Shown: in pieces, positions 1 to 64,000 of the stretch | Position numbering within the stretch: position 1 is the first letter of the stretch | How the letters are laid out: each line of letters begins with the position of its first letter | DNA from: Opitutales bacterium | Lineage (GTDB): Bacteria; Verrucomicrobiota; Verrucomicrobiia; Opitutales; PNEW01 | Direction of reading: 5' to 3' | Length of the DNA: 64,000 nt | Assembly (NCBI GenBank): GCA_965197745.1 | Contig: CBDANS010000006.1 | Coordinates: 128,001 to 192,000, forward strand | Position numbers and translations under genes: made by a program | The notes under the pieces: generated by a model | The model's database searches: none | What the model was told of the DNA's origin: nothing | The model's input: only the letters and a program-made list of their open reading frames with translations

Positions 1-175
1 CGATAGCCTGATTACCACATGCCAATCACTCAGAATGGAGCAGTCCAATTGGATACTGTGAAGGCTTTCGTTTTACATTCGAGAATGAGGAATTTCAGGC
101 TGGTGAGATACTACGTGTTCCACCAGATCAATACTTAGTAATAAACTGATGTGACATGAGGATATGGTTTAGATC

Positions 176-247
176 GTCTAACAAGTCGCTAGAGACCGAC
201 TACATCCGCCGCTAAAGTGCCAGATGTGGCGGCTCACAATTGTTGCC
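176..247 (+). other. degenerate integron attC-like site
   Basis: GTCTAACAAGTCGCT (RYYYAAC box), an imperfect internal palindrome (tacatccg...cagatgtg), ...CGGCTCA, and a weak GTT box at 242. No integrase in the window. Confidence 0.35.
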
Positions 248-248
248 G

Positions 249-956
249 CTATTTTTCCGGTGAAAAATTATTGGTGAACATAGTGAACCAGTCAGGAAGA
301 GAATCAATTAAGGGACCCATTATTTCTTTTGCCTGATCAAGAAAGGATTGGGGATCACCATACACTTCGCCTTCTTCCTCGCTGACAAGATCACTTACCC
401 CCCGTAAAATCAGACAGGGAATACTATTTAATTTGCATACATGGGCGATAGCCCCTGATTCCCAATCGCCGGCTATCGCGGAATATTTATTCTTCAAATG
501 ATTGATCTGTTCAGGGTCCAGATCACTATCTCCGGAAATCAGTAGTGAGCGTTTGACCTTTAACGGCGTTTTTTTCGCAATCCACGACAAATCAATATCC
601 GTAGTATACTTCCTGATTGCTTCGTCCGAATCAGAGATTCTTTCGTAGATATCATAAATAATCGTTTTTTCAACGAGTATGATTTCTCCCCTTTCTATCC
701 GCCCATCAAATCCCCCACAGGTCCCAATGTTTATGAGTAAATCAGGATTAAATTTATTAATAACATATTGGGCGGAACCTGCGGCATTTACTTTTCCGGA
801 GCCACCATGGAGTAGAATAAATTCATCACCCTCTTTCGGGGAGTTAAGATTAATTTTAAAATACTCTCCGTATGGAGTCTTTTCCAAAGGATGATCTTTA
901 TAGCGATTTTTAACAAACCCCCATTCGGCTTTAGCAGACACGACAACGACATTCAT
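249..956 (-). CDS. 5'-methylthioadenosine/S-adenosylhomocysteine nucleosidase family (PNP_UDP_1)
   Basis: GSGKVNAA, INIGTCGG, ISGD, DWESGAIAHVC and LRGVSD motifs. Confidence 0.85.
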   Translation of the reverse strand: MNVVVVSAKAEWGFVKNRYKDHPLEKTPYGEYFKINLNSPKEGDEFILLHGGSGKVNAAGSAQYVINKFNPDLLINIGTCGGFDGRIERGEIILVEKTIIYDIYERISDSDEAIRKYTTDIDLSWIAKKTPLKVKRSLLISGDSDLDPEQINHLKNKYSAIAGDWESGAIAHVCKLNSIPCLILRGVSDLVSEEEGEVYGDPQSFLDQAKEIMGPLIDSLPDWFTMFTNNFSPEK

Positions 957-1140
957 GACTTATGATTGTAAACGAATATTAATGCACTATGCTCTTAACA
1001 CATAGCAACCCCCTCTTTTTTAAGACAAGTTTATTAACATTTGTCAGTTCCGAGTCCCATAGCCTCGTGACGCCATAATCCATACCAGGCCTGATCCTTT
1101 TTGACTTCATTGTTGGCTAATATAATATTAGGACTCATTA

Positions 1141-1485
1141 ATGAACGAGGAAGTCGAAGCATACATGGCTGCTGTTCCGGGAAACCGTAAATCGAAGATT
1201 GAAGCGCTACACAAATTAATTACGCAATCGTTACCTGAAGTAATTATCGATATGAAATACAAGATGCCCACTTATCAAGTCGGAGAGGGATGGGTCGCAA
1301 TCGCAAACCAGAAGAACTATGTTTCTCTATACACCTGCGGCTATTACCATATCGAAAACTTTAAAGCCAGGCACCCGAAGATAAAAACAGGTAAGGGTTG
1401 CATCAATTTCAAGGACAACGACACATTCCCGCTTAAGGACATTGAGGCTGTGGTAAAGCATGCCATTAAACATCCCAAGGAGTAA
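1141..1485 (+). CDS. DUF1801/YdhG-like protein
   Basis: VEAYMAAVP...MKYKMPTY...ANQKNYVSLY...GKGCINFK pattern. Confidence 0.8.
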   Translation: MNEEVEAYMAAVPGNRKSKIEALHKLITQSLPEVIIDMKYKMPTYQVGEGWVAIANQKNYVSLYTCGYYHIENFKARHPKIKTGKGCINFKDNDTFPLKDIEAVVKHAIKHPKE

Positions 1486-1600
1486 AGATATCAGGGATGA
1501 AACTTGATTCGTTGCCAATGTCCACATGGTCACCGACTCGGCGCAATTCAAGGAATGACTTCCACTCCTGACTCTTTTTATTAACCTTTGTATCTTCTTT

Positions 1601-1823
1601 TTGTCATTGCGAGGAGCAACGCGACGCGGCAATCCAGGCGAATAGTCGTTGTGTCTATAAATGCCAATCACATCTCAGATCTATCCAATGAGGATTCGTC
1701 CAGCTGAAAATAAGCCCTGAAATCCAGAGTCTATAGAACGCAATAGACATCCCCGTGGAATGGAAGATGTCGCTACGCTCGGTAAGCGCGTCTCCCGCAG
1801 TTGCGGGATCCTCGCAAGGACAA
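1601..1823. repeat. ~220 bp MITE/REP-like element with TTGTCATTGCGAGG...CCTCGCAA(T/G)GACAA ends, copy 1
   Basis: Terminal inverted repeats. Homologous along its length to 29342-29564 and partly to 30360-30460. Confidence 0.8.
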
Positions 1824-2044
1824 GAGGAAGTTTACATGGCTATCCAAAATGGGACTCGATTACCATCACATGAAGGGAAATACGAGTGCGTCATGTGGTC
1901 GTGTAAATTTTTTTAATTGATAATACCTTATTTATTAACTTTCGTTGTTCTTAGTGAGGGGGAAGGTAAAATGATTAACGTCGGTGCCGAAGTTATGGTC
2001 CGCCTTCATTTAACAAAAATGCTTGATCACCTTCGAACGAAAGC

Positions 2045-4132
2045 ATGACCGAAGACCAACAATTTAAGGACGATTCCGGAAAGCGCGCCCTGGCGACTAT
2101 TGTCTTTACTGATGTGGTTAATTTCAGCGAACGCATGAATAAAGATGAAGACGGCACTTTGAAATTGTTATCAAAGGATTTAGCCTGGATGACCGATCTC
2201 ACCGAAAAACGGCAAGGTCGTGTCATTAAATCTACCGGTGATGGTTTGATGATATACTTTGACAGTGCGGTAGAGGCCGTTGCCTGGTCCCTTGATATTC
2301 AAAACATCAAATCCCGGCAGCTCAGTGAGAATCAGCCGGGAGAACATTTACAGCATCGCATTGGCATCCATATAGGTGATGTATTCTTTAAGGATTCCGA
2401 CCTCATGGGCGATGGTGTCAACATTGCTTCCCGTCTTGAAGGGATTGCTCAACCCGGTGGCATTTGTATCTCACAAATCGTTTACGACACGGTGAAAAAC
2501 AAGCTGCCTCTAAATGCTAAATTTCTGGGTCTGCAGAAGTTGAAAAATCTCGATGAAAAAATACCGGTGCACCATATTGAGGTTGGGGATGATAAGGTAG
2601 CTTTGCCGGAAACCGAAACGGTAAAAGCCATGCAAATGAACCCAAAAAGAAAGTCACCTGGTAAGACTTTATATATTGGGGCCGTTGTCCTCGTTATCGT
2701 TTTAGCGTCGTTATTCTACTACGTTGAAATCAACCGAATAGAACAGGTCCCCGTGATTGTTGAATCACAAAGTAAATCTATCGCGGTCTTACCATTTCAG
2801 GATATGAGTCCGGAAAAAGACCAGGAGTATTTCAGCGATGGAATTTCTGAAGAAATCATAAATGTCCTGGCTAAGATAGATACCCTGCAAGTGGCTTCAC
2901 GAACCTCCTCATTTCAGTTCAAAGGGAAAAATGCCGATATACCGACAATCGGTAAGCAGCTCAACGTATCCACAGTGCTTGAGGGTAGCGTGCGTAAATC
3001 AGGAAGAACGATCAGAGTTACTGCACAGCTTATAAACGTTGCCGATGATTTACATCTCTGGTCCGAAACCTACGATCGGGAACTGAAGAACATCTTCGCC
3101 ATCCAGGATGAGATTGCCCTGGCAATAACGCAAGTGCTTCAGGTTAAGCTCATGGGTGATGAGGATATTCCTCACATCAAGCCCCACACGGAGAACGTTG
3201 ATGCCTACGATCATTACCTTTTGGGCCGTTACCATTGGTCGAAGCGGACCGAGAAAGGAATAATGACGGCAATCGAACACTATAAGCAGGCCATTACCCT
3301 GGATCCCGACTACGCTCTTGCTTACTCGGGTCTCGCGGATGCTTATCTTGTTCTCCCATCCTATGCCTCTGCTGTAAAAAGATACGATATAAGAGCTCAT
3401 GCTAAGGAGGCAGTAAAGATGGCACTGGCAATCGATCCGAACCTTGCCGAAGCCTATACATCTTTGGGATATACAAGGGAGGTATTCCACTTTGACTATG
3501 CTGGCGCCGAAAAGGAGTACCGATATTCGATCGAGCTCAACTCAAAATATGCGCCGGCGCATTACCGTTATTCGCACCTTCTTATGTGCACGGGCCGCTT
3601 ACGAGAAGCCCTGGCAAAGGGAAAAAAAGCATTGGAACTGGAGCCTTTTTCAATCCTCTACAACAATCATCTTGGGACTCTGTATAATTATGCGCGGTAG
3701 TATGACACAGCCATTCAACATTTTGAAAAAACTCTGACTCTGGACGTGAACAACCCGTTTGGATGGGCAAACATAGGACTTGCATTACTAGACAAAGAAA
3801 AGTTTGAGGATGCTTCACAGGCATTGAATCGCTGGGCCGAACTCACCGGTAATGATTATAAAGTGGTGAAGCTTTATGTTTCGCTCGTAGAAAAACGCGC
3901 CCGGACAGGCGAGCCCGTATCATATCCTCCAAAATTGGAATCTGTGTTCCCCTATTACTTCTACGCCTTTTTGGGCCACAAGGAACAGACCTTAACCCTG
4001 CTCGAACAGTTCCGCAAAGAAGAAAAGTATGGAGTTCTCCAAACATGTAAGTACGATCCCGTATTTGATTTTCTACAATCAGAGCCACGATTTATAGCGC
4101 TTATGCGAAAGGTGAGATTAGAGAAGGAGTAG
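2045..4132 (+). pseudogene. class III adenylate/guanylate cyclase + TM + TolB-like + TPR protein, interrupted by an in-frame TAG at 3698-3700
   Basis: FTDVVNFS, STGDG, RIGIHIGDV, GDGVNIASRLE, SIAVLPF, EYFSDG and LEGSVRK motifs. The frame continues past the TAG as YDTAIQHFEK into ORF 3746..4132. Confidence 0.85.
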
Positions 4133-4151
4133 CGATTTTCGAATTGTCTTC

Positions 4152-5162
4152 ATGTCCAAACAGCGTCGAAAACTCCACATCGCTTGCGCCCTCGATTCGG
4201 ATATCTTCCATCAGGTCGAGAACGCTGCGCCGGTGATTGATCGGGCGCGCTACGACTACGATGTTGTCCACACCCTGGAACGTCTCTATCAATCCGTAGA
4301 TCTCGTGCCCATCAACAGCAATCTGGATCGCGCCTACAAGGTGTTAAAACAAATCGAACCAGACGTGGTTTTCAACCTCGCCTATTGTGGTCTAAAGAAA
4401 GAACCGACTTTCGCCGAGTTTCTTGATCGCATCGGCCTCCCCTACACCGGCTCTGGGCAAAAAGGGATTGCCCTCGCCGACGACAAAATCAGGTCACGGA
4501 AGCTGCTGCGTGCGGCAGGTCTGCATGTTCCAAGGTTCGTGAAATTACCTATCGGTGCATTAAAAGCGAAGTTTGACCTAAGGCCACCGTTAATCGTCAA
4601 GCCAGCCCTACTGGGCGCCAGTTCGTCGGGGATCTACCTCGATAGTCTCGTCATGACTCAGGCGGCCGCGATGGCGCGCGCGCGACGCGTGTGGACTCGA
4701 TGCGGTGTTCCCGCAGTGTGTGACGAGTTTATTGTTGGCCGCGAACTGCGGATCGGTGTAGTCGAGGACCGCAACGCCAAGTTTCGTGTCGCGGGTATCA
4801 CTGAGATCCTTTTTCCAAAATCAAATCCCGGCTGGGGGTTCTGGAGTGAAGGTATACGAAATAACGCACGCAATCGTCACGCCAGGGGTGTCCATTACAG
4901 GGCTGCCCGATTGCCCAAAAAAGTAAAAGCCGAAATTCATTCAATCGCGGATAAAGCGATGCGTGTTCTCGATCTTCGTGGATACGCGACCCTCGACGTT
5001 CGCCTCGATGCGCGTGAACGTTGCATCATTATCGAAGTTAACGCCAACCCCGGCCTTTCCAGTAGTTTTCTCTCCTGGCGCATACCGAGCTTCACCGAAA
5101 ATATTCGTCAAATCGTAGGCGCCGCCCATAATATTCAAAAGGGGGCACTCCTTGAATCTTGA
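4152..5162 (+). CDS. D-Ala-D-Ala ligase-like ATP-grasp protein
   Basis: PDVVFNL, PYTGS, PLIVKP, EFIVGRE, LDVRLD and IEVNANPGL motifs. Confidence 0.8.
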   Translation: MSKQRRKLHIACALDSDIFHQVENAAPVIDRARYDYDVVHTLERLYQSVDLVPINSNLDRAYKVLKQIEPDVVFNLAYCGLKKEPTFAEFLDRIGLPYTGSGQKGIALADDKIRSRKLLRAAGLHVPRFVKLPIGALKAKFDLRPPLIVKPALLGASSSGIYLDSLVMTQAAAMARARRVWTRCGVPAVCDEFIVGRELRIGVVEDRNAKFRVAGITEILFPKSNPGWGFWSEGIRNNARNRHARGVHYRAARLPKKVKAEIHSIADKAMRVLDLRGYATLDVRLDARERCIIIEVNANPGLSSSFLSWRIPSFTENIRQIVGAAHNIQKGALLES

Positions 5163-5263
5163 TATACTTATTTATGTACGCATTGAGAAGTGCATGAGGT
5201 GGTGCGAAATTGTTGAATTAACTTAACGCACAATTCGAGGAATAACCTTTTTCTCACTACATG

Positions 5264-5992
5264 CTACTGATTTAATGCCAGTAAAACCTCCACCACATCG
5301 AAAGGTTCAGCGCGTTTCCGATAGTCGACGTTTATAAACGCGTATTGAATAATACGATCTTGATCAATGACGTAGGTAGCGACCAAGGGTAGTTCGAGTT
5401 TGCGGCTGTCGTTCTTTTCCTTAAGATCTATTCCACCTGTAAGCGCGCTTAATGCTTCGTCCACGCTGTAAGAGATCCCGAATTTTTTGGCGATCCTGTT
5501 ATTTCGGTCTGTCAACACTTCAAATCCGAGATCGTTTTTTTCAATCATCGACAAACTGTTATCAGGTTTTTCAGGTGAAATTGCGAAAAGATTAGCCCCG
5601 GCTGCATGGATCTCCGGTAGCGCTCTCTGGTAAGCACGCAGCGATATATTGCAGTAGGGACACCACTCACCCATATAAAATAAAATTACGACTGGACCTT
5701 CATTCAGGGCTTCATTGATGTTCACGATTTCACCCAAAGCATTAGGCAAACTTAAGTTCGGCGCGCGATCACCTTTGTTGCGTGACCTATCTTCAATACC
5801 GGTTTCAAGTAAGGTGACAAAACTTTCCTCTAAAGCTTCATGAGCGATCTGATCGATGCTCATTTTATTTTTTGCGCTGAGAGCTTCCAGTTGTTTGGTC
5901 AATTCGAGCGGTTGGATCTTATTAGCTAGAGTGACACCCGCACTGCTAATTAGTAAAATGGTAAGTAAGTATATAGCGATTCTTTTATTCAT
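5264..5992 (-). CDS. exported peroxiredoxin-like AhpC/TSA family protein
   Basis: Signal peptide, FYMGEWCPYCN and LPLVATYVIDQD. Confidence 0.85.
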   Translation of the reverse strand: MNKRIAIYLLTILLISSAGVTLANKIQPLELTKQLEALSAKNKMSIDQIAHEALEESFVTLLETGIEDRSRNKGDRAPNLSLPNALGEIVNINEALNEGPVVILFYMGEWCPYCNISLRAYQRALPEIHAAGANLFAISPEKPDNSLSMIEKNDLGFEVLTDRNNRIAKKFGISYSVDEALSALTGGIDLKEKNDSRKLELPLVATYVIDQDRIIQYAFINVDYRKRAEPFDVVEVLLALNQ

Positions 5993-6532
5993 CGATTAAA
6001 TATCTGTATGTATTGTTTACAGTCTCGTGTATTTTAAATCAAGTTATGGCCCTGTTATAATTTCGGTGTTGGTATTCCTTGTCAACAATCCTCGAACGTA
6101 TTCAATTGGTCGGAATACCCCACCGGTTTGCTATAATAATTATGAACGCGCAATTAAGACATTTATTCCAAGAAGCAACAGTTCCTCTTCGTCTGAAAAG
6201 TCAAAAGAGGTCATTCGACATATTTAATGTTTCAAACCGGTTTGACTTTCAACGTCAGTAATTCACACAAAGACTAAATTACAATACGGTTTACCGTTAG
6301 ATCATTATCAACGGACTTGATTACCAGTAAGCGAAGATAAATATAAGTGCGTCAAGTGGCTGTATTTTTTAAATTGATAAACTCTTTTTTATCTCATTTC
6401 TTTGACCGTAATGAGGGAAAAGATTGGAGTTAAAAGGGGGCAATCCTTATATCTTGAGGGGCAAATGGAAGTGATCAGTAATGAAACGCAAGGTGGGCGC
6501 TATGAGCATCGTTTAAATAAGAGGCGTGTTGA

Positions 6533-7582
6533 ATGATGGAGACCCTACCCTTCAACATCCCGGTTATCGATATCTCTGAGGAGACGGAGCGTCACGTAAT
6601 CGTGGACCGGGGCACGGCTGAAAGCTACAAAGGGCACCCCACTACGCTCCTCATGCCGGACAAAAAGACGATCTTTTGTGTCTACCCATTGGGGCACGGG
6701 GGCCCGTCCGCGGTGCTTCGGCGCAGCGACGACGGCGGGTTGTCATGGTCTGACCCCTTACCCGTCCCGGAGAACTGGAAGACCGCGAACAATTGCCCCG
6801 CCCTCTACCGCTTTGTCGGGCCGGACGGTGTGGAGCGGCTCTTTGTTTTTGAGGGCAATGGCAAGATGCGGCAGTCCCTGTCGCTGGATCGCGGTCAGAT
6901 CTGGACATCGTTCGAAGAAAATGGGTTGGAGACAACCATGCCCTTTACCACGATTATAGAGGTCGCTCAAAACCGGTTGTTGGGCGGCTGGAATCGGGAT
7001 GGTGCAACCTTCATGAGCGTCTCAGAAGACGGAGGGCTGACATGGGGACCGGAGCGGGTCCTGCTCACGAGCGGCGGGAGGTTCCCTGAATCAAAGCCCT
7101 GCGAACCGGCATTTGTGCGCTCACCGGACGGGAAGGAAATTGCCTGTGTCTTGCGAGTCAACGGCAATATGAAATGCCGCTCGCTCGCCATGTTCAGTGA
7201 CGATGAAGGAGAATCGTGGACTCCACCCGTGGAGCTCGATCGGACGATCACGGGCGACCGCCACCAACCGCGCTACGCCCCGGACGGTCGTCTCGTCATT
7301 GCCTTTAGAGACCGGACGGCGAAGAGCCCAACCTGGGGGCACTTTGTGGCTTGGGTGGGCACGTATCAGGACTTGCGCAACTGCCTGGCAGGACAGTACC
7401 GTATAAAACTGCTGCACAGTTATGACGAAGAGAAAGCGCACGACTGTGGGTACCCGGGGTTGGAGCTTTTGCCGGACGACACCCTGGTGGCCACGACCTA
7501 TATCAAGTACCGGCCCGGACCGGAAAAGCAGTCGGTGGTGAGTGTCCGCTTCAAGCTTCAGGAGCTTGATGCCAAATGCTAA
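6533..7582 (+). CDS. sialidase/BNR-repeat (Asp-box) protein
   Basis: Asp-boxes SDDGGLSW, SLDRGQIW, SEDGGLTW and SDDEGESW, plus DCGYP. Confidence 0.85.
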   Translation: MMETLPFNIPVIDISEETERHVIVDRGTAESYKGHPTTLLMPDKKTIFCVYPLGHGGPSAVLRRSDDGGLSWSDPLPVPENWKTANNCPALYRFVGPDGVERLFVFEGNGKMRQSLSLDRGQIWTSFEENGLETTMPFTTIIEVAQNRLLGGWNRDGATFMSVSEDGGLTWGPERVLLTSGGRFPESKPCEPAFVRSPDGKEIACVLRVNGNMKCRSLAMFSDDEGESWTPPVELDRTITGDRHQPRYAPDGRLVIAFRDRTAKSPTWGHFVAWVGTYQDLRNCLAGQYRIKLLHSYDEEKAHDCGYPGLELLPDDTLVATTYIKYRPGPEKQSVVSVRFKLQELDAKC

Positions 7583-7636
7583 CCTGTGGATGAGGTCGTC
7601 AAAATATGAAGATCCCTTTAGGGTTGCGAGGACAAC

Positions 7637-8461
7637 TCAACTTTGCATCGCTTCAGGGTCCAACCATTGCTTTTCCACGGGACGATAATCGGGCCACACC
7701 TGTGGATAGCGGTCACCGGAAGTCGTGCAGTAGGCATCACCATGAATAAAAGCAATGCTGAAGGCGCGTCGGGGGCGGTCCGTGGTGTTCACAAGCGACG
7801 AATGCAGCAGTTTTGTTTTTAAGAGGATGACTTCGCCCTTGTCCATTTCCATATAAACCCGCTTTTCTTCCGGGGCGTATTTTTGAATGTCTTCTTCTTT
7901 GCGGACCGTGTGGATAGGGCATTCATTGTGAGAATAAGGAATCACTGTCAGGCAGCCGTTTTCTCGTGTTTGTGGGTCCAGTGCGGTATAGACCGAAATT
8001 TCTTCTCGGATGCTCAGGTTCCAATTTCGGCCATCCTGATGCCACTCAAGAGGCACCCCGCCATCAGCCGGCTTGTTAAAAAACATGGATCTGAACACAC
8101 CGACTTTTTCACCAATCTTCTTTCGCGTGATGTCCATGAATAGTGGATGCTGAATATATTTCAGGAACAACGGATCCATCTCCAGCTCCTGGATTTTCCG
8201 GTACTTCAGCGAACTGCCCTTGTGTTCTGCGGTAAAATCCGTCATCTGCTCCGACCCGTTCGCGGAAGGACAAAGCTGCATGCCCATCCCTTCATAGCGA
8301 ATGTTGCCAAGCATAATCTCATCGATGCGTTTACAAAGTCGGTCGATTTCCGCGTGTGACAGCACCACGCCCAGCCGAACATAACCTGTCTCCTCCAGTT
8401 CCTGCCATTCAGCTTCGCTTACCTTATTTTTCTGTCTGAGCTTGGTACTCACCGTTGTCAT
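7637..8461 (-). CDS. phytanoyl-CoA dioxygenase (PhyH) family
   Basis: WHQD, ALD...ENGCL..IP.SH, and LHSS..NTTDRPRR. Confidence 0.9.
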   Translation of the reverse strand: MTTVSTKLRQKNKVSEAEWQELEETGYVRLGVVLSHAEIDRLCKRIDEIMLGNIRYEGMGMQLCPSANGSEQMTDFTAEHKGSSLKYRKIQELEMDPLFLKYIQHPLFMDITRKKIGEKVGVFRSMFFNKPADGGVPLEWHQDGRNWNLSIREEISVYTALDPQTRENGCLTVIPYSHNECPIHTVRKEEDIQKYAPEEKRVYMEMDKGEVILLKTKLLHSSLVNTTDRPRRAFSIAFIHGDAYCTTSGDRYPQVWPDYRPVEKQWLDPEAMQS

Positions 8462-8545
8462 GAAGTCCCCGCCTATAAAAGTATGGCAGTAATTAAAATG
8501 TGATAGCTTCCACTCCCCACCTGGGAAATATATGAAGCTGTTTTA

Positions 8546-8917
8546 TTAAACAAAAGCATAAATAAGAAATGCGCCAAATGCTACTGCTGAGACACCACCC
8601 ACACGACCAAATGGCTTTGTAAAAGATAAAGCCCATGACATTAACCGATTAAAATTGCGGCGCCCTATTACCGCTAGAGATAAAGCGGCAACAATAGAGA
8701 GCCACCCGAGAATCTCAATTACAAGCGGAAATCTGGATACGTTGGATTGATATATCAGTAAAACACCAATAACCAGCCTTACTACCACAGCCAGGATATG
8801 CAGTTCCAGTTTGCCCAAATGATTTCGCAGATAGCCGAATATAATTTCCGGATTTATGATAATGACTATTCCGGCCAACAACGTCAGAGCTCCAAATATT
8901 ATTATCAATATACTCAT
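8546..8917 (-). CDS. small 4-TM membrane protein
   Basis: 123 aa with four hydrophobic segments and an AGGA RBS. Confidence 0.7.
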   Translation of the reverse strand: MSILIIIFGALTLLAGIVIIINPEIIFGYLRNHLGKLELHILAVVVRLVIGVLLIYQSNVSRFPLVIEILGWLSIVAALSLAVIGRRNFNRLMSWALSFTKPFGRVGGVSAVAFGAFLIYAFV

Positions 8918-9005
8918 TTTCTATTTCCTGAATGCCGAAAAGATAAAGAATCGCATCGAACCCTATACTATTTTTTTAAAGTGACAGGTAAAAAAGTTAA
9001 TTTCA

Positions 9006-9110
9006 CGGACGCGACGGAGCGCGTCCCTCCATTTTTTTTTTCGGAGGGCCACGTAATGCCTGTCGGCCATAGCCGCGCGTTTGCGCGGCGACGGCTGATC
9101 GTGGCTGCGG
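9006..9110. repeat. GGAGG-type REP doublet with nested 46-bp insert, copy 1
   Basis: GGACGCGACGGAGCGCGTCCCTCC...GGAGGGCCACG[insert]CGTGGC. Related copies at 10464, 10683, 14597 and 15629. Confidence 0.85.
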
Positions 9111-9298
9111 TATTTTATAATTAAAAATTAAAAGTTTAAATTTAATAAAAATAGGTAAGGATATACCACTAAATCAGAGAATCCTCCAAAAATGGAAGCA
9201 ATCTTTAAGCGTTAATTTAAATTCTACCAATCGATCTCTGTTCAACCTGGAAAGCAAGTGGCCTGAAAGCATTAATATAATCCAAAAGGGGAATTCTC

Positions 9299-10291
9299 AT
9301 GAAAGCGATCGTCTACACACAATACGGACCCCCTGATGTTCTTCAGCTCAAAGAGGTAGAAAAACCTACTCCCAGGGACAATGAAGTACTCATCAAAATA
9401 TATTCGACAACGGTAACTTCAGGGGACTGGAGACTTCGACGCTCAAGTTTCACAGACGCTCCCACCTTCTGGCTTCCTGCGCGAATATGGCTGGGTTTTA
9501 GAAAACCAAAAAGAACTATACTGGGGTCTGAGCTAGCCGGGGAAATTGAATCCGTCGGCAAAAATGTAAAACTATTCAGGAAAGGTGACCAGGTATTTGC
9601 ATTCCATGTTTTTGGCACTTACGCCGAGTACATATGTCTGCCTGAGGAAGGAGCGGTTGCCATAAAACCGGCCAATATGACCTACGATGAAGCCTCCGCC
9701 ATTCCTTTTGGGGCATCAACCGCGTTGTTTTTCCTTAGAGATAAAGGAAATATTCAGAGCGGACAAAAAGTTCTTATCTATGGAGCTTCTGGAAGCGTCG
9801 GTACTGCTGCGGTACAGCTTGCCAAGTACTTTGGAGCAGAAGTCACTGCGGTTTGCAGTACCACGAATTTAGAAATGGTGAAATCTCTGGGAGCTGATGA
9901 AGTAATTGACTACACTAAAGAGGATTTTACCAAAACCGGTCAGACTTATGATATTATTTTTGACACAGTGGGTAAGACTTCGTTTTCACTTTGCAAAAGC
10001 TCGCTAAAAGAAAACGGACTCTATCTTTTAACTGTCTTTGAGCTGCCACAGCTGGTTCAAATGTTGTGGACTTCAATGACAGGCAGTAAGAAAGTTATAT
10101 GTGCGATAGGGGGTCAGCACAAAGATGATTTAATATTTTTCAAAGAGCTTATTGAGGCAGGTAGGATAAAATCAACTATTGATAGACGCTATCCTTTGGA
10201 ACACACGGCCGAGGCCCACAGGTATGTCGAAAAAGGACACAAAAAGGGAAATGTAGTAATAACTTTAGGCGGCGACGATATTGTTGAATAA
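9299..10291 (+). CDS. NAD(P)-dependent MDR-family oxidoreductase (quinone oxidoreductase/alcohol dehydrogenase-like)
   Basis: [26 protein letters not shown] and GHKKGNVV. Confidence 0.9.
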
Positions 10292-10337
10292 GCTTAACGC
10301 ACAATTCAAGGAATGACCCAATTTGGACTTATCCTGA

Positions 10338-10650
10338 TCTTCGTCTTGGTCTTCGTCTTGGTCTTCGTCATCGTCTTCGTCAATATTTAATTGGATTAAG
10401 GTATAGATGATTTTCGACAATATTTAATGCATCAAAATATTAATTGATTGCTCGATCCGATAACGGACGCGACAACGCGCGTCCCTCCCAATTTACTTTT
10501 TTTCTGGAGGGCCACGCTCCGTCGTGGCCGCGCATTGGTATTAAGATAATTTCCTAGCTTCGTCTTGTTCTTCGTCCTCGTCTCAAATTAAATATAAGAT
10601 TAATCTGTACGTATTCATGGACGAAGAGGCAGACGAGGACGAAGACGAAG
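10338..10650. repeat. hexamer microsatellite tracts (TCTTCG/TCTTGG) with an inverted GACGAA/GACGAG tract
   Basis: Tandem tracts at about 10338-10381 and 10558-10583, and a complementary tract at about 10620-10650. Confidence 0.7.
10464..10532. repeat. GGAGG-type REP doublet, short (uninserted) form
   Basis: GGAGGGCCACGCTCCGTCGTGGCC lacks the 46-bp insert seen in the other copies. Confidence 0.8.
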
Positions 10651-10682
10651 ATTTATCCAATGATTAAATAATCCTTCGAAAT

Positions 10683-10750
10683 GGAGGGCCACGTAATGCC
10701 TGTCGGCCATAGCCGCGCGTTTGCGCGGCGACGGCTGATCGTGGCCGCGG
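10683..10750. repeat. GGAGG-type REP with nested insert (right half only)
   Basis: Near-identical to 9043-9110. Confidence 0.8.
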
Positions 10751-11452
10751 TATGGTATTGAAGCAGAAAAGGGGATAAGCTTCGCATGCTTGTGTTTTTT
10801 ATTTCCACGTTAGAATGCGAAGCCTGACCCCCTTTTACTTTTCTCTTTCCATTTAAAGTTATCCATGTCCTGGACCTGAATTATTTTTGCGATTTATTAG
10901 AATCAGTTCGATTCCATTGACTGTTCCCTTTCACTCTTAAACTCCCACTGTCAACACCACTATCCACAGGATCATGTTGGTGATCTTTAATATCACTTTT
11001 CTTAATCCTGCGGTATGCGCACAGGGCAAACAGGACATGTAGGGCGATAATTAATATCGCTCTCCTGATACCTACGGCATATATAGATATCGATGTAACA
11101 ATAAAGAGTAAGAGCAAGAATCCTACCCCTTTCCATAGGGTTCGTTCATTCACGCCGGATCCTGTTTTTGCATTGGAAAAATGTGTTGAGAGAATGTGTG
11201 CTTCATATTGTAGCAAGTGAGATGCCAAAAGATTCGCTCAGTATTCAGCATGCTAATCAACAGTCATTTATGTAAACCTTGAATATTATATTCTCTGAAA
11301 ACTAAAGATAGATCAGACATACAATGCACATTGAATTACAAACCATGCATATTTAGTGTTCACTGATTCATATACTGATACTTTGAATATAATATCAGCT
11401 AATTAGCCCATTGAAGCCTGACCCCCTTTTCCTTTTCTAGATCTATTAAAAA

Positions 11453-11481
11453 TTGACATCAGCTATTGGGGAAGTTTGAAT
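11453..11481 (+). promoter_or_regulatory. sigma70-like promoter (TTGACA-N17-TTGAAT)
   Basis: Perfect -35 box, in the same position relative to the leader RNA as at 20933 and 25176. Confidence 0.55.
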
Positions 11482-11489
11482 CTTAAAAT

Positions 11490-11593
11490 GCTTCGGTAGA
11501 GTGCACCCAGGTCCGCACGGAAAGGGCAATGCCCATCTACTAAAATTAAGGTGATCAATAATTGGTTCAGCCTAATTGCGGAATATGGCTGAA
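11490..11593 (+). ncRNA. candidate structured cis-regulatory RNA, copy 1
   Basis: P1 GGTAGA/TCTACT, hairpin GGG-CAATG-CCC, and 3' hairpin TTCAGCC/GGCTGAA whose loop TGCGGA pairs with TCCGCA at 11512. Architecture shared with copies 2 and 3. Confidence 0.7.
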
Positions 11594-11610
11594 AATATGA
11601 ACGCTAACCG

Positions 11611-12261
11611 ATGCATGAGCCCAAGCCGAATCTCTCGAATCTAAAAAAACAAGCGAAGCTTATTTTTCGACAGCATAAGGAGAGATACTATCCTGTATGC
11701 GCACGGATAAGAAAAGCGCTTCCGCGATTTTTAGATAGCAGTGATAAGGAAATACTGGACTCTTCTTTCGCATTGCATGATGCCCAGGAAATAATCGCAC
11801 GCGAATACGGATTCAATAAATGGGAAGTGCTGAAAAATAACAAAATAACCATGAATAAATCAAATTCTCAAAATAATCATAATAAATATCTATGTGAAGC
11901 ATATCCTCAGTTGTTCGTAAGTGATGTCACACGCACAGCGAACTTTTATAAAGAAAACCTTGGGTTTGAAATCCAGTATTTATATGGAAAACCTCCCTTT
12001 TATGGAATGGTGAAAAGGGATAATATAGGATTGAACATCAGGTATGTTTGCAATCCCCCCATGGATCAAAATGAAAAGGAAAAAGAACAATTAATAAGTG
12101 CCAACATTCCTGTAAATGGAGTGAAATCGCTATTTCTTGAATTCAAGGAAAAGGAAGTTGATATTTTTCAGTCGTTAAAGTCACAACCTTGGGGCTGTGT
12201 AGATTTTATCATCAAAGACCCTGACGGAAATTTATTATTATTTTCAAATCATCCTGATTAA
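11611..12261 (+). CDS. LKKQAK/AREYGF N-terminal domain fused to a VOC (glyoxalase/bleomycin resistance) domain
   Basis: N-terminal PNLSNLKKQAK...LHDAQEIIAREYGFNKW. C-terminal PQLFVSDV...FYKENLGF...QPWG..DFIIKDPDGNLL. Confidence 0.85.
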   Translation: MHEPKPNLSNLKKQAKLIFRQHKERYYPVCARIRKALPRFLDSSDKEILDSSFALHDAQEIIAREYGFNKWEVLKNNKITMNKSNSQNNHNKYLCEAYPQLFVSDVTRTANFYKENLGFEIQYLYGKPPFYGMVKRDNIGLNIRYVCNPPMDQNEKEKEQLISANIPVNGVKSLFLEFKEKEVDIFQSLKSQPWGCVDFIIKDPDGNLLLFSNHPD

Positions 12262-12340
12262 AAGACCTCACCATTCACTTGAGACGTACTGAGGCCAAAC
12301 GAAGCAGAAAAGGGTCTTAGTGCGATTTATTGTGGGTGCC

Positions 12341-13441
12341 TCATTCTTTAATATCCAGGATCCCGGCAACGGACGTTCGGATCTGAACCAGATGTTCCCG
12401 TACCCATTCAGGATTAAACCGCTCCGTCCCCATCCGGAGGGGACAACTGGCCATGGCCCCACTTATCCAGCCGATTTCCTGTGGCGCATCGCGGATCAGT
12501 AGTATGTCGTTTCCCGTCATACCGTCCGGTACCGGCCTCACTTCAGCGTAGGCATCTAGGAAGGTGCGCCAAAGCATCTTGGACCGATCCAGGTCATCCT
12601 TTATCCGTAAAATGCGACGGACCTGGGAAAGTTCGAACCCCCTTGAAATGAACCTGGCATTTCCAAAATCAAAGAACACGACAGTACCGTCAGACCGCCG
12701 CCGAATGTTCGACGGCACGAGATCATCATGACACCAGCCCATATCTTGTTCATCCCTGCCAACAAGTAGTTCACTCAATCGTCTTTTCAGTTTACGGCGG
12801 AGGTCTTGCAGTTCAGCGTAGTCTTCTTTGTAGGCAAGTCGCCTGGCAAAAGGAAGGTAATCATGCTCTTCACGAAGCACGGGATAATCCGTATCGATCA
12901 GGTCTCCTGCTGTATGTAGTTGCGCCACTGCGACGCCCAATTGACAAGATGCTTCCTCACTTACAGTAAAGCTTGTCACCGGTACTTCTTCAAACAGCAA
13001 TGCGGCACGGGATCCTTCGGGCGCGATCACTTCTGATGCGTATGACCCGTCATTTCGGTAGACCGCTGGGACGACACTTGCGCCATGAAGCGCGAGATCT
13101 GCGACGAAAAGAGCCTCGGCTTCAGCCTGATCGATGGATACTGGAGGACGGTAGATCTTCAGGTAGTAGGTGGGTCCAGCTGTGTTTACATGATAAACAT
13201 CCGAGTCACCGCGATAGTGAAAGGTGCAGCCAAGAGCTTCGGTGATATCGTACTCTGAATCAACACGCTGTAGAAGCACCTCTTCATCAAGAACTGAAGA
13301 CTGCGCTGGAAACACAGTGCGGTCATCAAGCTGGCCACTGTTTGAGATGTCGAGACCGTATCTTACGTGTCTCCCTTCAAGAACGCGTGACTTCTCAACG
13401 TCCTGCCTTGTCTCTTCTTTCTTCTTATTTTCTTTCTTCAT
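12341..13441 (-). CDS. APH/homoserine kinase type II-like phosphotransferase
   Basis: YYLKIYR, LGVAVAQLH, WCHDDLVPSN and FFDFG motifs. Confidence 0.85.
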   Translation of the reverse strand: MKKENKKKEETRQDVEKSRVLEGRHVRYGLDISNSGQLDDRTVFPAQSSVLDEEVLLQRVDSEYDITEALGCTFHYRGDSDVYHVNTAGPTYYLKIYRPPVSIDQAEAEALFVADLALHGASVVPAVYRNDGSYASEVIAPEGSRAALLFEEVPVTSFTVSEEASCQLGVAVAQLHTAGDLIDTDYPVLREEHDYLPFARRLAYKEDYAELQDLRRKLKRRLSELLVGRDEQDMGWCHDDLVPSNIRRRSDGTVVFFDFGNARFISRGFELSQVRRILRIKDDLDRSKMLWRTFLDAYAEVRPVPDGMTGNDILLIRDAPQEIGWISGAMASCPLRMGTERFNPEWVREHLVQIRTSVAGILDIKE

Positions 13442-13451
13442 TTAGTATCCT

Positions 13452-14276
13452 TTACAATTCTGCCCGCATAAAGCGTTCCCACAGTTCCTCTGCGATCCGA
13501 GAGGAATTCGTTCTTATGCCCTATCGCTGAAAGTAATCGCACAGGTTTCTAATGTCGCGCGTCAGCAACATGCAGGCACTGGAATCGACGCGGGGGTCAA
13601 CAGCCTGCGGAAAATCGATGATACGCAGTTCTCCATTATGATAGAGAATATTGTAAGCAGACAGGTCGGCATGTATCCTGTTGCAACGAAGCAGCAGTTC
13701 CACGTTGTCCATTGCCACATCATAGAGATGCAGCGCTTCTGCTTTCGAGAGAGTCACATTGCTCAACATTTGTCCCGGTCGAACACCCGTGCCTATGTAC
13801 TCCATCAGGATGATATCACCGGAATGCGCGTACGGCCTGGGCACGTTTGCGCCTTCTTCATAAAGCAATTCCATTGTTAACCACTCTCGCGCGATCCACA
13901 TGCTGTGGGCTGATCGTCTCCCGGTCCGTGATCGCCTCTTCATCGCGCGTGACAATCGCAGGTCATGAACGTTGTGGTGATCCTGATACTCCATGGCGCT
14001 GTTAAACGCTCTGAACTTTTGCGCCAGATAGACTTTGGCCGCGAGAAGATCAACTCCTACGGAAGTCCTCGCTTTACAGAGATAAACGGTTGCCTCCTTA
14101 CCGTCGTTAACCACACCGATGACCTCCGCAACCATGCCATCGAAAGACGTCAGAATAGCGTCCTTCTCACGGTCTGCTAGAAATTTTCTCTTGAATCCAC
14201 CCTCTGAGAGTGAATCACTGTCTCTTCTTCTATCATGCCGATGATTCGGCATGTTTTTCTGTTCTGATCGTGTCAT
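13452..14276 (-). CDS. RIO1-family kinase; in-frame TAG at 13521-13523 cuts off a typical C-terminal tail
   Basis: GKEATVY, AAKVY, ILMEYIG, IHADLSAYNIL and IIDFPQAVD. After the TAG the frame continues GIRTNSSRIAEELWERFMRAEL-TAA. Likely start is the ATG at 14276, because the longer start lies inside a terminator. Confidence 0.85.
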
Positions 14277-14323
14277 GCTGTATTTCCATAGTAGGTAAAA
14301 TTTAAAATTGGACCCGTGGCATG

Positions 14324-14358
14324 AAAAAAAGCCATGGGTCTGTGTCACGCCCATGGCT
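14324..14358 (-). terminator. intrinsic terminator 2 in the RIO1 leader
   Basis: AGCCATGGG/CCCATGGCT stem followed by a T-run on the minus strand. Confidence 0.75.
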
Positions 14359-14365
14359 TGGATCA

Positions 14366-14398
14366 GAAAAAGAAAAAGCCGTTCCAGGCGGAACGGCT
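14366..14398 (-). terminator. intrinsic terminator 1 in the RIO1 leader
   Basis: AGCCGTTCC/GGAACGGCT stem followed by TTTTCTTTTT on the minus strand. Confidence 0.8.
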
Positions 14399-14428
14399 AA
14401 ACTGCTCTTGATAGCACCCTGGTGCTAC

Positions 14429-14488
14429 CTAGTGCCGAAACCTACCGGGGAGTGACAACGCGAAGAATTGTCTCTTTGCTGCATTCAT
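14429..14488 (-). CDS. putative leader peptide MNAAKRQFFALSLPGRFRH (19 aa)
   Basis: Strong RBS AAGGAGAG, an ATG...TAG frame, followed immediately by hairpins and terminators. Confidence 0.65.
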   Translation of the reverse strand: MNAAKRQFFALSLPGRFRH

Positions 14489-14596
14489 GATTATCTCTCC
14501 TTTATTGGTGTAGGTTTCGGGTTCCTGGTTAATGTTCATAATGCTTTATGTGATCGATGTATCGATGTCAATAAAGATCCCTTGCGACAATCTTCA

Positions 14597-14699
14597 CGGA
14601 CGTGACGACGCGCGTCCCTCCATTTTTTTTTCGGGGGGCCATGTAATGTCTGTCGGCCATAGCCGCGCGTTTGCGGGGCGACGGCTGATCGTGGCCGCG
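14597..14699. repeat. GGAGG-type REP doublet with nested insert
   Basis: Diverged copy of 9006-9110. Confidence 0.8.
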
Positions 14700-14750
14700 A
14701 AAGAGTATAGAAACATAAAGGGGCTACGACAGGTTTACACCTGAGATGAG

Positions 14751-15508
14751 CTAATTATCTTCGACAGGTTTAAATTCAAAGAAAAAAGGTTGGTAAGCAC
14801 GTGCTGTAACCGGTTTACCGCGTTTCATTGGTGGTTGAAATTTCCAGTCTTTGATCGCGGTGAGTGCGGCAATCGCAAAATAGTCATTCGATGAAGATTT
14901 AAGCCCCGGGGCTCTGACGTTACCCTTGGAATCAATAAAAAATTCAACCAGTACCTGCCCGCTTGCTTCCACATCCCACATTTCTTTCGGAAAAACAGGT
15001 GAACTCGATTTAATTACTTTTGGTTCAAAATCCAATTCGTTAATATCTTTAACCGTAAAATATTGTCTATTTATCGTTTTATTACCGATCATCGCTTCAT
15101 CAATGATTGATGCATTGAATATACACCTCCACCTCTCTCCAAATTGTAAGATACTTTAACAAATACTCGACTCGAGTAAGCCACTCCATCGACAATTCTT
15201 GGAGCAAATTTCCATTGCTTAATCGCTCTAATCGAGGAACGGGCAAAAGCAAGGTGAGAGGTTGCAAATTCTACAAAATCATACTGTTGTCCCGTGTCAT
15301 CGACGATAAATACGATAATCGCAAATCCTTCAGTAATACCTGTATGGGCAACACTCGGTGGTAAATAAGGATTAACTGCTTTAAGCACCTGCAGGTCTCG
15401 ATTATTATTATCAGTCTTTTCGCTTTGACCCAACACGGGGAGATGAAAGCAAAAAATTATCAAAATAAAAATGAGGTGGGAGGGGAATAATCTGTAATAG
15501 GATTTCAC
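14751..15508 (-). pseudogene. TonB family protein with two TonB_C domains, split into two ORFs (probable frameshift near 15090-15130)
   Basis: Signal peptide, AIKQWKFAP and AIKDWKFQPP. The ORFs overlap by 4 nt, so two translationally coupled genes is also possible. Confidence 0.65.
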
Positions 15509-15628
15509 GGATAAAATACAGGGTTAAAACATAATCTAAGTTAATATCTTTAAATACACAACCCATGGCACGTTATAGTTCCACGATTGCAGAGCGACCG
15601 CGGCTGACCCCTTTTGGGCAATCATTAC

Positions 15629-15729
15629 CGGACGCGACGAAGCGCGTCCCTCCATTTTTTTTCGGAGGGCCACGTAATGCCTGTCGGCCATAGCCGCGCG
15701 TTTGCGGGGCGACGGCTGATCGTGGCCGC
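15629..15729. repeat. GGAGG-type REP doublet with nested insert
   Basis: Near-identical to 9006-9110. Confidence 0.85.
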
Positions 15730-15837
15730 TGATTTACAATTTTATAAATGGACAATAACAAAAGAAAGCAGCCACGATGTCACCTATTAGCTCATAGCTC
15801 TTGCTTAATCATGATGGACGCATAACAATAAAAATTT

Positions 15838-16161
15838 ATGCCTGCATTACGCAATCGATTAGAAAACGAATTAAGAAAACTGGAGGGGGTTGACGTTGCA
15901 TTGTATAAAGATACGAATCTGATGTGTGTCTATTATGGAGGCAAAGAATTTGCGCATTTTCAAGACGACAACGATTTGGATATACGATTATCTCAGAAAT
16001 TTATAAAACGAGAAAGCCTTACTCCTATTCATGATTCCAAATATCATCCGAATCGTTCAAGGAAATCCAGGTGGATGGAAATACGGTTTAAGAATGCAAA
16101 GCAAGTGGATGACTTGATTCGACTTATTAAGCGACTGATAAAAGAAGAATTAGCGCTATAA
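15838..16161 (+). CDS. DUF5519/luciferase-like small protein
   Basis: GKEFAHF....LDIRL and ...RWMEIRF pattern. Confidence 0.65.
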   Translation: MPALRNRLENELRKLEGVDVALYKDTNLMCVYYGGKEFAHFQDDNDLDIRLSQKFIKRESLTPIHDSKYHPNRSRKSRWMEIRFKNAKQVDDLIRLIKRLIKEELAL

Positions 16162-16192
16162 GTAAAACACTCAGGAATTATGGGGGAAAAAA

Positions 16193-17632
16193 ATGTCCAA
16201 AAAAAATATCATGCTGATCATTTCGGACCAGCAACGCACGGACACCATCGGCTGTCTCAGTCTCACCCCTTGCCGCACTCCCCATATAGATGCATTAATT
16301 GATCGCGGGGTTATTTTCGAGAAGACCATCACCCCCACCCCCGTCTGCACCCCGGCGCGGGCTTCCATCTTTACCGGTCTCTACGCCCATCAAGCGAGGG
16401 GAACCTTTGCCAAAGATCACATCGGTCCTCTCCGCGATGACCAGATGACTTCCGATGCGACAGACATGCTGCTCAGCGATTACTCCTGTCGAGAAAAACC
16501 GTTGCTCACTGACGCACTTAAAGCAGCAGGTTATTACTGTTGCTATGCGGGCAAATGGCATCTCGGCAACGATATTTTTGATAACTGGTTTGAACACCAC
16601 CACGGCGAGACAGACCAGCAGTATATTGATTGGGCCAGCGAGCAGGGGTATCCGGACGCCTGGTCTTTAAGCGATTGGTCGGTTCGCAGTCACCGTGATC
16701 CACCGATGTCTATTCCCCTGGCAAAAGAAAATAAAATTCCTCCCGAGATTACTAACGACGCGTGGATCGCTGACCTTGCCATCGATATGATTGAACAGCG
16801 CCCGAAAGATAAACCCTTCATGGCTGTCTGCAGTATGATCGGACCTCACCCGCCATTCAAGATACCGGAACCGTATTTCAGCATGTATGACGACCAGGAG
16901 GTTCCCGAGCCCCCCAATTTCCACCTCACTGAAGGAAAACCAAAATGCAAGAAAGAGAGTTTCTATCACAAACTGTGGGAGGACCATGGCTCGGATTGGT
17001 CGGCGTGGGAAAAATCCGTGACGACTTACTGGGGATTTGTCACCCATATCGACGACCAGGTCGGACGTCTTGTCCAATGCCTCAAGGACGAGGACGTTTT
17101 TGAGGACACCCTCATTATTTTCTGTAGCGACCATGGCGAAATGCTGGGCCAGCATGGTCTGTGGCACAAAATGCAGGCATATGAGGAGTCGCTTCGCGTG
17201 CCGCTGGTTTTCAGCGCGCCATGGATCAAATGCGATAACCGTTCAACCGCGCTTAACTCGCTGATCGATATTGCCCCGACAATTCTTGGCGCTGCCGGCT
17301 GTTCGATTCCGGATACTTACGAGGGCGAGGACTTATCGGCGCTATTCAACGGGCAGTGTGACCGGACCGCTCGAAGCGTCCTCTTCAGCGAGCACAAACC
17401 GGATGGAGATTATCACCTCGAGACTGATTGGAGAATGGTGACGGACAATAAGATTAAGTACATCTGGAATCGGGGTGAGTGCGAAGAGCTTTACGATCTG
17501 GAATCAGATCCCTGGGAAAAGGTTAATCTAGCTGACAACGATCGGAATAACGAACAATTGGCCTTCTATCGAACCCAACTCGGTGAGTGGATGGAGAAAA
17601 CGAAAGACCCCCTGCACGAGAGTTTTAAATGA
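16193..17632 (+). CDS. formylglycine-dependent sulfatase
   Basis: NIMLIISDQQR, CTPARAS, GKWHL, PHPP and SDHGE motifs. Confidence 0.95.
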   Translation: MSKKNIMLIISDQQRTDTIGCLSLTPCRTPHIDALIDRGVIFEKTITPTPVCTPARASIFTGLYAHQARGTFAKDHIGPLRDDQMTSDATDMLLSDYSCREKPLLTDALKAAGYYCCYAGKWHLGNDIFDNWFEHHHGETDQQYIDWASEQGYPDAWSLSDWSVRSHRDPPMSIPLAKENKIPPEITNDAWIADLAIDMIEQRPKDKPFMAVCSMIGPHPPFKIPEPYFSMYDDQEVPEPPNFHLTEGKPKCKKESFYHKLWEDHGSDWSAWEKSVTTYWGFVTHIDDQVGRLVQCLKDEDVFEDTLIIFCSDHGEMLGQHGLWHKMQAYEESLRVPLVFSAPWIKCDNRSTALNSLIDIAPTILGAAGCSIPDTYEGEDLSALFNGQCDRTARSVLFSEHKPDGDYHLETDWRMVTDNKIKYIWNRGECEELYDLESDPWEKVNLADNDRNNEQLAFYRTQLGEWMEKTKDPLHESFK

Positions 17633-18300
17633 CCCGTTTTTGATTTTCATTGTGAGGTCCCGGATTTTTTAGCTTCGCCGCAACATTTATACTTAAATGT
17701 CGATGTGGAATGACTTATGTCGCCATTAGACAACTGATAGATTTTGAGTTTGAACTGATATTTGATAAATAAATACCAGTTAATTTACTCACTATCTATA
17801 ATACTGAATCTCTACACGCTCACCACAGGTATGAAGAGCATAATTATAATCGAAGATGACCAAAGCTACCGTTCCATGTTATGCGGAGCGCTGGAAGATG
17901 AGGGATATAAAGTATCTACAGCTGAAAATGGCCTAATAGCGATAGATGTTCTCAAGACATTAACGCCTGATCTTATAATTACCGATGTCATAATGCAAGG
18001 AATGGATGGTTTTGAAGTAATCACACAAGTAAAGAATCAGAATCCTGATATTAAAATTATTGCCATTAGCGGAGGTGGAATGGCTGGACCTAAAACATAT
18101 TTAGAAATCGCTGAAGATTTAGGTGCAGATTACACGATTACAAAACCGTCAACGTTAAAAGAATTTCTAAGTGCAGTGAACAAACTGCTTAAATAAAATG
18201 GAAGAGGTTAATACCGAAATAGCATGAAGCGAATATGTAAGTGAATGAGAAAACGAAAGACCCTTGCACGAGCGTTTTAAATGACCCGATTCTGAATTTC
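17583..18300 (+). repeat. ~65 bp imperfect direct repeat (17583-17648 and 18237-18300) flanking a response regulator
   Basis: agaaaacgaaagaccc(c/t)tgcacgag(a/c)gttttaaatgacccg occurs in both. Confidence 0.85.
17831..18196 (+). CDS. single-domain response regulator (CheY-like receiver)
   Basis: IIEDD, DLIITDVIMQGMDG, IIAISGG and KP motifs. Confidence 0.9.
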   Translation: MKSIIIIEDDQSYRSMLCGALEDEGYKVSTAENGLIAIDVLKTLTPDLIITDVIMQGMDGFEVITQVKNQNPDIKIIAISGGGMAGPKTYLEIAEDLGADYTITKPSTLKEFLSAVNKLLK

Positions 18301-18308
18301 TTATAAAG

Positions 18309-19109
18309 TCATGTGACTTTAACTTTCCTCCACCATTCTCCTTCAGCCCCTTCAGGAATGTATGGCGGTATTGACATTATTAATCGGTTCTCATCTACAA
18401 ATTTAATGTGAAATGACTCGTGCTTGCGTGTTTCGTAACCAGGAACCTGAGACAAGAATGGCCAGTTGTCAAAAGTAGATGGAGTCTCAAGCCGCGCTCC
18501 AACGTTCACACCGAATTCATTAAATAATTTATAAATCTCTGTATCACTAAAACTGACACCTTGTGATGGTGCTCTTGGGCGTTCAGTACCCGCTCTCATT
18601 ACACCGTAGTGCCCTTGAGTCACAAGAGACATCCATCGTCCGTGTTTATCTTCAGATTCCCAAGCACCAGCCAGGGGTGTATCACCAGCTCCGCTGAGCT
18701 TTCGCCAGTTTTCCTCAACAATCTTGCCATCAGGAAACGCTCGCTTGCATAAACAATGATTATCCTGAAAATTTACAGTATATGAAAGCGAGATTCCTTC
18801 GATGCGTGGATCACTGGCCATTTCAATATTATGCTCTGCCAACCATCCTTCCTCTAACTCAGTCCACGAACAGCTCCCTCCTATTGCGTAAAAGTGTGGA
18901 TACATTTCGACCGCTTCGGCCTCAGTGGGAGGCCAAGTTGCTGGCGGTTGACACTTTCCCTGGGTAAGAAGTTCAATAAAATGATCCCCTGTGTACACGG
19001 AGAAACCTGCCGCAGATCTGATAGCAACTGTTGTATCCCGTAATGGCACGAAATCCACATCTTCATCATCAGTGAGCATCTGCCAAAAACCATTCCATGG
19101 TTGTTTCAT
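18309..19109 (-). CDS. hypothetical protein with two internally similar lipocalin-like halves
   Basis: WNGFWQM versus LAGAWES, with parallel downstream segments. Confidence 0.6.
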   Translation of the reverse strand: MKQPWNGFWQMLTDDEDVDFVPLRDTTVAIRSAAGFSVYTGDHFIELLTQGKCQPPATWPPTEAEAVEMYPHFYAIGGSCSWTELEEGWLAEHNIEMASDPRIEGISLSYTVNFQDNHCLCKRAFPDGKIVEENWRKLSGAGDTPLAGAWESEDKHGRWMSLVTQGHYGVMRAGTERPRAPSQGVSFSDTEIYKLFNEFGVNVGARLETPSTFDNWPFLSQVPGYETRKHESFHIKFVDENRLIMSIPPYIPEGAEGEWWRKVKVT

Positions 19110-19217
19110 ATCTTTGGATCCTATTTATGTTTCTCTACCTAAAATACTCAATTTATGAATATGTGAAAAGTCGAGAAATGTCACTGTAAGTTGATATGCC
19201 GCGCAGAAGAACTGGAA

Positions 19218-19278
19218 GGGGTCAGGCTTTGCAAACTGGCATTTTTTAATTATATGCCAGTTTGCAGAACCTGACCCC
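19218..19278. repeat. GGGTCAG...CTGACCC palindrome (REPIN-like), copy 1
   Basis: 61-bp near-perfect palindrome with a TGCAAACTGGCAT core. Confidence 0.85.
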
Positions 19279-19284
19279 ATTTTT

Positions 19285-20700
19285 TCACTCGGCATACCCA
19301 TGATAGTTTGCGATCGCCAGGCCGGCGGCAATGCCGGTGAAGGTATCGAATTCAATCAGCTTTCGAGGGAATATTTGCTGCAACAGTTCTTGAACGGGTG
19401 GAAGCTTCGAAGAGCCACCGGTGCAGATCACTGCGTCGATTCCATCAACGCTGCAACCTGACGATAAGAGCAGTTCCTCAATCGCATCACTGATCCTCGC
19501 CAACATCTCTTCCATGTATTGGCGCAACTCCTGTCGGGTGATGGTCACTCGGAGCTCGAGCTCGGGCACCCGGATGACGGATTCATGATCCTTGGTGAGC
19601 CCGATCTTGGCCTCCTCTATGGCCTGAAAGACCCTGTAGGATTGGTTCATAGAGATCAATAGCAGCAATCGACTTAGTTTCTGCTTCGTCTTCCCTTTTT
19701 CACGCATACCATGGGTGATCAATTCTCTGAGTTCACCCCGGTTGAGTTCGTGTGTATGCTGCCAGATGAGCAGCCGTTCGGCGAATTCCCCGAATCGAAA
19801 CGCTACCTTCTTTTCATCGCCGACACTCTTGCTTGTAATCAATGTTCGCTCGCCCAGTTCCGGGAATATGGCTCTCCGGTATATCAGCTTATCGATATCA
19901 TCCCCGCCCAGTTCGAGTCCCAGCGTGCCCAGAATCTTGAATGCCTTCGTGGTTGTCTTCAAAAGGCAAAGGTCAAGCGTGCCCCCGCCAAAGTCGAAGG
20001 TCAGATAGGATCTGTCGGGGCGCGTTTCGCCCCGATGCAGGAAGCTCAGAGAGGCTGCGACCGGCTCCGGATAAAAGGAAGCTTTCGAGAATCCTGCGAA
20101 ATCACACGCTTCTCCCATTCGGCTTAACGCGACCTCATTCGCTGTTGCCGAATCCCCGCGATAATTAACCGGTCGACCCACATGCGGCGTAAGCAGCGGG
20201 CCGCCCGCATGGGTCTCGATCCCCTTGCGGATCTCTTCCAGAATTGGGGTCGCGAGTGCCACCACGCGCAGGGTCCTGTCGAATACGTTGATGGCATTCA
20301 GCGAAGCATCCCCAAGCCATGTCTTGATACTTCGAAAAAGCCGGCTCGGGAGATGTGAATCGGTAAATGCGTGCACCTTAACCCAGTCCTCAAAGTAACC
20401 TGCCATGGTATCTATGCTCAAAAGAAATTCACCCACCTCTTCCTTCTCTAATTGAATCCTCCTTCCTCTGTTGTCCTCGAGATAGGATTCTATCGCATGC
20501 TGTCCGACACGGGGGAAAAAGTCGCGGTTGAGATACAATGCGCTCGGCAGTACTGCGGGAACGGCGGCAGCGGCGTCCAGGCCGAGCATCCGAAGTTTTT
20601 TTCCGTCAAATAGCGCAACCGATGAATTCGTCGTACCAAAATCAACGCCCACTGCTATTCTGCTCGAGCTGCGGTGAAGATGGGAAGGGCTTAAGGGCAT
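19285..20700 (-). CDS. Hsp70-family protein (YegD-like)
   Basis: GVDFGTTNS, VGRPVNY, EPVAA, FDFGGGTLD and TGGSS. Lacks the substrate-binding lid. Confidence 0.85.
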   Translation of the reverse strand: MPLSPSHLHRSSSRIAVGVDFGTTNSSVALFDGKKLRMLGLDAAAAVPAVLPSALYLNRDFFPRVGQHAIESYLEDNRGRRIQLEKEEVGEFLLSIDTMAGYFEDWVKVHAFTDSHLPSRLFRSIKTWLGDASLNAINVFDRTLRVVALATPILEEIRKGIETHAGGPLLTPHVGRPVNYRGDSATANEVALSRMGEACDFAGFSKASFYPEPVAASLSFLHRGETRPDRSYLTFDFGGGTLDLCLLKTTTKAFKILGTLGLELGGDDIDKLIYRRAIFPELGERTLITSKSVGDEKKVAFRFGEFAERLLIWQHTHELNRGELRELITHGMREKGKTKQKLSRLLLLISMNQSYRVFQAIEEAKIGLTKDHESVIRVPELELRVTITRQELRQYMEEMLARISDAIEELLLSSGCSVDGIDAVICTGGSSKLPPVQELLQQIFPRKLIEFDTFTGIAAGLAIANYHGYAE

Positions 20701-20932
20701 GCGGGTAAAAGATTAGGTGGCGCCAACTGTCCTGAAAACAGAGGGATTAACCTATACAAGCTTTTGGCCGCTATTGTTCAAGAATAAAATTACATAAATA
20801 TTTTACAACCAACCTCTTATAAATTAATACTAACATCGAAAAACAATCATGTCAAGTTCTGACTTGGCCCTATTTGTCGCATGCACACAGTGAAAAATGA
20901 AAAGAGAATCAAAACGCGGTCTGATCAATCAC

Positions 20933-20960
20933 TTGACAAAGAACGGTATCGGGTTAACTT
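20933..20960 (+). promoter_or_regulatory. sigma70-like promoter (TTGACA-N16-TAACTT)
   Basis: Near-identical to 25176-25203. Confidence 0.7.
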
Positions 20961-20971
20961 TTTTCATAGAC

Positions 20972-21074
20972 GCTCGGAGGGAGCGGCCAGTCCACGGAAA
21001 GAGTTAACCTCACCTCTCTCGAATCCATACAGTCAATTGGACCTATGGACCAGCTTGTCAGGTGGACAACAAGC
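20972..21074 (+). ncRNA. candidate structured cis-regulatory RNA, copy 2
   Basis: P1 GGAGG/CCTCT, hairpin GAG-TTAAC-CTC, TCCATA/TATGGA hairpin, and GCTTGT/ACAAGC hairpin whose loop GTGGAC pairs with GTCCAC at 20990. Confidence 0.75.
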
Positions 21075-21097
21075 GCAAATTGGAAAGTAGGTTATAT

Positions 21098-22936
21098 ATG
21101 AAGCAGTCGATTGCTGCAAAAGCAAATCTGGACCAGCTGAAGAAGCAGGCCAAAACGCTGATCAAAGCGTTTAATTCGAATGACACCGAGGCGGCCGCAC
21201 GCCTCGCGGCGACACATCCCCGCTTAACCGGCCTGGATGTAACGGAAGTTCTGAAACAGAAGCTCGCCCTTAATGACGCACAATGGGTTATCGCCCGTGA
21301 GCATGGATTCAAAGATTGGACGGAACTCAAACATGAAAAACTCCGAGCTGAGTACTTTGAAGCCGCTCATCGTGGTGATACCGCACTACTCCGGAAACAG
21401 ATTAAATGCTGGCCGGATTTGATCCAAAAAAAGATGGAAAACGGGCTCAGTGCTCTTCATCTATCCATTGTCTCCGGCCATGCCGACGCTGTTCGGTTCT
21501 TACTCGAATGCGGAGCAAATCCAACAAACGGGTATGGGTATGGTCAAGGAACGCGTTCAACAACTCCGCTGCAACTGGCTAGAGATGCTGAACATGCAGA
21601 AGTAATTACTGTTATTGAAGACTAGCTGAAACACAGGGTTGAGGCCACGACGTTGGAGACACCGTTGATTACGGCCGTTGAAAATAAAGACTTCGAAACC
21701 GTCAGGAAGTTGCTGACCGAGCATCCTGAGAGTGTCAATGAAATCAACGAACGAGGTGGAACTGCTCTCATCCGGGCTTCGCATCTTAACGATCTGGAAT
21801 GTGTGCAACTGTTGCTCGATAAAGGAGCGGACGCCGCGTATCTTTCACCCAATCCGGTGGCCGCCGATTTTTTGCGCAACGGCCACGCCGCTATCCATCG
21901 GGTGGTCCATCACCGATGTCAGGATCAGGAGAAAAGTAGGACGATTCTACGCATGCATCTCGATCATGGAGCGCCCTATGACCATGAAATCGCTGTATGG
22001 ATGGGCGACCTCGACACCGTCATTGAAAAGACCGGGAATAACAATAAGCGAAAGGATGAAGCGCTCATTGCCGCGGCGTAAGTGGGTGAACTGCCCATCA
22101 TTCGCTGGCTCCTGGATCACGGAGTGGATCCCAACACTCCGCGGGACATCGATATTGGCGATTCGATCTTTCACGAGGAAGCAGCAGCTGTCTGGGAAGC
22201 AGCGGCCCAAGGTCACATTGAAGTGGTTCGCGAACTGCTTGCTCGCGGAGCAAAGCCTAACGAGGTCCTCTACGCAAGCGGCTGGCCGGTAACAATCGCA
22301 GATACATACGGGCATACCGACGTCAAAGAGCTGCTTATCGCGCACGGGGCGCCGCCTCCGATTGATTGGTATGAAGATTCGTTGGAGGATATAAAGAACA
22401 AGCTACCCATGCAGATGGAAAAACTCCATGAAGATTGGGCCATGCCTATCGCTGGCCGCACCGGCCGCGTTGATCTGGTCGAATACCTGCTGAGTCTTGA
22501 TCCCCGGATCGATGACGAGATGTGGACAAAGTGTCTGCAATATACCTTGTACGCTATATCTCCGAATAGTCCACAAATACTCAGTTTGCTTATCGACCAC
22601 AGGGCGAATCCAAACGCAATTAACGAACAGGGCGAGTCCGTTCTGCATTACTTATGTATGCACCATTCTCGCGAGAATCCAGCCAAAGTTGAGAACGCCC
22701 GTATGTTGGTCGAAAAAGGCGCTAAAATCAACGTCCTCGATCATGTTAAGAAGTCGACACCACTCGGCTACGCCACCCGTGAAGGCGAATACGATTTGGC
22801 CAGGGTATTCCTTGAACTGGGTGCCGATCCTAACCTCGGTGGTGAAGATTGGGCGCACCCGTTACGCTGGGCAGAGAAAAAAGGCCATAAGAAGATCGCT
22901 GAACTATTAAAGGCACACGGTGCCATTATTGAGTAA
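21098..22936 (+). pseudogene. LKKQAK/AREHGF N-terminal domain + ankyrin repeats, with in-frame TAG (21623) and TAA (22079)
   Basis: Three ORFs in one frame. ANLDQLKKQAK...LNDAQWVIAREHGFKDW followed by multiple TPL/GADPN ankyrin motifs. Confidence 0.85.
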
Positions 22937-22956
22937 TCATAAGGGTGATCTGAAAA

Positions 22957-23015
22957 GGGTCGGGCGATGCAAACTGGCATATATTTAAAAAATACCAGTT
23001 TGCAGAACCCGACCC
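22957..23015. repeat. GGGTCRG...CYGACCC palindrome, copy 2
   Basis: Same family as 19218-19278, with a compensatory change in the arms. Confidence 0.85.
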
Positions 23016-23040
23016 TTTTTGATTTCTTCGAGTAAAAGAT

Positions 23041-23436
23041 ATGAAAAATCTCAAAGCAATTATGCCGTTCTTCGTCGTTGAGAACGTTTCAGAAACTATT
23101 GAATTCTATACCGGCAAGCTGGGATTCAACATATCTTTTCAACAGACACTTGATGGAGATGATACACCATCATTTTGCATTCTTAATCGTGATGAGATCT
23201 CAATTATATTTAAGCGTATCGGAATGGGGATTACAGCTACACCCAACTCGATGAACCACGAGTGGGCCAGGTGGGATGCCTACATTGTAACTGAAGATCC
23301 GGACGCACTTTTCGAAGAATTAAAGGATAAAGGAGTGAATTTTCATCGTGAATTGGAAAACACCGAAGATGGGTTAAGGGCTTTTGAAGTTCGAGACAAC
23401 AACGGATATGTATTATGTTTCGCGCGATTGCTCTAG
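23041..23436 (+). CDS. VOC (glyoxalase/bleomycin resistance) protein
   Basis: PFFVVENV...FYTGKLGF...GLRAFEVRDNNGYVLCF. Confidence 0.85.
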   Translation: MKNLKAIMPFFVVENVSETIEFYTGKLGFNISFQQTLDGDDTPSFCILNRDEISIIFKRIGMGITATPNSMNHEWARWDAYIVTEDPDALFEELKDKGVNFHRELENTEDGLRAFEVRDNNGYVLCFARLL

Positions 23437-23689
23437 TATGAATATCTCGGTTAATTACCGCGTTACCTGTTTGATGTATGACATTATAAGAATCGAGAAA
23501 TCGAAACGGGTCTACGCGAGATAATCTGAATAACGCGTTTATAAAATCTATTGCTCCGATCGTTTAATAGCGCATTATTCAAAATCGGTTGTGCACCTAC
23601 TCACAATACTTTATTGGTACGCGAGACTGGTTGGAGATCATTCGAAAAGTAAGAATTGTTGAAATGACTTCAAAAAACCCACCCTATTA

Positions 23690-24709
23690 ATGAGCTTGCG
23701 AGTGAGTATAGATGAGGTGCTCGCATATCGTTACCGAGCTAACCATCTCGATAAACGACTAAAAGCTGGTTCAGAACCTTTCGCTGCACGTGCGGGGTTG
23801 CAAGACAGTGGACCTCGTGCTGGTGTAATATCCCTGCATGCCCGTGTTAATGGTGTCACAGCCTCTTTATGGGAACAGCCAGACATGGCTCAGGTATGGG
23901 GTCCACGTGGTGCGATCTACATTGTGCCGCGCAATGATATAGCCGTCTTCACACTTGGTCAGCTGCCTCGGGATTCTGGTTCTCTAAAGTTGATAGAAAA
24001 AGCGGTTGCTTCGATTAAAAAAATATTAGCTGGCCGCACCCTACGAAAATCTGAGGTGCTTTCCAGATTTCGTTCTCTGAATCTTGGTGTAGACTTTTTA
24101 CCAGCCGGAAAAACTGGATCTATCCTTCCTCGCTGGGATGCTCGTGATACTCTTATACGCGCTGTCGATGCACCTGACGCAGATATTGAAGAGTGTAGAA
24201 TCGAATTGGCCCGCCGGTTTTTTCATTATTTAGGTCCATCCACATTGAAGGGTCTCAAGCAGTGGGCAGGTATTTCGCGAGAGGATGCCCAGATGACATT
24301 CTCATCTTTATCCAACGAACTGTTGAACATAGAAGTTGACGGGCACAAAGCGTGGTGTCTTGAGTCGGATGTGGACGATCTCAACAAACCACGTGCTAAA
24401 AGAGGGGTTAGATTACTTCCTGCGGATGATCCGTATTTAAATTACCGGACTGCAAAAGAATTTCTTGTGCCTGAACATAAATTTCAATTGCAGCTTTGGC
24501 CGAAAGCTCCTCCTCCTGGAGCTTTGCTTGTCGATGGTATTATCTCGGGCATATGGAGAAGGAATCAATGGCATTTTGTCTTTAAACCGTGGAGAAAAAA
24601 AATTTCTAATAACGTAGCTGACGCCGTAACCGAAGAAATATCTCGATTTCCACTTCAGGGAGATCCGACTAAGGCGAGAGTGGAGTGGTTATCACCATTG
24701 AAGAGGTGA
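23690..24709 (+). CDS. AlkZ/YcaQ-like DNA crosslink glycosylase family (HTH_42)
   Basis: GLQD, SLHARV, WGPRGAIY, RRFFHYLGP, VRLLPADDPY and LVDGIISGIW. Confidence 0.8.
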   Translation: MSLRVSIDEVLAYRYRANHLDKRLKAGSEPFAARAGLQDSGPRAGVISLHARVNGVTASLWEQPDMAQVWGPRGAIYIVPRNDIAVFTLGQLPRDSGSLKLIEKAVASIKKILAGRTLRKSEVLSRFRSLNLGVDFLPAGKTGSILPRWDARDTLIRAVDAPDADIEECRIELARRFFHYLGPSTLKGLKQWAGISREDAQMTFSSLSNELLNIEVDGHKAWCLESDVDDLNKPRAKRGVRLLPADDPYLNYRTAKEFLVPEHKFQLQLWPKAPPPGALLVDGIISGIWRRNQWHFVFKPWRKKISNNVADAVTEEISRFPLQGDPTKARVEWLSPLKR

Positions 24710-24772
24710 ATTGTTTAAAATATATTATAGAAAATAACCCTAATCCAATATTGTTAGAAGAAGGAGTTGATT

Positions 24773-25141
24773 ATGAAAATCACTGAATTCGCATTTGTAG
24801 GACATCCAGTAGAGAGTATGAAGCGTGCGCAGAAATTTTACGAAGAAGTGCTCCGACTTCCACCACCAAAAGTCCTCGGTAAAGGATGGTTTGAATACGA
24901 AATAGGCCCCTACACTCTCGCTATCACTACTGCGTGGTCTGATAATAAACCACCTGAACGACCAAGTTGTGGACTTGCTCTTGAAGTCGAAGACTTTGAC
25001 GAAGCTATCTAGCATATTAAGGACTGCGGTGTTAGCTTTGATATTGAACCTGCCGAGTACGAGTATTGTTATAGTGCGGTCATTACGGATCCCGATGGCA
25101 ATCAGTTCGGTATTCATAAGAGAAAACCAGGTAAATGTTAA
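24773..25141 (+). pseudogene. VOC family protein with an in-frame TAG at 25010-25012
   Basis: AAGGAG RBS. After the TAG the frame continues HIKDCGV...ITDPDGNQFGIHKRK. Confidence 0.85.
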
Positions 25142-25175
25142 ATCATCGCGATATAATAGGAGTCCGTTCAATAAC

Positions 25176-25203
25176 TTGACAAAGAACGGCATCCGGTTAA
25201 CCT
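25176..25203 (+). promoter_or_regulatory. sigma70-like promoter (TTGACA-N16-TAACCT)
   Basis: Near-identical to 20933-20960. Confidence 0.7.
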
Positions 25204-25214
25204 TTATGATAGTT

Positions 25215-25310
25215 GCTCAGAGGGAGCCTCCCAGTCCGCGGTAAGGGTTTAACCCACCTTTAGAAGAAGTCTATCAACCTTCTTTCTGCCTGCAACTGCG
25301 GACACCAGGC
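25215..25310 (+). ncRNA. candidate structured cis-regulatory RNA, copy 3
   Basis: P1 AGAGG/CCTTT, hairpin GGG-TTTAA-CCC, AGAAGAAG/CTTCTTTCT hairpin, and GCCTG/CAGGC hairpin whose loop CTGCGGAC pairs with GTCCGCGG at 25234. Confidence 0.75.
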
Positions 25311-25332
25311 GCAATAATAGAGAGGAGGTCGT

Positions 25333-26523
25333 ATGACCAGGAAGTTACCAGAGAAAGCCAATCTTGAGCATCTCAAGAAACAGGCAAAGCAGTTATTAAA
25401 AGACCACAAAGCAGGTGAGCAACAGGCCTGCAATCGTATCAGGGAATATCATCTCCGACTGTCCAAATTACCGGAAAAGGACATCCCCGGTGCTGAATTC
25501 TCCTTGCAAGATGCACAACTCACGGTCGCGCGCGAGTACGGTTTTTCCAGTTGGCCAAAAATGGTTTCCGCGATTAAATCGACTGATAAGCGGAAGCTAA
25601 TATTTAATGCTTCTAATCGTGGAGATCTCGATGAAGTCAAAAGACTGATTAAATCTTACAGCTTCGCGAAAGGGGAACTGGACGAAGCTTTATGTCGTGC
25701 CACATGTAATATGCGGGGTGATAAGGAGTCAGATTTTCGCGCTTGCGCGGATTACCTCATTGACCGTGGTGCAGACGTCAATGCTGAGAGTGAGGATAAC
25801 TACGGCCGTATTATTCTCGGATCGTGTGAATTCCTAAATCCTGTAGGACTGAAATACTTAATTGATCATGGGGCTATAGTGAATGTGCCTGAGCGCATAA
25901 CCAAGTACCCTGCTAATAATACGCCATTGAATATGGTGCTGGGTACATATTCTCGTAAACCAGCTGAGAAACACCGATGTCTCGACCTGCTCATAGAAGC
26001 CGGGGCCCACTACGAGGATGGCCCGGTTATGGATATCCACATGGGACGCGATGATAATCTTAAAGAACGACTGAATATGAATTCTCATTTGCTGCATGCT
26101 CAATTCGATCTCAATTACGGTAATTATCTAACGCTTTTCGGAGTGAGCTTATTACATATCGCAGCTGAGTATATTGAGAAAGCGTGTGTCGATGTCCTCC
26201 TTGATCATGGAGCGGATATAGATGAGAAAGCAATAATCGGAAAGAATGGCGTGGGTGGACAAACACCTATTTACCATGTAATCGGGGGCAACCAGGGTAA
26301 ATGCTACCCGTTGTTTGAACACCTGATGGAGAAGGGACCTGATCTAACCGTGAAAGCCTATATTCAAGGGAATGTCGTTATTAACCATGAAAAGGATCTT
26401 GCTTACGACGAGGTGCTGGAGCTGTCCCCTTTAGGCTATGCCCTGAGGTACGAGCACGAACCTACATGGCGTGAAGCATCTCGGGAAGCAGCGAAACTAC
26501 GTGAACTCGGCGCGCCGATGTAA
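25333..26523 (+). CDS. LKKQAK/AREYGF N-terminal domain + ankyrin repeats
   Basis: GGAGG RBS. LPEKANLEHLKKQAK...LQDAQLTVAREYGFSSW, followed by GADVNA, TPLN and SLLHIAAE motifs. Confidence 0.9.
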   Translation: MTRKLPEKANLEHLKKQAKQLLKDHKAGEQQACNRIREYHLRLSKLPEKDIPGAEFSLQDAQLTVAREYGFSSWPKMVSAIKSTDKRKLIFNASNRGDLDEVKRLIKSYSFAKGELDEALCRATCNMRGDKESDFRACADYLIDRGADVNAESEDNYGRIILGSCEFLNPVGLKYLIDHGAIVNVPERITKYPANNTPLNMVLGTYSRKPAEKHRCLDLLIEAGAHYEDGPVMDIHMGRDDNLKERLNMNSHLLHAQFDLNYGNYLTLFGVSLLHIAAEYIEKACVDVLLDHGADIDEKAIIGKNGVGGQTPIYHVIGGNQGKCYPLFEHLMEKGPDLTVKAYIQGNVVINHEKDLAYDEVLELSPLGYALRYEHEPTWREASREAAKLRELGAPM

Positions 26524-26617
26524 TCTTTTCGATAAGTTTAATTCTAATTCTAAGATTTATATTCACCTGACACCTTTTAATCTTGTCACTCTGTTACCGC
26601 CATGAGAAAGAACGAAA

Positions 26618-27769
26618 ATGAACACCGACCAGTCACCGACTAAGTCTTACCGCGCCACTGCCTTTGCCGACTCAAAGCCCGAGCTGGCGACGCCGGGAGC
26701 TACGCCGGAGCGGCTTGCCTACCTGGAGGAGCATGGTTTCGTCATCATCACCGACTTTGTCGACAACCCATGGATCCCCATTCTCCGCGATGCAGGGCGC
26801 CGCGTTACCGAGGCATGCTTGCCCGAGCATGGGTACAGCAAGATCGACTGTTCAAAAGGCTACGTGCACCGGACGGAACATCATGAGCCGTGGGCAATCC
26901 GGGGCATCATACATCCTGCCTTCGGAGAGCCCTGCTTTGCCGACTTCCTGGGCTCTGAAGATTTCCTCAGGTTCGCCCATTCCTGGTGTGACGGGCTCGA
27001 ACCGGCTGATATGGTAATGATTAACACCCTGCTGTGGTGTAATCCCCGTCAGCACGAGAATGGTCCCAGCTGGCACCGGGACGGGACGTGGTGGGGCGAC
27101 GGAAGACCCTATTTTTCGCAGGAGGCGGACCGGGGGGACACCCCTGAGGATTACTCCGAGGAAGTCGAAAAAGTCCGCTGGGAAGAAATCCGCGCCAATA
27201 ATAAAAAATCGATCACGGAGCGCAACAGCGTCACCATCTTCCTGGCGCTGGCCGACGACGAGTGCCACGAGCTGATACCGGGCAGCCACAATCGCTGGCG
27301 CACCCCGTTCGAGCACGACGTGCTCCTGCCGAAAACGATGAAAGACCAGGGGGTGCCATACACGCCCAGCTGGGACGGTGTCTCGCCGCTGCCCAGCCAG
27401 GTTGCTATCCGGCTCAAAGCGGGGGAAGCGTTCATCCGCATCGGGACGACGATCCACACCGGGCACACGGTGCCTGATCGCGAGCGCAACTCCTTGTTAG
27501 TCGGCTGGTCGAAGTGGTCGGGTCCGTCCAGTGTGAAGCCGGCGGTGGCAGATGCGCGCCACGCCTGGCAACTGGATCCAGCCGTGCGTGAAGCGCTGCC
27601 GCACGCGTGGATGAAGACAGCATGGGACCGCTGGGCGGAGACCCAGCAGCTGGGGAATACGCTTGAGGACCGGTATGCAGAGTATGACGTTGAGCGCATC
27701 AAAGCCGGCGAGGTGGTGGGTTGGCGCAGTGAGCTGGAGCAACAAGCCGCGGCAGCTGGCGAAACCTGA
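26618..27769 (+). CDS. PhyH-like Fe(II)/2OG dioxygenase
   Basis: LEEHGFVII, WHRD, LIPGSH and IHTG. Higher GC than the flanks. Confidence 0.75.
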   Translation: MNTDQSPTKSYRATAFADSKPELATPGATPERLAYLEEHGFVIITDFVDNPWIPILRDAGRRVTEACLPEHGYSKIDCSKGYVHRTEHHEPWAIRGIIHPAFGEPCFADFLGSEDFLRFAHSWCDGLEPADMVMINTLLWCNPRQHENGPSWHRDGTWWGDGRPYFSQEADRGDTPEDYSEEVEKVRWEEIRANNKKSITERNSVTIFLALADDECHELIPGSHNRWRTPFEHDVLLPKTMKDQGVPYTPSWDGVSPLPSQVAIRLKAGEAFIRIGTTIHTGHTVPDRERNSLLVGWSKWSGPSSVKPAVADARHAWQLDPAVREALPHAWMKTAWDRWAETQQLGNTLEDRYAEYDVERIKAGEVVGWRSELEQQAAAAGET

Positions 27770-28002
27770 GTGCCTGACTCTTTTGATCTCTTTATTCAGA
27801 GATAATTAATTCAGGACCTGCGAGTGGTTTGTATGTGGCCACACGAATTACTGTTCTTCTGAGATTCTCATTGATCTACCCAATCTGGATGATAACCGAT
27901 TTCCCAAAGATGATTATCAGGGTCGGCGAAAAAACCCGAGTAGCCGGCACAAAAACGAGAGCCAATTAATGCGCAATTAGTCTATAATAATTTATTTTTG
28001 AA

Positions 28003-29295
28003 ATGATGAATAAAGAAAGACTGATAAATAACAAGCGGGTGATTGTATTAGGTGCCGGGTTTGGTGGTTTAGAATTCTGCAAAAAATTTTCCTTTGAAGA
28101 TTCTGAGATCATTGTCATTGACAGGCAAAATCACCACCTTTTTCAACCGTTACTTTACCAGGTAGCGTCTGCGGGACTATCTGTTCCTGAGATTGCCCAA
28201 CCTGTTCGACAGATCCTTTCAGGGAGAAAGGACATATCAATTATCCTGGATGAAGTTGTAGAAATTGATTTAAATAACAGGAAGATTTGGCTTCAGGAGC
28301 GCGATAAAGAGCTTGATTACGATTACCTCATTATCGCGCTTGGTGCCAATACGACTTACTTTGGACATGACCACTGGGCGGCATTTGCGCCAGGGTTAAA
28401 GACGCTTGATGATGCGACGCGCATTCGTCACAGTGTGCTTCTAGCTTTTGAGAAGGCGGAATGCGCCAGTACGGATGCAATCCGTAATCGATTAATGACG
28501 ATTGTTGTCATTGGTGGAGGGCCGACAGGAGTGGAGCTGGCCGGTGCTTTCGCGGAACTCGTGCGCCATGTCCTCAGAAAGGACTTTCGCTATATCAATC
28601 CGGTGAAAGCAAAAATTATTCTTATAGAAGCGGCTCCCCGTATTTTATTAAATTTTCCCGAGAGACTTGCCACGAGAGGTAGAGAACAGCTTGAATCGCT
28701 TGGTGTTGAGATACGAACAGGAGCTAGAGTAATTGACATTGAAAAAGGAAAGGTGATTTTGGAAAACGAAGTCATCGAAGCTGAAAATATCATCTGGAGT
28801 GCTGGTGTTTGTGCCAACCCTATCACAAGTAATCTCAATGTTGAAAAAGATAACTCAGGGCAAATTAAGGTAAATGCTGATTTAAGTCTGCCTGGGTTTC
28901 CTGAAGTTTTTGCGGTGGGCGATATTGCGGCATTGGTAGATGCCAATGGCAGGCCTGTCCCGGGAGTTTCACCGGCTGCAATGCAAATGGCCAGACATGT
29001 GGCGAAAACGTTAAAGATTGAGCTGAAAGCGTCGGCAGGGCGTAGTCCATTGCGCGCGTCTTTTGCCTATCGGGATAAAGGCTCAATGGCAACAATAGGG
29101 CGTTCTGCAGCAGTGGCGAAGATAGGTCGTTTAGAGATTAGCGGACTATTGGCCTGGCTTTCCTGGCTAATTGTACACCTGATCTTTTTAATTGGATTTC
29201 GCAATAAATTAGCCGTTTTATTGCAGTGGTTTTATTCCTATGTTAATTATAAACGAGGTGCTCGTATTATCACCGGGTTAGATAAGAATAAATAA
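28003..29295 (+). CDS. ndh: type II NADH:quinone oxidoreductase
   Basis: GAGFGG, HLFQPLLYQVA, GGGPTGVELAG and YRDKGSMATIGR. Confidence 0.9.
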   Translation: MMNKERLINNKRVIVLGAGFGGLEFCKKFSFEDSEIIVIDRQNHHLFQPLLYQVASAGLSVPEIAQPVRQILSGRKDISIILDEVVEIDLNNRKIWLQERDKELDYDYLIIALGANTTYFGHDHWAAFAPGLKTLDDATRIRHSVLLAFEKAECASTDAIRNRLMTIVVIGGGPTGVELAGAFAELVRHVLRKDFRYINPVKAKIILIEAAPRILLNFPERLATRGREQLESLGVEIRTGARVIDIEKGKVILENEVIEAENIIWSAGVCANPITSNLNVEKDNSGQIKVNADLSLPGFPEVFAVGDIAALVDANGRPVPGVSPAAMQMARHVAKTLKIELKASAGRSPLRASFAYRDKGSMATIGRSAAVAKIGRLEISGLLAWLSWLIVHLIFLIGFRNKLAVLLQWFYSYVNYKRGARIITGLDKNK

Positions 29296-29341
29296 TTAGT
29301 GGAATGCCCCCTTTTTACTTCTTTCTTTTTTACTCCCTTTC

Positions 29342-29564
29342 TTGTCATTGCGAGGAGCGGCGCAACGAAGCAATCCAGGCGAAAATTCATTGTGTCTACA
29401 AATGCCAATCACATCTCAGATCTTTCCTATGATGGTTCGTCTAGCTGAACGTAAACAATGACATTTAAGGCATGGTGTTCACAATAGACATCCCCCTGGA
29501 ATGGAAGATGTCTCTGCGCTAGGTAGCTTCGAATCCCGCGTCTGCGGGATCCTCGCAATGACAA
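29342..29564. repeat. ~220 bp GTCATTGCGAG MITE, copy 2
   Basis: Homologous to 1601-1823, with perfect 14-bp terminal inverted repeats. Confidence 0.8.
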
Positions 29565-29699
29565 TAGGGCGAACCGCCGTCGTTCTGCTATCACAGAATA
29601 ATGGCCGCTGCCCCCTTTTCATCTTTCTCTGTCAAAGGAGCAGAAGTGCTGCTTGAATAAACGACCATTACATAAAATTTATTCTATTGTTATACAGCA

Positions 29700-30254
29700 T
29701 CAGTTGGAGTGTTCATCCCCATGTTGATTACCAGCTGGTATCGAATGTTGAATTCTGTTCGCATCAGACGACGTAGACACCAGCATAACTCCTATTACAA
29801 TGAGGGTGGCGCCAATCAGAAGACGTGTGATAAGGACCTCTTTCCATTCTGAAAATAACCACATGGCCAGCAGGGCCGTGATCAGACTGGCGGTAGCAGT
29901 TAAGGGACCAATTATTGAAATTGGAGTTTCAAACTTAACCATCGCTAATGACATTAGAGCTGTTGCGCTTGCCCATGACAAGCCGACACAAAATGCCAGC
30001 GTCGCAGACCCGGCGCTTATCGATTTTTCTTTGATTAGAACCAATAACAGGAACGCCACGAAAATCGCCCCTGCCCCGGCAAATAAGATTAAATGGTTCA
30101 GGCTTATCCCTTGCCGAGCGCTGGCTTTTAAGAATATCCCCCCGATACCAAATATAATAGCGGGTAGAAACCCACCGATGATTATCCCCATGTAATTTAA
30201 ATTCATATCTGTCCTCTCCATTTTTTTAGAACCCTGTATACTGATTAGATGCAT
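29700..30254 (-). CDS. small DMT/EamA-like membrane protein
   Basis: About 5 TM segments and the LFSEW motif. The real start may be downstream. Confidence 0.65.
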   Translation of the reverse strand: MHLISIQGSKKMERTDMNLNYMGIIIGGFLPAIIFGIGGIFLKASARQGISLNHLILFAGAGAIFVAFLLLVLIKEKSISAGSATLAFCVGLSWASATALMSLAMVKFETPISIIGPLTATASLITALLAMWLFSEWKEVLITRLLIGATLIVIGVMLVSTSSDANRIQHSIPAGNQHGDEHSN

Positions 30255-30359
30255 TAACTGCAGCAGACCTTTTGCAAGATAGTAACGCTGGCTATTTTAA
30301 CACAAGGCAATTAGACCAAGAGGTGTCCAGGCATACCCCAGCCCATCAAAACGCTCTCA

Positions 30360-30460
30360 ATTAAGGCATGGTGTTCGCAATAGACATCCCCCTGGATTGG
30401 AAGATGTCGTTGCGCTCGGCAGTCGCGTCTCCCGCAGTTGCGGGATCCTCGCAATGACAA
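30360..30460. repeat. right-half remnant of the GTCATTGCGAG MITE
   Basis: Matches about 29464-29564. Confidence 0.75.
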
Positions 30461-30494
30461 TAGGGTGAGACGGTATAAACTCATCACCATTTAC

Positions 30495-30520
30495 TTGGCG
30501 ATCTCCGCGTCTCTGCGGTG
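30495..30520 (+). repeat. 26-bp repeat TTGGCGATCTCCGCGTCTCTGCGGTG (also at 44137-44162)
   Basis: Exact second copy. Confidence 0.7.
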
Positions 30521-30570
30521 AATTTTGAATTTGAATTTCAAGGTCGCGCATAAAAATAGCCATCTACCTG

Positions 30571-30813
30571 TTGCCATTGAGTCTTTCAATGAGCAATTCA
30601 ATCTGTATATTGATCATAGTTATGCAGCTTTCGTGGCAGAAAAGAGCGTTGATCTTAACGGTCCTTTGGATACTCTGGTTCTTAAGGTTTGTTCCTGAAA
30701 ATATCGGAGCGTTCGCGACCTTTGGATTACTTCCACCGCTGATAATATGGGGAATGATCTGGATAATCAGGGGGCTTAAGAAGGAAAGACGAGAGACTGA
30801 CAATAAAGAATAA
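30571..30813 (+). CDS. small 2-TM membrane protein
   Basis: Two hydrophobic segments and a charged tail. Start is uncertain. Confidence 0.45.
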   Translation: MPLSLSMSNSICILIIVMQLSWQKRALILTVLWILWFLRFVPENIGAFATFGLLPPLIIWGMIWIIRGLKKERRETDNKE

Positions 30814-30869
30814 TAGCTTAATTGCTAATACCCTAGTCGCCTACCCCCTGCATCATAATTTCCTAACGG

Positions 30870-31925
30870 TTGACACAACCTGCCCCCTCTTTTCTTCACT
30901 TAAAAATCTGTCAGCTAAACTTATGTTCCGTGAATAGACTGAAACTACATTCTGTTGATCATATCTCCGATGACTACATAGTTGAATTAATTCTGCGGGT
31001 ATATAGGAAAGAGCCCAAGCAGGTTCAGCGTATCAGTGAGGGTGCATTCGGCCTGATTTACAAGGTCTTGATTTCAGAAGAAGAAGGTTTTGTTGTCGTT
31101 AAGCTTTTTAAGTATTCAGATATAGGACAGTGTGAGAAGGAATGTCTTGAAGCACTAAAAATCCATTTGGGTAATCGTGTTAAGGTGCCGTCCGTAATCC
31201 ATTATGAACCGTATAACACTGAATTCAGTATTGAAGAAACTATTATCATGGAGTTTATCCCGGGAATAGAGGGGCGAAAATTAACAAATGATGAATTATT
31301 GAACCAGAAGCAGATTCCAATATTTCGAAACAATATGCTTTCAGTGTTGAAATTGCTTTCTCAGGTAACTCATCCCGAGGGGTTCGGGTCACTTAAAGGT
31401 CCTTTCTATAAACAATGGTGGGACTATTATGGTCAAAAGGTTGCAGGAATTCATAGAGGTATTGAAATGCAGTTAGAGAAAGATCAATGTACATTGTCTG
31501 AAAAAGTGATCGCAGTTGCTGAGCGATCGATTGGCTTAGGATCTAAAGTTTTTGCCACACATCGGCCTCAACCTGCACTGATACATGGAGACTTCTGTCC
31601 AGGTAATATTCTTGTAGATCCACAATCTTTGGAAGTCATCGGAGTTATTGATCCAATTCATTCGGAATGGGGAGATCATGAACTGGATAGTATACATCTG
31701 ATTAAAAGTAATGGGCATTTATATAAACTGTACGAAGGCTTTAAGGAAGATTATTGTCAGACTCATACTTTGTCCGTTGATGATGATGGATTGCGCCTTC
31801 GTTATTGGTATTATAATTTTTGGGCGTGGCTATCTTATTATGTCTTAATTGACCTGGACGACGGGCCGTGGTACGATCACTGCGCAAAAACTTTAAATAT
31901 AGAGCTAAATCGTCATTTTGATTAA
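30870..31925 (+). CDS. aminoglycoside phosphotransferase/fructosamine kinase-like protein
   Basis: GAFGLIY, VVKLF, IIMEFIPG, LIHGDFCPGNIL and GVIDP. Start is uncertain. Confidence 0.8.
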   Translation: MTQPAPSFLHLKICQLNLCSVNRLKLHSVDHISDDYIVELILRVYRKEPKQVQRISEGAFGLIYKVLISEEEGFVVVKLFKYSDIGQCEKECLEALKIHLGNRVKVPSVIHYEPYNTEFSIEETIIMEFIPGIEGRKLTNDELLNQKQIPIFRNNMLSVLKLLSQVTHPEGFGSLKGPFYKQWWDYYGQKVAGIHRGIEMQLEKDQCTLSEKVIAVAERSIGLGSKVFATHRPQPALIHGDFCPGNILVDPQSLEVIGVIDPIHSEWGDHELDSIHLIKSNGHLYKLYEGFKEDYCQTHTLSVDDDGLRLRYWYYNFWAWLSYYVLIDLDDGPWYDHCAKTLNIELNRHFD

Positions 31926-31966
31926 TATATAATGGAAGGAGAACCCTTTTTATCTTACCCCTTCCC

Positions 31967-32914
31967 TTACCAGGCGTGGGCCCACTCCATTTCGATCCAT
32001 TTGAGCGGTTTCTCCCCCAGCACCTTACAGCCGTGGTCCACATGATTGGGCGCGAAAATCAGGTCTCCGGCCTTCACTTCAGTCGTCGTATAACCGATCT
32101 CTAAGAGGCCTCGGCCCGAAAGTATATAAAAAGCCTGCTCCCGATCATAGTGGGCATGTGTCGGCGTCCCGCCATCTGGTCCGTATTGAGACAGGCCAGA
32201 CCTTACCATCAGACTGTTCGCTTTGAAATTATTCCGTCTTTCCAGGTCTTTCGGGTAATACAAGACAGAAGCCGAGAGCCGGGTATGGCCGCCCGCGCCA
32301 ATAATCGTTAACCCGGTGTCTTTCTGGCGTGGCGCAGGCGCCACGGTAATGTACCCGCCCTCCCTGAAATAGTCGAACGGATTACTGGATTCAGAGCGGA
32401 TGAGCGGTTTTATATTCGTGGTCGGCACGGCACCCTCCTCCATCCAGACAGCCTTCACCAGCCTTAACGGCTCCGCTCCCGTCACCTTCGCCGCAAAAGA
32501 CAGTCCGGAAGGGACGAAAATCACGTCCTCTTTCACCACATCGGATTTGAAGAATCCGATTTGAATATCGGCTGTTCCTCCCGCGACGATGAGCAAAGTT
32601 TCTACTTTTCCCTCTACCGCCTCTAGTAGCGCATCGCCGCCGGAAGCATATTCCAGGATAGAAACATGAGCCAGATATGAATTTCCCCGATGATCCCAAT
32701 CCCGATTATCTTTCGGGGATACGAGCATCGCCATCGACTTGCCCCGCTCACCTTTCGAATCGGGAACCGCCTTCAACGGGTTCGTCTCCTCATTAAAGAT
32801 CAAATGCCCCCACCCGGGGCCGTCGTCAGATTGAAGGGCTGCGGTGCAGAAGATTAGTGCCAGGACTAATGATGCGGTGACCCTGCGCGAGACCGATTTT
32901 TCAACTGCTTTCAA
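31967..32914 (-). CDS. exported bicupin protein
   Basis: Signal peptide and THAHYDREQAFYILSGRG...GDLIFAP..VDHG. Confidence 0.8.
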   Translation of the reverse strand: MKAVEKSVSRRVTASLVLALIFCTAALQSDDGPGWGHLIFNEETNPLKAVPDSKGERGKSMAMLVSPKDNRDWDHRGNSYLAHVSILEYASGGDALLEAVEGKVETLLIVAGGTADIQIGFFKSDVVKEDVIFVPSGLSFAAKVTGAEPLRLVKAVWMEEGAVPTTNIKPLIRSESSNPFDYFREGGYITVAPAPRQKDTGLTIIGAGGHTRLSASVLYYPKDLERRNNFKANSLMVRSGLSQYGPDGGTPTHAHYDREQAFYILSGRGLLEIGYTTTEVKAGDLIFAPNHVDHGCKVLGEKPLKWIEMEWAHAW

Positions 32915-33124
32915 GATACGTATGATATTATGTCTCAGAAGGAATTTTTTTAGACAAGAATCTCTTTTGGATAGCTAACCCGAAGACTTCTAAGTCTGTA
33001 CGTGTTTAGCATGATTGCAAATCCCTTATTCTTTTTATCTTTTCAAGGGCTTTTCGTCGTTCAGACGAAGTAATTATCTTAGGATGACAGAATGTGTATA
33101 AATCGATATCATGGAAACCCGAAA

Positions 33125-33183
33125 GGGGTCAGGCCCTGCATTTTGGCATTTATAATTATTTGCCAGTTTGCAGGGCCTGGCCC
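33125..33183. repeat. GGGTCAG palindrome, copy 3, abutting the IS4
   Basis: Same family as 19218. Confidence 0.8.
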
Positions 33184-34759
33184 GAATGGCGTTAAGATAA
33201 GGGTGGTTTAGGATGATAAAAGCCTTTGTTTTTTCGTGAAGCAGAGACGGTCATCATGGCTCGTGGATGAGTCAATCGTTGGAAAGGTATAGGTCTACGT
33301 TTGAGGACTCTTGGTTCGTATCGGAAGGGACGTAGGGGGACCGATTCGAGGGCAATGAGGTGTATCATCTCGTCAATGACAGATCGTTGGGCTCTGGGAT
33401 TAAACCGGGTGGCCGCGAGCGCACTTTGATATTGGCGGAGGGTGTCAACAGCCCCCTTGAAGCTTAGCCGGGAGAGGTCGCGGTGGAAGGCACTGGCAGC
33501 TTGCTGCAAAAGAGCGCGGATGAGAGATTGTAGGCGATGGCAAACATCGCAATCTCTTTGCGCACGAGAGCGACCGAGCGAGAGCGCAGGATCTCCATCC
33601 CCATGGTGGTTTTGATGTGGCGAAAGTAAAGCTCCACTGCCCAGCGCCGATAGTATAATTCTCCGAGATCGTGGTGGGAGTATTGGTGAGGATCGCTCAA
33701 GGTAGTCACGAGGTCTACGCTATGGGCGCGGAAACCTTTGATGAAAATGAAAATCTTCACCAGCCGTACGGGGATCTCATCAGGGATTTGCCGCCACTGC
33801 TCGCGACTGAAGCCGAAGACATTTTGCGGCTTCTTCCACATGATCAGCCGGTCATACCTACCCAAGGACCTGCCCTGACGAAAGTCGCTTCTTCGTTGCT
33901 GATGCAAACGCATGACCGCTTCAGCACCGCGGCCTTTAAGCAGGGCAATATTGAGGTAAGAGCAAAATCCCCGGTCGGCAAGGACCACATCACCCTTTTG
34001 AAAAAATCCGATCATGCCCCGCAACAGCACACTGTCATGATGCCTTAGTGAGGACTCCATCCAGTGTAAAAGCGCCCCACTGGCTAAAGAAAAACAGCCC
34101 ACCAGCTTCACCACCGGAAAGCCGCAGCCGCTTCGTTGCTGCGAAGGCTGTGGGTAACACCTCTGCAAGCACGGCGTATCGGCGGTGGCGATACCCGTGC
34201 CGTCGACCACTTTTACCTCGTGACCTTTCCACCGTTGATCGTCGGTCACTCTCCCGGCCACCTCTTCACTGATCGCTTCATGGATCCCGTGCAGGTCTTG
34301 CACCAACAGCCGTTGCCTCGCCTGACAGTAGGCCGAGGCCGTTCCTTTAGCCAACTTCAGCCCCTTCATGCTGCAATAGCTCTGGAGCTTGCGCACCACT
34401 TCCCGGCAGGCAGTCCGTGGTGAGAGCACTTGGAACAAAAATGCCCAGAAGGTCACGTTTTGGCTGAACAATCTCCGCCGGCTGTTAGCCCCTCGAGGCT
34501 TCCGGTGTAAATACTTTTGCGGCACCCACTGCCCGAAGATATCCGATAGCTCGGAAAGACTTGACCGCCGTATTTCTACCAGCTTACCCTCCATCTGTGC
34601 AAGGGCTGTTCGGGGAGCACGACCGAACAGGACCTGATTAAATCCTGGAAAATAACGAGTTAAGTTTTGTTTTTGCATGCTCGTTAGGGTAGCTCTCCAA
34701 CGGTCCCTGTACAAGCATCTATTGCACTCATTCTATCCCTTATCTTAACGCCATTCGGG
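33181..34759 (-). mobile_element. IS4-family element; transposase frameshifted near 33520-33525
   Basis: 23-bp inverted repeats CCCGAATGGCGTTAAGATAAGGG (the outer CCC may belong to the REPs). DDE motifs VVDGT and LADRGF, and YYRRWAVELYFRHIK. Confidence 0.9.
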
Positions 34760-35803
34760 TCAGACTGCGAATTCTTTGATTTTATTCAAGGTTCTGTAGG
34801 CTTTACTTCTGTTCTTCTGCTCACGCCGAAAGATACTAACATTGTGACTAACCGAATTATACTCACCCATATTCAACCTGGCTGCGATCCATCCGTTTCT
34901 GGCTGATGTATGTTCTTTCAGTGTCAGGGCGATGGCCAATTTCCATTCCGCTGATTTCCTGTCTTTCTCAATGTCAGACTTCGTCTTCTTCAGAGATCTC
35001 AGACATTCTTCCAAAGTGGTTTCCCAACCGAGCTCATTAAGCTCCTGTACTTCCCCGGCCTCCATGTGCATCAAGGAACGCGATTCCTTGAAGTCTTTAA
35101 CTAAGGCTTTCTTGTACCCTCTACTTCCTATGCACGATCCTCGGCTCAATCTCCTGCGTTGCTTCTCAAGTTTCTCATCATCAGTCGTATGAGTTTGGCG
35201 CAACAATTCCAGATACTCTCGCCATCCCGCTGCATTATCCTCAATCCTTCCCAGGTCATAAAGCCAGTCTTGCAATGAAGCACTTTCTCACGCTTTCGCT
35301 GTAGAAACTTCGGTAGACTGCTGAACGCGTAATCGCCTACATGGCCAATGCTTACGATTCCAGCCCGTACTGGGTTTAAGTGAATGTAATTTACCACCTC
35401 ACACAGGGCCGTTCCAGGCTCAACTACCAGTGACTTATAACGCCCTTGAAAGAGATGTCCATTCTCTCCTCGCAGTCGATTGAATCGATTCGCGAAGGTG
35501 GACTGCAGCCATTGCATCCCGAAGATCAGATTCCCCTTTGGCGTTGCAATCGCCAGGTGGTAATGATTGCGCATAATTACATAGGCATACAGCCACCACC
35601 CGGACTTCTCGCACGCTTCAATCAGCGTCCGTATGAAAGCTCTCTTTGTCTTCGCCGAATAGAACAGGTCCCGGCGATAGTTTCCCCGGTTGATGATGTG
35701 GTAGAGCCCGTCGTTACTTTCAATCCTTGATTTTCGAGCCATTTTCTAGCAATTCCAGTCCTCCAATAGTTTCTTATCAAACAAAGTATTCGCAGTCTGA
35801 CCC
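34757..35803 (-). mobile_element. REP-associated tyrosine transposase (RAYT) gene, frameshifted near 35275, bracketed by ~21-bp inverted repeats GGGTCAGACTGCGAAT
   Basis: YHIINRGN, MRNHYHL (HUH), HLFQGRYKS and YIHLNPVRAG. Inverted repeats at 34757 and 35783-35803. Confidence 0.85.
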
Positions 35804-35811
35804 TTTTTTTC

Positions 35812-36425
35812 TGTGTCGTTGAACAAATCGGTGAATACCGCTGGAGTAGTTTAGCCTGGTATCTACAAAAGAACCGTCCTCCGCTGTTAAATATGGATGC
35901 CGTATTGTCAGCAATCGGTGGAATCAAGGATAGCCCGATAGCCCATATGCACATAAGAAGTATTTGGTTTACCTGAAGTTTCTGGCAGAGAGTGAATCAG
36001 ATCGCAAAGCGTTGGCTTTCGATGTACTCAGTAAGGGATGGTGTCAGGGATCTACGGAATTTAAAGAGGATTCGATCAAACGGTTGAAAAAAAAGGGAGC
36101 AGATCTGGAGCGTACCACATTGCTGGGAGTCCAGTCAGTAGAATTCAGTGATGTCAGAGAGATGCAATGGGATTTAATGCTCTCAAAATTGGCCAAGAAG
36201 GCGCGGATCAACCTGGTTGACCTACCTGACAAAAAATCTGCTTTTGAAAAAGTGCTGTTGGCGAGTTTGATGAAACAAACTAGCTCGGTGAGTAATGGTT
36301 GGCTGGCAGAACGTTTATCTATGGGTCAACCGTCAAGCGTAAGTCAGTTTGTGAGGCGAATGGAGTTGAAAAGGGACGAATTGTGGGTGAAGAAAGAAAA
36401 GATTTTGTCAAATGTCAAGACATGA
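35812..36425 (+). pseudogene. 3' fragment of a second RAYT gene, ending in TGACCCC
   Basis: EYRWSSL, LSKGWCQGS and SNGWLAERLSMG parallel the C-terminus of the adjacent RAYT. Confidence 0.7.
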
Positions 36426-36517
36426 CCCCATTTGATTCCAGCTTGGTAAAAAAATCTTTCAATCAACTAATCCATCCTATACATTTGCTTGCTAATGCTC
36501 TATTCTGAACTTTAAAA

Positions 36518-36910
36518 ATGCCCGTAATAAGAACCAGCGAAAGTTCACTTAAAGGCAACAACCGACCGGAAGGATGTGATAAAACAGCAGCCGGTGTATT
36601 TTGCGTTTCAACATCAGACGGTAAATTTGATTGTCACTATCACGACTGCGACGAGTACTGGCTTATCTTTAAGGGTAAGGCAAAAATCTCCAGTGAGAAA
36701 AAAGAATATTACGTGAAATCCGGTGACATCGTTTATACCAGGACGGGAGATGAACACGATGTCCTGGAAATATATGAAGATCTGGAAGCTTTTTATTTTG
36801 AAGATGTAACTCCCGAAGGGGGAAGGGTCGGACACTTGCACAAAAGCGAAGAGAAAGCTCAAGGACACCCCGTTCCCGCGATGCCTCTACCCGCTGATTT
36901 TCCTGCGTAA
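36518..36910 (+). CDS. cupin domain protein
   Basis: HYHDCDEYW...GDIVYTRTGDEH. Confidence 0.85.
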   Translation: MPVIRTSESSLKGNNRPEGCDKTAAGVFCVSTSDGKFDCHYHDCDEYWLIFKGKAKISSEKKEYYVKSGDIVYTRTGDEHDVLEIYEDLEAFYFEDVTPEGGRVGHLHKSEEKAQGHPVPAMPLPADFPA

Positions 36911-36943
36911 TATTTCTTTTTTACGCATGTTCATAGTTTTATC

Positions 36944-38011
36944 ATGATGGGTAAACAACTGCGTTATATTATTGTAGGAATTGGCGACATGGGCACGTCT
37001 TGGTGTAAATTAACGCTGCCTCGTCTTGCTGACTTAGGGAAAGCAATACCCGCAGCCGCTGTCGATGTCGACGCGGACCGTCTTCAAAATGCAAAAGAGC
37101 ATTTGGGGCTGTCGACAGACCTTTGTTTTACCGATATTAATACCGCATTCGACAAAGTAAGAGCGGACTTCGCGATTGTTGTCACCCCACCTGTTTTTCA
37201 TGAGGCGGTTGTCGATGCGGCACTCGCCCATGATATGGACATCCTCTCGGAAAAACCAATAGCTGATAGTATTGAAACCTGTTGCCGTATTTATAAGAAA
37301 GTCACATCCGCCGGAAAAAAAATGGCGGTGACCATGACCCACCGATTCGACCAGGATAAACAATCATTAGAAGCCGCGGTGCAAAGCGGCGAATATGGGC
37401 ACCTGGATTATGCCGTGGGGCGTTTCACCATGGCCTTTAGAAAATATGGTGCTTGGGGTGCAACATTTCGAAATGAAATGCCCGACCCACTTCTTATCGA
37501 AGGCACCGTGCACCATTTTGATATCTTTCGCGGTTTGGCAAGATCAGACTGTGAGACCGTTTACACGGTCAGCTGGAATCCCACATGGGGCGAATACGCT
37601 GGCGATAGCCAGGCTCTCATCACGATGAAAATGACTAATGGCGTGAAATGCTTCTGGGAGGGAGCGAAATGCAATGCCGTAACCCTGAACGGGTGGACTA
37701 AGGATTACTTACGCGTTGAATGCGAAAGCGGCACGCTTGAACTCGATGCCCGGAGGTTGAGGATGCTTGATCCTCGTATTGATGGAGAGATTACCGGAAA
37801 GGAATTGCCCCTGGCCAGCGGTGAAGTCTGGAAAAACGAGTTGCTTGCGGAGATGTTTTGCGATTGGCTGTCAGGAGAAAGAGAAGAGCATCCTACTCGA
37901 TTGGAAGACAATATACAATGCGCCGCACTACTCTACGCAGCTGTTGAATCCGCGCATACCGGACAGCCGGTAAATGTTCAGCATTTCCTGCAACAATATA
38001 TGAATGCTTAA
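36944..38011 (+). CDS. Gfo/Idh/MocA oxidoreductase
   Basis: IVGIGDMG, VVTPP, SEKP and VHHFD. Confidence 0.9.
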   Translation: MMGKQLRYIIVGIGDMGTSWCKLTLPRLADLGKAIPAAAVDVDADRLQNAKEHLGLSTDLCFTDINTAFDKVRADFAIVVTPPVFHEAVVDAALAHDMDILSEKPIADSIETCCRIYKKVTSAGKKMAVTMTHRFDQDKQSLEAAVQSGEYGHLDYAVGRFTMAFRKYGAWGATFRNEMPDPLLIEGTVHHFDIFRGLARSDCETVYTVSWNPTWGEYAGDSQALITMKMTNGVKCFWEGAKCNAVTLNGWTKDYLRVECESGTLELDARRLRMLDPRIDGEITGKELPLASGEVWKNELLAEMFCDWLSGEREEHPTRLEDNIQCAALLYAAVESAHTGQPVNVQHFLQQYMNA

Positions 38012-38234
38012 GCACATCACCTTTGTTAATACCCCAATCCTGATTAAGGTGATGTAAGAAAGTGTCTACCCAGGTACCGACGGTTGAAGATCCTCGTCTG
38101 TTTGCGAACAAGGTAGGGGATACTGATTAGATAACAGCGCTTATAGGTATACTACCTGTCAGATCAAATTCCCTATGATCTAAATGAAAAACTGGACAGC
38201 TTTTTCATTCAAAGGCACTGTCATCACAGATCCA

Positions 38235-40796
38235 ATGAATCGTCTATTAATAATTCTGTTATCTTTTGTCGTTAGTCTATTTTTTACGGGGTGCAGTGAA
38301 AGTGAAGCCCCGAAATCGGAAGCCATCACTTGGGAGGAACTACCCGAGCTTCCGAAAACGATTGGTCTGGGAGGCGCATTTGCCGGTGTCAGCAACGGCG
38401 CACTGATCGTCGCTGGTGGGGCGAATTTTCCCGTTGAACCAGAGTGGGAGAATGGAACAAAAGTCTGGTTTGACGCGATCTATGTTTTAACTCCTGAAAA
38501 TAAAGAGAAGGAGTGGTTAACTGGATTCAAACTTAATCAACCCCTCGCTTACGGTGCCTCGGTAAGCATGGAAGAAAGCCTGATCCTTATCGGTGGCAGT
38601 GATGCAGAGCGCAATTACGATGTGGTCACTCAACTCACATGGATTCCAGAAACCCAGAAGATTGAGCAAGAATCTCTGCCTTCTCTACCGCAACCGATAT
38701 CCCATACCGGTGCAGCGATAATAGGTAAGACCTTATATGTTGTCGGTGGCCAGGTCGACGAAGAAAGTGAAGGATTAACTAATGTATTCTGGTCTCTTAA
38801 CTTGAGCGACAAGGATGCAGAGTGGGAAGTATTAAAGCCTTGGGATGGTCCTGCCCGGAGAAAATCGATCGTAGCTGTCCAAAATATGGGTGATAGAATT
38901 TATTTATACATTTTAGGAGGTGAGGGAAAGCTAAATTTTATTCCTTTGACCGATGGCTATCGTTACTCGTTAAGGTTTAAGCAATGGGCGCGTATTGCTG
39001 ATGTACCGCATCCCGTAATGGCAGCTCCCGGGTTAGCCTACGGCCAATCGCACATCCTGGTATTCGGTGGAGCGACAGGTGATTATCTCGGTCAGATTCT
39101 AAGGGATGACTACCCTGGATTTTCCCCCGATCTGCTCGTATATCACACGATCACCGACACCTGGCTAATCAAAGAAGAAACACCATTAAGTGTGGTCACC
39201 TCGAATGCCGTGTCCTGGGGAGGTGGTATTGTGTTAACGAGCGGTGAGATTCGACCGAGCAGAAGAACACCCAAAGTCCAGCTTATGATCCATGACACCG
39301 GTGCGCGCGCCACCTTTGGCATTACCAATTACCTCTTTCTCATTATCTATATAATAAGCCTGGTATACATGGGCCTCTATTTTTCAAAACGGGAGAAGGG
39401 AACGGATGATTACTTCCTCGCCGGTCGCCGTGTTCCCTGGTGGGCCTCAGGGCTCAGTGTCTTAGGGACAGGGCTTAGCGCTCTCACTTATATTTCCCTC
39501 CCTGCATTAGTTTATGGCACGGACTGGTTCCCATATCCCGGGGAAATCGCGCTCATTATCGTCCCCATCATCACTATCTACTTTTATCTACCTTTCTTCA
39601 GAAGGCTCAACCTCGTCTCCGCTTTTGAATACCTTGAAAAACGTTTTAACCTCCCGGTACGCTTATACGGTAGCGCACAGTTTATCATTTTTCAATTGGT
39701 CCGAATCAGTATCGTGATGTATTTACCCGCCATCGTACTCTCCACGATCACCGGTATAAACATTTATATGTGCATACTATCGATGGGACTGCTGAGTACC
39801 TTTTATACTGTACTTGGTGGTATTGAAGCGGTTGTTTGGACTGATGTTTTTCAAGTTATTATTTTCTTTGGTGGAATCATCATGGCCCTGGTTATTATTC
39901 CCTTTCATATCGATGGCGGTGTTATGGAGATGTTCAAAACCGGGATGGCTGATGATAAATTCCGCATTCTTTACCTGGAATGGGATATAACTGCGACAAC
40001 CTTTTGGGCAGTCGTTATTGGTGGTGGGTTTGGCACCTTAATTCAGTATACCGCGGATCAGTCGATGATCCAAAGGTATCTCACAACAAAGGATGAAAAA
40101 GCGGCCGCTAAAGGTTTATGGTTAAACGTAGCGATAGCTATCCCTACCGGATTATTATTTTACTTCATGGGAACAGCATTATACGTCTATTACAAATCTC
40201 ACCCTTCAAACCTTAATATGGGCATGCAGAATGATGCGATCTTACCTTTATTTATTTCACAGAAAATACCCGTGGGTCTTGCCGGATTTGTCATAGCCGC
40301 AATTTTTTCCGCCGCGATGTCCAGCCTGGACAGCGGCATGAACTCGATGGCCACGGCCTTCGTCACCGACTTTTACCGTCGATTCAATCCAGCAGCCTCA
40401 GAACATAGCTGTTTAAATCTCGCGCGATGGGCCACTTTGATTATCGGAGTATTTGCTACCTCGGTTGCCTTAATCATGGTAACCTTTGACATCAAGTCAG
40501 CTGCTCTCTTTTTTACATCTGTGCTAGGCTTATTCAGCAGTGGTCTGGCGGGGCTATTCGCCCTGGGAATATTTACGCGACGGTCAAATGGGATCGGCGC
40601 TTTTATTGGAGCGATCACGAGCGCGCTCGTCCTGTTTATTATAAAATACTATACTGAAATTAATTTTTACTATTACGCATTTCTTGGATTTGTCGTTTGT
40701 TTCATCGTGGGTTACTTCGCCAGTCTGATAATTCCAGAGAGAAAAAAATCCATGGAAGGACTCACCCTCTATACCGCTTTCCCTAGAGTGAATTAA
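38235..40796 (+). CDS. lipoprotein Kelch/NanM-like mutarotase domain fused to a sodium:solute symporter
   Basis: FFTGC lipobox, Kelch GG repeats (AGGANFP, GEIRP), and SSS motifs DYFLAGR, GGIEAVVWTD, IQRYL and AAMSSLDS. Confidence 0.9.
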   Translation: MNRLLIILLSFVVSLFFTGCSESEAPKSEAITWEELPELPKTIGLGGAFAGVSNGALIVAGGANFPVEPEWENGTKVWFDAIYVLTPENKEKEWLTGFKLNQPLAYGASVSMEESLILIGGSDAERNYDVVTQLTWIPETQKIEQESLPSLPQPISHTGAAIIGKTLYVVGGQVDEESEGLTNVFWSLNLSDKDAEWEVLKPWDGPARRKSIVAVQNMGDRIYLYILGGEGKLNFIPLTDGYRYSLRFKQWARIADVPHPVMAAPGLAYGQSHILVFGGATGDYLGQILRDDYPGFSPDLLVYHTITDTWLIKEETPLSVVTSNAVSWGGGIVLTSGEIRPSRRTPKVQLMIHDTGARATFGITNYLFLIIYIISLVYMGLYFSKREKGTDDYFLAGRRVPWWASGLSVLGTGLSALTYISLPALVYGTDWFPYPGEIALIIVPIITIYFYLPFFRRLNLVSAFEYLEKRFNLPVRLYGSAQFIIFQLVRISIVMYLPAIVLSTITGINIYMCILSMGLLSTFYTVLGGIEAVVWTDVFQVIIFFGGIIMALVIIPFHIDGGVMEMFKTGMADDKFRILYLEWDITATTFWAVVIGGGFGTLIQYTADQSMIQRYLTTKDEKAAAKGLWLNVAIAIPTGLLFYFMGTALYVYYKSHPSNLNMGMQNDAILPLFISQKIPVGLAGFVIAAIFSAAMSSLDSGMNSMATAFVTDFYRRFNPAASEHSCLNLARWATLIIGVFATSVALIMVTFDIKSAALFFTSVLGLFSSGLAGLFALGIFTRRSNGIGAFIGAITSALVLFIIKYYTEINFYYYAFLGFVVCFIVGYFASLIIPERKKSMEGLTLYTAFPRVN

Positions 40797-41035
40797 AGAA
40801 GTAAACAGTAATCAGTCACCGTTTTCCACTTCAGTGAAATTAAAGCTGCTCATGTTTGGATCCTCTCTTGACATTGCGAGGCGCAATGACAATAAGGTGG
40901 AACGCGCTGAAACAATTGCGGATTTCGGATTTTTCCTAACGGTTTTCAAACTGAAACCTGCATTCTGCGCCATCTACCCCTATGACCTTTCACTGTATCC
41001 AATCCGCAATCCGAGATCCGAAATCTGCAATTGTA

Positions 41036-43248
41036 TCATTCAATCGTGAGTTCTTCGGTAGCCACCGTAACTTCATCACCATCTTCATTGGCAAAGGAGG
41101 CATCAATGCTCAGTGTCGGTTGAGGGGTGTTGTTGGACTTGAAGTTGTTCTGCGTGATCAGGGTTTCAAACCCGGTGGTTGTTGAACCACTTTCCGCGAC
41201 TACGACCGCAACGCCGTTTGTCTGCAACAGGTCACCTCCGGTGATCCGTAACCCGGGATTGCCCGCGGGTACCGTAAAGGACCCTTCTCCGAACAAGAGG
41301 TGAGGTACCGCATCGCCATCAGCATCAATGTCGCCGACGGTTAATCGTACCGCGATGGGGACTCCGCGCGCATCCACGCCGGTCTTCCCGGTGCTTCCGC
41401 TGAAGACGGTATTCGACAGCTGCATGCCTCCCATTCCCGTCGAGTTGATCACTTCTACAAGGGTCACGTCAGCTTGGGCATCATAGACCTGTCCCTCGGG
41501 GAACAGCGCCTGGTTCACGGCATTGATCGATCCCACGGTGAAGATACTGAAGAAAGTGCTGGAGTCGGCTCCATCGATGACCACGCTCGGCTTACCCGTC
41601 ACGTACTCGACGGTCTGGTTGTAGCGTGGGGGAATGGCCGGGGGCAGGAAAGTGGCCGGGTCGAGGGTAACGGTAAAGGTCCCGGCGCCTGAAAACTCAA
41701 CCTGAACAATTTCCTCGGTTTCGTCCATGAAGGAGACCCTTGTAATTTGTCCCGGTCTGGCTTGGAGCTGAATGGACTCTCCAGTTAACAAAATCTGGTC
41801 AAATACGTTGCCATTAGGATGCTGGATATTCTCACCTGCGATATCTCCTGAGCCGTCGAGGACGAGGGGCACAGAGGGAGCTGCTACCGTAATAACCGCG
41901 GTATCACTGTCAGCACTACCGCTGGCGTTGGTTATCTGTGCCCAGTAGTTCGTACTCGCGGTGAATGCACCAGTAGTTAGCGTGCTGCCAGTGGCGCCTG
42001 CGACGGGGTTGGCCGTGTCACCGCTGTTGCCGGTATACCACTGGTATGTAAGATCATCACCGCTTGCCACTACAGATAAAACGACAGCCGTGCCGGACTG
42101 CACTTCCTGGCTTGCGGGTTGGGTGGTGATGGATGGACCTGTTGCGGGGGGCGGTTCGCCGCCGCCGTCGAAACCGGGGGTTCCAATAGGGGTAAATCCG
42201 AAGTCGTCGATAGCCGTTACACTGAATAATGGATTTACATCTTCTTTATCACTTAAAGTAATTCTAGCAATGCCACCCACAGCTCCCAATTCACTGGCAA
42301 GAAATGTATAAGGCGGAACTCCTGATCCCTGCAGGATATTCGACTGCAGGTCTACTTCCACGGCGATTAAATTATCTTCAGTATCATATACCTCAATAGT
42401 ACCATCGGATTCGCCGCCACTGCTAGCTGATGCCGTGATGGTTCCGGCAAAAAATTGCACCCGCGCAGCCGGTGTTTCAAAAGTGATCGTTGCGGTTTTG
42501 CCATTCTGGACTCTCCAGTGACTAGGAAGTGAGCGGATTTTTTCGATCTCGAAAAAATCCTGTTCCGAGGATATATCTGCGCCTGATAAGGTGGCGGAAA
42601 AAGGCGATGTTCCAACGATAATATCATCACTAGTGGTTGTGAATTCTGAAAAGAAAGTAAATACCGTGTTGTTCCTTGGCCCATCAATGAGGGTATAACC
42701 CACATCGTCGATGACTAATTTACCCGATGCATTCAGGAATTTAATTTCATTCATACCGTCAAAGTAATTGAGATCTGTTTCGTCGAGGAAACTGCCACTG
42801 AAACCCACGATTCTTTGCAGCGCAGGATTGGAATCAGGATTGATACTGGTTGGAAAACCCGTAAAAACGCCCTGCGAAGTTAATGCAAATTCTAATTGAC
42901 CTAAAGAAGTTGCAATAAGTTCTCGAACCTCGATCTTGCCCGCGCCCGTGGTTTCAGCCACGTAGAATTCGATTTCAGCAATCCCTTTAGTTGTGAAGAT
43001 CTTCCCTTCCTGGCCGGGCCCCAGGGATAATGCTTTCGTTCCCGAGTGCAGCAGACTTGAGTCCTCCAGCGTTTCTACGGTAAACCCGATAAATTGGATA
43101 TCATTTGGCGGATTACCGAGTAAAAAGTCTCCCGAACCTTCGGCATTTTCAAAATCTAAAAATTTTCCTGGTCTTGAGGAAGAGCTCGGAGAAGAAGAGG
43201 AAAATACAGTGAAATTAGCGATACGAGAACAATATTTTTAAAACGCAT
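41036..43248 (-). CDS. secreted Ig-like-domain protein; signal-peptide frame is offset by a 1-nt slip in the T5 run near 43160
   Basis: MRFKNIVLVSLISLYFPLLLRA from the ATG at 43248 is in another frame. The main frame is open from about 43237. PSITTQPASQ...YQWY Ig domain. Confidence 0.75.
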
Positions 43249-43447
43249 TTAGACCCCCTAAATTTGATTTAACCCTAAATCCCAGTTTATTCGACTGCTC
43301 TTTTTAGATAAATAACGTTAAAAGATATTGGTTTCAACAAATATATGTAATTTTGTTATATTTATTCAGTGATTAATCTTCGATTTGTTATGCAGACGCT
43401 ATGACACGAGTCGCCCCCATCGCGATTGCGGGGCTATGGGTGTATAT

Positions 43448-44013
43448 TTAATTTTGATAAAAACCAAGTCGACGTTTCTTCTTAGGTGAAGAAGGTTGCA
43501 GTAGTTTTTGCATGGCCTCTACAATTTCCACCAATAATTTATCATGTTTATCGATACGTTGTTCAAGTTGATTGAGCTTAATTGTAAGCTTACGGCTACT
43601 GGAAACCAATTCACGCAGCTTTATGAAAGCACGAACCACATAGACACTCATTCGGACAGCCTTTTCGCTGTGAAGTATATTCGCTGCCATAATGGCACCA
43701 TGTTCGGTAAACGCGAAGGGTAACGTGCGCCTGCCACCGTAACTTGAAGTCGCATATTGCGACTTCAAGTTTGTAAGCTCCTGGCGATCAATCTTAAACA
43801 AAAAATCATCGGGAAAGCGATCGCTGTTTCTTTTTACCGCTTCGTTAAAACTCCATAAAGATCTGCAAGATCACTATCTAATATAACACGATGTTTGCGC
43901 ATGACGAATATCATACGTTCAATCGATACAATTTGAACATCAGTGGTCCTATTTTTAGCAGTCCCCTTCATTATCTTTATTTTCTTTTTCTCGGCAGTAA
44001 TCTTCTCTGTCAT
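43448..44013 (-). pseudogene. ORF6N-domain DNA-binding protein, frameshifted at about 43840
   Basis: VILDSDLADLYGV, then NEAVKRNSDRFPDDF, and PFAFTEHGAIMAA. Confidence 0.85.
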
Positions 44014-44172
44014 CGCCTTATCTTTAATAATGGAAGGATGGAAAAATGGATGAAACCCGAAGGTATATCCCACTCATCCAATTATCCACTCCACTGATTA
44101 CTGTTCACTGATCACATTTATTTTCTGATCATTAGCTTGGCGATCTCCGCGTCTCTGCGGTGCATATTGATT

Positions 44173-44652
44173 TTAAATTCTAGGGGGCGCATTTGCTTCA
44201 CGTTTGATCGCGCCACTGGGGGTGACCATGGTGGGGTTCTGATAGAGTGAGCCGGCTTCAACACTGTCATATTGCTGACGGGCGGGCGACCCTCCCGGGC
44301 TGATCAGATTGGCGGTGACAAAGATAAGGAGATTTCTTTTTTGCGTGGTCTCTCCCTTCGATCTGAAAAGTCGTCCCAACAGGGGCACATCCCCCAGGAT
44401 GGGGACTTTATCTTCGACACTTTTTATTTCCTCACGGGTCAATCCCCCCATGACAACGGTCGCACCATCCCATACCGTCACCTCGGTGCGAACGCGCAGC
44501 ACGGAAAAAATAGGCTGAAAGAACCCTGAAGGCACCGTCACCGTAGTCCCTCCGGAAATACCGATACTGGGTCCGCCATACTCGACGAAACCTTCAAATT
44601 CTGTGACCTTCGGTTCGAGTAAGAGACTTATGCTGTTGTCATCTTCAACGGT
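44173..44652 (-). pseudogene. 3' fragment of a type II secretion/pilus secretin (GspD-like)
   Basis: TVEDDNSISLLLEPKVTEFEGFVEYG...DGATVVMGGL...KVPILGDVPLLGRLF...LLIFVT. No 5' part in the window. Confidence 0.85.
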
Positions 44653-44741
44653 TGCCAGTTCAAAATCTCTATACTTTCTCTCTTCGCTTTAGAGGCGGGG
44701 GGAGCAGTCGCGAAATTACAAGCGACAAGGAGAGAGGCATT

Positions 44742-45461
44742 ATGGGGAAAAAACATGAATATGCCTCAGCAAGAGAAAGTATTAAGAAAAGATATCCAGA
44801 ACGATATGAAACGGGCGCTGATGAGATAGGTGTTGCCAGTGACTACATAAGTGACATTAGGAGTCTAAAACCGGGTCAGCGTGTCGTTACTTACTGCCGG
44901 GTCTCTTCGTGTGCTCAAGAACATTTTAAAAACCTCAGCGATCAGAATGAGAATTTAAAGCGCGAGTTAGAGCAGCGGGGATGCACTGTAATCGGATCCT
45001 TTCAAGAAGTGAGGTCAGGTTGGAGGGAAGGCCGTGAGGCGCTCATGGATGCCGCAAGGCATGCCCTTGATAATGATGCCATTGTCGTTGCGGAATCTGT
45101 GACACGCTTCATTCGAAGCAGGGATTTCAATAGTAAGACAAACTGGAAAGTAACACCCAATAAAGCTGAGTATCGACGCTTACAACTTGATACGCAGGGA
45201 GTAAAACTTGTGACCTTACTTGATCCTGATGCCTCAGCAGAAGAGATAAGATCTAATGAGACTAAGCGAGGTAAGAAATTGAAAGGTAATCCAGGTGGTC
45301 GTCCCAAGAAATGTTGTCCCGGATACAAAAAACGTGAAAGAGAGCAGTCTTTGCCAAAAGTATTAGCTCTGTATAAAGAGGGAATAACTATTGCGGCCAT
45401 TGCTCGGAGCATGAAATTAAATTACAATACTGTATATAGCTGGATTAAGAAAAACGATTAA
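44742..45461 (+). CDS. serine recombinase (resolvase-like) with C-terminal HTH
   Basis: YCRVSS, EVRSG...R and ESVTRFIR, with C-terminal IAAIARSMKLNYNTVYSW. Confidence 0.8.
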   Translation: MGKKHEYASARESIKKRYPERYETGADEIGVASDYISDIRSLKPGQRVVTYCRVSSCAQEHFKNLSDQNENLKRELEQRGCTVIGSFQEVRSGWREGREALMDAARHALDNDAIVVAESVTRFIRSRDFNSKTNWKVTPNKAEYRRLQLDTQGVKLVTLLDPDASAEEIRSNETKRGKKLKGNPGGRPKKCCPGYKKREREQSLPKVLALYKEGITIAAIARSMKLNYNTVYSWIKKND

Positions 45462-46775
45462 ATCTTTATTTTTTTATGACTATTAAGATATATAACCTTG
45501 TTATCATGTTGGATACGAAATGGATACAGTACGTTGCTCGTTGTTGTAGCTCGAATGAAAGGGTTACTACATGTACTAAGTAAGAATACGGTCTATAAGA
45601 ACCAGGATTTCTGATATGGTATGGTGAAATGATTTATAATAATGAGCTTAAGCATTAACAGAACTTTAATACCTATAATTCCTATAAAACATATTTAGTT
45701 GTCAGTACTTAGTAGATCTTGGGAGAGTTTACTGTATAGAACGGTAAGAGTTACTACATACCATAGAGGAAACAAAGCTAATTAAGATAGTATTTAACCT
45801 GGAATGTACAGAGTCGTATCCCTGTTGCGATTCTAGATAGTTTAGACAAGTTGCTCTTAAATCTTATTATGTCCGTAATCTCATACACCGATTTGTATAA
45901 ATTATCATACTTAGCTGAGGAAATTAAGTTCTTAACAACCCAACACAAAGAAACAACAAGACAACTACTCAAGTTTGTTCTAAAAAACTACGTTACTGCT
46001 GAAGAAATAAAGGGCTTTAAGAACATTGAGATGTTGTGGACAAGACGGGGTAGTCCCTATCATCTAAAAGGCAAAGGAATAAGGTCGTCACAAATAGGGA
46101 TAAAAGATAGAATGAAGCGCATATGTTTGCTCATGAGTTTAGACATCCTTTTTTTGTATAAAATTAGATCCAAGATCTACCCTCAGCTTGAGCAGACCCA
46201 TAAGCCAAAATTTCGCTTACAAAGCGTTTTGATGGCATGAGGTATAAACTTATATGCCCTTACCCCTCAAAAGCGATTGTGGGCGATTGTATGCGCTCAC
46301 AAGCCCTAATCTCTACTAGCAACAGCATGGCTTTTTGCCACGCTCAATTGTATTATTTAAAGTTTCAATATAAGTCCGCGGGGGGTTGAGTTTCGGAGAC
46401 GAACGGCACAACTTCGAGTTCGGAGAACATCTTTTGTAAATGCTCTAGCAGAATACCCTTGGATAGCCTGTCATGCCGTTGAGCACAGTCGATAACACCT
46501 CATTGGACCAAGACCACTTATTGACATACAAGCCGTATGTTTGGAGGTAGTTATTAATTTTAATTTTGAGCATCATTTTCCCTTTCTCCCGTCCAGGTCA
46601 ATTAGTCTACGTCAGTAAAATAAATATCATCACTCTTGCCTATGGTGATGATGTCTTTTACCTTTCCACTACTCCACTGGGGGAAAATTTCACGTAGACG
46701 CCCTCCCTTTAACCTCCCGACCCCAAATCTCATTTAAAATGATTCTTTTTCAAAACCCTTATCAAAAACACCTCA

Positions 46776-46861
46776 ATCTATCTCAACATGTTCAAACTGC
46801 ATCAGGGCAGTAGATCATTATTAACTTTATTACTTAGCGGGCTCTTTCGTTCTAAAAGTTC
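46776..46861. repeat. 86-bp segment present in inverted orientation at 57033-57118
   Basis: Reverse-complement match with about 4 mismatches. Confidence 0.85.
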
Positions 46862-46862
46862 T

Positions 46863-48213
46863 TGATCGGACCCCGTATTTCGTATCAAATTTTAAGTGAG
46901 AGAACTACCGGGTGTTAATGGTTTTAGGATTGATGTATATGAGAGATCTTGGCGCAGTGAGGGCGTAGCCCGAACGCGGCCAAGAGCGGAAAGGAATGTG
47001 ACAAACTCTTGTGGGCTTTTAAAGCCTAATCGACTGTGGGGATGTTCATTGTTATAGGTCTGACGCCATTGTTCTATTACAACTTGTGCTTCAGCCACGC
47101 TGAGCAACACTTCACGGTTCAAACACTCATCGCGTAAGCGGTTGTGAAACGACTCGATGAAACCGTTTTGCCAGGGACTGCCCGGATCGATATATATCGC
47201 CTTGATCTTTTTGTCGGACAACCACTGCTGCACCTGATGAGCAATGAATGGCTTCGCATGTCGTCGCTTCGCTCCTCGGAACACTGCCGTTGTCACTGCG
47301 GATATAGCTAGGAACTCCCTCTTCATCGATGGTTTCGCTGAGTACCGAGAGAACATCGGTTGAGGTGAGCTGTCGAGCTACCCGGATGCGTAAACATTTA
47401 CGCGTATATGTCTTCGCTTCGCTTGAGTGTCGTCGCTTTCAGCTCCTCGGTACATCGATCAAGGTCATCATCTTTAGCATACCGCCATTGTCTGTACGAT
47501 CATGGACAAAGTCCCAGGACCAGACGTGATTGCGACCGGTTGCTTTAGTAGGGAGCCCAGTAGAGATCCCCTGACGGTGTCTACGCTTTTTCGGGGGCTT
47601 TACCTGTAAGCCCGAAGAACGTCGCACTGCCTGTACAAATTTCCTGCTTGCCGCCCAACCTTCTTTCACCAGCAAGGCACGAATGCGCCGGTAACCGTAA
47701 CGGGGATGTTCCCAGGACAAGGTCAAAATCCGCTCGGCCAATTGCTGAGCCTTCTTACTGGCCTGCTTGGGTCGGTAGCTGTACGTTGACCAACTGAGGC
47801 TGAGATAAGCACAAGCCCTCTAAAACGAGCACAGCCCCTTCTCAGCCGCATCTTTTACTGCTCGCTTCTTCTGCTTTGGGCTCACCATTTTTTTGAGAGC
47901 GTTTCCTCCAACACCCGAAGCTTGAGCATTTGATCAGCGAGCATCTTCTTCAGCTCCGTATTCTCCTTTTCCAGCTCTTTAAATCGCTTCGCATCAGCCA
48001 GCTCCAAGTTGCCATACTTTTTGCCCCAGCGATAGAAGGTCTGTTCACTTAGGTTGTTGCCGTGGCAGACTTCCTGCACGGTTTTGCCCGTATCGGGCTG
48101 CCGCAGTATTGCTATGATCTGTTCTGTTGTATATCTTTTTCTTTTCATTGAGGTTATCTGTTTATCCCGATAACCTCTCTCTGTTAATGATACCATTTTT
48201 GGGGGTCACTCCA
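46863..48213 (-). mobile_element. IS3-family element A, copy 1 (orfB inactivated)
   Basis: TG...CA ends, orfA MKRKRYTTEQII, and orfB WSWDF, SDNG and PGSPWQNGFIESF. Carries an early TAG and two micro-insertions. Confidence 0.9.
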
Positions 48214-49208
48214 AATCATGGAGGAGATTGAGGGCATAGCGATCGAGGTTATGAAGAATCTCAAGAATCTGAGCATAGTGACTGGAATCCTTGTGGATAA
48301 AGGGCGCTTACTCTTGGGTGAAGCGCCGAGGCATACAGAGCACATCAAGGGTGACACGCTGGGTGATGCGGCATCAGTGATCGAGTCTCTCCCGTCCGGG
48401 CCTGTGATTGAAGCGGACACCGCGTCCGGTGATCGACCTTGTAAGTAATGGGGCGTGGGTTAATTTTATCAAACCTGATAATGGATAACGAGCAATTAAT
48501 AGATAATACCTTTGTTCTCAGAGATAGACCCCTGCTTGAGCTATTCGATGCTGTGGAGCTTATACAGGGAGTTGTGGAGAGAGCAGTTTTTTGCGAAAAT
48601 TTTAGATCGAAACATTTCTTTTTGACGGACAATATCTGGAAACATCAAAGGCGAATTTACCCATCAAATGTCGGTATGCTCATTGAAAACAGATGTGCAA
48701 ATGCATTGACCGACTTTTACATGTGAGTCTTCATACGGATTCCAGAAAGTCCGCTGTTTAAGCTTCCCTGTAGACACACTTAAAAAAAGAACATGTCTGT
48801 CGAGCCAGCATAAACACACTTTACTGATCACAGCATGACAACCTCTCCCACCCGTTAGTCCAGAAGACCGTTATCGGCGCCAGTGTGTGGTAGACAAAAA
48901 GGGGAGTGCCGATCAGTAAGATCTGCAGTGACTGTGTTCCCGAACTGGCTCCCGGGTTCATCTGGACAGAAGATCGAAGTCTGTGAACCGCACAACACTT
49001 ATTATGTCCAGTTGATTTTTAAGTGATTGATATTCAACATATTAATTTTAAAGCCTAAATTCCTAACGGTCATAAAACAACATAAACTAAGGAGTAGCCC
49101 TTAATTAACTGCCGTAGTTTCAGTCGAGATTAAACCCTTATTGTGACATTAAAAGCTGTCCCGATATAGGGTGTTGTGCAAGTTCATTCCTGCAAGATGT
49201 CCGGGTCT

Positions 49209-49997
49209 GCATCATAACGATTCATCCACCTGGGATTCGTTCCGCATTGCCCGTCCGTCTTTGTAGGTCGCCGAGTCAACCAGTCAAATTAGTCTACTGA
49301 GTCAACCGAGTCGGAGCGGTATACAGCACAAGCATAACCCCGAAACGTAAGGCAAAGGGGGGCGGGGGGGGCCGCCGCCGAAGGCGGCCGACCCTGATCT
49401 ATCGGTCTGCAACGCGAAAAATATTTTTACAAAAGGAAACGTTTAGAAGCAAAATAATAAAACAAAACCTTATTAATTTGCTCTAGAAAGAACGAGCATC
49501 CTTCGTTATGAAATCAACCCTGTCCTGAGATCCAAACGCCCTTTCTCGAGGCGCTCAAGTACCTTGAATGGTGGCACAACAACAAGCTACAATCCCCACA
49601 TCTTTCCCGATATGTTGTGTCGGATCATGAATACGGGCAAACTCACTTATCAGTGACTGGTCAAAGCCGCGTGATATCCTGTAAGAAAATTGGAGTAGTA
49701 GCATAACTAGGAATTTCCTCCATCATCAATTGACTGCATAATATTCCTTGCCGTTTGCAGGTCACCTGTTTGAGATCATGTGGACAGTTTTTTAAAATAT
49801 CGGTGCCAGATTTCGCGTTTATCGAGGAGATGAGGGTTAAATTCTTCCAAACCAGGAAAATCGATACCTAACTTTCTATGTGCGGCGAGTAGATCTGTGA
49901 TCTTAAGGTAATCGTCGGGCCTGAGTCACCATCCTGAGCCGAGCATCATAACGATCCATCCACCTGGGGTTCGTTCCGCATTGCCCGTTCGTCTTTG
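49209..49997 (+). repeat. 55-bp direct repeat (49209-49263 and 49943-49997)
   Basis: gcatcataacgat(t/c)catccacctggg(a/g)ttcgttccgcattgcccgt(c/t)cgtctttg. Confidence 0.8.
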
Positions 49998-50357
49998 AAA
50001 ACAAGCATTATCCATGCGCAAATAAAAAAGTAACACCCGTAACGTTAGGCGGGAGGGGCAAGCCGTAGCCTAACATGTGTAATCGATTTCACCTCAGAAA
50101 ATAAATTTTATATAAGCCGTTTACTCGAAAGAAAATTCTGAATAACCTTTTAACTAAGACACATAATATTGCCATGAATGTCGTCGGATAATAGCCTTTA
50201 AAATGGGAATGATATACTTCAAACCACATAGAGCAAAACAGCCTACACCATGACAGGACTCTCAAGTGTTCCCCTGTAAAGTTTATGAGACCCTTTCGTG
50301 TCATCCCCCCACAGGGCAACCGCTCTTACTATGTGTTCTGCGCGAGCTTTGCCCGCT

Positions 50358-51335
50358 CTACGGTCCCTCCTCTATATCCTCCGGATAATAGCCGGCGCCG
50401 ATCAGAATCGGCAGTCCAAAGGACACAACCCTCTTGACGAATGACACCTTGCGCTCCTCCATCTCACTCGACGGATTGCGCTTCGTGTAATACAGGAAGC
50501 TCTCTCCGAAGGCGTCCGCAACGCTCACAAGATCCTGGTCTTCGACCGGTCCTACCAACTCGGACATTATATCATCCGGCTCGCTGTATGAATCGCCACT
50601 GAACAGAGTGTAGCCATAAGTATCGATGGCAAACAAGTAGATTGATCCGTGTTTCCATCGCGGTTCCGTGGTCAAAGTGTTGATCGCAAAGTAGCCTTTC
50701 ATTTCAAGTTCCATCGCAGCGCAACGGACATACTCCTTCAGTCTCTCGTTGGAAGGATCGCTATCGAGCAACATGGCATTGACCTCTTCACTTGTGCACG
50801 CTCCGGGAATATCTCGGAGGTAGATCCCCGCACCGATCGCGGCCGGAGTCCCGTCCCAGTCGATGTTCTTGATGTAGGAAGCCTTCGGCTCATCCCTGCC
50901 TGTCGCTGGATTTGGGAACGAGTAATAGAGCCAGCCTTCATCGACGATACTCAGGATGCGCTGCCCTTCACTGAAGAATTCGTTGCCGAAGGCATCGATC
51001 AGCGGTCCCAACGGTTTCCCTTCCCTCGAGGGGTCGGGTGGGAAGACGACCAATCGCTGAGTCATGTCTGTCGCATCGGCGACAAAGACATAGATTTGGC
51101 CGTATCTCCAGCGCTCGTCTTCGTGGAAGGCCCTGCGTGCCTCGCTGAAGCCCTTTGCGCGGACATACTCGTAGGCACACTGAACGAACGCCTGTATGTC
51201 TTCAGGAGTGCGCACCGCGCGGGCGGCGATGGAGTGCTCCGTGCAAGACACAACTTCATGAGCGCCAAACATCGGCAGCACAACGAACGTTGAGATTAAG
51301 GAAATCAAGAATGGGCAGAGCTTGTGTTTCATCAT
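50358..51335 (-). CDS. exported tandem Cache-domain protein, paralog 1
   Basis: Signal peptide and two sCache-like units (YVFV...GWLYYSFPNP...KASYIK...GAGIY). Confidence 0.8.
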   Translation of the reverse strand: MMKHKLCPFLISLISTFVVLPMFGAHEVVSCTEHSIAARAVRTPEDIQAFVQCAYEYVRAKGFSEARRAFHEDERWRYGQIYVFVADATDMTQRLVVFPPDPSREGKPLGPLIDAFGNEFFSEGQRILSIVDEGWLYYSFPNPATGRDEPKASYIKNIDWDGTPAAIGAGIYLRDIPGACTSEEVNAMLLDSDPSNERLKEYVRCAAMELEMKGYFAINTLTTEPRWKHGSIYLFAIDTYGYTLFSGDSYSEPDDIMSELVGPVEDQDLVSVADAFGESFLYYTKRNPSSEMEERKVSFVKRVVSFGLPILIGAGYYPEDIEEGP

Positions 51336-51582
51336 TTTTAAATGTTCGGGATTCTTTGCTATTGGAATTTAGGAAAGTAAAGTTTGCGTTGGTAGCCTTC
51401 CCCTCTTGTCCGCCCCAGGTATTCAATGGCTCGTTCTTTGGTTCGGGAAGACTCAAATAGTTCAATTATACTCATCATAAGCAACTCTACTTCATTCGGA
51501 GCACAAGTTTATGAGTCCCTTTATGTCATCCCCCACAAGGACAGGTGCTCCTACCATGTGTTCTGCGCGAGCTTTGCCCGGC

Positions 51583-52557
51583 TTATGGACTCTCCTCCAG
51601 ATAATAGCCGGCGCCAATCAGAATTGGCAGTCCAAAGGACACTACCCTCTTGACGAATGACACCTTGCGCTCCTCCATTTCACTCGACGGATTGCGCTTC
51701 GTGTAATACAGGAAGCTCTCTCCGAAGGCGTCCGCAACGCTCACAAGATCCTGGTCTTCGACCGGTCCTACCAACTCGGACATTATATCATCCGGCTCGC
51801 TGTATGAATCGCCACTGAACAGAGTGTAGCCATAAGTATCGATGGCAAACAAGTAGATTGATCCGTGTTTCCATCGCGGTTCCGTGGTCAAAGTGTTGAT
51901 CGCAAAGTAGCCTTTCATTTCAAGTTCCATCGCAGCGCAACGGACAAACTCCTTGAGCCTCTCGTTGGAAGGATCGTCATCGAGCAACATGGCATTGACC
52001 TCTTCGCTGTTGCACGTACCCGGGATGTCGCGGCGGTAGATCCCCGCACCGATCCCGGCATGAGTCCCGTCCCAGTCGATGCTCTTGACGTAAGAAGCCT
52101 TCGGCTCGTTCCTGTCCGTCGCTGGGTTTTTGAAGGAGTAGTAAACCCAACCCTCCCCGAAGCTACCCACGACGCGGGTAAATTCCTTGACGATATCGTT
52201 TCCGTACACATCGATCAGCAGTCCCCAAGACACTCCTTCCCGCGAAGGGTCGGGTGGGTAGACGAACGCTCGCGACATATCGGACATGGCGGGCAATTCG
52301 TCCACGAATACGTAGATCGGGCCGTGTTTCCAGCGCTCGTCCTCGTTAAAGGCCCTGCGTGCCTCCACGAAGCCCTCTTCCAGGACATACTCGTAGGCGC
52401 ATTGAACGAAAGCCTCTACGTCCTCTAGGGTGCGCACCGCGCTGGCCATGATGGAGTGCTCCGCGCAAGACGGAGGCTCAGCAGCACCGAACATCGGCAG
52501 CACGGTGCACATTGAGATTAAGGGGATCAGCAATGGGCAGAGGTGGTGCTTCATCAT
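51583..52557 (-). CDS. exported tandem Cache-domain protein, paralog 2
   Basis: Paralog of 50358..51335. Confidence 0.8.
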   Translation of the reverse strand: MMKHHLCPLLIPLISMCTVLPMFGAAEPPSCAEHSIMASAVRTLEDVEAFVQCAYEYVLEEGFVEARRAFNEDERWKHGPIYVFVDELPAMSDMSRAFVYPPDPSREGVSWGLLIDVYGNDIVKEFTRVVGSFGEGWVYYSFKNPATDRNEPKASYVKSIDWDGTHAGIGAGIYRRDIPGTCNSEEVNAMLLDDDPSNERLKEFVRCAAMELEMKGYFAINTLTTEPRWKHGSIYLFAIDTYGYTLFSGDSYSEPDDIMSELVGPVEDQDLVSVADAFGESFLYYTKRNPSSEMEERKVSFVKRVVSFGLPILIGAGYYLEESP

Positions 52558-53449
52558 TTGTAAATATTCGGGATTCTTTGCTTTTGAAATGGTGGAAAGG
52601 TCAAATTGTGTATAGTATTAATCAGATTGTCAATAATCTCAATAAGAGAATGCTATACATTGCTTGAGTACCCTTAACGCTTTTTCTTAGTCAACAATAA
52701 CAATGATGTTTCAAAAGGTAGAGTATTCAAAGAAACGGTTTATCCTCCACCAGACGCGTAATCAATACGTGATAAATAAAGGAAATTATATTTGTTACGA
52801 TAAGCAGCCATCGACTTTTCGCCTCAACTTCCAGTAGCGGCTTGAGATCCATCATCTGTTCTTCAAATACAGCGGCTAAGCACGCAAATATAAATGAGTA
52901 ATTCTTAAGGTTGAGAGGACCTTGCAGTTATTGAAGAGCGCATAGATAAAGACAAGCGTTTTTCGATTGGACGGAGATGGCTCTTTCTATCTTATCCTTT
53001 ACCGAAGACACCTTTGGCTAGCAATGTATATCATACCCAAAAGATTGGCTATTTCTTATGAATGGCTTTATCCTTCCGAGATCGACTTGCATATGTATTG
53101 TGTTCGGCGTTCAGGTCAAAGGCAGTGGTTCAAAAGTTATTATTATGAGAAAAATGATTCCACGTTATCGGCGTTACTATTGTAATATTTATTGTAACTT
53201 ACAATTAAAATATATGTAACTAATTGATAAACAATATATATAGTATAGTATAATTAGAACAGTTAATATCACACATTGAGATCAAGCGACATCTGCTCCC
53301 CCTATGCGCCCCACTTTTTGCTATTTAACGCTATATACTACTATTTAGTTTCTCTGGACATAAGCTATAAACTGATTCATAAGTGCTTATAAATTAATAT
53401 AAAACGTTGATTTATAAGGGGTACCAAGGAGGAGAGTTGAACTCTCTAT

Positions 53450-54602
53450 TAAAGGCCTGTGTGGTCTTTGAGTATTATAATCAAGCCGCCAGGCTTCAAG
53501 TTTTTCTTTCGCTTGCACCAGCGTACAAAATAGCTCGGTGTTAAGAAGTTCATCGCGTAAGCGTCCATTGAAGCTCTCAATATAACCATTCTCTACGGGT
53601 TTGCCTGGGCGGATAAAATCCAGCTCGATGCCGTGACCATAAGCCCACTCATCCAGTACTTTGCCGGCAAACTCGGGACCATTATCGACGGTAATGGTTT
53701 GGGGAAGACCGATTCCTGCAGCGGCTTTCATAAGTGCGGCAGCGACTTTGCACCCACCGATGGACGTATCGACCAGAAGCAGTGGGCAAGCTCGGGTGTA
53801 TTGATCGACAACGGTGAGAATGCGGAAGGGGCGGCCGTTGACCAGCCGATCGCTCATAAAGTCCATCGACCAGCGCTCCTGGGCTGCTGAAGCCGCGGGC
53901 AGTGAGACCCGCCTTTGCGCGGCACGCTTCTTTCGTTTCTTCGTGCGCACTTCCAGCCCTTCGGCCTTGTAGATACGATAAACGCGTTTCTTTCCTACCG
54001 TCCAGCCTTCCCGCTTTAATAACACCGTTATTCGCCGATACCCGTAGCGCACGCGCGCGGCGGCGAGGTCACCGATGCGCATGATCAGCGCACGTTCGTC
54101 CTTCTTCACCGGCTGGTAGTTATAACTCGACCAATACAACTGCATCAACCTGCACGCCCGGCGTTTGCTAACCTCATAGGCTTCCACTAACCACTCACCT
54201 TCTTGCGCACAGGCTTTACAACTTTTTTGAGATAACTTCCTGCAGCATATGCTTGTCCAGGCTCAGATCAGCTACCAGCTTCTTCAAACTAGTGTTCTCT
54301 TCGTCGCGTTGCTTCAGCCGTCTTAATTCACTGATTCCCATGCCCGCGTATTTACTCTTCCAACGGTGGTAGGTCTGTTCGCTTACCCCTAACTCTCCAC
54401 ACACTTCGGCGATCCTTCGTCCGCCTTCAACCTGCCTTAGGGCATAGATGATTTGTTCTTTATTATAGCGTTTGTCAGGCCTTCTCGGCTGTGCCTCGTG
54501 AACCTTTGCTTTTCATGGGTCGTTCTTTCTCCTATTTTTTATTAGCTTTTTCACCCATGCCAGACTAAATCTTCGCTGGTCCAGTTTTACGGGGTCCGAT
54601 CA
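53450..54602 (-). mobile_element. IS3-family element C (orfA disrupted, distal end missing)
   Basis: End TGATCGGACCCCG at 54602. orfA starts at 54516 with a 34-nt insertion. orfB has WSMDF, DNGPEF and [15 protein letters not shown]. Confidence 0.9.
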
Positions 54603-54921
54603 CTTTTGATGGGCAAGCCTATCCTGGTTTTGTGTATGCCTTAATCCCTACAAAGGCTTTGTTTAGTTTTTGAATATCATTTCATTTACAGAACATTACT
54701 CAATGTATTGACTAGGGCATTATGAAAGACATAGCACGCCTTGAAGATAAATACAAAATAGCAGAATATAAAACAGTTGCTAGTTCATCTTCCCAAGGGC
54801 TCGACTAGGAAGTAAATGAGCTTATACAAAATGGATGGGAAGTATGGGGCAAACCTTACTGTATAATAAGAGCTCAGACAGTAGCCCAACAGGTAATGGT
54901 CAAGTTGATAGAAAGAGTTGA

Positions 54922-55185
54922 TTAACGATGGGCAATCATCCTTTTTACGCCTGAAATCTCAAAGAGTAGTTTAAAAGGAGCTTTTATTTCTTCCTTAATT
55001 GTATTAAAATTTCTAGTGAATACCTTTTCGATTTCCTTTTTACCCCGATATGTTCCATCAGAAAAAATAAAATATGCATCTTCATGAATGAGGTCTTCGA
55101 CTGACTTCCAGCTTTGAAGAGCTAATCGTTTTTCGTATTCTTTCAGCAATTCAATGTGTTTCTGGATCGCGGGCATAAGCTTCAT
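54922..55185 (-). pseudogene. truncated NTF2/DUF4440-like protein
   Basis: LIHEDAYFIFSDGTYRGK...FTRNF, followed by an unrelated tail. Confidence 0.55.
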
Positions 55186-55340
55186 CTAAATCTAAACTTG
55201 TTCTACAGTGTCTGATCTAGGATTTTCTATTAGTTCAAAATAATTAACCAAAAACTCAAAGTCATCTTCTGGATCATTAAAGTATTCCCATGTCTAATTA
55301 TATGAAGCTCCATATGGGCATGATTCTTTTTTACTTTTCA

Positions 55341-55793
55341 CTAGAAGGAATTACCTGTAGTGCTTGGGTCACTATACCGCGGTGATCTGCCCTCTTCTGC
55401 ATCATGCACATCAAAGGCAGTCTGAATATAATCACAACCTTCTTTTCCTAGTCTTTTCTTTTCATCCACTACCCAATCAGATATGTCGTCCCGAAGACCT
55501 CGCTTTTCCATAAAGTGATTGAAAATCATAATCTCTTCATCATTTGGTTTCCTAGCTGCTTTAAAACACCAATCGAGGATTTCTTCATCAGACTTTTCAC
55601 TTCTTACTTTCTTTATTAAATCTTCATATTCTATTCCTAAAAAACGAACAATTCGTTCATCAAGGCCGTGACCAAGATTGTAATCTGGAGGTAGACTCCC
55701 TTCTTCGTTTAAACGTATTTTATCTAATGTTCTCCCAAAAAACACCAATCCACCAATTTTTTCGTAACCTGATCTCGGGATCTTATTTTTCAT
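55341..55793 (-). CDS. DUF5069-like protein
   Basis: PRS.YEKIGGLVFFGRTLDKIR...LPPDY...D.EEGR. Confidence 0.75.
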   Translation of the reverse strand: MKNKIPRSGYEKIGGLVFFGRTLDKIRLNEEGSLPPDYNLGHGLDERIVRFLGIEYEDLIKKVRSEKSDEEILDWCFKAARKPNDEEIMIFNHFMEKRGLRDDISDWVVDEKKRLGKEGCDYIQTAFDVHDAEEGRSPRYSDPSTTGNSF

Positions 55794-55964
55794 TTCGCTT
55801 CTAACCCCAACATATTGCTTACCGCTTCACTTGCACAACACATTTGTATAACTGCACCAGATAGTAGTAGAGCGATAATATTTCTTAGGATAAATCTAAG
55901 CACATAAGAATTGCTGACTCTGGGCACAGTTCTTTAAACTCTTGTGTAAAGTTCAATTCGTGAG

Positions 55965-56438
55965 ATTGAATCAATTACAGGTCTGCCGTTCGATCATGGC
56001 AACGTCGCCGAGTTTCTTGGTAACCAGATTTTCAACATAGAACTAGCACCACCAAAGCAAAAGGGGTTTGATGGTTGGTTCAAATCCGGTATGTTCAAAG
56101 CCAAACCGCTCAAGGGTAAAACGGTCAATGTGAAGTGGTATATGAGGGTGGATAAATATCACCTCGACATGACCAAAGCTAAGCCCCAGCCAGATTATTA
56201 TCTTGTTTTCAAGGGGCCTAAAAAAGAATTGCTGGGATGGTATATCAATTATGTTTTTATATTCCATACCGAGACCTTAAGGGGACTGCTCAAATCTAGA
56301 GGCAGAAAAGTTGGAACATCCAGTAGCGTCAAAAAGGGGGATTGGGGGGAAGCTCAAATTTACCCCTCTTTACCTAATTCCCCAATGAAACTAAACCAAA
56401 ATCAGGAATCCAAGCTTAGGATTTTTAAACATGAGTAA
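55965..56438 (+). pseudogene. conserved-looking hypothetical protein, 5' part broken by stops
   Basis: The frame is open well upstream of the ATG at 56091 (GNVAEFL..QIFNIEL...KGFDG...GKTVNVKWY). Confidence 0.45.
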
Positions 56439-57118
56439 ATAGAACTTTTTTAAAATCAAAATAAAGACAAATAAAAATGACAAAAGAACCAGAATTGCCA
56501 GACAATGAGATTGGCCGGTCACAGCGTTATATAGACGGACCGGCCAACATGGCAGACATAACTTTGATCCCAGAAGGCGAACTTAAGAAAAAAGAGAGAG
56601 AAAAACGAGCGGCCAAAGAATTAGAGACTGATTAAGGAGATTTAAAAATATTGTTAAAAACAACTCCCAGAAAATAGAACTTCTCAAATTATCAGGCATA
56701 TAGAACATCTAACAGAAAATCGAAGTTTTTAAAATCGAGAAGCCCGCAAGATCATCGACGTTTAACGGTCGAGGTCCGGCCTATACCTATTCTATAGGAT
56801 GAAATACCATAGGCAGTTGCAAAGCCAGGCAACCCCATTGAAACTAAAATTTGATTAGACTCTTAAGTGAATAGGAAGTATTTTAAGAAATAGAACTTCT
56901 TGAGTAAAAAAGGTAATTAGGGAAGTCGTTACAGAAAGGGCATAAGGTAAAATGCCAAACAACAATAGCCCTCAAAAGAGAGTAATAACCCCACTATCTC
57001 ATTACTACGTATTTAAAGATTTATAAAAAAAGGAACTTTTAGAACGAAAGAGGCCGCTAAGTAATAAAGTTAATAACGATCTACTGCCCTGATGCAGTTT
57101 GAACTTGTTGAGATGGAT

Positions 57119-58467
57119 TGATCGGACCCCGTTATTCGTACCAGTTTAAGTGAGAGAGTTACCGGGTAATAATGGTTTTAGGATTGATGTATAGGATAGA
57201 TCCTGGTGAAGTGAGGGCGTAGCCCGAACGCGGCCAGGATCTGAAAGGAATGTGACAAACTCTTGTGGGCTTTTAAAGCCTAATCGACTGTGGGGATGTT
57301 CATTGTTATAGGTCTGACGCCATTGTTCTATTACAACTTGTGCTTCAGCCACGCTGAGCAACACTTCACGGTTCAAACACTCATCGCGTAAGCGGTTGTG
57401 AAACGACTCGATGAAACCGTTTTGCCAGGGACTGCCCGGATCGATATATATCGCCTTGATCTTTTTGTCGGACAACCACTGCTGCACCTGATGAGCAATG
57501 AATGGCTTCGCATGTCGTCGCTTCGCTCCTCGGAACACTGCCGTTGTCACTGCGGATATAGCTAGGAACTCCCTCTTCATCGATGGTTTCGCTGAGTACC
57601 GAGAGAACATCGGTTGAGGTGAGCTGTCGAGCTACCCGGATGCGTAAACATTTACGCGTATATGTCTTCGCTTCGCTTGAGTGTCGTCGCTTTCAGCTCC
57701 TCGGTACATCGATCAAGGTCATCATCTTTAGCATACCGCCATTGTCTGTACGATCATGGACAAAGTCCCAGGACCAGACGTGATTGCGACCGGTTGCTTT
57801 AGTAGGGAGCCCAGTAGAGATCCCCTGACGGTGTCTACGCTTTTTCGGGGGCTTTACCTGTAAGCCCGAAGAACGTCGCACTGCCTGTACAAATTTCCTG
57901 CTTGCCGCCCAACCTTCTTTCACCAGCAAGGCACGAATGCGCCGGTAACCGTAACGGGGATGTTCCCAGGACAAGGTCAAAATCCGCTCGGCCAATTGCT
58001 GAGCCTTCTTACTGGCCTGCTTGGGTCGGTAGCTGTACGTTGACCAACTGAGGCTGAGATAAGCACAAGCCCTCTAAAACGAGCACAGCCCCTTCTCAGC
58101 CGCATCTTTTACTGCTCGCTTCTTCTGCTTTGGGCTCACCATTTTTTTGAGAGCGTTTCCTCCAACACCCGAAGCTTGAGCATTTGATCAGCGAGCATCT
58201 TCTTCAGCTCCGTATTCTCCTTTTCCAGCTCTTTAAATCGCTTCGCATCAGCCAGCTCCAAGTTGCCATACTTTTTGCCCCAGCGATAGAAGGTCTGTTC
58301 ACTTAGGTTGTTGCCGTGGCAGACTTCCTGCACGGTTTTGCCCGTATCGGGCTGCCGCAGTATTGCTATGATCTGTTCTGTTGTATATCTTTTTCTTTTC
58401 ATTGAGGTTATCTGTTTATCCCGATAACCTCTCTCTGTTAATGATACCATTTTTGGGGGTCACTCCA
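57119..58467 (-). mobile_element. IS3-family element A, copy 2
   Basis: Near-identical to 46863-48213, with the same lesions. Confidence 0.9.
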
Positions 58468-58958
58468 CGAAGACTATTGGAGAATTATCAAAAACCAAAA
58501 AGCTTCAGTTAGAATGGTGGAAATTTTTTTCTGATGAGTTATTAAAAAAGAAAGTAATACCTTCGGTCCGTAAACCACTACCTCAGTCATGGTACGATGT
58601 TCCTCTAGGAAGGAGTGGAATCCATATCTCAAATATTGCTAATACTTATGATCGTAAAATTAAAGTCCGAGTTTATCTGAGGACAAGCTCAAATGCTGAT
58701 GCTGCTCTTGTTCAGCTATTAGATCAACGAGAGGAGATCGAAGCAGAACTGGGGACTAAATTAATTTGGAATCCTTATCCAGAAAATCAAGATAAAACAA
58801 TTTGTGTTTATCATGATGCGGATATTTCTAAACGTGAAAAATGGCAGGAATACTGTGATTGGATGATTGATATGACTAAAAATTTTAGAGAGGTCTTCAT
58901 CCCGAGAGTGCGTGAACTTAATCTGAGTATTGAGCGTGAGGTTGAACCTGATAATTAA
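58468..58958 (+). pseudogene. DUF4268-like C-terminal fragment truncated by IS3
   Basis: LQLEWW...KPLPQSWYDVPLGRSGIHI...EIEAELG.KLIW...FIPRV. Confidence 0.7.
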
Positions 58959-59003
58959 AGCTTGTGACTACTCAAAATTATTTTCTAAGGAACCATTGGC
59001 ATT

Positions 59004-59215
59004 ACAATTTATATTAAAACCCACTTCTTTAATCAAGCGTCAAGCAGTCTTTCCGATCTTTAAACCTATCTTTTGTAATGTAGAAATAGCTGGCTCTTTT
59101 GCACCCCGTTCAAGGTCATCAATATTGTTCTTACTAAGGCTGACTAACTAGGCGAATTTCTTCTAAGACAGGTCTAATTCAATCCTGTGTTTACGGATTG
59201 CTTTGCCAAGACTAG
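59004..59215 (-). pseudogene. XRE-family HTH regulator remnant
   Basis: LGKAIRKHR..LDLS*KKFA*LV.LSKNNI.DLERG.KEP.ISTL with internal stops. Confidence 0.65.
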
Positions 59216-59329
59216 CGGCAACAGGAGATTTAGTTAGGAGTGGTTAAGTCGGCGGACAAATGTGGGCCACATACTCTTAAATAAGCTTTAAATTATCGAC
59301 CAACTATCCCGATAGTCTTTCCCTTTAAA

Positions 59330-59357
59330 TGATACGATTATTTTGGGGGTCACTCCA
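59330..59357 (-). mobile_element. isolated IS3-A terminal repeat
   Basis: TGATACGATTATTTTGGGGGTCACTCCA matches the element ends at 48213 and 58467. Confidence 0.7.
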
Positions 59358-59874
59358 ATATATTATTTAAATCAGTAGCACCTATTTCCATAGATCTGTT
59401 TAATAATGCATTCCAAGCCTCTTCTCTAAATTGATCAGGGTTCTTGGAATATAATCTTTTTACTATTATGTAGGGATTACGAACTAACACAAAACTACGA
59501 GGACCAGATGGACCAGATTTCACGTCGATAAATCCAAGTCCTTTCAAAATATCGATTCTTTGCGACCACGTTTGGAGAGCACGTTGACCAGAAAACCCGG
59601 ATGAAAACGCCATCTCCTGCTGTTTCCCAGATAGGTTTAAAAATGAGGTATCATACATTCTGCACCAAAGATCTAAATAGGTAGATGATACTGGCTTCCC
59701 GTTAGAAAAATTATCCATTATGCGCATAAAGTAGGGTAGAGTACGCGGAATAGTGGTAAATCCTTTTTTCTTTTTTCGGTTCCATAAATCGTCTTCCTTT
59801 AGATCAGGCCATAGCTGATCTCGAAGGAGCAATTGCTTTTCTTCAATTTTCTTTTTTATAATAGTACTATTCAT
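59350..59874 (-). CDS. hypothetical island protein (possible winged helix)
   Basis: 174-aa ORF with GFTTIPRTLP and AFSSGFSGQRA..TW. Its stop codon is supplied by the IS end. Confidence 0.65.
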   Translation of the reverse strand: MNSTIIKKKIEEKQLLLRDQLWPDLKEDDLWNRKKKKGFTTIPRTLPYFMRIMDNFSNGKPVSSTYLDLWCRMYDTSFLNLSGKQQEMAFSSGFSGQRALQTWSQRIDILKGLGFIDVKSGPSGPRSFVLVRNPYIIVKRLYSKNPDQFREEAWNALLNRSMEIGATDLNNILE

Positions 59875-60113
59875 TATTGTAATTTATTGTTTATGGATTA
59901 AATCTAAAACGAAGCAGGGTTTGGACCCCTGCTCCTTAACATTGACTTATTATTGGATGATTAGTAATGAGAAGTTTGGACCTTCGTGATCCAATAATTA
60001 TTGGATGTTTGAGTAAACATAGCACGTAATTGTTTGAGTGTCAATGATTTATATAATATAAATGAATGTATGAGGATGCATAAAGTGTGCATTGTTATTT
60101 ATAATATTGCAAT

Positions 60114-61431
60114 TGGTCGTGACCACGAAAACTGGTACACTTGAAAAGTTAGTCTGGGTAACCTAGAAAGGACTCAGACAATGAAAGGCAAAAGATACAC
60201 AACTGAAGAGAAAATACGGATGCTGCGGCAGGCGGACAAAGGGAAAACGATCCTGGAAGCATGCCGCGAGAACAACATTAGCGAACAGACTTTCCACCGC
60301 TGGAAGCGTGAGTTTGGGATGATTGATGTCGACCAGGCCAAGCGGATGAAGGAACTCTTTGAAGGAGAACGCGCGGTTAAAACGGATGCTGGCGGACAAG
60401 ATGCTGGGGATAGAGATCCTGCAGGAGACCCTCGAAAAAAAACTGTAAGCCCTGGGCACAAGCGGCAAGTGGCAGAGAGACTTGTGGCTCGGGGCCAGTG
60501 TTCGATGCGAGCGGGGTGCCGGTACTTTCGGCTGCACCGTTCCACCTATGCGTATAAGGCGAAGCATCCGGATGCTTGGTTAATGAAACTGAAGGCGGCA
60601 GTAAGGCGGTTATCACGGCAATATGCCAGGTGGGGCTATCCGAAGATCACGAAGCTGTTGAAAGACGAAGGCTGGGAGGTGGGTAAACGTCTCGTGCAAG
60701 GTCTACGACGCGAACTGGGCTTGGCGATCCCCCAACGCAAGCCAAGACGTCGGGGCAGGGGTGTTTCCACCGGGCTGCCGACCAAGGCCGAACATCCCGG
60801 CCATGTTTGGACCTGGGATTTTATCCACGATAAGACGGTCCGCGGTGGCAGTTTAAAAATGTTGACCGTGCTCGATGAGTACACCCGCGAGTGTCGAGTG
60901 ATCCATGTTGATCGCCATATCAATGCGGAAACGGTGCGCGGTATCATGCAAAAACTGCTTGCCCGTCATGGGCCGCCACAATATATTCGCAGTGACAACG
61001 GTTCCGTTCCGAGGAGCGAAGCGACGACATGCGAAGCCATTCATTGAAAAGGAATTGAGAGCCTGGCTAACTGCGATGAAAATCAAAACCCTCTATATCG
61101 AACCAGGAAGCCCTTGGCAGAACGGATACATCGAATCGTTGCATGCCCGTTTTCGCGAGGAGTGTTTAAACCGTGAACAGCTATGGACTTTGACCGAAGC
61201 CCGCGTGGTGATCGAGGACTGGCGCTGGCTTTACAATAATGTCCGACCCCACCGCAGCCTCGGCAATATCACCCCACGGTGCTTCGCTGAAGACATTAAT
61301 ACCGAAGGCTTGGGCTCCATTCGGGCTACGCCCTCATTGCGCCCAAGCCTTGACTTCCTCTACCAACTTAACTTCAACATTAACCTCTCCAGACTAACTC
61401 TCTCGGTGGACCAGTTTACGTAACCCGATCA
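60114..61431 (+). mobile_element. IS3-family element B (orfA frameshifted, orfB carrying a micro-insertion)
   Basis: TG...CA ends, MKGKRYTTEEKI, WTWDF, LDEYTREC, SDNG and PGSPWQNGYIES. Confidence 0.9.
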
Positions 61432-61511
61432 TACACAACTCGCACATTATAAATTCAGAAAAGACAGCATATTTACTCTTACTCATTGATTGTGTCGACG
61501 ATTGCTTAAAT

Positions 61512-62740
61512 TATACTAGTTACGCTAAGATCTGAGAGAAGAAAGAGAAGGGGAACTCTGTGTGGGAAGTTAAACAACAATAGTCTCCTGAGGGGGGCTG
61601 ACCCAAACAGGAGTAACCCAAATGAGAATAAACGAAAGAATCATCAGAAATAAAGTAGGATTATTAAATCTGGCTGAAGATCTGTGAAATGTATCAAAAC
61701 CTGTCAGGTGGTGGGCTTCAGCCGTGATACCTTTTAGCGGTATAAAGCGGCCGTAGAGGAAGGGGGGATCGAGAATCTGCTGAATAAAAGTCGCAGTCAG
61801 CCGAACCTCAGAAATCGCGTCGACGAGAGTATTGAAAAGCGGGGTGATCACGCTAGCGCAGAAGAATCCTGTGATGGGGCAGCAGCGGGTGGCCAATGAG
61901 CTGAGAAAATAAGGGTTGATAATATCTCCGGGAAGGGTGCGTTGCGTGTGGATGAGGCATCAACTGCAAACCTTCCCGCTACGCTTAAAGTCCTTGGAGA
62001 AGAAAGTGACCGAAGAGGGCCTGGTATTGACCGAGAGCCAGTTGGCGGCCCTGGAGAAGAAGAAAGAGTGCGATCAGTTACACGGAGAGATTGAGATCCG
62101 CCCATCTAGGCCATCTGGGCGCCCAGGACACCTCCTATGTGGGCACACTCAAAGGGGTGAGACGCATCTATCAGCAAACCTTCATTGACACCTATGCGAA
62201 GGTAGCTTTCACGAAGTTGTATACGATGAAAACTCCGCTCACTGCCGTGGAACTGCTTAACGATCAGGTCTTGCCCCTCTTCGAGGAGCACGCGATGGGA
62301 CTGTTACATGTGCTTACCGATCGTGGAACCGAGTATTGCGGCCGCCAAGACAGCCACGCTTACGAACTGTAACTGGCGATCAATAATATTGATCACACTA
62401 AAACCAAAGCGAAGCATCCCCAGACCAACGACATCTGTGAGCGCTTCCACAAAACGGTGCTCCAGAAGTTTTATCAGGTAACCTTCCGTAAGAAGATCTT
62501 CCGCACTTTAGAGCAGTTACAGAATGATCTCCACCAGTGGCTGTATCACTATAGCCATGAACGCACTCACTAGGGTAAAATGTGCTGTAGGCCTACCTCC
62601 ATGCAGACCTTCCTTGTGGACAAGGTGCTTTGGAGGCAAAAAATTGATGAACTTAACCAGGAGAATTAACAACCAATAGCTAGCTGACACTTTATGCTTC
62701 CTCACAGCGTAACCTGTAAGATCAAGTCCGCGTTAGTACA
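61512..62740 (+). mobile_element. degenerate IS481-family element
   Basis: Ends T(A/G)TACTA...TAGTACA. KVGLLNLAE, QDT.YVGTLKGV.RIYQQTFIDTY and LTDRGTEYCG, with many stops. Confidence 0.85.
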
Positions 62741-62744
62741 CTTA

Positions 62745-63007
62745 TATCGTGAGCAGTTATGGACGTTGACCGAGGTTGACGTGGTTATCGAAGATTGGCG
62801 CTGGCTTTATAACACTGTCCGTCCACACCGCAGTCTCGGTAATATTACTCCGAGGTGCTTTGCCTAGAATGCCTGTAAACAAGGTTTGGGCTCCACTCGG
62901 GCTACTCCTCATTCCGCCCAAACCTTGACTTCCTCTACCAACTTAACTATCAACTTAAACCTCTCCAGACTAACTCTCCCAGTGGACCAGTTTGCGTAAC
63001 CTGACCA
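62745..63007 (+). mobile_element. 3' remnant of a second IS3-B copy
   Basis: Parallels about 61170-61431. Confidence 0.8.
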
Positions 63008-63068
63008 TACTCATTCTCAGGATCCGAAGCGAGCTCAGCGAGTGAAACAATCAAGGCAACGATATCGA

Positions 63069-64000
63069 TTAAGCGGTAATGAAAATTTTTTGCTCTGCGT
63101 CGTAATAAGTTAAAAGCATACCTATTGACTTAATAAAAGTAATCTCCGAAGGCTTTGGTTTCTTTCCAATGACTATTTCCAGTTGTGCCTTCTTATTGTT
63201 GGTATGTCGATATTCTAGCAGTTGCCCAATGGCTGCTCGAATGGCGTAACGAGTTTCTACATTGTCCGTCGGCTTTATCTCGGCAAAGATTGTTTTGCCA
63301 TTCAATTTGTATTGGACATCAACGAAGTTGCAGTTTTCGTGTGGTTCGATGCCTTTATTTTTTAGGTAATCAATGAACTGGGCCTGTAACCGAGAATGTA
63401 GCGGCTCTGCAATTCATTTACCTTCAACCCAGTATTGATAGCGTTTGTCAGTCGGCGCATTGCTGTTTTGCAACCACTGACGTCGTTTCACATTGCCGGA
63501 CTTGTCGCTCTGGCTATTTAACCCCTCTGGTTGCTCAAAGTCACCAAACGATAGCCAGTCGCGGATCGCGGTATTTGACTTGGGCAGATCAGCATCAATT
63601 ATGTCTAATAGAATTTCTGGTGAGATGTGCGTGAATCTGCCGTGATACATGGCCAGCTTTTTCTCATTAGTGATCCGTTCAGGGTTAAGTGGAACAGGTT
63701 TTGGAAACCAATAATAGTGATCGGGGGGACATTTCCAGGGAATTGAATCATAATGTTTACTCCAGTGGTCGAGGAATTCTTGTTTATTGTTAAAAGCACT
63801 CTGAACCGTACCGAGTTTCCATACCTGATTGGATTCATTCTCCACGCCCACTGTGTTGGCAATTGATTTCTTTACAACGATGTCCTCATTGGCAGAGACG
63901 TTAGTTGCTACACCCAAGGCGAAAGCTGTGCTTCCGTGAGACGCAATCATGACCATCCCAAGACACCCGTTACGTGCGGCGTTAATGAGTTTATCGGGAC
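63069..64000 (-). pseudogene. PD-(D/E)xK restriction-endonuclease-like protein with an in-frame TGA at 63414-63416; 5' end is outside the window
   Basis: After the TGA the frame continues IAEPLHSRLQ...FVDV...FAEIK...IRAAIGQLLEY. Confidence 0.65.

Follow-up and report, generated by a model that had tools for sequence, protein, structure and literature searches.

Background

The E. coli rpsO (S15) leader is a pseudoknotted autogenous translational operator of a ribosomal-protein mRNA. SAM-II and preQ1-II are translational riboswitches in which the Shine-Dalgarno (SD) sequence is part of a pseudoknotted aptamer. A third point of comparison is the yjdF motif, an orphan riboswitch candidate which is reported to occur almost exclusively with one gene family (PMC4793209).

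The locus compared with these systems is a 64,000-nt stretch of DNA from an Opitutales bacterium, called the window below, in which a preliminary description had proposed three structured 5' leaders, each in front of a gene that begins with the same N-terminal domain. Judged from sequence, the leaders belong to a class of cis-acting 5' leader RNAs that is new, previously uncatalogued and widespread. A leader with a buried ribosome-binding site in at least 11 bacterial phyla points to a new RNA-based gene switch.

Leaders and genes in the window

Covariance models recovered all three leaders where they had been placed, with matches at 11483-11621, 20963-21108 and 25206-25343 and no others in the window. 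The count of three is right for the window and too low for the genome, which holds two further copies, five in total. A tblastn search agrees that in the window the domain is confined to the three downstream genes. Copy 3 fits the family model best among the window leaders, and copy 1 is the most divergent: its P3 and P4 helices are merged into a single 7-bp stem, its SD is weak, and its anti-SD:SD duplex reaches only -3.0 kcal/mol. The frame of gene 2 is broken by an in-frame TAG (21623-21625) and TAA (22079-22081), leaving only the first 175 aa as an intact ORF. The coordinates are collected in Table 1.

Each leader had also been said to follow a TTGACA promoter. The three hexamers are present, but a sigma-70 scan called no promoter on the plus strand at these positions. 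Across the family, TTGAC begins 35-41 nt upstream of helix P0 in 41 of 82 upstream regions, and just three occurrences within 70 nt fall outside that peak. Copies 2 and 3 have a near-identical promoter spacer in common.

Table 1. Positions of promoter elements, leader RNAs, RNA helices and genes in the window.
Feature	Position	Strand	Details
TTGACA hexamer, candidate -35 of leader 1	11453..11458	+	sequence; position fits family-wide TTGAC peak
Leader RNA copy 1	11489..11610	+	R1 64.7, R2 47.3 bits
Gene 1	11611..12261	+	N-terminal domain + VOC/glyoxalase domain, 216 aa
TTGACA hexamer, candidate -35 of leader 2	20933..20938	+	
Leader RNA copy 2	20969..21097	+	R1 82.1, R2 73.8 bits
Copy 2 P0	20972-20975/20981-20984	+	
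Copy 2 P1 5' strand	20976-20980	+	
Copy 2 PK 5' strand	20990-20995	+	GUCCAC
Gene 2	21098..22936	+	N-terminal domain + ankyrin repeats
TTGACA hexamer, candidate -35 of leader 3	25176..25181	+	
Leader RNA copy 3	25212..25332	+	R1 109.3, R2 106.6 bits
Copy 3 P0 hairpin	25215..25227	+	GCUC 25215-25218 / GAGC 25224-25227; sequence, covariation
Copy 3 P0 loop = P1 5' strand	25219-25223	+	AGAGG
Copy 3 PK 5' strand	25234..25239	+	GUCCGC; partner GCGGAC 25298-25303
Copy 3 P2 hairpin	25245-25248/25252-25255	+	GGGU/ACCC; region 25245..25261
Copy 3 P1 3' strand	25257-25261	+	CCUUU, one A after P2
Copy 3 P3 anti-SD strand	25277..25287	+	ACCUUCUUUCU; 11 bp with 25319-25329
Copy 3 P4 hairpin	25288..25310	+	GCCUG 25288-25292 / CAGGC 25306-25310
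Copy 3 PK 3' strand	25298-25303	+	inside P4 loop
Copy 3 P3 SD strand	25319..25329	+	AGAGAGGAGGU; start codon at 25333
Gene 3	25333..26523	+	N-terminal domain (residues 1 to ~80) + ankyrin repeats, 396 aa

RNA architecture and covariation

The RNA is about 130 nt long and consists, in order, of a P0/P1 pseudoknot, a P2 hairpin, a variable linker, and a P3 helix that encloses P4. P0 and P1 make an H-type pseudoknot because the loop of P0 is the 5' strand of P1. The loop of P4 pairs back with the 5' core to form a further pairing, PK. P3 is an 11-bp helix in which an anti-SD strand is paired with the SD region. Two unpaired stretches of the leader, AUCC and CGGRAAG, are conserved across 11 phyla.

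Much of this had been anticipated. P1 (GGTAGA/TCTACT, GGAGG/CCTCT and AGAGG/CCTTT), the 3' hairpin and the loop-to-core pseudoknot (TCCGCA/TGCGGA, GTCCAC/GTGGAC and GTCCGC/GCGGAC) are all present and covary in 82 sequences. The proposed conserved linkers GCTY and GWGC turned out to be the two strands of an extra helix, P0, and the motif, which had been ended 17-23 nt before the start codon, is extended by P3 into the SD region. The inner hairpin exists and covaries, but with a family consensus of 4 bp and a 3-nt loop rather than 3 bp and a 5-nt loop.

Covariation was measured in an 82-sequence alignment built by a model without P1 and PK. All six helices covary, with 90.3% of cells paired, compared with 40.9-47.6% when partners were slid, and two-sided changes in 33 of the 36 pairs over 11 phyla. 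By helix, the paired fraction is 87.8% for P1 (5/5 pairs changed on both sides), 91.4% of cells for PK (6/7), 99.7% for P2, 87.1% of cells for P3 (10/11) and 97.2% for P4, and a complete 4-bp P0 is found in 70 of 80 distinct rows versus 23% for mismatched partners. With 25 sequences aligned by MAFFT alone, 85.0% of cells are paired against 39.7-45.1% for slid partners, and 25/36 pairs changed on both sides, a value reached by 0 of 500 shuffles. Covariation thus supports the proposal of a structured leader with compensatory changes, the pseudoknot included, and gives the gene a conserved, structured, aptamer-like 5' UTR of the kind expected of a riboswitch.

The fold is coupled to expression through the anti-SD:SD pairing of P3, whose duplex energy averages -11.0 kcal/mol, and the SD is occluded by structure, as in an autogenous operator. 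Judged from sequence, the ribosome-binding site is buried in the folded state, so that the fold limits translation initiation. No conserved alternative (anti-anti-SD) pairing was found over 80 sequences (mean z +0.27), which fits regulation by stabilising a single fold and not a two-state switch.

The preliminary description had recognised no named family, and Rfam 15 (4227 models) agrees. It gave no match at gathering score in the whole window, none at E<=10 in 11300-11800, nothing within 20800-25500 beyond chance matches of miRNA/snoRNA type to a hairpin at 22931-23039, and none at E<=1 in 20 external motif-bearing loci. Literature searches found no account of the leader RNA.

Association of the RNA with one domain

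In the source genome the five RNA matches are the leaders of the five domain genes (5/5). Among 80 homolog loci from 11 phyla, the RNA ends at the ORF start in 73; for the remaining seven, it lies about 1.04 kb upstream in all six examined, and the one such locus inspected reads RNA, 339-aa ORF, stand-alone domain gene. RNA and domain occur in the identical 6 of 151 genomes of a Verrucomicrobiota sample, where 18/18 RNA matches precede a domain ORF (16 by HMM and two short variants by eye). A sample of Acidobacteriota gave 15 RNA matches: 13 before an HMM-detected domain, one before a short variant and one at a contig end. Some 10 coding nucleotides are part of the covariance models. The pattern used for metagenomes describes the RNA core only and excludes coding sequence, and the domain is encoded 93-182 nt downstream of it in 69 of the 72 loci with enough downstream DNA; the other three are 5'-half-only RNAs.

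One locus (L099) has the RNA before an ankyrin ORF without a recognisable domain. Apart from it, no full RNA stands before a gene or operon lacking the domain among 5+15+18+15 genome matches and 72 metagenome loci, so that, L099 and the three 5'-half-only RNAs excepted, the RNA is found solely in the leader of a domain gene or operon, as an autogenous operator would be. There are also a bona fide N-terminal domain gene without the leader (L102) and a weak domain match likewise without it (L107). The canonical RNA at L100 (99 bits) stands before a protein in which two of these residues are replaced (K15R, Q17T), so the invariant residues are not strictly needed for RNA retention. Paralogs with near-identical RNA cores number five in one genome (G000) and eight in another (G085).

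The tight leader-domain coupling proposed earlier is therefore supported across the source genome, homologs, Verrucomicrobiota, Acidobacteriota and metagenomes, and the motif lies upstream of homologs across phyla, where its absence had been named as the observation that would count against it. The RNA is reserved for transcription units encoding the domain, which nearly always forms the very N-terminus of the first gene product.

The N-terminal domain and its partners

The domain is helical, about 75 aa long and without annotation. Among the best 150 of 9,158 representative clusters, 146 have it starting within residues 1-19. Two lysines, K15 and K19, never vary; conservation of Q17 is 98%, and the net charge averages +3, with a range of -3 to +8. 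An AF2 model has five helices (pLDDT 84.8). With this model Foldseek gave no match at E <= 0.001, its best being 3.7, the best VIA Z was 4.0, and no sequence relative of the domain was found in the PDB. As modelled, the domain seems to have no recognisable RNA-binding fold, which weighs against a reading in which it binds the leader.

Weak Pfam matches were seen to OST-HTH (6/48 members), to ELP3_N (3/48) and to profile positions 4-55 of PF20066 Glyoxalase_8 (24/48, best E 0.0044). Assignment to PF20066 was rejected: all matches are below the curated 23.7-bit cut-off, with 13.0 bits for the first member. The two VOC-type proteins of the window are not assigned there, and most members of the present family are ankyrin fusions. 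Given the weak matches, Pfam has taken in the domain solely as the front part of one kind of fusion, that with a glyoxalase fold.

The C-terminal parts at 60 loci comprise Ank (41), BFN nuclease (2), LON_substr_bdg (1), VOC (1), FliG_C (1) and AAA_lid (1), with no match in 13. Further architectures are a sigma54 AAA+ activator (P0008), where the domain sits at the sensor position, and TPR with TonB_C. The RNA tracks the domain and not the C-terminal function.

Possible mechanisms

Autogenous translational repression by the domain is the most likely mechanism, although we would put it at somewhat less than an even chance. Judged from sequence, the transcript starts at, or a few nucleotides from, helix P0, and the RNA adopts the double-pseudoknotted fold that buries the ribosome-binding site. 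The domain would then bind its own leader at the pseudoknot and the conserved unpaired core, perhaps as a nascent chain tethered close to the mRNA, and by stabilising the SD-sequestering fold it would repress translation of that mRNA. Promoter, leader and N-terminal domain would together make a portable, self-limiting expression cassette joined to many C-terminal effectors. The fuller version, in which the nascent domain binds the leader in cis and stops further initiation, with effector domains of at least eight kinds joined to the cassette in at least 11 phyla, is offered tentatively, as possible and rather less than probable. If it is true, domain shuffling would have spread autogenous translational control at the level of a single domain, and both a new protein fold for RNA binding and the RNA that it recognises would be defined. 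In favour of autogenous repression count the covarying fold with the SD inside P3, the association of the RNA with the domain whatever the C-terminal part, the N-terminal position of the domain, its conserved K15, Q17 and K19 and its positive mean charge, and the lack of a conserved alternative pairing. Several observations weigh against domain binding: the leaderless L102 and L107, the K15R/Q17T substitutions at L100, the domainless L099, and a net charge that ranges from -3 to +8. The conserved unpaired core in 11 phyla and the double pseudoknot weigh against it as well, for they also resemble small-molecule aptamers.

This last resemblance is where a new small-molecule or ion riboswitch enters, with a ligand stabilising the SD-sequestering fold (translational OFF, in the manner of SAM-II or preQ1-II) and the domain acting in the same pathway, for example by sensing the ligand. 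We regard it as the main rival, though a doubtful one. The compact, multi-pseudoknotted fold with its strongly conserved unpaired AUCC and CGGRAAG would suit it, as would an SD inside that fold; the sensor-position domain of P0008 suggests that the domain itself could sense a ligand, and some orphan candidates, the yjdF motif among them, are reported with hardly any gene family but one (PMC4793209). However, what the downstream genes have in common is the N-terminal domain, and no consistent role in enzymology or transport goes with the RNA: the C-terminal parts (Ank, VOC, BFN nuclease, Lon-N, FliG_C, AAA+) share no metabolic or transport theme, and among the genomes and metagenomes searched the full RNA never precedes a domainless gene or operon except at L099. 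The conserved alternative pairing typical of two-state platforms is absent, but riboswitches with the SD inside the aptamer also do without it.

Near-identical cores in several paralogs per genome would also be expected of a single regulon, governed by one common factor in trans (an sRNA or a global RNA-binding protein) or by a physical cue, for instance temperature, with the domain never contacting the RNA. P3 has frequent G-U pairs (UG in 38/82 at pair 115/193), as do some RNA thermometers. We consider this unlikely: RNA and domain coincide exactly at the genome level (the same 6/151), and known RNA thermometers are far simpler than this doubly pseudoknotted RNA and its invariant core.

If RNA and domain formed a stable ribonucleoprotein, with the RNA governing the activity of the protein in an antitoxin- or chaperone-like way and translational control secondary, the strict co-occurrence and the BFN nuclease among the fusion partners would be accounted for. 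This reading is very improbable, as the SD-bearing P3 covaries within the motif, which points to translational control, and there is one RNA copy per gene with no ToxI-type tandem repeat. Type III toxin-antitoxin (ToxIN-like) systems were rejected as a match on the single RNA per gene, which forms no tandem array and includes the SD of its own gene.

A functionless RNA, its similarity due to chance or to a recent gene duplication (which the spacer shared by copies 2 and 3 would fit), is already contradicted by the covariation tests, with 33/36 pairs changed on both sides and pairing kept over 11 phyla, 0/500 shuffles reaching the observed values, and slid controls 41-48% paired.

Comparison with known systems

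Autogenous control by the domain would place this leader beside the ribosomal-protein operators. Like rpsO (S15), it is a structured, pseudoknotted 5' leader that takes in the ribosome-binding site in front of its presumed binder's gene or operon, and it is associated exclusively with one protein family. Its operon form, with the presumed regulator not encoded by the first gene, also recalls ribosomal-protein operators. Unlike with rpsO, its partner is an unannotated N-terminal domain carried by many unrelated effectors and not a ribosomal protein whose rRNA site the leader could imitate; the leader is conserved in sequence over 11 phyla, and binding by the domain is putative here. It matches no leader family in Rfam.

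With SAM-II and preQ1-II it shares an H-type pseudoknot and an SD held inside the conserved fold, with no separate two-state platform. It is larger, with two interlocked pseudoknots, and its downstream genes share a protein domain and not a metabolic theme; a ligand would be hypothetical here. In the window and the 20 external loci it has no sequence or structure match to the Rfam riboswitch models.

The yjdF motif (PMC4793209) offers the parallel of a conserved structured leader reported almost solely before one protein family of unassigned function. The two RNAs are unrelated (no Rfam match), and here the partner is the N-terminal domain of multi-domain proteins whose C-terminal parts vary.

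Coupling of the Leader to One Domain

The leader RNA, about 130 nt long with helices P0 to P4 and a pairing (PK) of the P4 loop with the 5' core, is nearly exclusive to one helical N-terminal domain of about 75 amino acids, whatever the rest of the protein may be. External relatives of the domain were collected from one-genome-per-species contigs with a five-domain alignment as the query, and the best 80 of 527 confirmed relatives were taken. By record titles, and for some named taxa by their usual classification, they span 11 phyla: Verrucomicrobiota, Acidobacteriota, Latescibacterota, Planctomycetota, Chloroflexota, Dormiibacterota, Gemmatimonadota, Poribacteria, Pseudomonadota, Actinomycetota (Kribbella) and Lentisphaerota (Victivallales). 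The preliminary description had proposed looking for the motif upstream of homologs across phyla, and it was found there: the RNA ends at the ORF start in 73 of the 80 external loci. Scored with R1, a covariance model built in this analysis, 72 of them reach 57-114 bits; L053, a variant with the 5' half only, scores 13 bits. The seven loci without an RNA directly upstream all encode stand-alone domain proteins of about 90-136 aa (Latescibacterota, Gemmatimonadota), and in each of the six that were searched further out (all but L042) the RNA lies 1.04 kb upstream. The one such case inspected is an operon, in which the RNA is followed by a 339-aa SnoaL/DUF4440-like ORF and then by the domain gene. 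The Latescibacterota locus L096 and five related genomes have the leader, the 339-aa protein and then a 136-aa stand-alone domain protein; in the 339-aa protein a hydrophobic segment at the N-terminus is accompanied by two regions of weak SnoaL/DUF4440-like (NTF2-like) similarity.

Genome-wide counts were made in both directions. Five other genomes gave 15 RNA matches: 12 directly before HMM-detected domain ORFs, one of the operon type, one (L092) before a short domain variant judged by eye, and one (L099) with a degenerate core and an ankyrin ORF behind it without a recognisable domain. Among 151 Verrucomicrobiota genomes (RNA E<=0.001, domain E<=1e-5), RNA and domain were found in the same six and neither was found in the other 145. 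All 18 RNA matches precede a domain ORF, 16 by HMM and two by eye as short variants that keep helix 1 and the last two helices. The 151 Acidobacteriota genomes gave 15 RNA matches in 13 genomes and 20 domain matches in 17; 13 of the RNA matches adjoin HMM-detected domains, one adjoins a short variant and one is at a contig end. The genome search left six Acidobacteriota domain genes without an RNA match. Switching the filters off revealed a divergent RNA directly upstream of two of them (24.4 and 25.8 bits), and two more had an RNA variant seen by eye only, at 8.9 and 9.1 bits, which is not significant. The remaining two, L102 (bona fide domain) and L107 (weak domain match), have no RNA upstream with filters off. 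The counts from these two phyla indicate that the RNA essentially never occurs without the domain and that the domain occasionally occurs without the RNA.

In a reverse test, metagenome contigs were scanned with a 25-nt pattern drawn from the RNA core only, which gave at least 120 matching stretches, and 80 loci were taken. Among the matches listed, 72 loci had 330 nt or more of downstream sequence, and 69 of these encode the domain, which starts 93-182 nt past the pattern; the three exceptions have the RNA 5' half only and no domain ORF. On one metagenome contig (L187) two leaders stand back to back on opposite strands, at 346-509 (-) and 573-717 (+).

RNAs reduced to the P0/P1/P2 core, without P3, P4 and PK, were seen at L053, L093, L112, L119 and L146. 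The first two stand before domain genes; no domain ORF follows the last three, which could be remnants or reflect a separate use of the RNA 5' domain.

Fold and Covariation of the Leader

The leader forms a new, covariation-supported class of double-pseudoknotted RNA with the Shine-Dalgarno (SD) sequence inside the fold. The full architecture was recognised from strict-regex matches in many of the 80 external loci. P0 crosses P1, P1 crosses PK, and PK crosses P3 and P4; the fold is therefore a double pseudoknot. Of the leader fold in the preliminary description, P1, P2, P4 and PK stand, while the P0 strands had been taken for linkers and P3 had been missed.

Elements of the leader from 5' to 3', with cells paired and pairs changed on both sides in the R2-fitted alignment (82 rows)
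Element	Sequence or length	Remark	Cells paired	Pairs changed on both sides
P0	GCGC / GCGC, 4 bp	5-7-nt loop is the source of the P1 5' strand	82.0%	3/4
P1 5' strand	e.g. CAGG	within P0 loop	87.8% (P1)	5/5 (P1)
Linker after P1 5' strand	AUCC(R)	unpaired, conserved		
PK 5' strand	(G)GUCCGC	partner is the P4 loop	91.4% (PK)	6/7 (PK)
Core	GGRAA	unpaired, conserved		
P2	GGGC-NRA-GCCC	4 bp, 3-nt loop	99.7%	4/4
A + P1 3' strand	CCUG	closes P1		
Variable linker	14-36 nt	without conservation		
P3 5' strand (anti-SD)	e.g. AAUCUUCUUUC	partner is the SD region	87.1% (P3)	10/11 (P3)
P4	GCCUG ... CAGGC	loop carries PK 3' strand GCGGAC(C)	97.2%	5/5
Linker between P4 and P3 3' strand	6-9 nt			
P3 3' strand	e.g. 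GAAAGGAGAUU	includes SD; start codon 4-9 nt downstream		

Covariation was evaluated in three alignments. A plain MAFFT alignment of 25 sequences, fitted to no structure, has 85.0% of cells paired versus 39.7-45.1% in slid controls, with both sides changed in 25 of 36 pairs, and none of 500 shuffles reached the observed values. The second was fitted to R1, which contains P1, P2, P3 and P4 (78 rows); PK, outside that model, has 91.9% of cells paired and 6 of 7 pairs changed on both sides. The third was fitted to R2, which contains P0, P2, P3 and P4 and leaves P1 and PK outside, and excludes seven near-duplicate loci and four loci repeating earlier ones; 90.3% of its cells are paired overall versus 40.9-47.6% when slid, and 33 of 36 pairs changed on both sides. 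The compensatory changes described earlier, including those of the pseudoknot, were confirmed. A MAFFT alignment of trimmed leaders was set aside because it misaligned the SD strand.

Some family members have P0 one nucleotide out of register. With a floating register, all four pairs are found in 70 of 80 distinct rows, in 18 strand combinations, versus 23% when a 5' strand is matched with a different 3' strand from another row. Minimum free energy folding of the three window leaders one at a time is unremarkable (z -0.08, -0.09 and -1.14); it renders PK as a nested stem, and folding of single sequences therefore gives no information on an RNA with these pseudoknots.

Promoter and Expression Platform

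In 41 of 82 distinct upstream regions a TTGAC motif starts 35-41 nt 5' of P0; at other positions within 70 nt it occurs only three times. This position, a 17-nt spacer and a -10 hexamer suggest that the transcript would begin at or just before P0. A simple sigma-70 scan called no + strand promoter at the three window leaders because their -10 hexamers are weak. No terminator-like sites were found on the + strand inside these leaders.

The SD is located in P3, and the anti-SD:SD duplex has a mean energy of -11.0 kcal/mol. Window copies 2 and 3 have an alternative hairpin of the variable linker with the anti-SD (z -2.8 and -3.7). As a conserved 'ON' hairpin it was rejected: across 80 sequences the linker has no complementarity to the anti-SD (mean z +0.27; z < -1 in 8%), and so the family has no conserved hairpin of this kind. 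Regulation would then work by stabilising or destabilising one fold, without a two-state platform.

The Domain and Its Fusion Partners

The AlphaFold2 model of the domain has five helices at a mean pLDDT of 84.8. No Pfam or NCBIfam family matched at threshold; Pfam PF20066 (Glyoxalase_8) weakly covers the domain in 24 of 48 members. Foldseek against the PDB gave nothing at E<=0.001, and the VIA wide fold search gave no chain at Z 5, with DUF1244 best at 4.0. A PDB sequence profile search returned only de novo designs or CiPC (E>=0.013), the ESM Atlas returned only 'hypothetical protein' clusters, PADLOC returned nothing, and a word-indexed protein search yielded only 26 proteins. The family is large, with 9,158 representative clusters (50% identity) at E<=0.001 and 4,353 at E<=1e-10. 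The invariant residues are L11, L14, K15, A18, K19, A66 and W74, conservation of Q17 is 98%, and the mean net charge is +3. The last two helices and their Gly-containing loop (AREYGFxSWxKL) may resemble helix-extended-loop-helix nucleic-acid-binding motifs.

Of the best 150 representatives, 146 have the domain beginning no later than residue 19, and many show two or three matched stretches. C-terminal partners of RNA-bearing genes were counted in 60 of the 80 loci, leaving out seven stand-alone forms and 13 near-duplicates: ankyrin in 41, BFN nuclease in two, LON_substr_bdg, VOC/glyoxalase, FliG_C and AAA_lid_14 in one each, and no Pfam match in the portion available in 13. Further architectures are an RtcR/PspF-like sigma54 AAA+ protein, whose sensor position the domain takes, and the domain with TPR and TonB_C.

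At L100, L101 and L092 the domain is short: helix 1 (LKKQAK) and the last two helices (AQ..A+EYGF.W) are present and the middle helices are absent. These genes keep a full leader (99, 42 and 78 bits), which delimits the minimal conserved core of the domain. Three Acidobacteriota loci (L105, L106, L108) have an RNA subclass whose P0 is longer, with CAAAAGAGG as its core and ACCCGC/GCGGGU as its pseudoknot, ahead of a divergent domain subfamily (K19A, Q62L, R67V, Y69N). RNA core and protein surface may have changed together in this single lineage. No conclusion on coevolution of RNA core and protein residues was drawn, because the cases are anecdotal and L102 and L105/L106/L108 conflict with L100.

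Leaders and Domain Genes in the Genome

Reading of the window sequence bore out the positions first proposed for the three 5' leaders. A tblastn search of the 4.45 Mb genome (7 contigs) with the three window domains found exactly five domain genes, three of them in the window (C6:128001-192000) and the other two on contig C7. Both C7 genes are preceded by the same leader, so the leader is present at all five. The covariance-model search of the genome likewise gave five RNA matches, the leaders of these genes, and no others. One C7 leader has a fully compensated pseudoknot, with GACUCAC/GUGAGUC replacing GUCCGC/GCGGAC. Copy 1 carries a 2-nt insertion and on that account escaped the first genome pattern.

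Features of the window
Feature	Position	Strand	Remark
Leader copy 1	11489-11610	+	
Domain gene 1	11611-12261	+	
APH-type phosphotransferase gene and RIO-domain kinase gene	12341-14354	-	adjoin gene 1
Promoter spacer, copy 2	20933-20958		
Leader copy 2	20969-21097	+	
Domain gene 2	21098-22936	+	single 613-codon frame
In-frame stop, gene 2	21623-21625		TAG
In-frame stop, gene 2	22079-22081		TAA, inside ankyrin repeat
Long near-perfect hairpin	22931-23039		just past end of gene 2; probably a terminator
VOC/glyoxalase gene	23041-23436		stand-alone; between copies 2 and 3
AlkZ-like DNA glycosylase gene	23690-24709		between copies 2 and 3
Promoter spacer, copy 3	25176-25201		
Leader copy 3	25212-25332	+	
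Domain gene 3	25333-26523	+	

Gene 2 is probably decaying or shortened to 175 aa; the leader ahead of it has stayed intact (82 bits). Copies 2 and 3 have near-identical promoter spacers (TTGACAAAGAACGGYATCSGGTTAAC), far more alike than the leaders behind them, which could reflect a recent duplication or a common operator site. The VOC and AlkZ-like neighbours, with the BFN-nuclease fusions elsewhere, hint at a link to a genotoxin or nucleic-acid damage response.

Regulatory Interpretation

The preferred reading, put forward tentatively and at slightly less than even odds, is autoregulation: the domain would bind its own leader and repress its own translation, possibly in cis while nascent. The association tracks the domain and not the function of the protein, in the operon form the regulated leader is followed by the domain gene in second place, the domain is confined strictly to the N-terminus, and there is no two-state platform, all of which favour the domain as effector. 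Against it count the lack of a recognisable RNA-binding fold, the few decoupled cases (L102, L100, L099), and the aptamer-like conservation of the RNA core across phyla. This conservation would also suit a small-molecule riboswitch, the main rival and only somewhat less likely than autoregulation. That a shared trans factor or physical signal acts on all these leaders seems improbable, a ribonucleoprotein or antitoxin-like role seems more improbable still, and non-functional similarity can practically be dismissed.

Either outcome would be useful: a new riboswitch with a ligand to be named, or a new domain that binds RNA and carries its own dedicated operator along in domain shuffling. If confirmed, the leader would be a widespread structured cis-regulatory RNA class that Rfam lacks, with two interlocked pseudoknots and a built-in SD-sequestering helix, and would give a first functional handle on a large domain family without its own Pfam model. 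Carriers of the RNA are poorly studied soil and aquatic phyla (Acidobacteriota, Verrucomicrobiota, Planctomycetota, Latescibacterota and others) and also culturable Paraburkholderia.

Comparison with Known Families

The leader had initially been described as matching no named family, and Rfam 15 (4227 models) agrees. The whole window gave no match at gathering score, and 11300-11800 gave none at E<=10. The stretch 20800-25500 gave only miRNA/snoRNA-type chance matches (E 0.3-3), all to an unrelated hairpin at 22931-23039, and 20 motif-bearing loci of other phyla gave none at E<=1. The motifs in the supplement of PMC5737381 should be among the Rfam families. No mention of the leader motif was found in full-text literature searches, or by term look-ups in the motif-discovery papers PMC11109978 and PMC8632094 and in the main text of PMC5737381. 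The RNA family, its fold and its link to an unannotated domain are absent from Rfam and the searched literature; the kind of element, an SD-sequestering leader that is a riboswitch or a protein operator, is already known.

Follow-up and report, generated by a model that had tools for sequence, protein, structure and literature searches.

REP-like micro-elements probably target conserved glutamate codons of IS3-family transposase genes in Opitutales

Di Nocera et al. (2013, PMC3733652) describe REPs, which carry GTAG or CGTC tags and are associated with RAYT transposases; among them are REPs lying within genes of Opitutus terrae and others nested in 'target palindromes'. Chenal et al. (2025, PMC11893778) describe the Ssn GIY-YIG single-strand nucleases together with NTS and Ssn-related motifs (SRMs), and place the Ssn cut 5' of such a hairpin, at a distance of a few bases on single-stranded DNA. 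Although small palindromic repeats are widespread, their mode of movement and choice of target are largely obscure. Other described elements invite comparison. IS200/IS605 PATEs and HUH 'peel and paste' elements combine subterminal hairpins, a short specific adjacent sequence, fixed orientation and absence of duplication with a single-stranded DNA mechanism, while Rickettsia palindromic elements are small palindromic selfish DNAs that lie in open reading frames, in frame and tolerated. Homing elements can occupy mobile elements or conserved motifs, as does the group II intron RmInt1 in ISRm2011-2 and as do inteins and introns in catalytic motifs, and the bypass elements of T4 gene 60 and the 'byps' of Magnusiomyces mitochondria are short G+C-rich hairpin inserts of 27-55 nt in coding sequence.

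Here, a set of 32-43 nt inserts is described that are probably non-coding, site-specific mobile modules of the REP or small palindromic repeat kind, repeatedly invading glutamate codons of IS3 elements and spreading in trans on the IS copies that they have broken; such an element is unusually small and precise as a parasite of another mobile element. The inserts lie in a 64,000-nt stretch (the window) of the genome under study, G000; other G-numbers denote relatives. Members of the IS3 family encode OrfA with an HTH and OrfB with a DDE rve integrase core, and are about 1.3 kb long with TG...CA ends. The IS analysed here are 1286-1351 nt in length with ends TGGTCG...CGACCA, and intact copies carry Pfam HTH_Tnp_1, HTH_21, rve and rve_3, the rve, rve_3 and HTH_21 call for the ISA copy being made through an intact relative. 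The features of the window are as follows:

1607..1626, plus strand: Ssn-type hairpin repeat TTGCGAGGAGCAACGCGACG, whose hairpin core is common to module hairpin I
35146..35742, minus strand: Y1_Tnp (RAYT-like HUH) gene, the sole one in the genome, 198-aa frame
46863..48213, minus strand: ISA copy (IS3 family, orfA/orfB; BLAST bounds), sites 1 and 2 filled and site 3 empty (FFe), extra in-frame TAG in orfB
47125..47128, minus strand: empty site 3, G^AGT, Glu of RLRDECLN, holding a 36-nt module in other copies and in contigs of RNA-run X17
47250..47281, minus strand: 32-nt module, type a (TTCC...), at ISA site 2, Glu codon of SDNGSEF, +1 frameshift
47410..47452, minus strand: 43-nt module, type b (TACC...), at ISA site 1, replacing one base of the LIDEYTR Glu codon, in-frame TGA
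57118..58467, minus strand: second ISA copy, state FFe like the first
57504..57535, minus strand: 32-nt module at site 2 of the second ISA copy
57664..57706, minus strand: 43-nt module at site 1 of the second ISA copy
60114..61431, plus strand: ISB copy (IS3 family), site 1 empty (G60877^A60878), site 2 filled
61007..61038, plus strand: 32-nt module at site 2 of ISB, letter-identical to the ISA 32-mer

Exact-match searches returned the 32-mer and the 43-mer at the coordinates and on the strands first claimed, with a chance expectation of 0 for each (100 shuffles per search). Reading of the sequence and alignment of 76 full-length IS copies with empty alleles placed the inserts inside the Glu codons of LIDEYTR and SDNGSEF, in a G[insert]AT context free of target duplication, all as in the original prediction. 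The comparison with intact or empty copies that it had proposed also set the junctions, G-A-R-T becoming G-[module]-A-T, and OrfB is indeed stopped by the TGA at site 1 or frameshifted at site 2. Two results go beyond that prediction: one target base is missing at each filled site with a known empty allele, giving net length changes of +42, +31 and +35 nt at sites 1, 2 and 3, and there is a third site with its 36-nt module, filled in 9 of the 76 full-length copies. Three Glu codons of IS3-family orfB are the targets, and each insert breaks OrfB. The constant loss of one base per insertion is a difficulty for the reading given here.

The target can be written 5'-YG^ART-3' and is used in a single orientation, a GAR codon becoming G+module+A. 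In ISA, 3 of the 6 sense YGART sites are used; site 3 of ISB reads GG^AGT and is unfilled throughout that lineage. The same rule is followed outside IS elements; in G051, for example, two copies of one hairpin, the first filled and the second empty, are neighbours (L029). In other genomes the module occupies G^AAT within tRNA-like units and hairpins of unrelated sequence.

Each module consists of a 5' tag T(T/A)CC, hairpin I, ACA, a mini-hairpin of the GCGNAGC type and a tail of 1-6 nt. In 23 of the 26 distinct variants the sequence after the flanking G begins with this tag, and in the remaining three with TGCC or TCCC. Hairpin I has the form GAGGA(G/A)C-loop-G(C/T)GACGA; its short stem of G+C pairs contains two tandem G.A/A.G mismatch steps, and among the 26 variants its variable pair is G-C in 22, A-T in three, G-T in one and A-C in none, with extra pairs where the loop is longer. 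Nearest-neighbour folding energies were no better than those of shuffled sequences (for the 32- and 43-nt modules, z between +0.65 and +1.57; for the 36-nt module, -0.75 as DNA and +0.68 as RNA), so the case for the hairpins comes from covariation and from known G.A and GNA motifs. GCGNAGC itself has been described as a DNA mini-hairpin of extraordinary stability (PMC13037366).

Searching the genome and its relatives and tabulating the targets, as had been suggested, gave 117 module copies in G000, against 0 for a reversed-pattern control, and related modules in 8 of 61 relatives (order Opitutales), within other hairpin repeats. In G000, 114 of the 117 lie in IS3-family orfB, every one sense-oriented and at the three Glu codons. 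Within BLAST-defined IS3 copies the count is 30 modules for site 1, 71 for site 2 and 12 for site 3; the four outside them are three tRNA-linked hairpin units and one module in a third IS3 lineage with 42% protein identity. The IS3-borne form was seen only in one bacterial family (G000-G002), and tRNA-linked or hairpin-borne modules are found more widely. In G040 the modules are intergenic, and the 67 copies on its chromosome are interspersed in both directions (35 forward, 32 reverse) with no obvious replichore bias.

In overall form the modules resemble the REPs of PMC3733652, 20-40 nt units in which a stem-loop stands between a short tag and a short tail, at high copy number, sometimes within ORFs or palindromes and thought to be mobilised in trans; the modules also come from the bacterial order noted there as having the most intragenic REPs. 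Unlike REPs, the module has no GTAG or CGTC at the foot of the stem on the structured strand, with T(T/A)CC after G instead, and it has two hairpins, destroys the gene rather than lying in frame, hits homologous codons of divergent IS3 elements and loses one base. REPs are expected in many copies, mostly extragenic; here the copies are many but intragenic in G000 and intergenic in G040, and the hairpin is backed by covariation, not by energy.

Between module-bearing IS lineages dN/dS is 0.14-0.30, with dS from 0.17 to saturation, and purifying selection of this strength indicates that the lineages diverged as working genes; nevertheless their modules are identical. Modules occur in at least three IS3 lineages, one of them at 42% protein identity. 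Meanwhile, four intact empty ISB2 copies do not differ from their filled partners outside the site-2 alignment columns, bar one end-gap column in one pair, although a linked TTT/TTC difference 3 nt downstream of site 2 suggests a short conversion tract. In G002, the four filled copies that were sampled all match two intact copies but for the insert and three singletons, and such filled copies are inferred to number about 40. On the IS tree, at least 4, 5 and 5 state changes are needed for sites 1, 2 and 3. Diverged hosts with identical modules, and IS pairs differing by the module alone, are indirect evidence for repeated entry into the same codons followed by hitch-hiking on defective IS.

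A single ancient insertion per site, inherited vertically as an inert scar and homogenised by gene conversion between IS copies, would need no insertion activity at all. It would account for the uniform state within each recent IS burst (ISA1 copies all FFe, ISB1 copies all eFe), for one chimeric ISA/ISB copy whose junction falls exactly at the module, a mark of recombination there, and for decayed old IS copies with decayed modules, such as C6:197616 with 8 changes in 75 nt. Conversion could move a module among close IS copies. However, this history is quite unlikely given divergence under selection, the site-3 module shared with the 42%-identical lineage, where homologous conversion is not feasible, common ISA/ISB flanks of merely 14 and 8 nt at site 2, and the G^AAT insertions in unrelated units of other genomes. 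The last of these and the 42%-identical host are equally unexplained by a conversion tract between the two IS3 types, which the original prediction had named as a possible refutation; furthermore, the inserts occupy three homologous codons rather than random sites and are also present in independent assemblies and public runs. Its proposal of a site-specific hyperparasite of IS3 fits the census and the presence of modules in at least three functionally diverged lineages.

Filled copies far outnumber empty ones (71 against 5 in G000; about 40 against 2-3 in G002), and modules are kept while their flanks diverge at dN/dS <1. These observations would also suit an intron-like or bypass element, excised from the mRNA or passed over by the ribosome so that a filled IS still makes transposase, which would explain both the success of the IS and the strict conservation of the module; by arithmetic, removal of G+module+A (34, 45 and 38 nt) leaves an in-frame product minus Glu at every site. 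Removal of the module only, on the other hand, gives a frameshift at every site because of the missing base, matching take-off and landing codons are absent, no Rfam family matches, and modules occur in non-coding hairpins too. Contigs from RNA runs contain filled ISA sites 1 and 2 and filled ISB site 2, and the only joints in them keep the native GAG codon, identifying these as empty DNA alleles rather than splice products. As for the precise excision that the original prediction proposed to look for, no splice-type joint was present in contigs of two RNA runs and one probable RNA run, although contigs can miss rare forms. Finally, ISA1 copies multiplied even though their open frames are arranged as a nonsense TAG further upstream would lead one to expect, and an intron or bypass element is highly improbable.

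The REP-like reading instead has broken IS copies carried by others. Fourteen near-identical ISA copies share the same two inserts (FFe) and agree in open-frame pattern, with a frame of 126 codons beginning near nt 394, demonstrating that dead IS copies do multiply; the in-frame TAG was read directly in the ISA copy at 46863..48213, and the other FFe copies are judged by open-frame pattern. The 76 full-length copies of the 92%-complete assembly include no intact ISA, leaving the ISA burst with no visible source.

The three non-IS modules of G000 sit in hairpin units directly 3' of tRNA genes, and similar units occur in G001, G035 and G056. This location, together with the choice of conserved catalytic-domain codons that an IS could hardly change and the inactivity of most IS copies, would fit a host anti-transposon system, the alternative named in the original prediction, in which a host enzyme copies a cassette from tRNA-side donor units into IS3. 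Such a defence has a low probability. All three IS-borne types have a different loop and tail from the tRNA-linked modules, which are thus not direct donors, the IS3-borne form has the narrower distribution described above, IS copy number is very high regardless and no dedicated gene was found.

As for the enzyme that would move a REP-like module, the suggestion of mobilisation by an HUH protein is not supported. There are no modules near the window's Y1_Tnp gene, whose counterpart in G001 is a 347-aa frame, 95% identical over 157 aa, and five RAYT-like genes examined in G001, G002 and G040 likewise lack flanking modules, bar one degenerate copy about 0.8 kb from one of the five. This differs from a REPtron, in which the RAYT (Y1 HUH) gene is flanked by its repeats, and Y1_Tnp genes are present in 22 of 53 genomes that have no module. 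For the Ssn nucleases there is a match in letters: hairpin I (CGAGGAGC-N3-GCGACGA) is identical to the distal hairpin of the Ssn-type repeat of G000, and the left edge of the module lies where Ssn would cut. However, the four small GIY-YIG genes of G000 are flanked by the GTCATTGCGAGGAGC-type repeat and not by the module, of the 8 genomes with modules only 4 have Ssn-type repeats sharing that hairpin core, and Ssn is a nuclease with no insertion activity shown. The published SRM pattern HGTCWYN(0-2)YYVSBRHN(0-5)WNVSBRGN(0-2)RNCYNB does not fit, the module flanks having no HGTCWY when compared by eye. Both a Y1/RAYT transposase and an Ssn nuclease were tested as the mover, and a link was established for neither.

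Like IS200/IS605 miniatures, the module has end hairpins, a short specific target, fixed orientation and no duplication, and would suit a single-stranded DNA mechanism. In HUH insertion, however, no target base is removed or has to be lost, and IS200/IS605 miniatures are several times longer; the module costs one target base instead of leaving the target unchanged 3' of a fixed tetra- or pentanucleotide, its near-equal orientations in G040 do not follow the replication strand, and no associated TnpA was found. The IS3-borne modules differ from Rickettsia palindromic elements in breaking the gene and in being confined to transposase genes. With homing elements they share hyperparasitism of IS, a conserved, slowly evolving target and repeated invasion of the same site in divergent hosts, but at 32-43 nt they have no ribozyme, reverse transcriptase or endonuclease gene, or splicing. 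Bypass elements differ in their matched take-off and landing codons and evidence of expression, and the module also lies outside genes. Integron attC and tyrosine-recombinase att sites can be set aside, as the junctions read G|T(T/A)CCGAG and C|AT, with neither G^TTRRRY nor a repeated core. The integrase islands of G000 use another IS3 site, ATCGAATCG, with an 18-nt duplication.

Under the preferred REP-like model, the module would enter YG^ART in one orientation, swapping out one base with no duplication, as the junctions themselves record. Three conserved IS3 Glu codons would be invaded repeatedly and in divergent lineages, each entry destroying OrfB through the frameshift or stop read in the sequence. 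The broken copies would retain their ends, and a few intact copies could then multiply them in trans, lifting the module to more than 100 copies. The working form is probably single-stranded DNA bound by a putative protein supplied in trans. It is possible, though unlikely, that the module is an active 'homing' element, at 32-43 nt the smallest site-specific mobile DNA described, which replaces an IS3 Glu codon, sterilises the IS and drives through the IS3 population, possibly fed by tRNA-side donor units and run by an unrecognised single-strand DNA enzyme.

The modules provide a clean system for the study of small palindromic repeats, with filled and empty alleles that are otherwise identical, an exact junction rule (GART to G[module]AT), three module subtypes for three targets and a host IS3 whose activity is measurable. 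If the enzyme is found, it would serve as a compact tool for inserting DNA at specific sites or for cutting single strands. Furthermore, this is a case of a mobile element disabled in a codon-specific manner by a far smaller second element, and it bears on how most IS are silenced in genomes with hundreds of copies and on the possible driving of non-autonomous IS3 copies in trans.

The window has identical inserts of 32 nt and 43 nt in three IS3-family elements, two of one kind (ISA) and one of a divergent kind (ISB). The exact positions named in the original prediction were all recovered, with 0 expected in shuffled sequence.

Full-length IS copies of the window, each followed by its exact inserts
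46863-48213, minus strand, surrounding sequence: ISA copy 1, IS3 family
47250-47281, minus strand, 32-nt insert
47410-47452, minus strand, 43-nt insert
57118-58467, minus strand, surrounding sequence: ISA copy 2, IS3 family
57504-57535, minus strand, 32-nt insert
57664-57706, minus strand, 43-nt insert
60114-61431, plus strand, surrounding sequence: ISB, divergent IS3-family element, one copy
61007-61038, plus strand, 32-nt insert

Intact relatives have HTH_Tnp_1, HTH_21, rve and rve_3 domains. ISA (positions 17-68, at 59305-59358) and ISB (1067-1338, 81% identity, at 62742-63013) are also present as short decayed fragments, between the full copies and next to them, indicating that this stretch is IS-rich and rearranged.

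In the source genome (4.45 Mb in 7 contigs, 92% complete), the pattern CCGAGGARC-N3-8-GYGACGACA matched 117 times and its reversed control 0 times. Of these modules, 113 fall within BLAST-defined IS3 copies, every one in sense orientation: 71 at site 2 (the Glu codon of SDNGSEF in orfB), 30 at site 1 (the Glu of LIDEYTR) and 12 at site 3 (the Glu of RLRDECLN), where the insert is a 36-nt relative. One more occupies site 3 of another IS3-family gene with a protein identity of only 42%, and the remaining three are in hairpin units of approximately 75 nt immediately 3' of tRNA genes. Alignment of 76 full-length IS copies supplied empty alleles at all three sites (caret, insertion point).

Empty alleles
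Site 1: GATG^AATAT or GATG^AGTAC
Site 2: CAGTG^AATTC, CAGTG^AGTTC or TTCCG^AGTTT
Site 3: GATG^AGTGT

The filled alleles of this alignment read G-module-AT, confirming the predicted context, and comparison of empty with filled alleles upheld the claim that no target duplication is made. The module takes the place of one base, with a net gain of 42, 31 and 35 nt at sites 1, 2 and 3, respectively; equivalently, a GAR codon becomes G, module, A. OrfB is indeed stopped or frameshifted as proposed, by an in-frame TGA from the site 1 module and by a shift of frame at sites 2 and 3. Scored across sites 1-2-3 as filled (F) or empty (e), the 76 copies comprise 36 eFe, 26 FFe, 5 eee, 5 FFF, 3 eeF and 1 eFF. 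The ISA sense strand contains six YG^ART sites, three of which are used, and site 3 of ISB reads GG^AGT and is filled in no copy.

The lineages within ISA and ISB carry identical or nearly identical modules despite their divergence (dS 0.34 for ISA1 vs ISA2 and 0.17 for ISB1 vs ISB2, saturated for ISA vs ISB). Values of dN/dS between lineages were 0.14-0.30 (own Nei-Gojobori script, 297-342 codons, gap- or stop-containing codons dropped), which indicates that they diverged as working genes. Purifying selection does not act on a broken gene, and drift would have altered a neutral 32-mer; together with the host of 42% identity, this argues that the same Glu codons have been invaded repeatedly in divergent IS3 lineages. 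On the IS tree the minimum numbers of state changes at sites 1-3 are 4, 5 and 5, and if losses are disallowed the all-filled clades number 7, 20 and 6 on this quick, poorly resolved tree. Decayed modules were found in old decayed IS copies, which indicates that general homogenisation is absent. Recombination with the module as homology is implied by one chimeric IS (G000:C7:1673285-1674707, in the window's own genome, G000), whose left flank is ISA-type and right flank ISB-type, the two meeting precisely at the 32-nt module.

Four intact ISB-type copies are present at four unrelated loci, two with a 415-codon fused frame and two with frames of 100 and 354 codons, and each is identical to its filled partner beyond the site 2 alignment columns, except for one end-gap column in one pair. 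In G002, a genome of the same family, two intact ISA-type copies equal four sampled filled copies save for the 43-for-1-nt swap and three singletons; this genome holds 45 ISA-type copies with site 2 empty, most of them filled at site 1 (approximately 40 such copies). An orfA polymorphism in ISB (window 60330-60345, alignment columns 265-267; CTC-GAG-AAG vs CTCTTTGAAG, GA to TTT) shifts the frame to give a single orfA-orfB frame of 415 codons if empty and 300 if filled, and both forms occur among empty and among filled copies.

Filled copies outnumber empty ones by 71 to 5 among the 76 full-length copies. Fourteen near-identical FFe copies of ISA share a common open-frame pattern with a 126-codon frame from about nt 394, preceded by an in-frame orfB TAG in the window's ISA copy, in which alone this codon was read. 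Judged by sequence, these fourteen copies are dead, yet they have multiplied. We infer that rare intact copies move the defective ones in trans. This does not account for ISA, of which no intact copy is present in the set of 76 full-length copies from this 92%-complete assembly and whose ends are unlike those of ISB.

The interval 57100-61450 was compared with contigs from four public runs, of which two are metatranscriptomes, one is probably RNA and one is of unknown kind; depth is not usable for comparison between these contigs. They contain filled sites 1 and 2 of ISA and filled site 2 of ISB, and those of one run (X17) have site 3 filled where the window copy is empty. The inserts are present in these runs and also in two complete genomes of the same family, G001 and G002, so they are not assembly artefacts. 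The only joints at a module, at site 2 of ISB, have AG (X17, X19) or TAG (X1) between the two sides, which is the native codon of empty alleles that the source genome also has as DNA; these joints are therefore attributed to empty-allele DNA of related strains rather than to splicing, of which the contigs gave no sign over this interval, although contigs may miss rare forms. Inspection by eye of the three sites found no matched take-off and landing codons for bypassing, and no Rfam family was detected in the window at gathering thresholds.

Hairpin I of the module occurs in 26 distinct variants from eight genomes. The only pair left free by the search pattern is G-C in 22, A-T in 3, G-T in 1 and A-C in 0 of these; the three A-T variants have three different loops in three contexts, and variants with longer loops have extra G-C pairs. 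For the second element the forms are GCGAAGC, as the original prediction had noted, GCGCAGC, GCGTAGC and GTC-GCA-GAC. They belong to the GCGNAGC type, a DNA mini-hairpin for which extraordinary stability is described (PMC13037366). Nearest-neighbour folding as DNA or RNA placed the three inserts no better than shuffles (for the two inserts of the window, z between +0.65 and +1.57; for the 36-nt insert, -0.75 as DNA and +0.68 as RNA). Such models probably score tandem G.A steps and GNA triloops poorly. The working form is probably single-stranded DNA.

The motif is present in 8 of 61 genomes of the order. A scan of species-representative genomes gave at least 116 matches, most of those listed arising by chance or from coding sequence in G+C-rich genomes, Collinsella for example; among the matches listed, every true module comes from a record whose title names Opitutales, Puniceicoccaceae or Coraliomargarita. 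Beyond the window's family the module is not within IS3. In other Opitutales it occupies the loop of a small hairpin that is repeated, where an empty copy (ACGGACAGGAATGTCCGT) adjoins a filled one (G051), occurs in tRNA-T-arm-like palindromes 3' of tRNA genes (G035, G056), or contributes to mosaic repeats between genes, following GGGGTC in a longer palindrome (G040). The G040 mosaics (loci L021-L046, L189-L191) combine the module with short blocks CAGTTTCGAGC..AGCGACAC and CAACATAACAACCTTG, inserted after GGGGTC in GGGGTCAAGCCTTGCA...TGCAAGGAATGACCCC. Small repeats nested in 'target palindromes' and REPs inside ORFs, most numerous in Opitutus terrae, are described by Di Nocera et al. 2013 (PMC3733652). 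Our literature search, too limited to claim novelty, returned no description of the present inserts, and the intragenic-REP lists of that paper might include related Opitutus elements.

The tRNA-linked units (approximately 75 nt; locus L001 1030-1200, G000:C6:355529-355699; L002 1023-1108, G000:C5:236522-236607; also L009, L011, L014, L030 and L037) consist of a GGATG/CATCC or GGATT/AATCC stem around a GAACC..GGTTC hairpin and the module, after which the 3' end of the preceding tRNA, with CCA, is repeated. Two of 16 predicted pairs have compensatory changes, and the G035 units are arranged in tandem arrays of approximately 110 nt. Rfam returned only tRNAs at these loci, plus a sub-threshold RtT match (E 0.23). 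The units may act as a DNA hairpin target or as a donor copy, or may specify a small RNA.

Mobilisation by an HUH enzyme, as originally suggested, was not borne out. The sole Y1_Tnp gene of the source genome (35146-35742, a 198-aa frame; the counterpart place in G001, 95% identical over 157 aa, has a 347-aa frame) has no flanking modules, and around five related genes (G001, G002, G040) a single degenerate module lies approximately 0.8 kb from one gene. All 8 module genomes have Y1_Tnp, related genomes not being independent, but so do 22 of the 53 module-free ones; with no flanking arrangement either, the link is not supported. The region 34760-36425, with a RAYT-like gene, then an overlapping 171-aa frame, and an inverted 153-aa frame (35964-36425) with a similar C-terminal segment, ...NGW(I/L)A(A/E)RL(N/S)MG..., looks from its sequence like a split gene and a partial inverted copy.

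Of eight small GIY-YIG loci, four lie between a pair of inverted GTCATTGCGAGGAGC-N3-GCGACG hairpins (G000 C7:1542004, C7:1545659, C7:483646 and C6:787949); this repeat core has 25 copies in the genome, one in the window (1607-1626). The layout is that of NTS-ssn-NTS, whose Ssn enzymes are described as cutting single-stranded DNA a few bases 5' of a hairpin (Chenal et al. 2025, PMC11893778). The cut so described corresponds to where the module's left edge falls, and the distal part of the flanking hairpin has the same letters as hairpin I. An Ssn link is nevertheless not supported, the Ssn-type hairpin variant being present in only 4 of 8 module genomes. Ssn is not known to have a joining activity. 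Tyrosine integrases (14 matches) were rejected because their islands enter IS3 elsewhere, at ATCGAATCG, with a duplication of 18 nt. One such island lies in ISB at this site (IES codons, T-loop-like; L047 approximately 4380-4400, G000:C7:1066385), with ISB positions 1024-1041 duplicated at both junctions, and three orphan ISB 3' fragments (C1:24256, C6:1180519, C7:1693031) begin at the same point. G040 has three inverted module pairs 1-2 kb apart; in the one pair examined, the intervening sequence by eye resembles a housekeeping aldolase rather than a mobility gene.

We read the module as a DNA micro-element of REP-like kind that is site-specific and follows a defined target rule. It appears to have entered the same Glu codons of IS3 orfB again and again, sterilising the transposase each time, and the broken IS copies, mobilised by intact ones, would then have carried it along.
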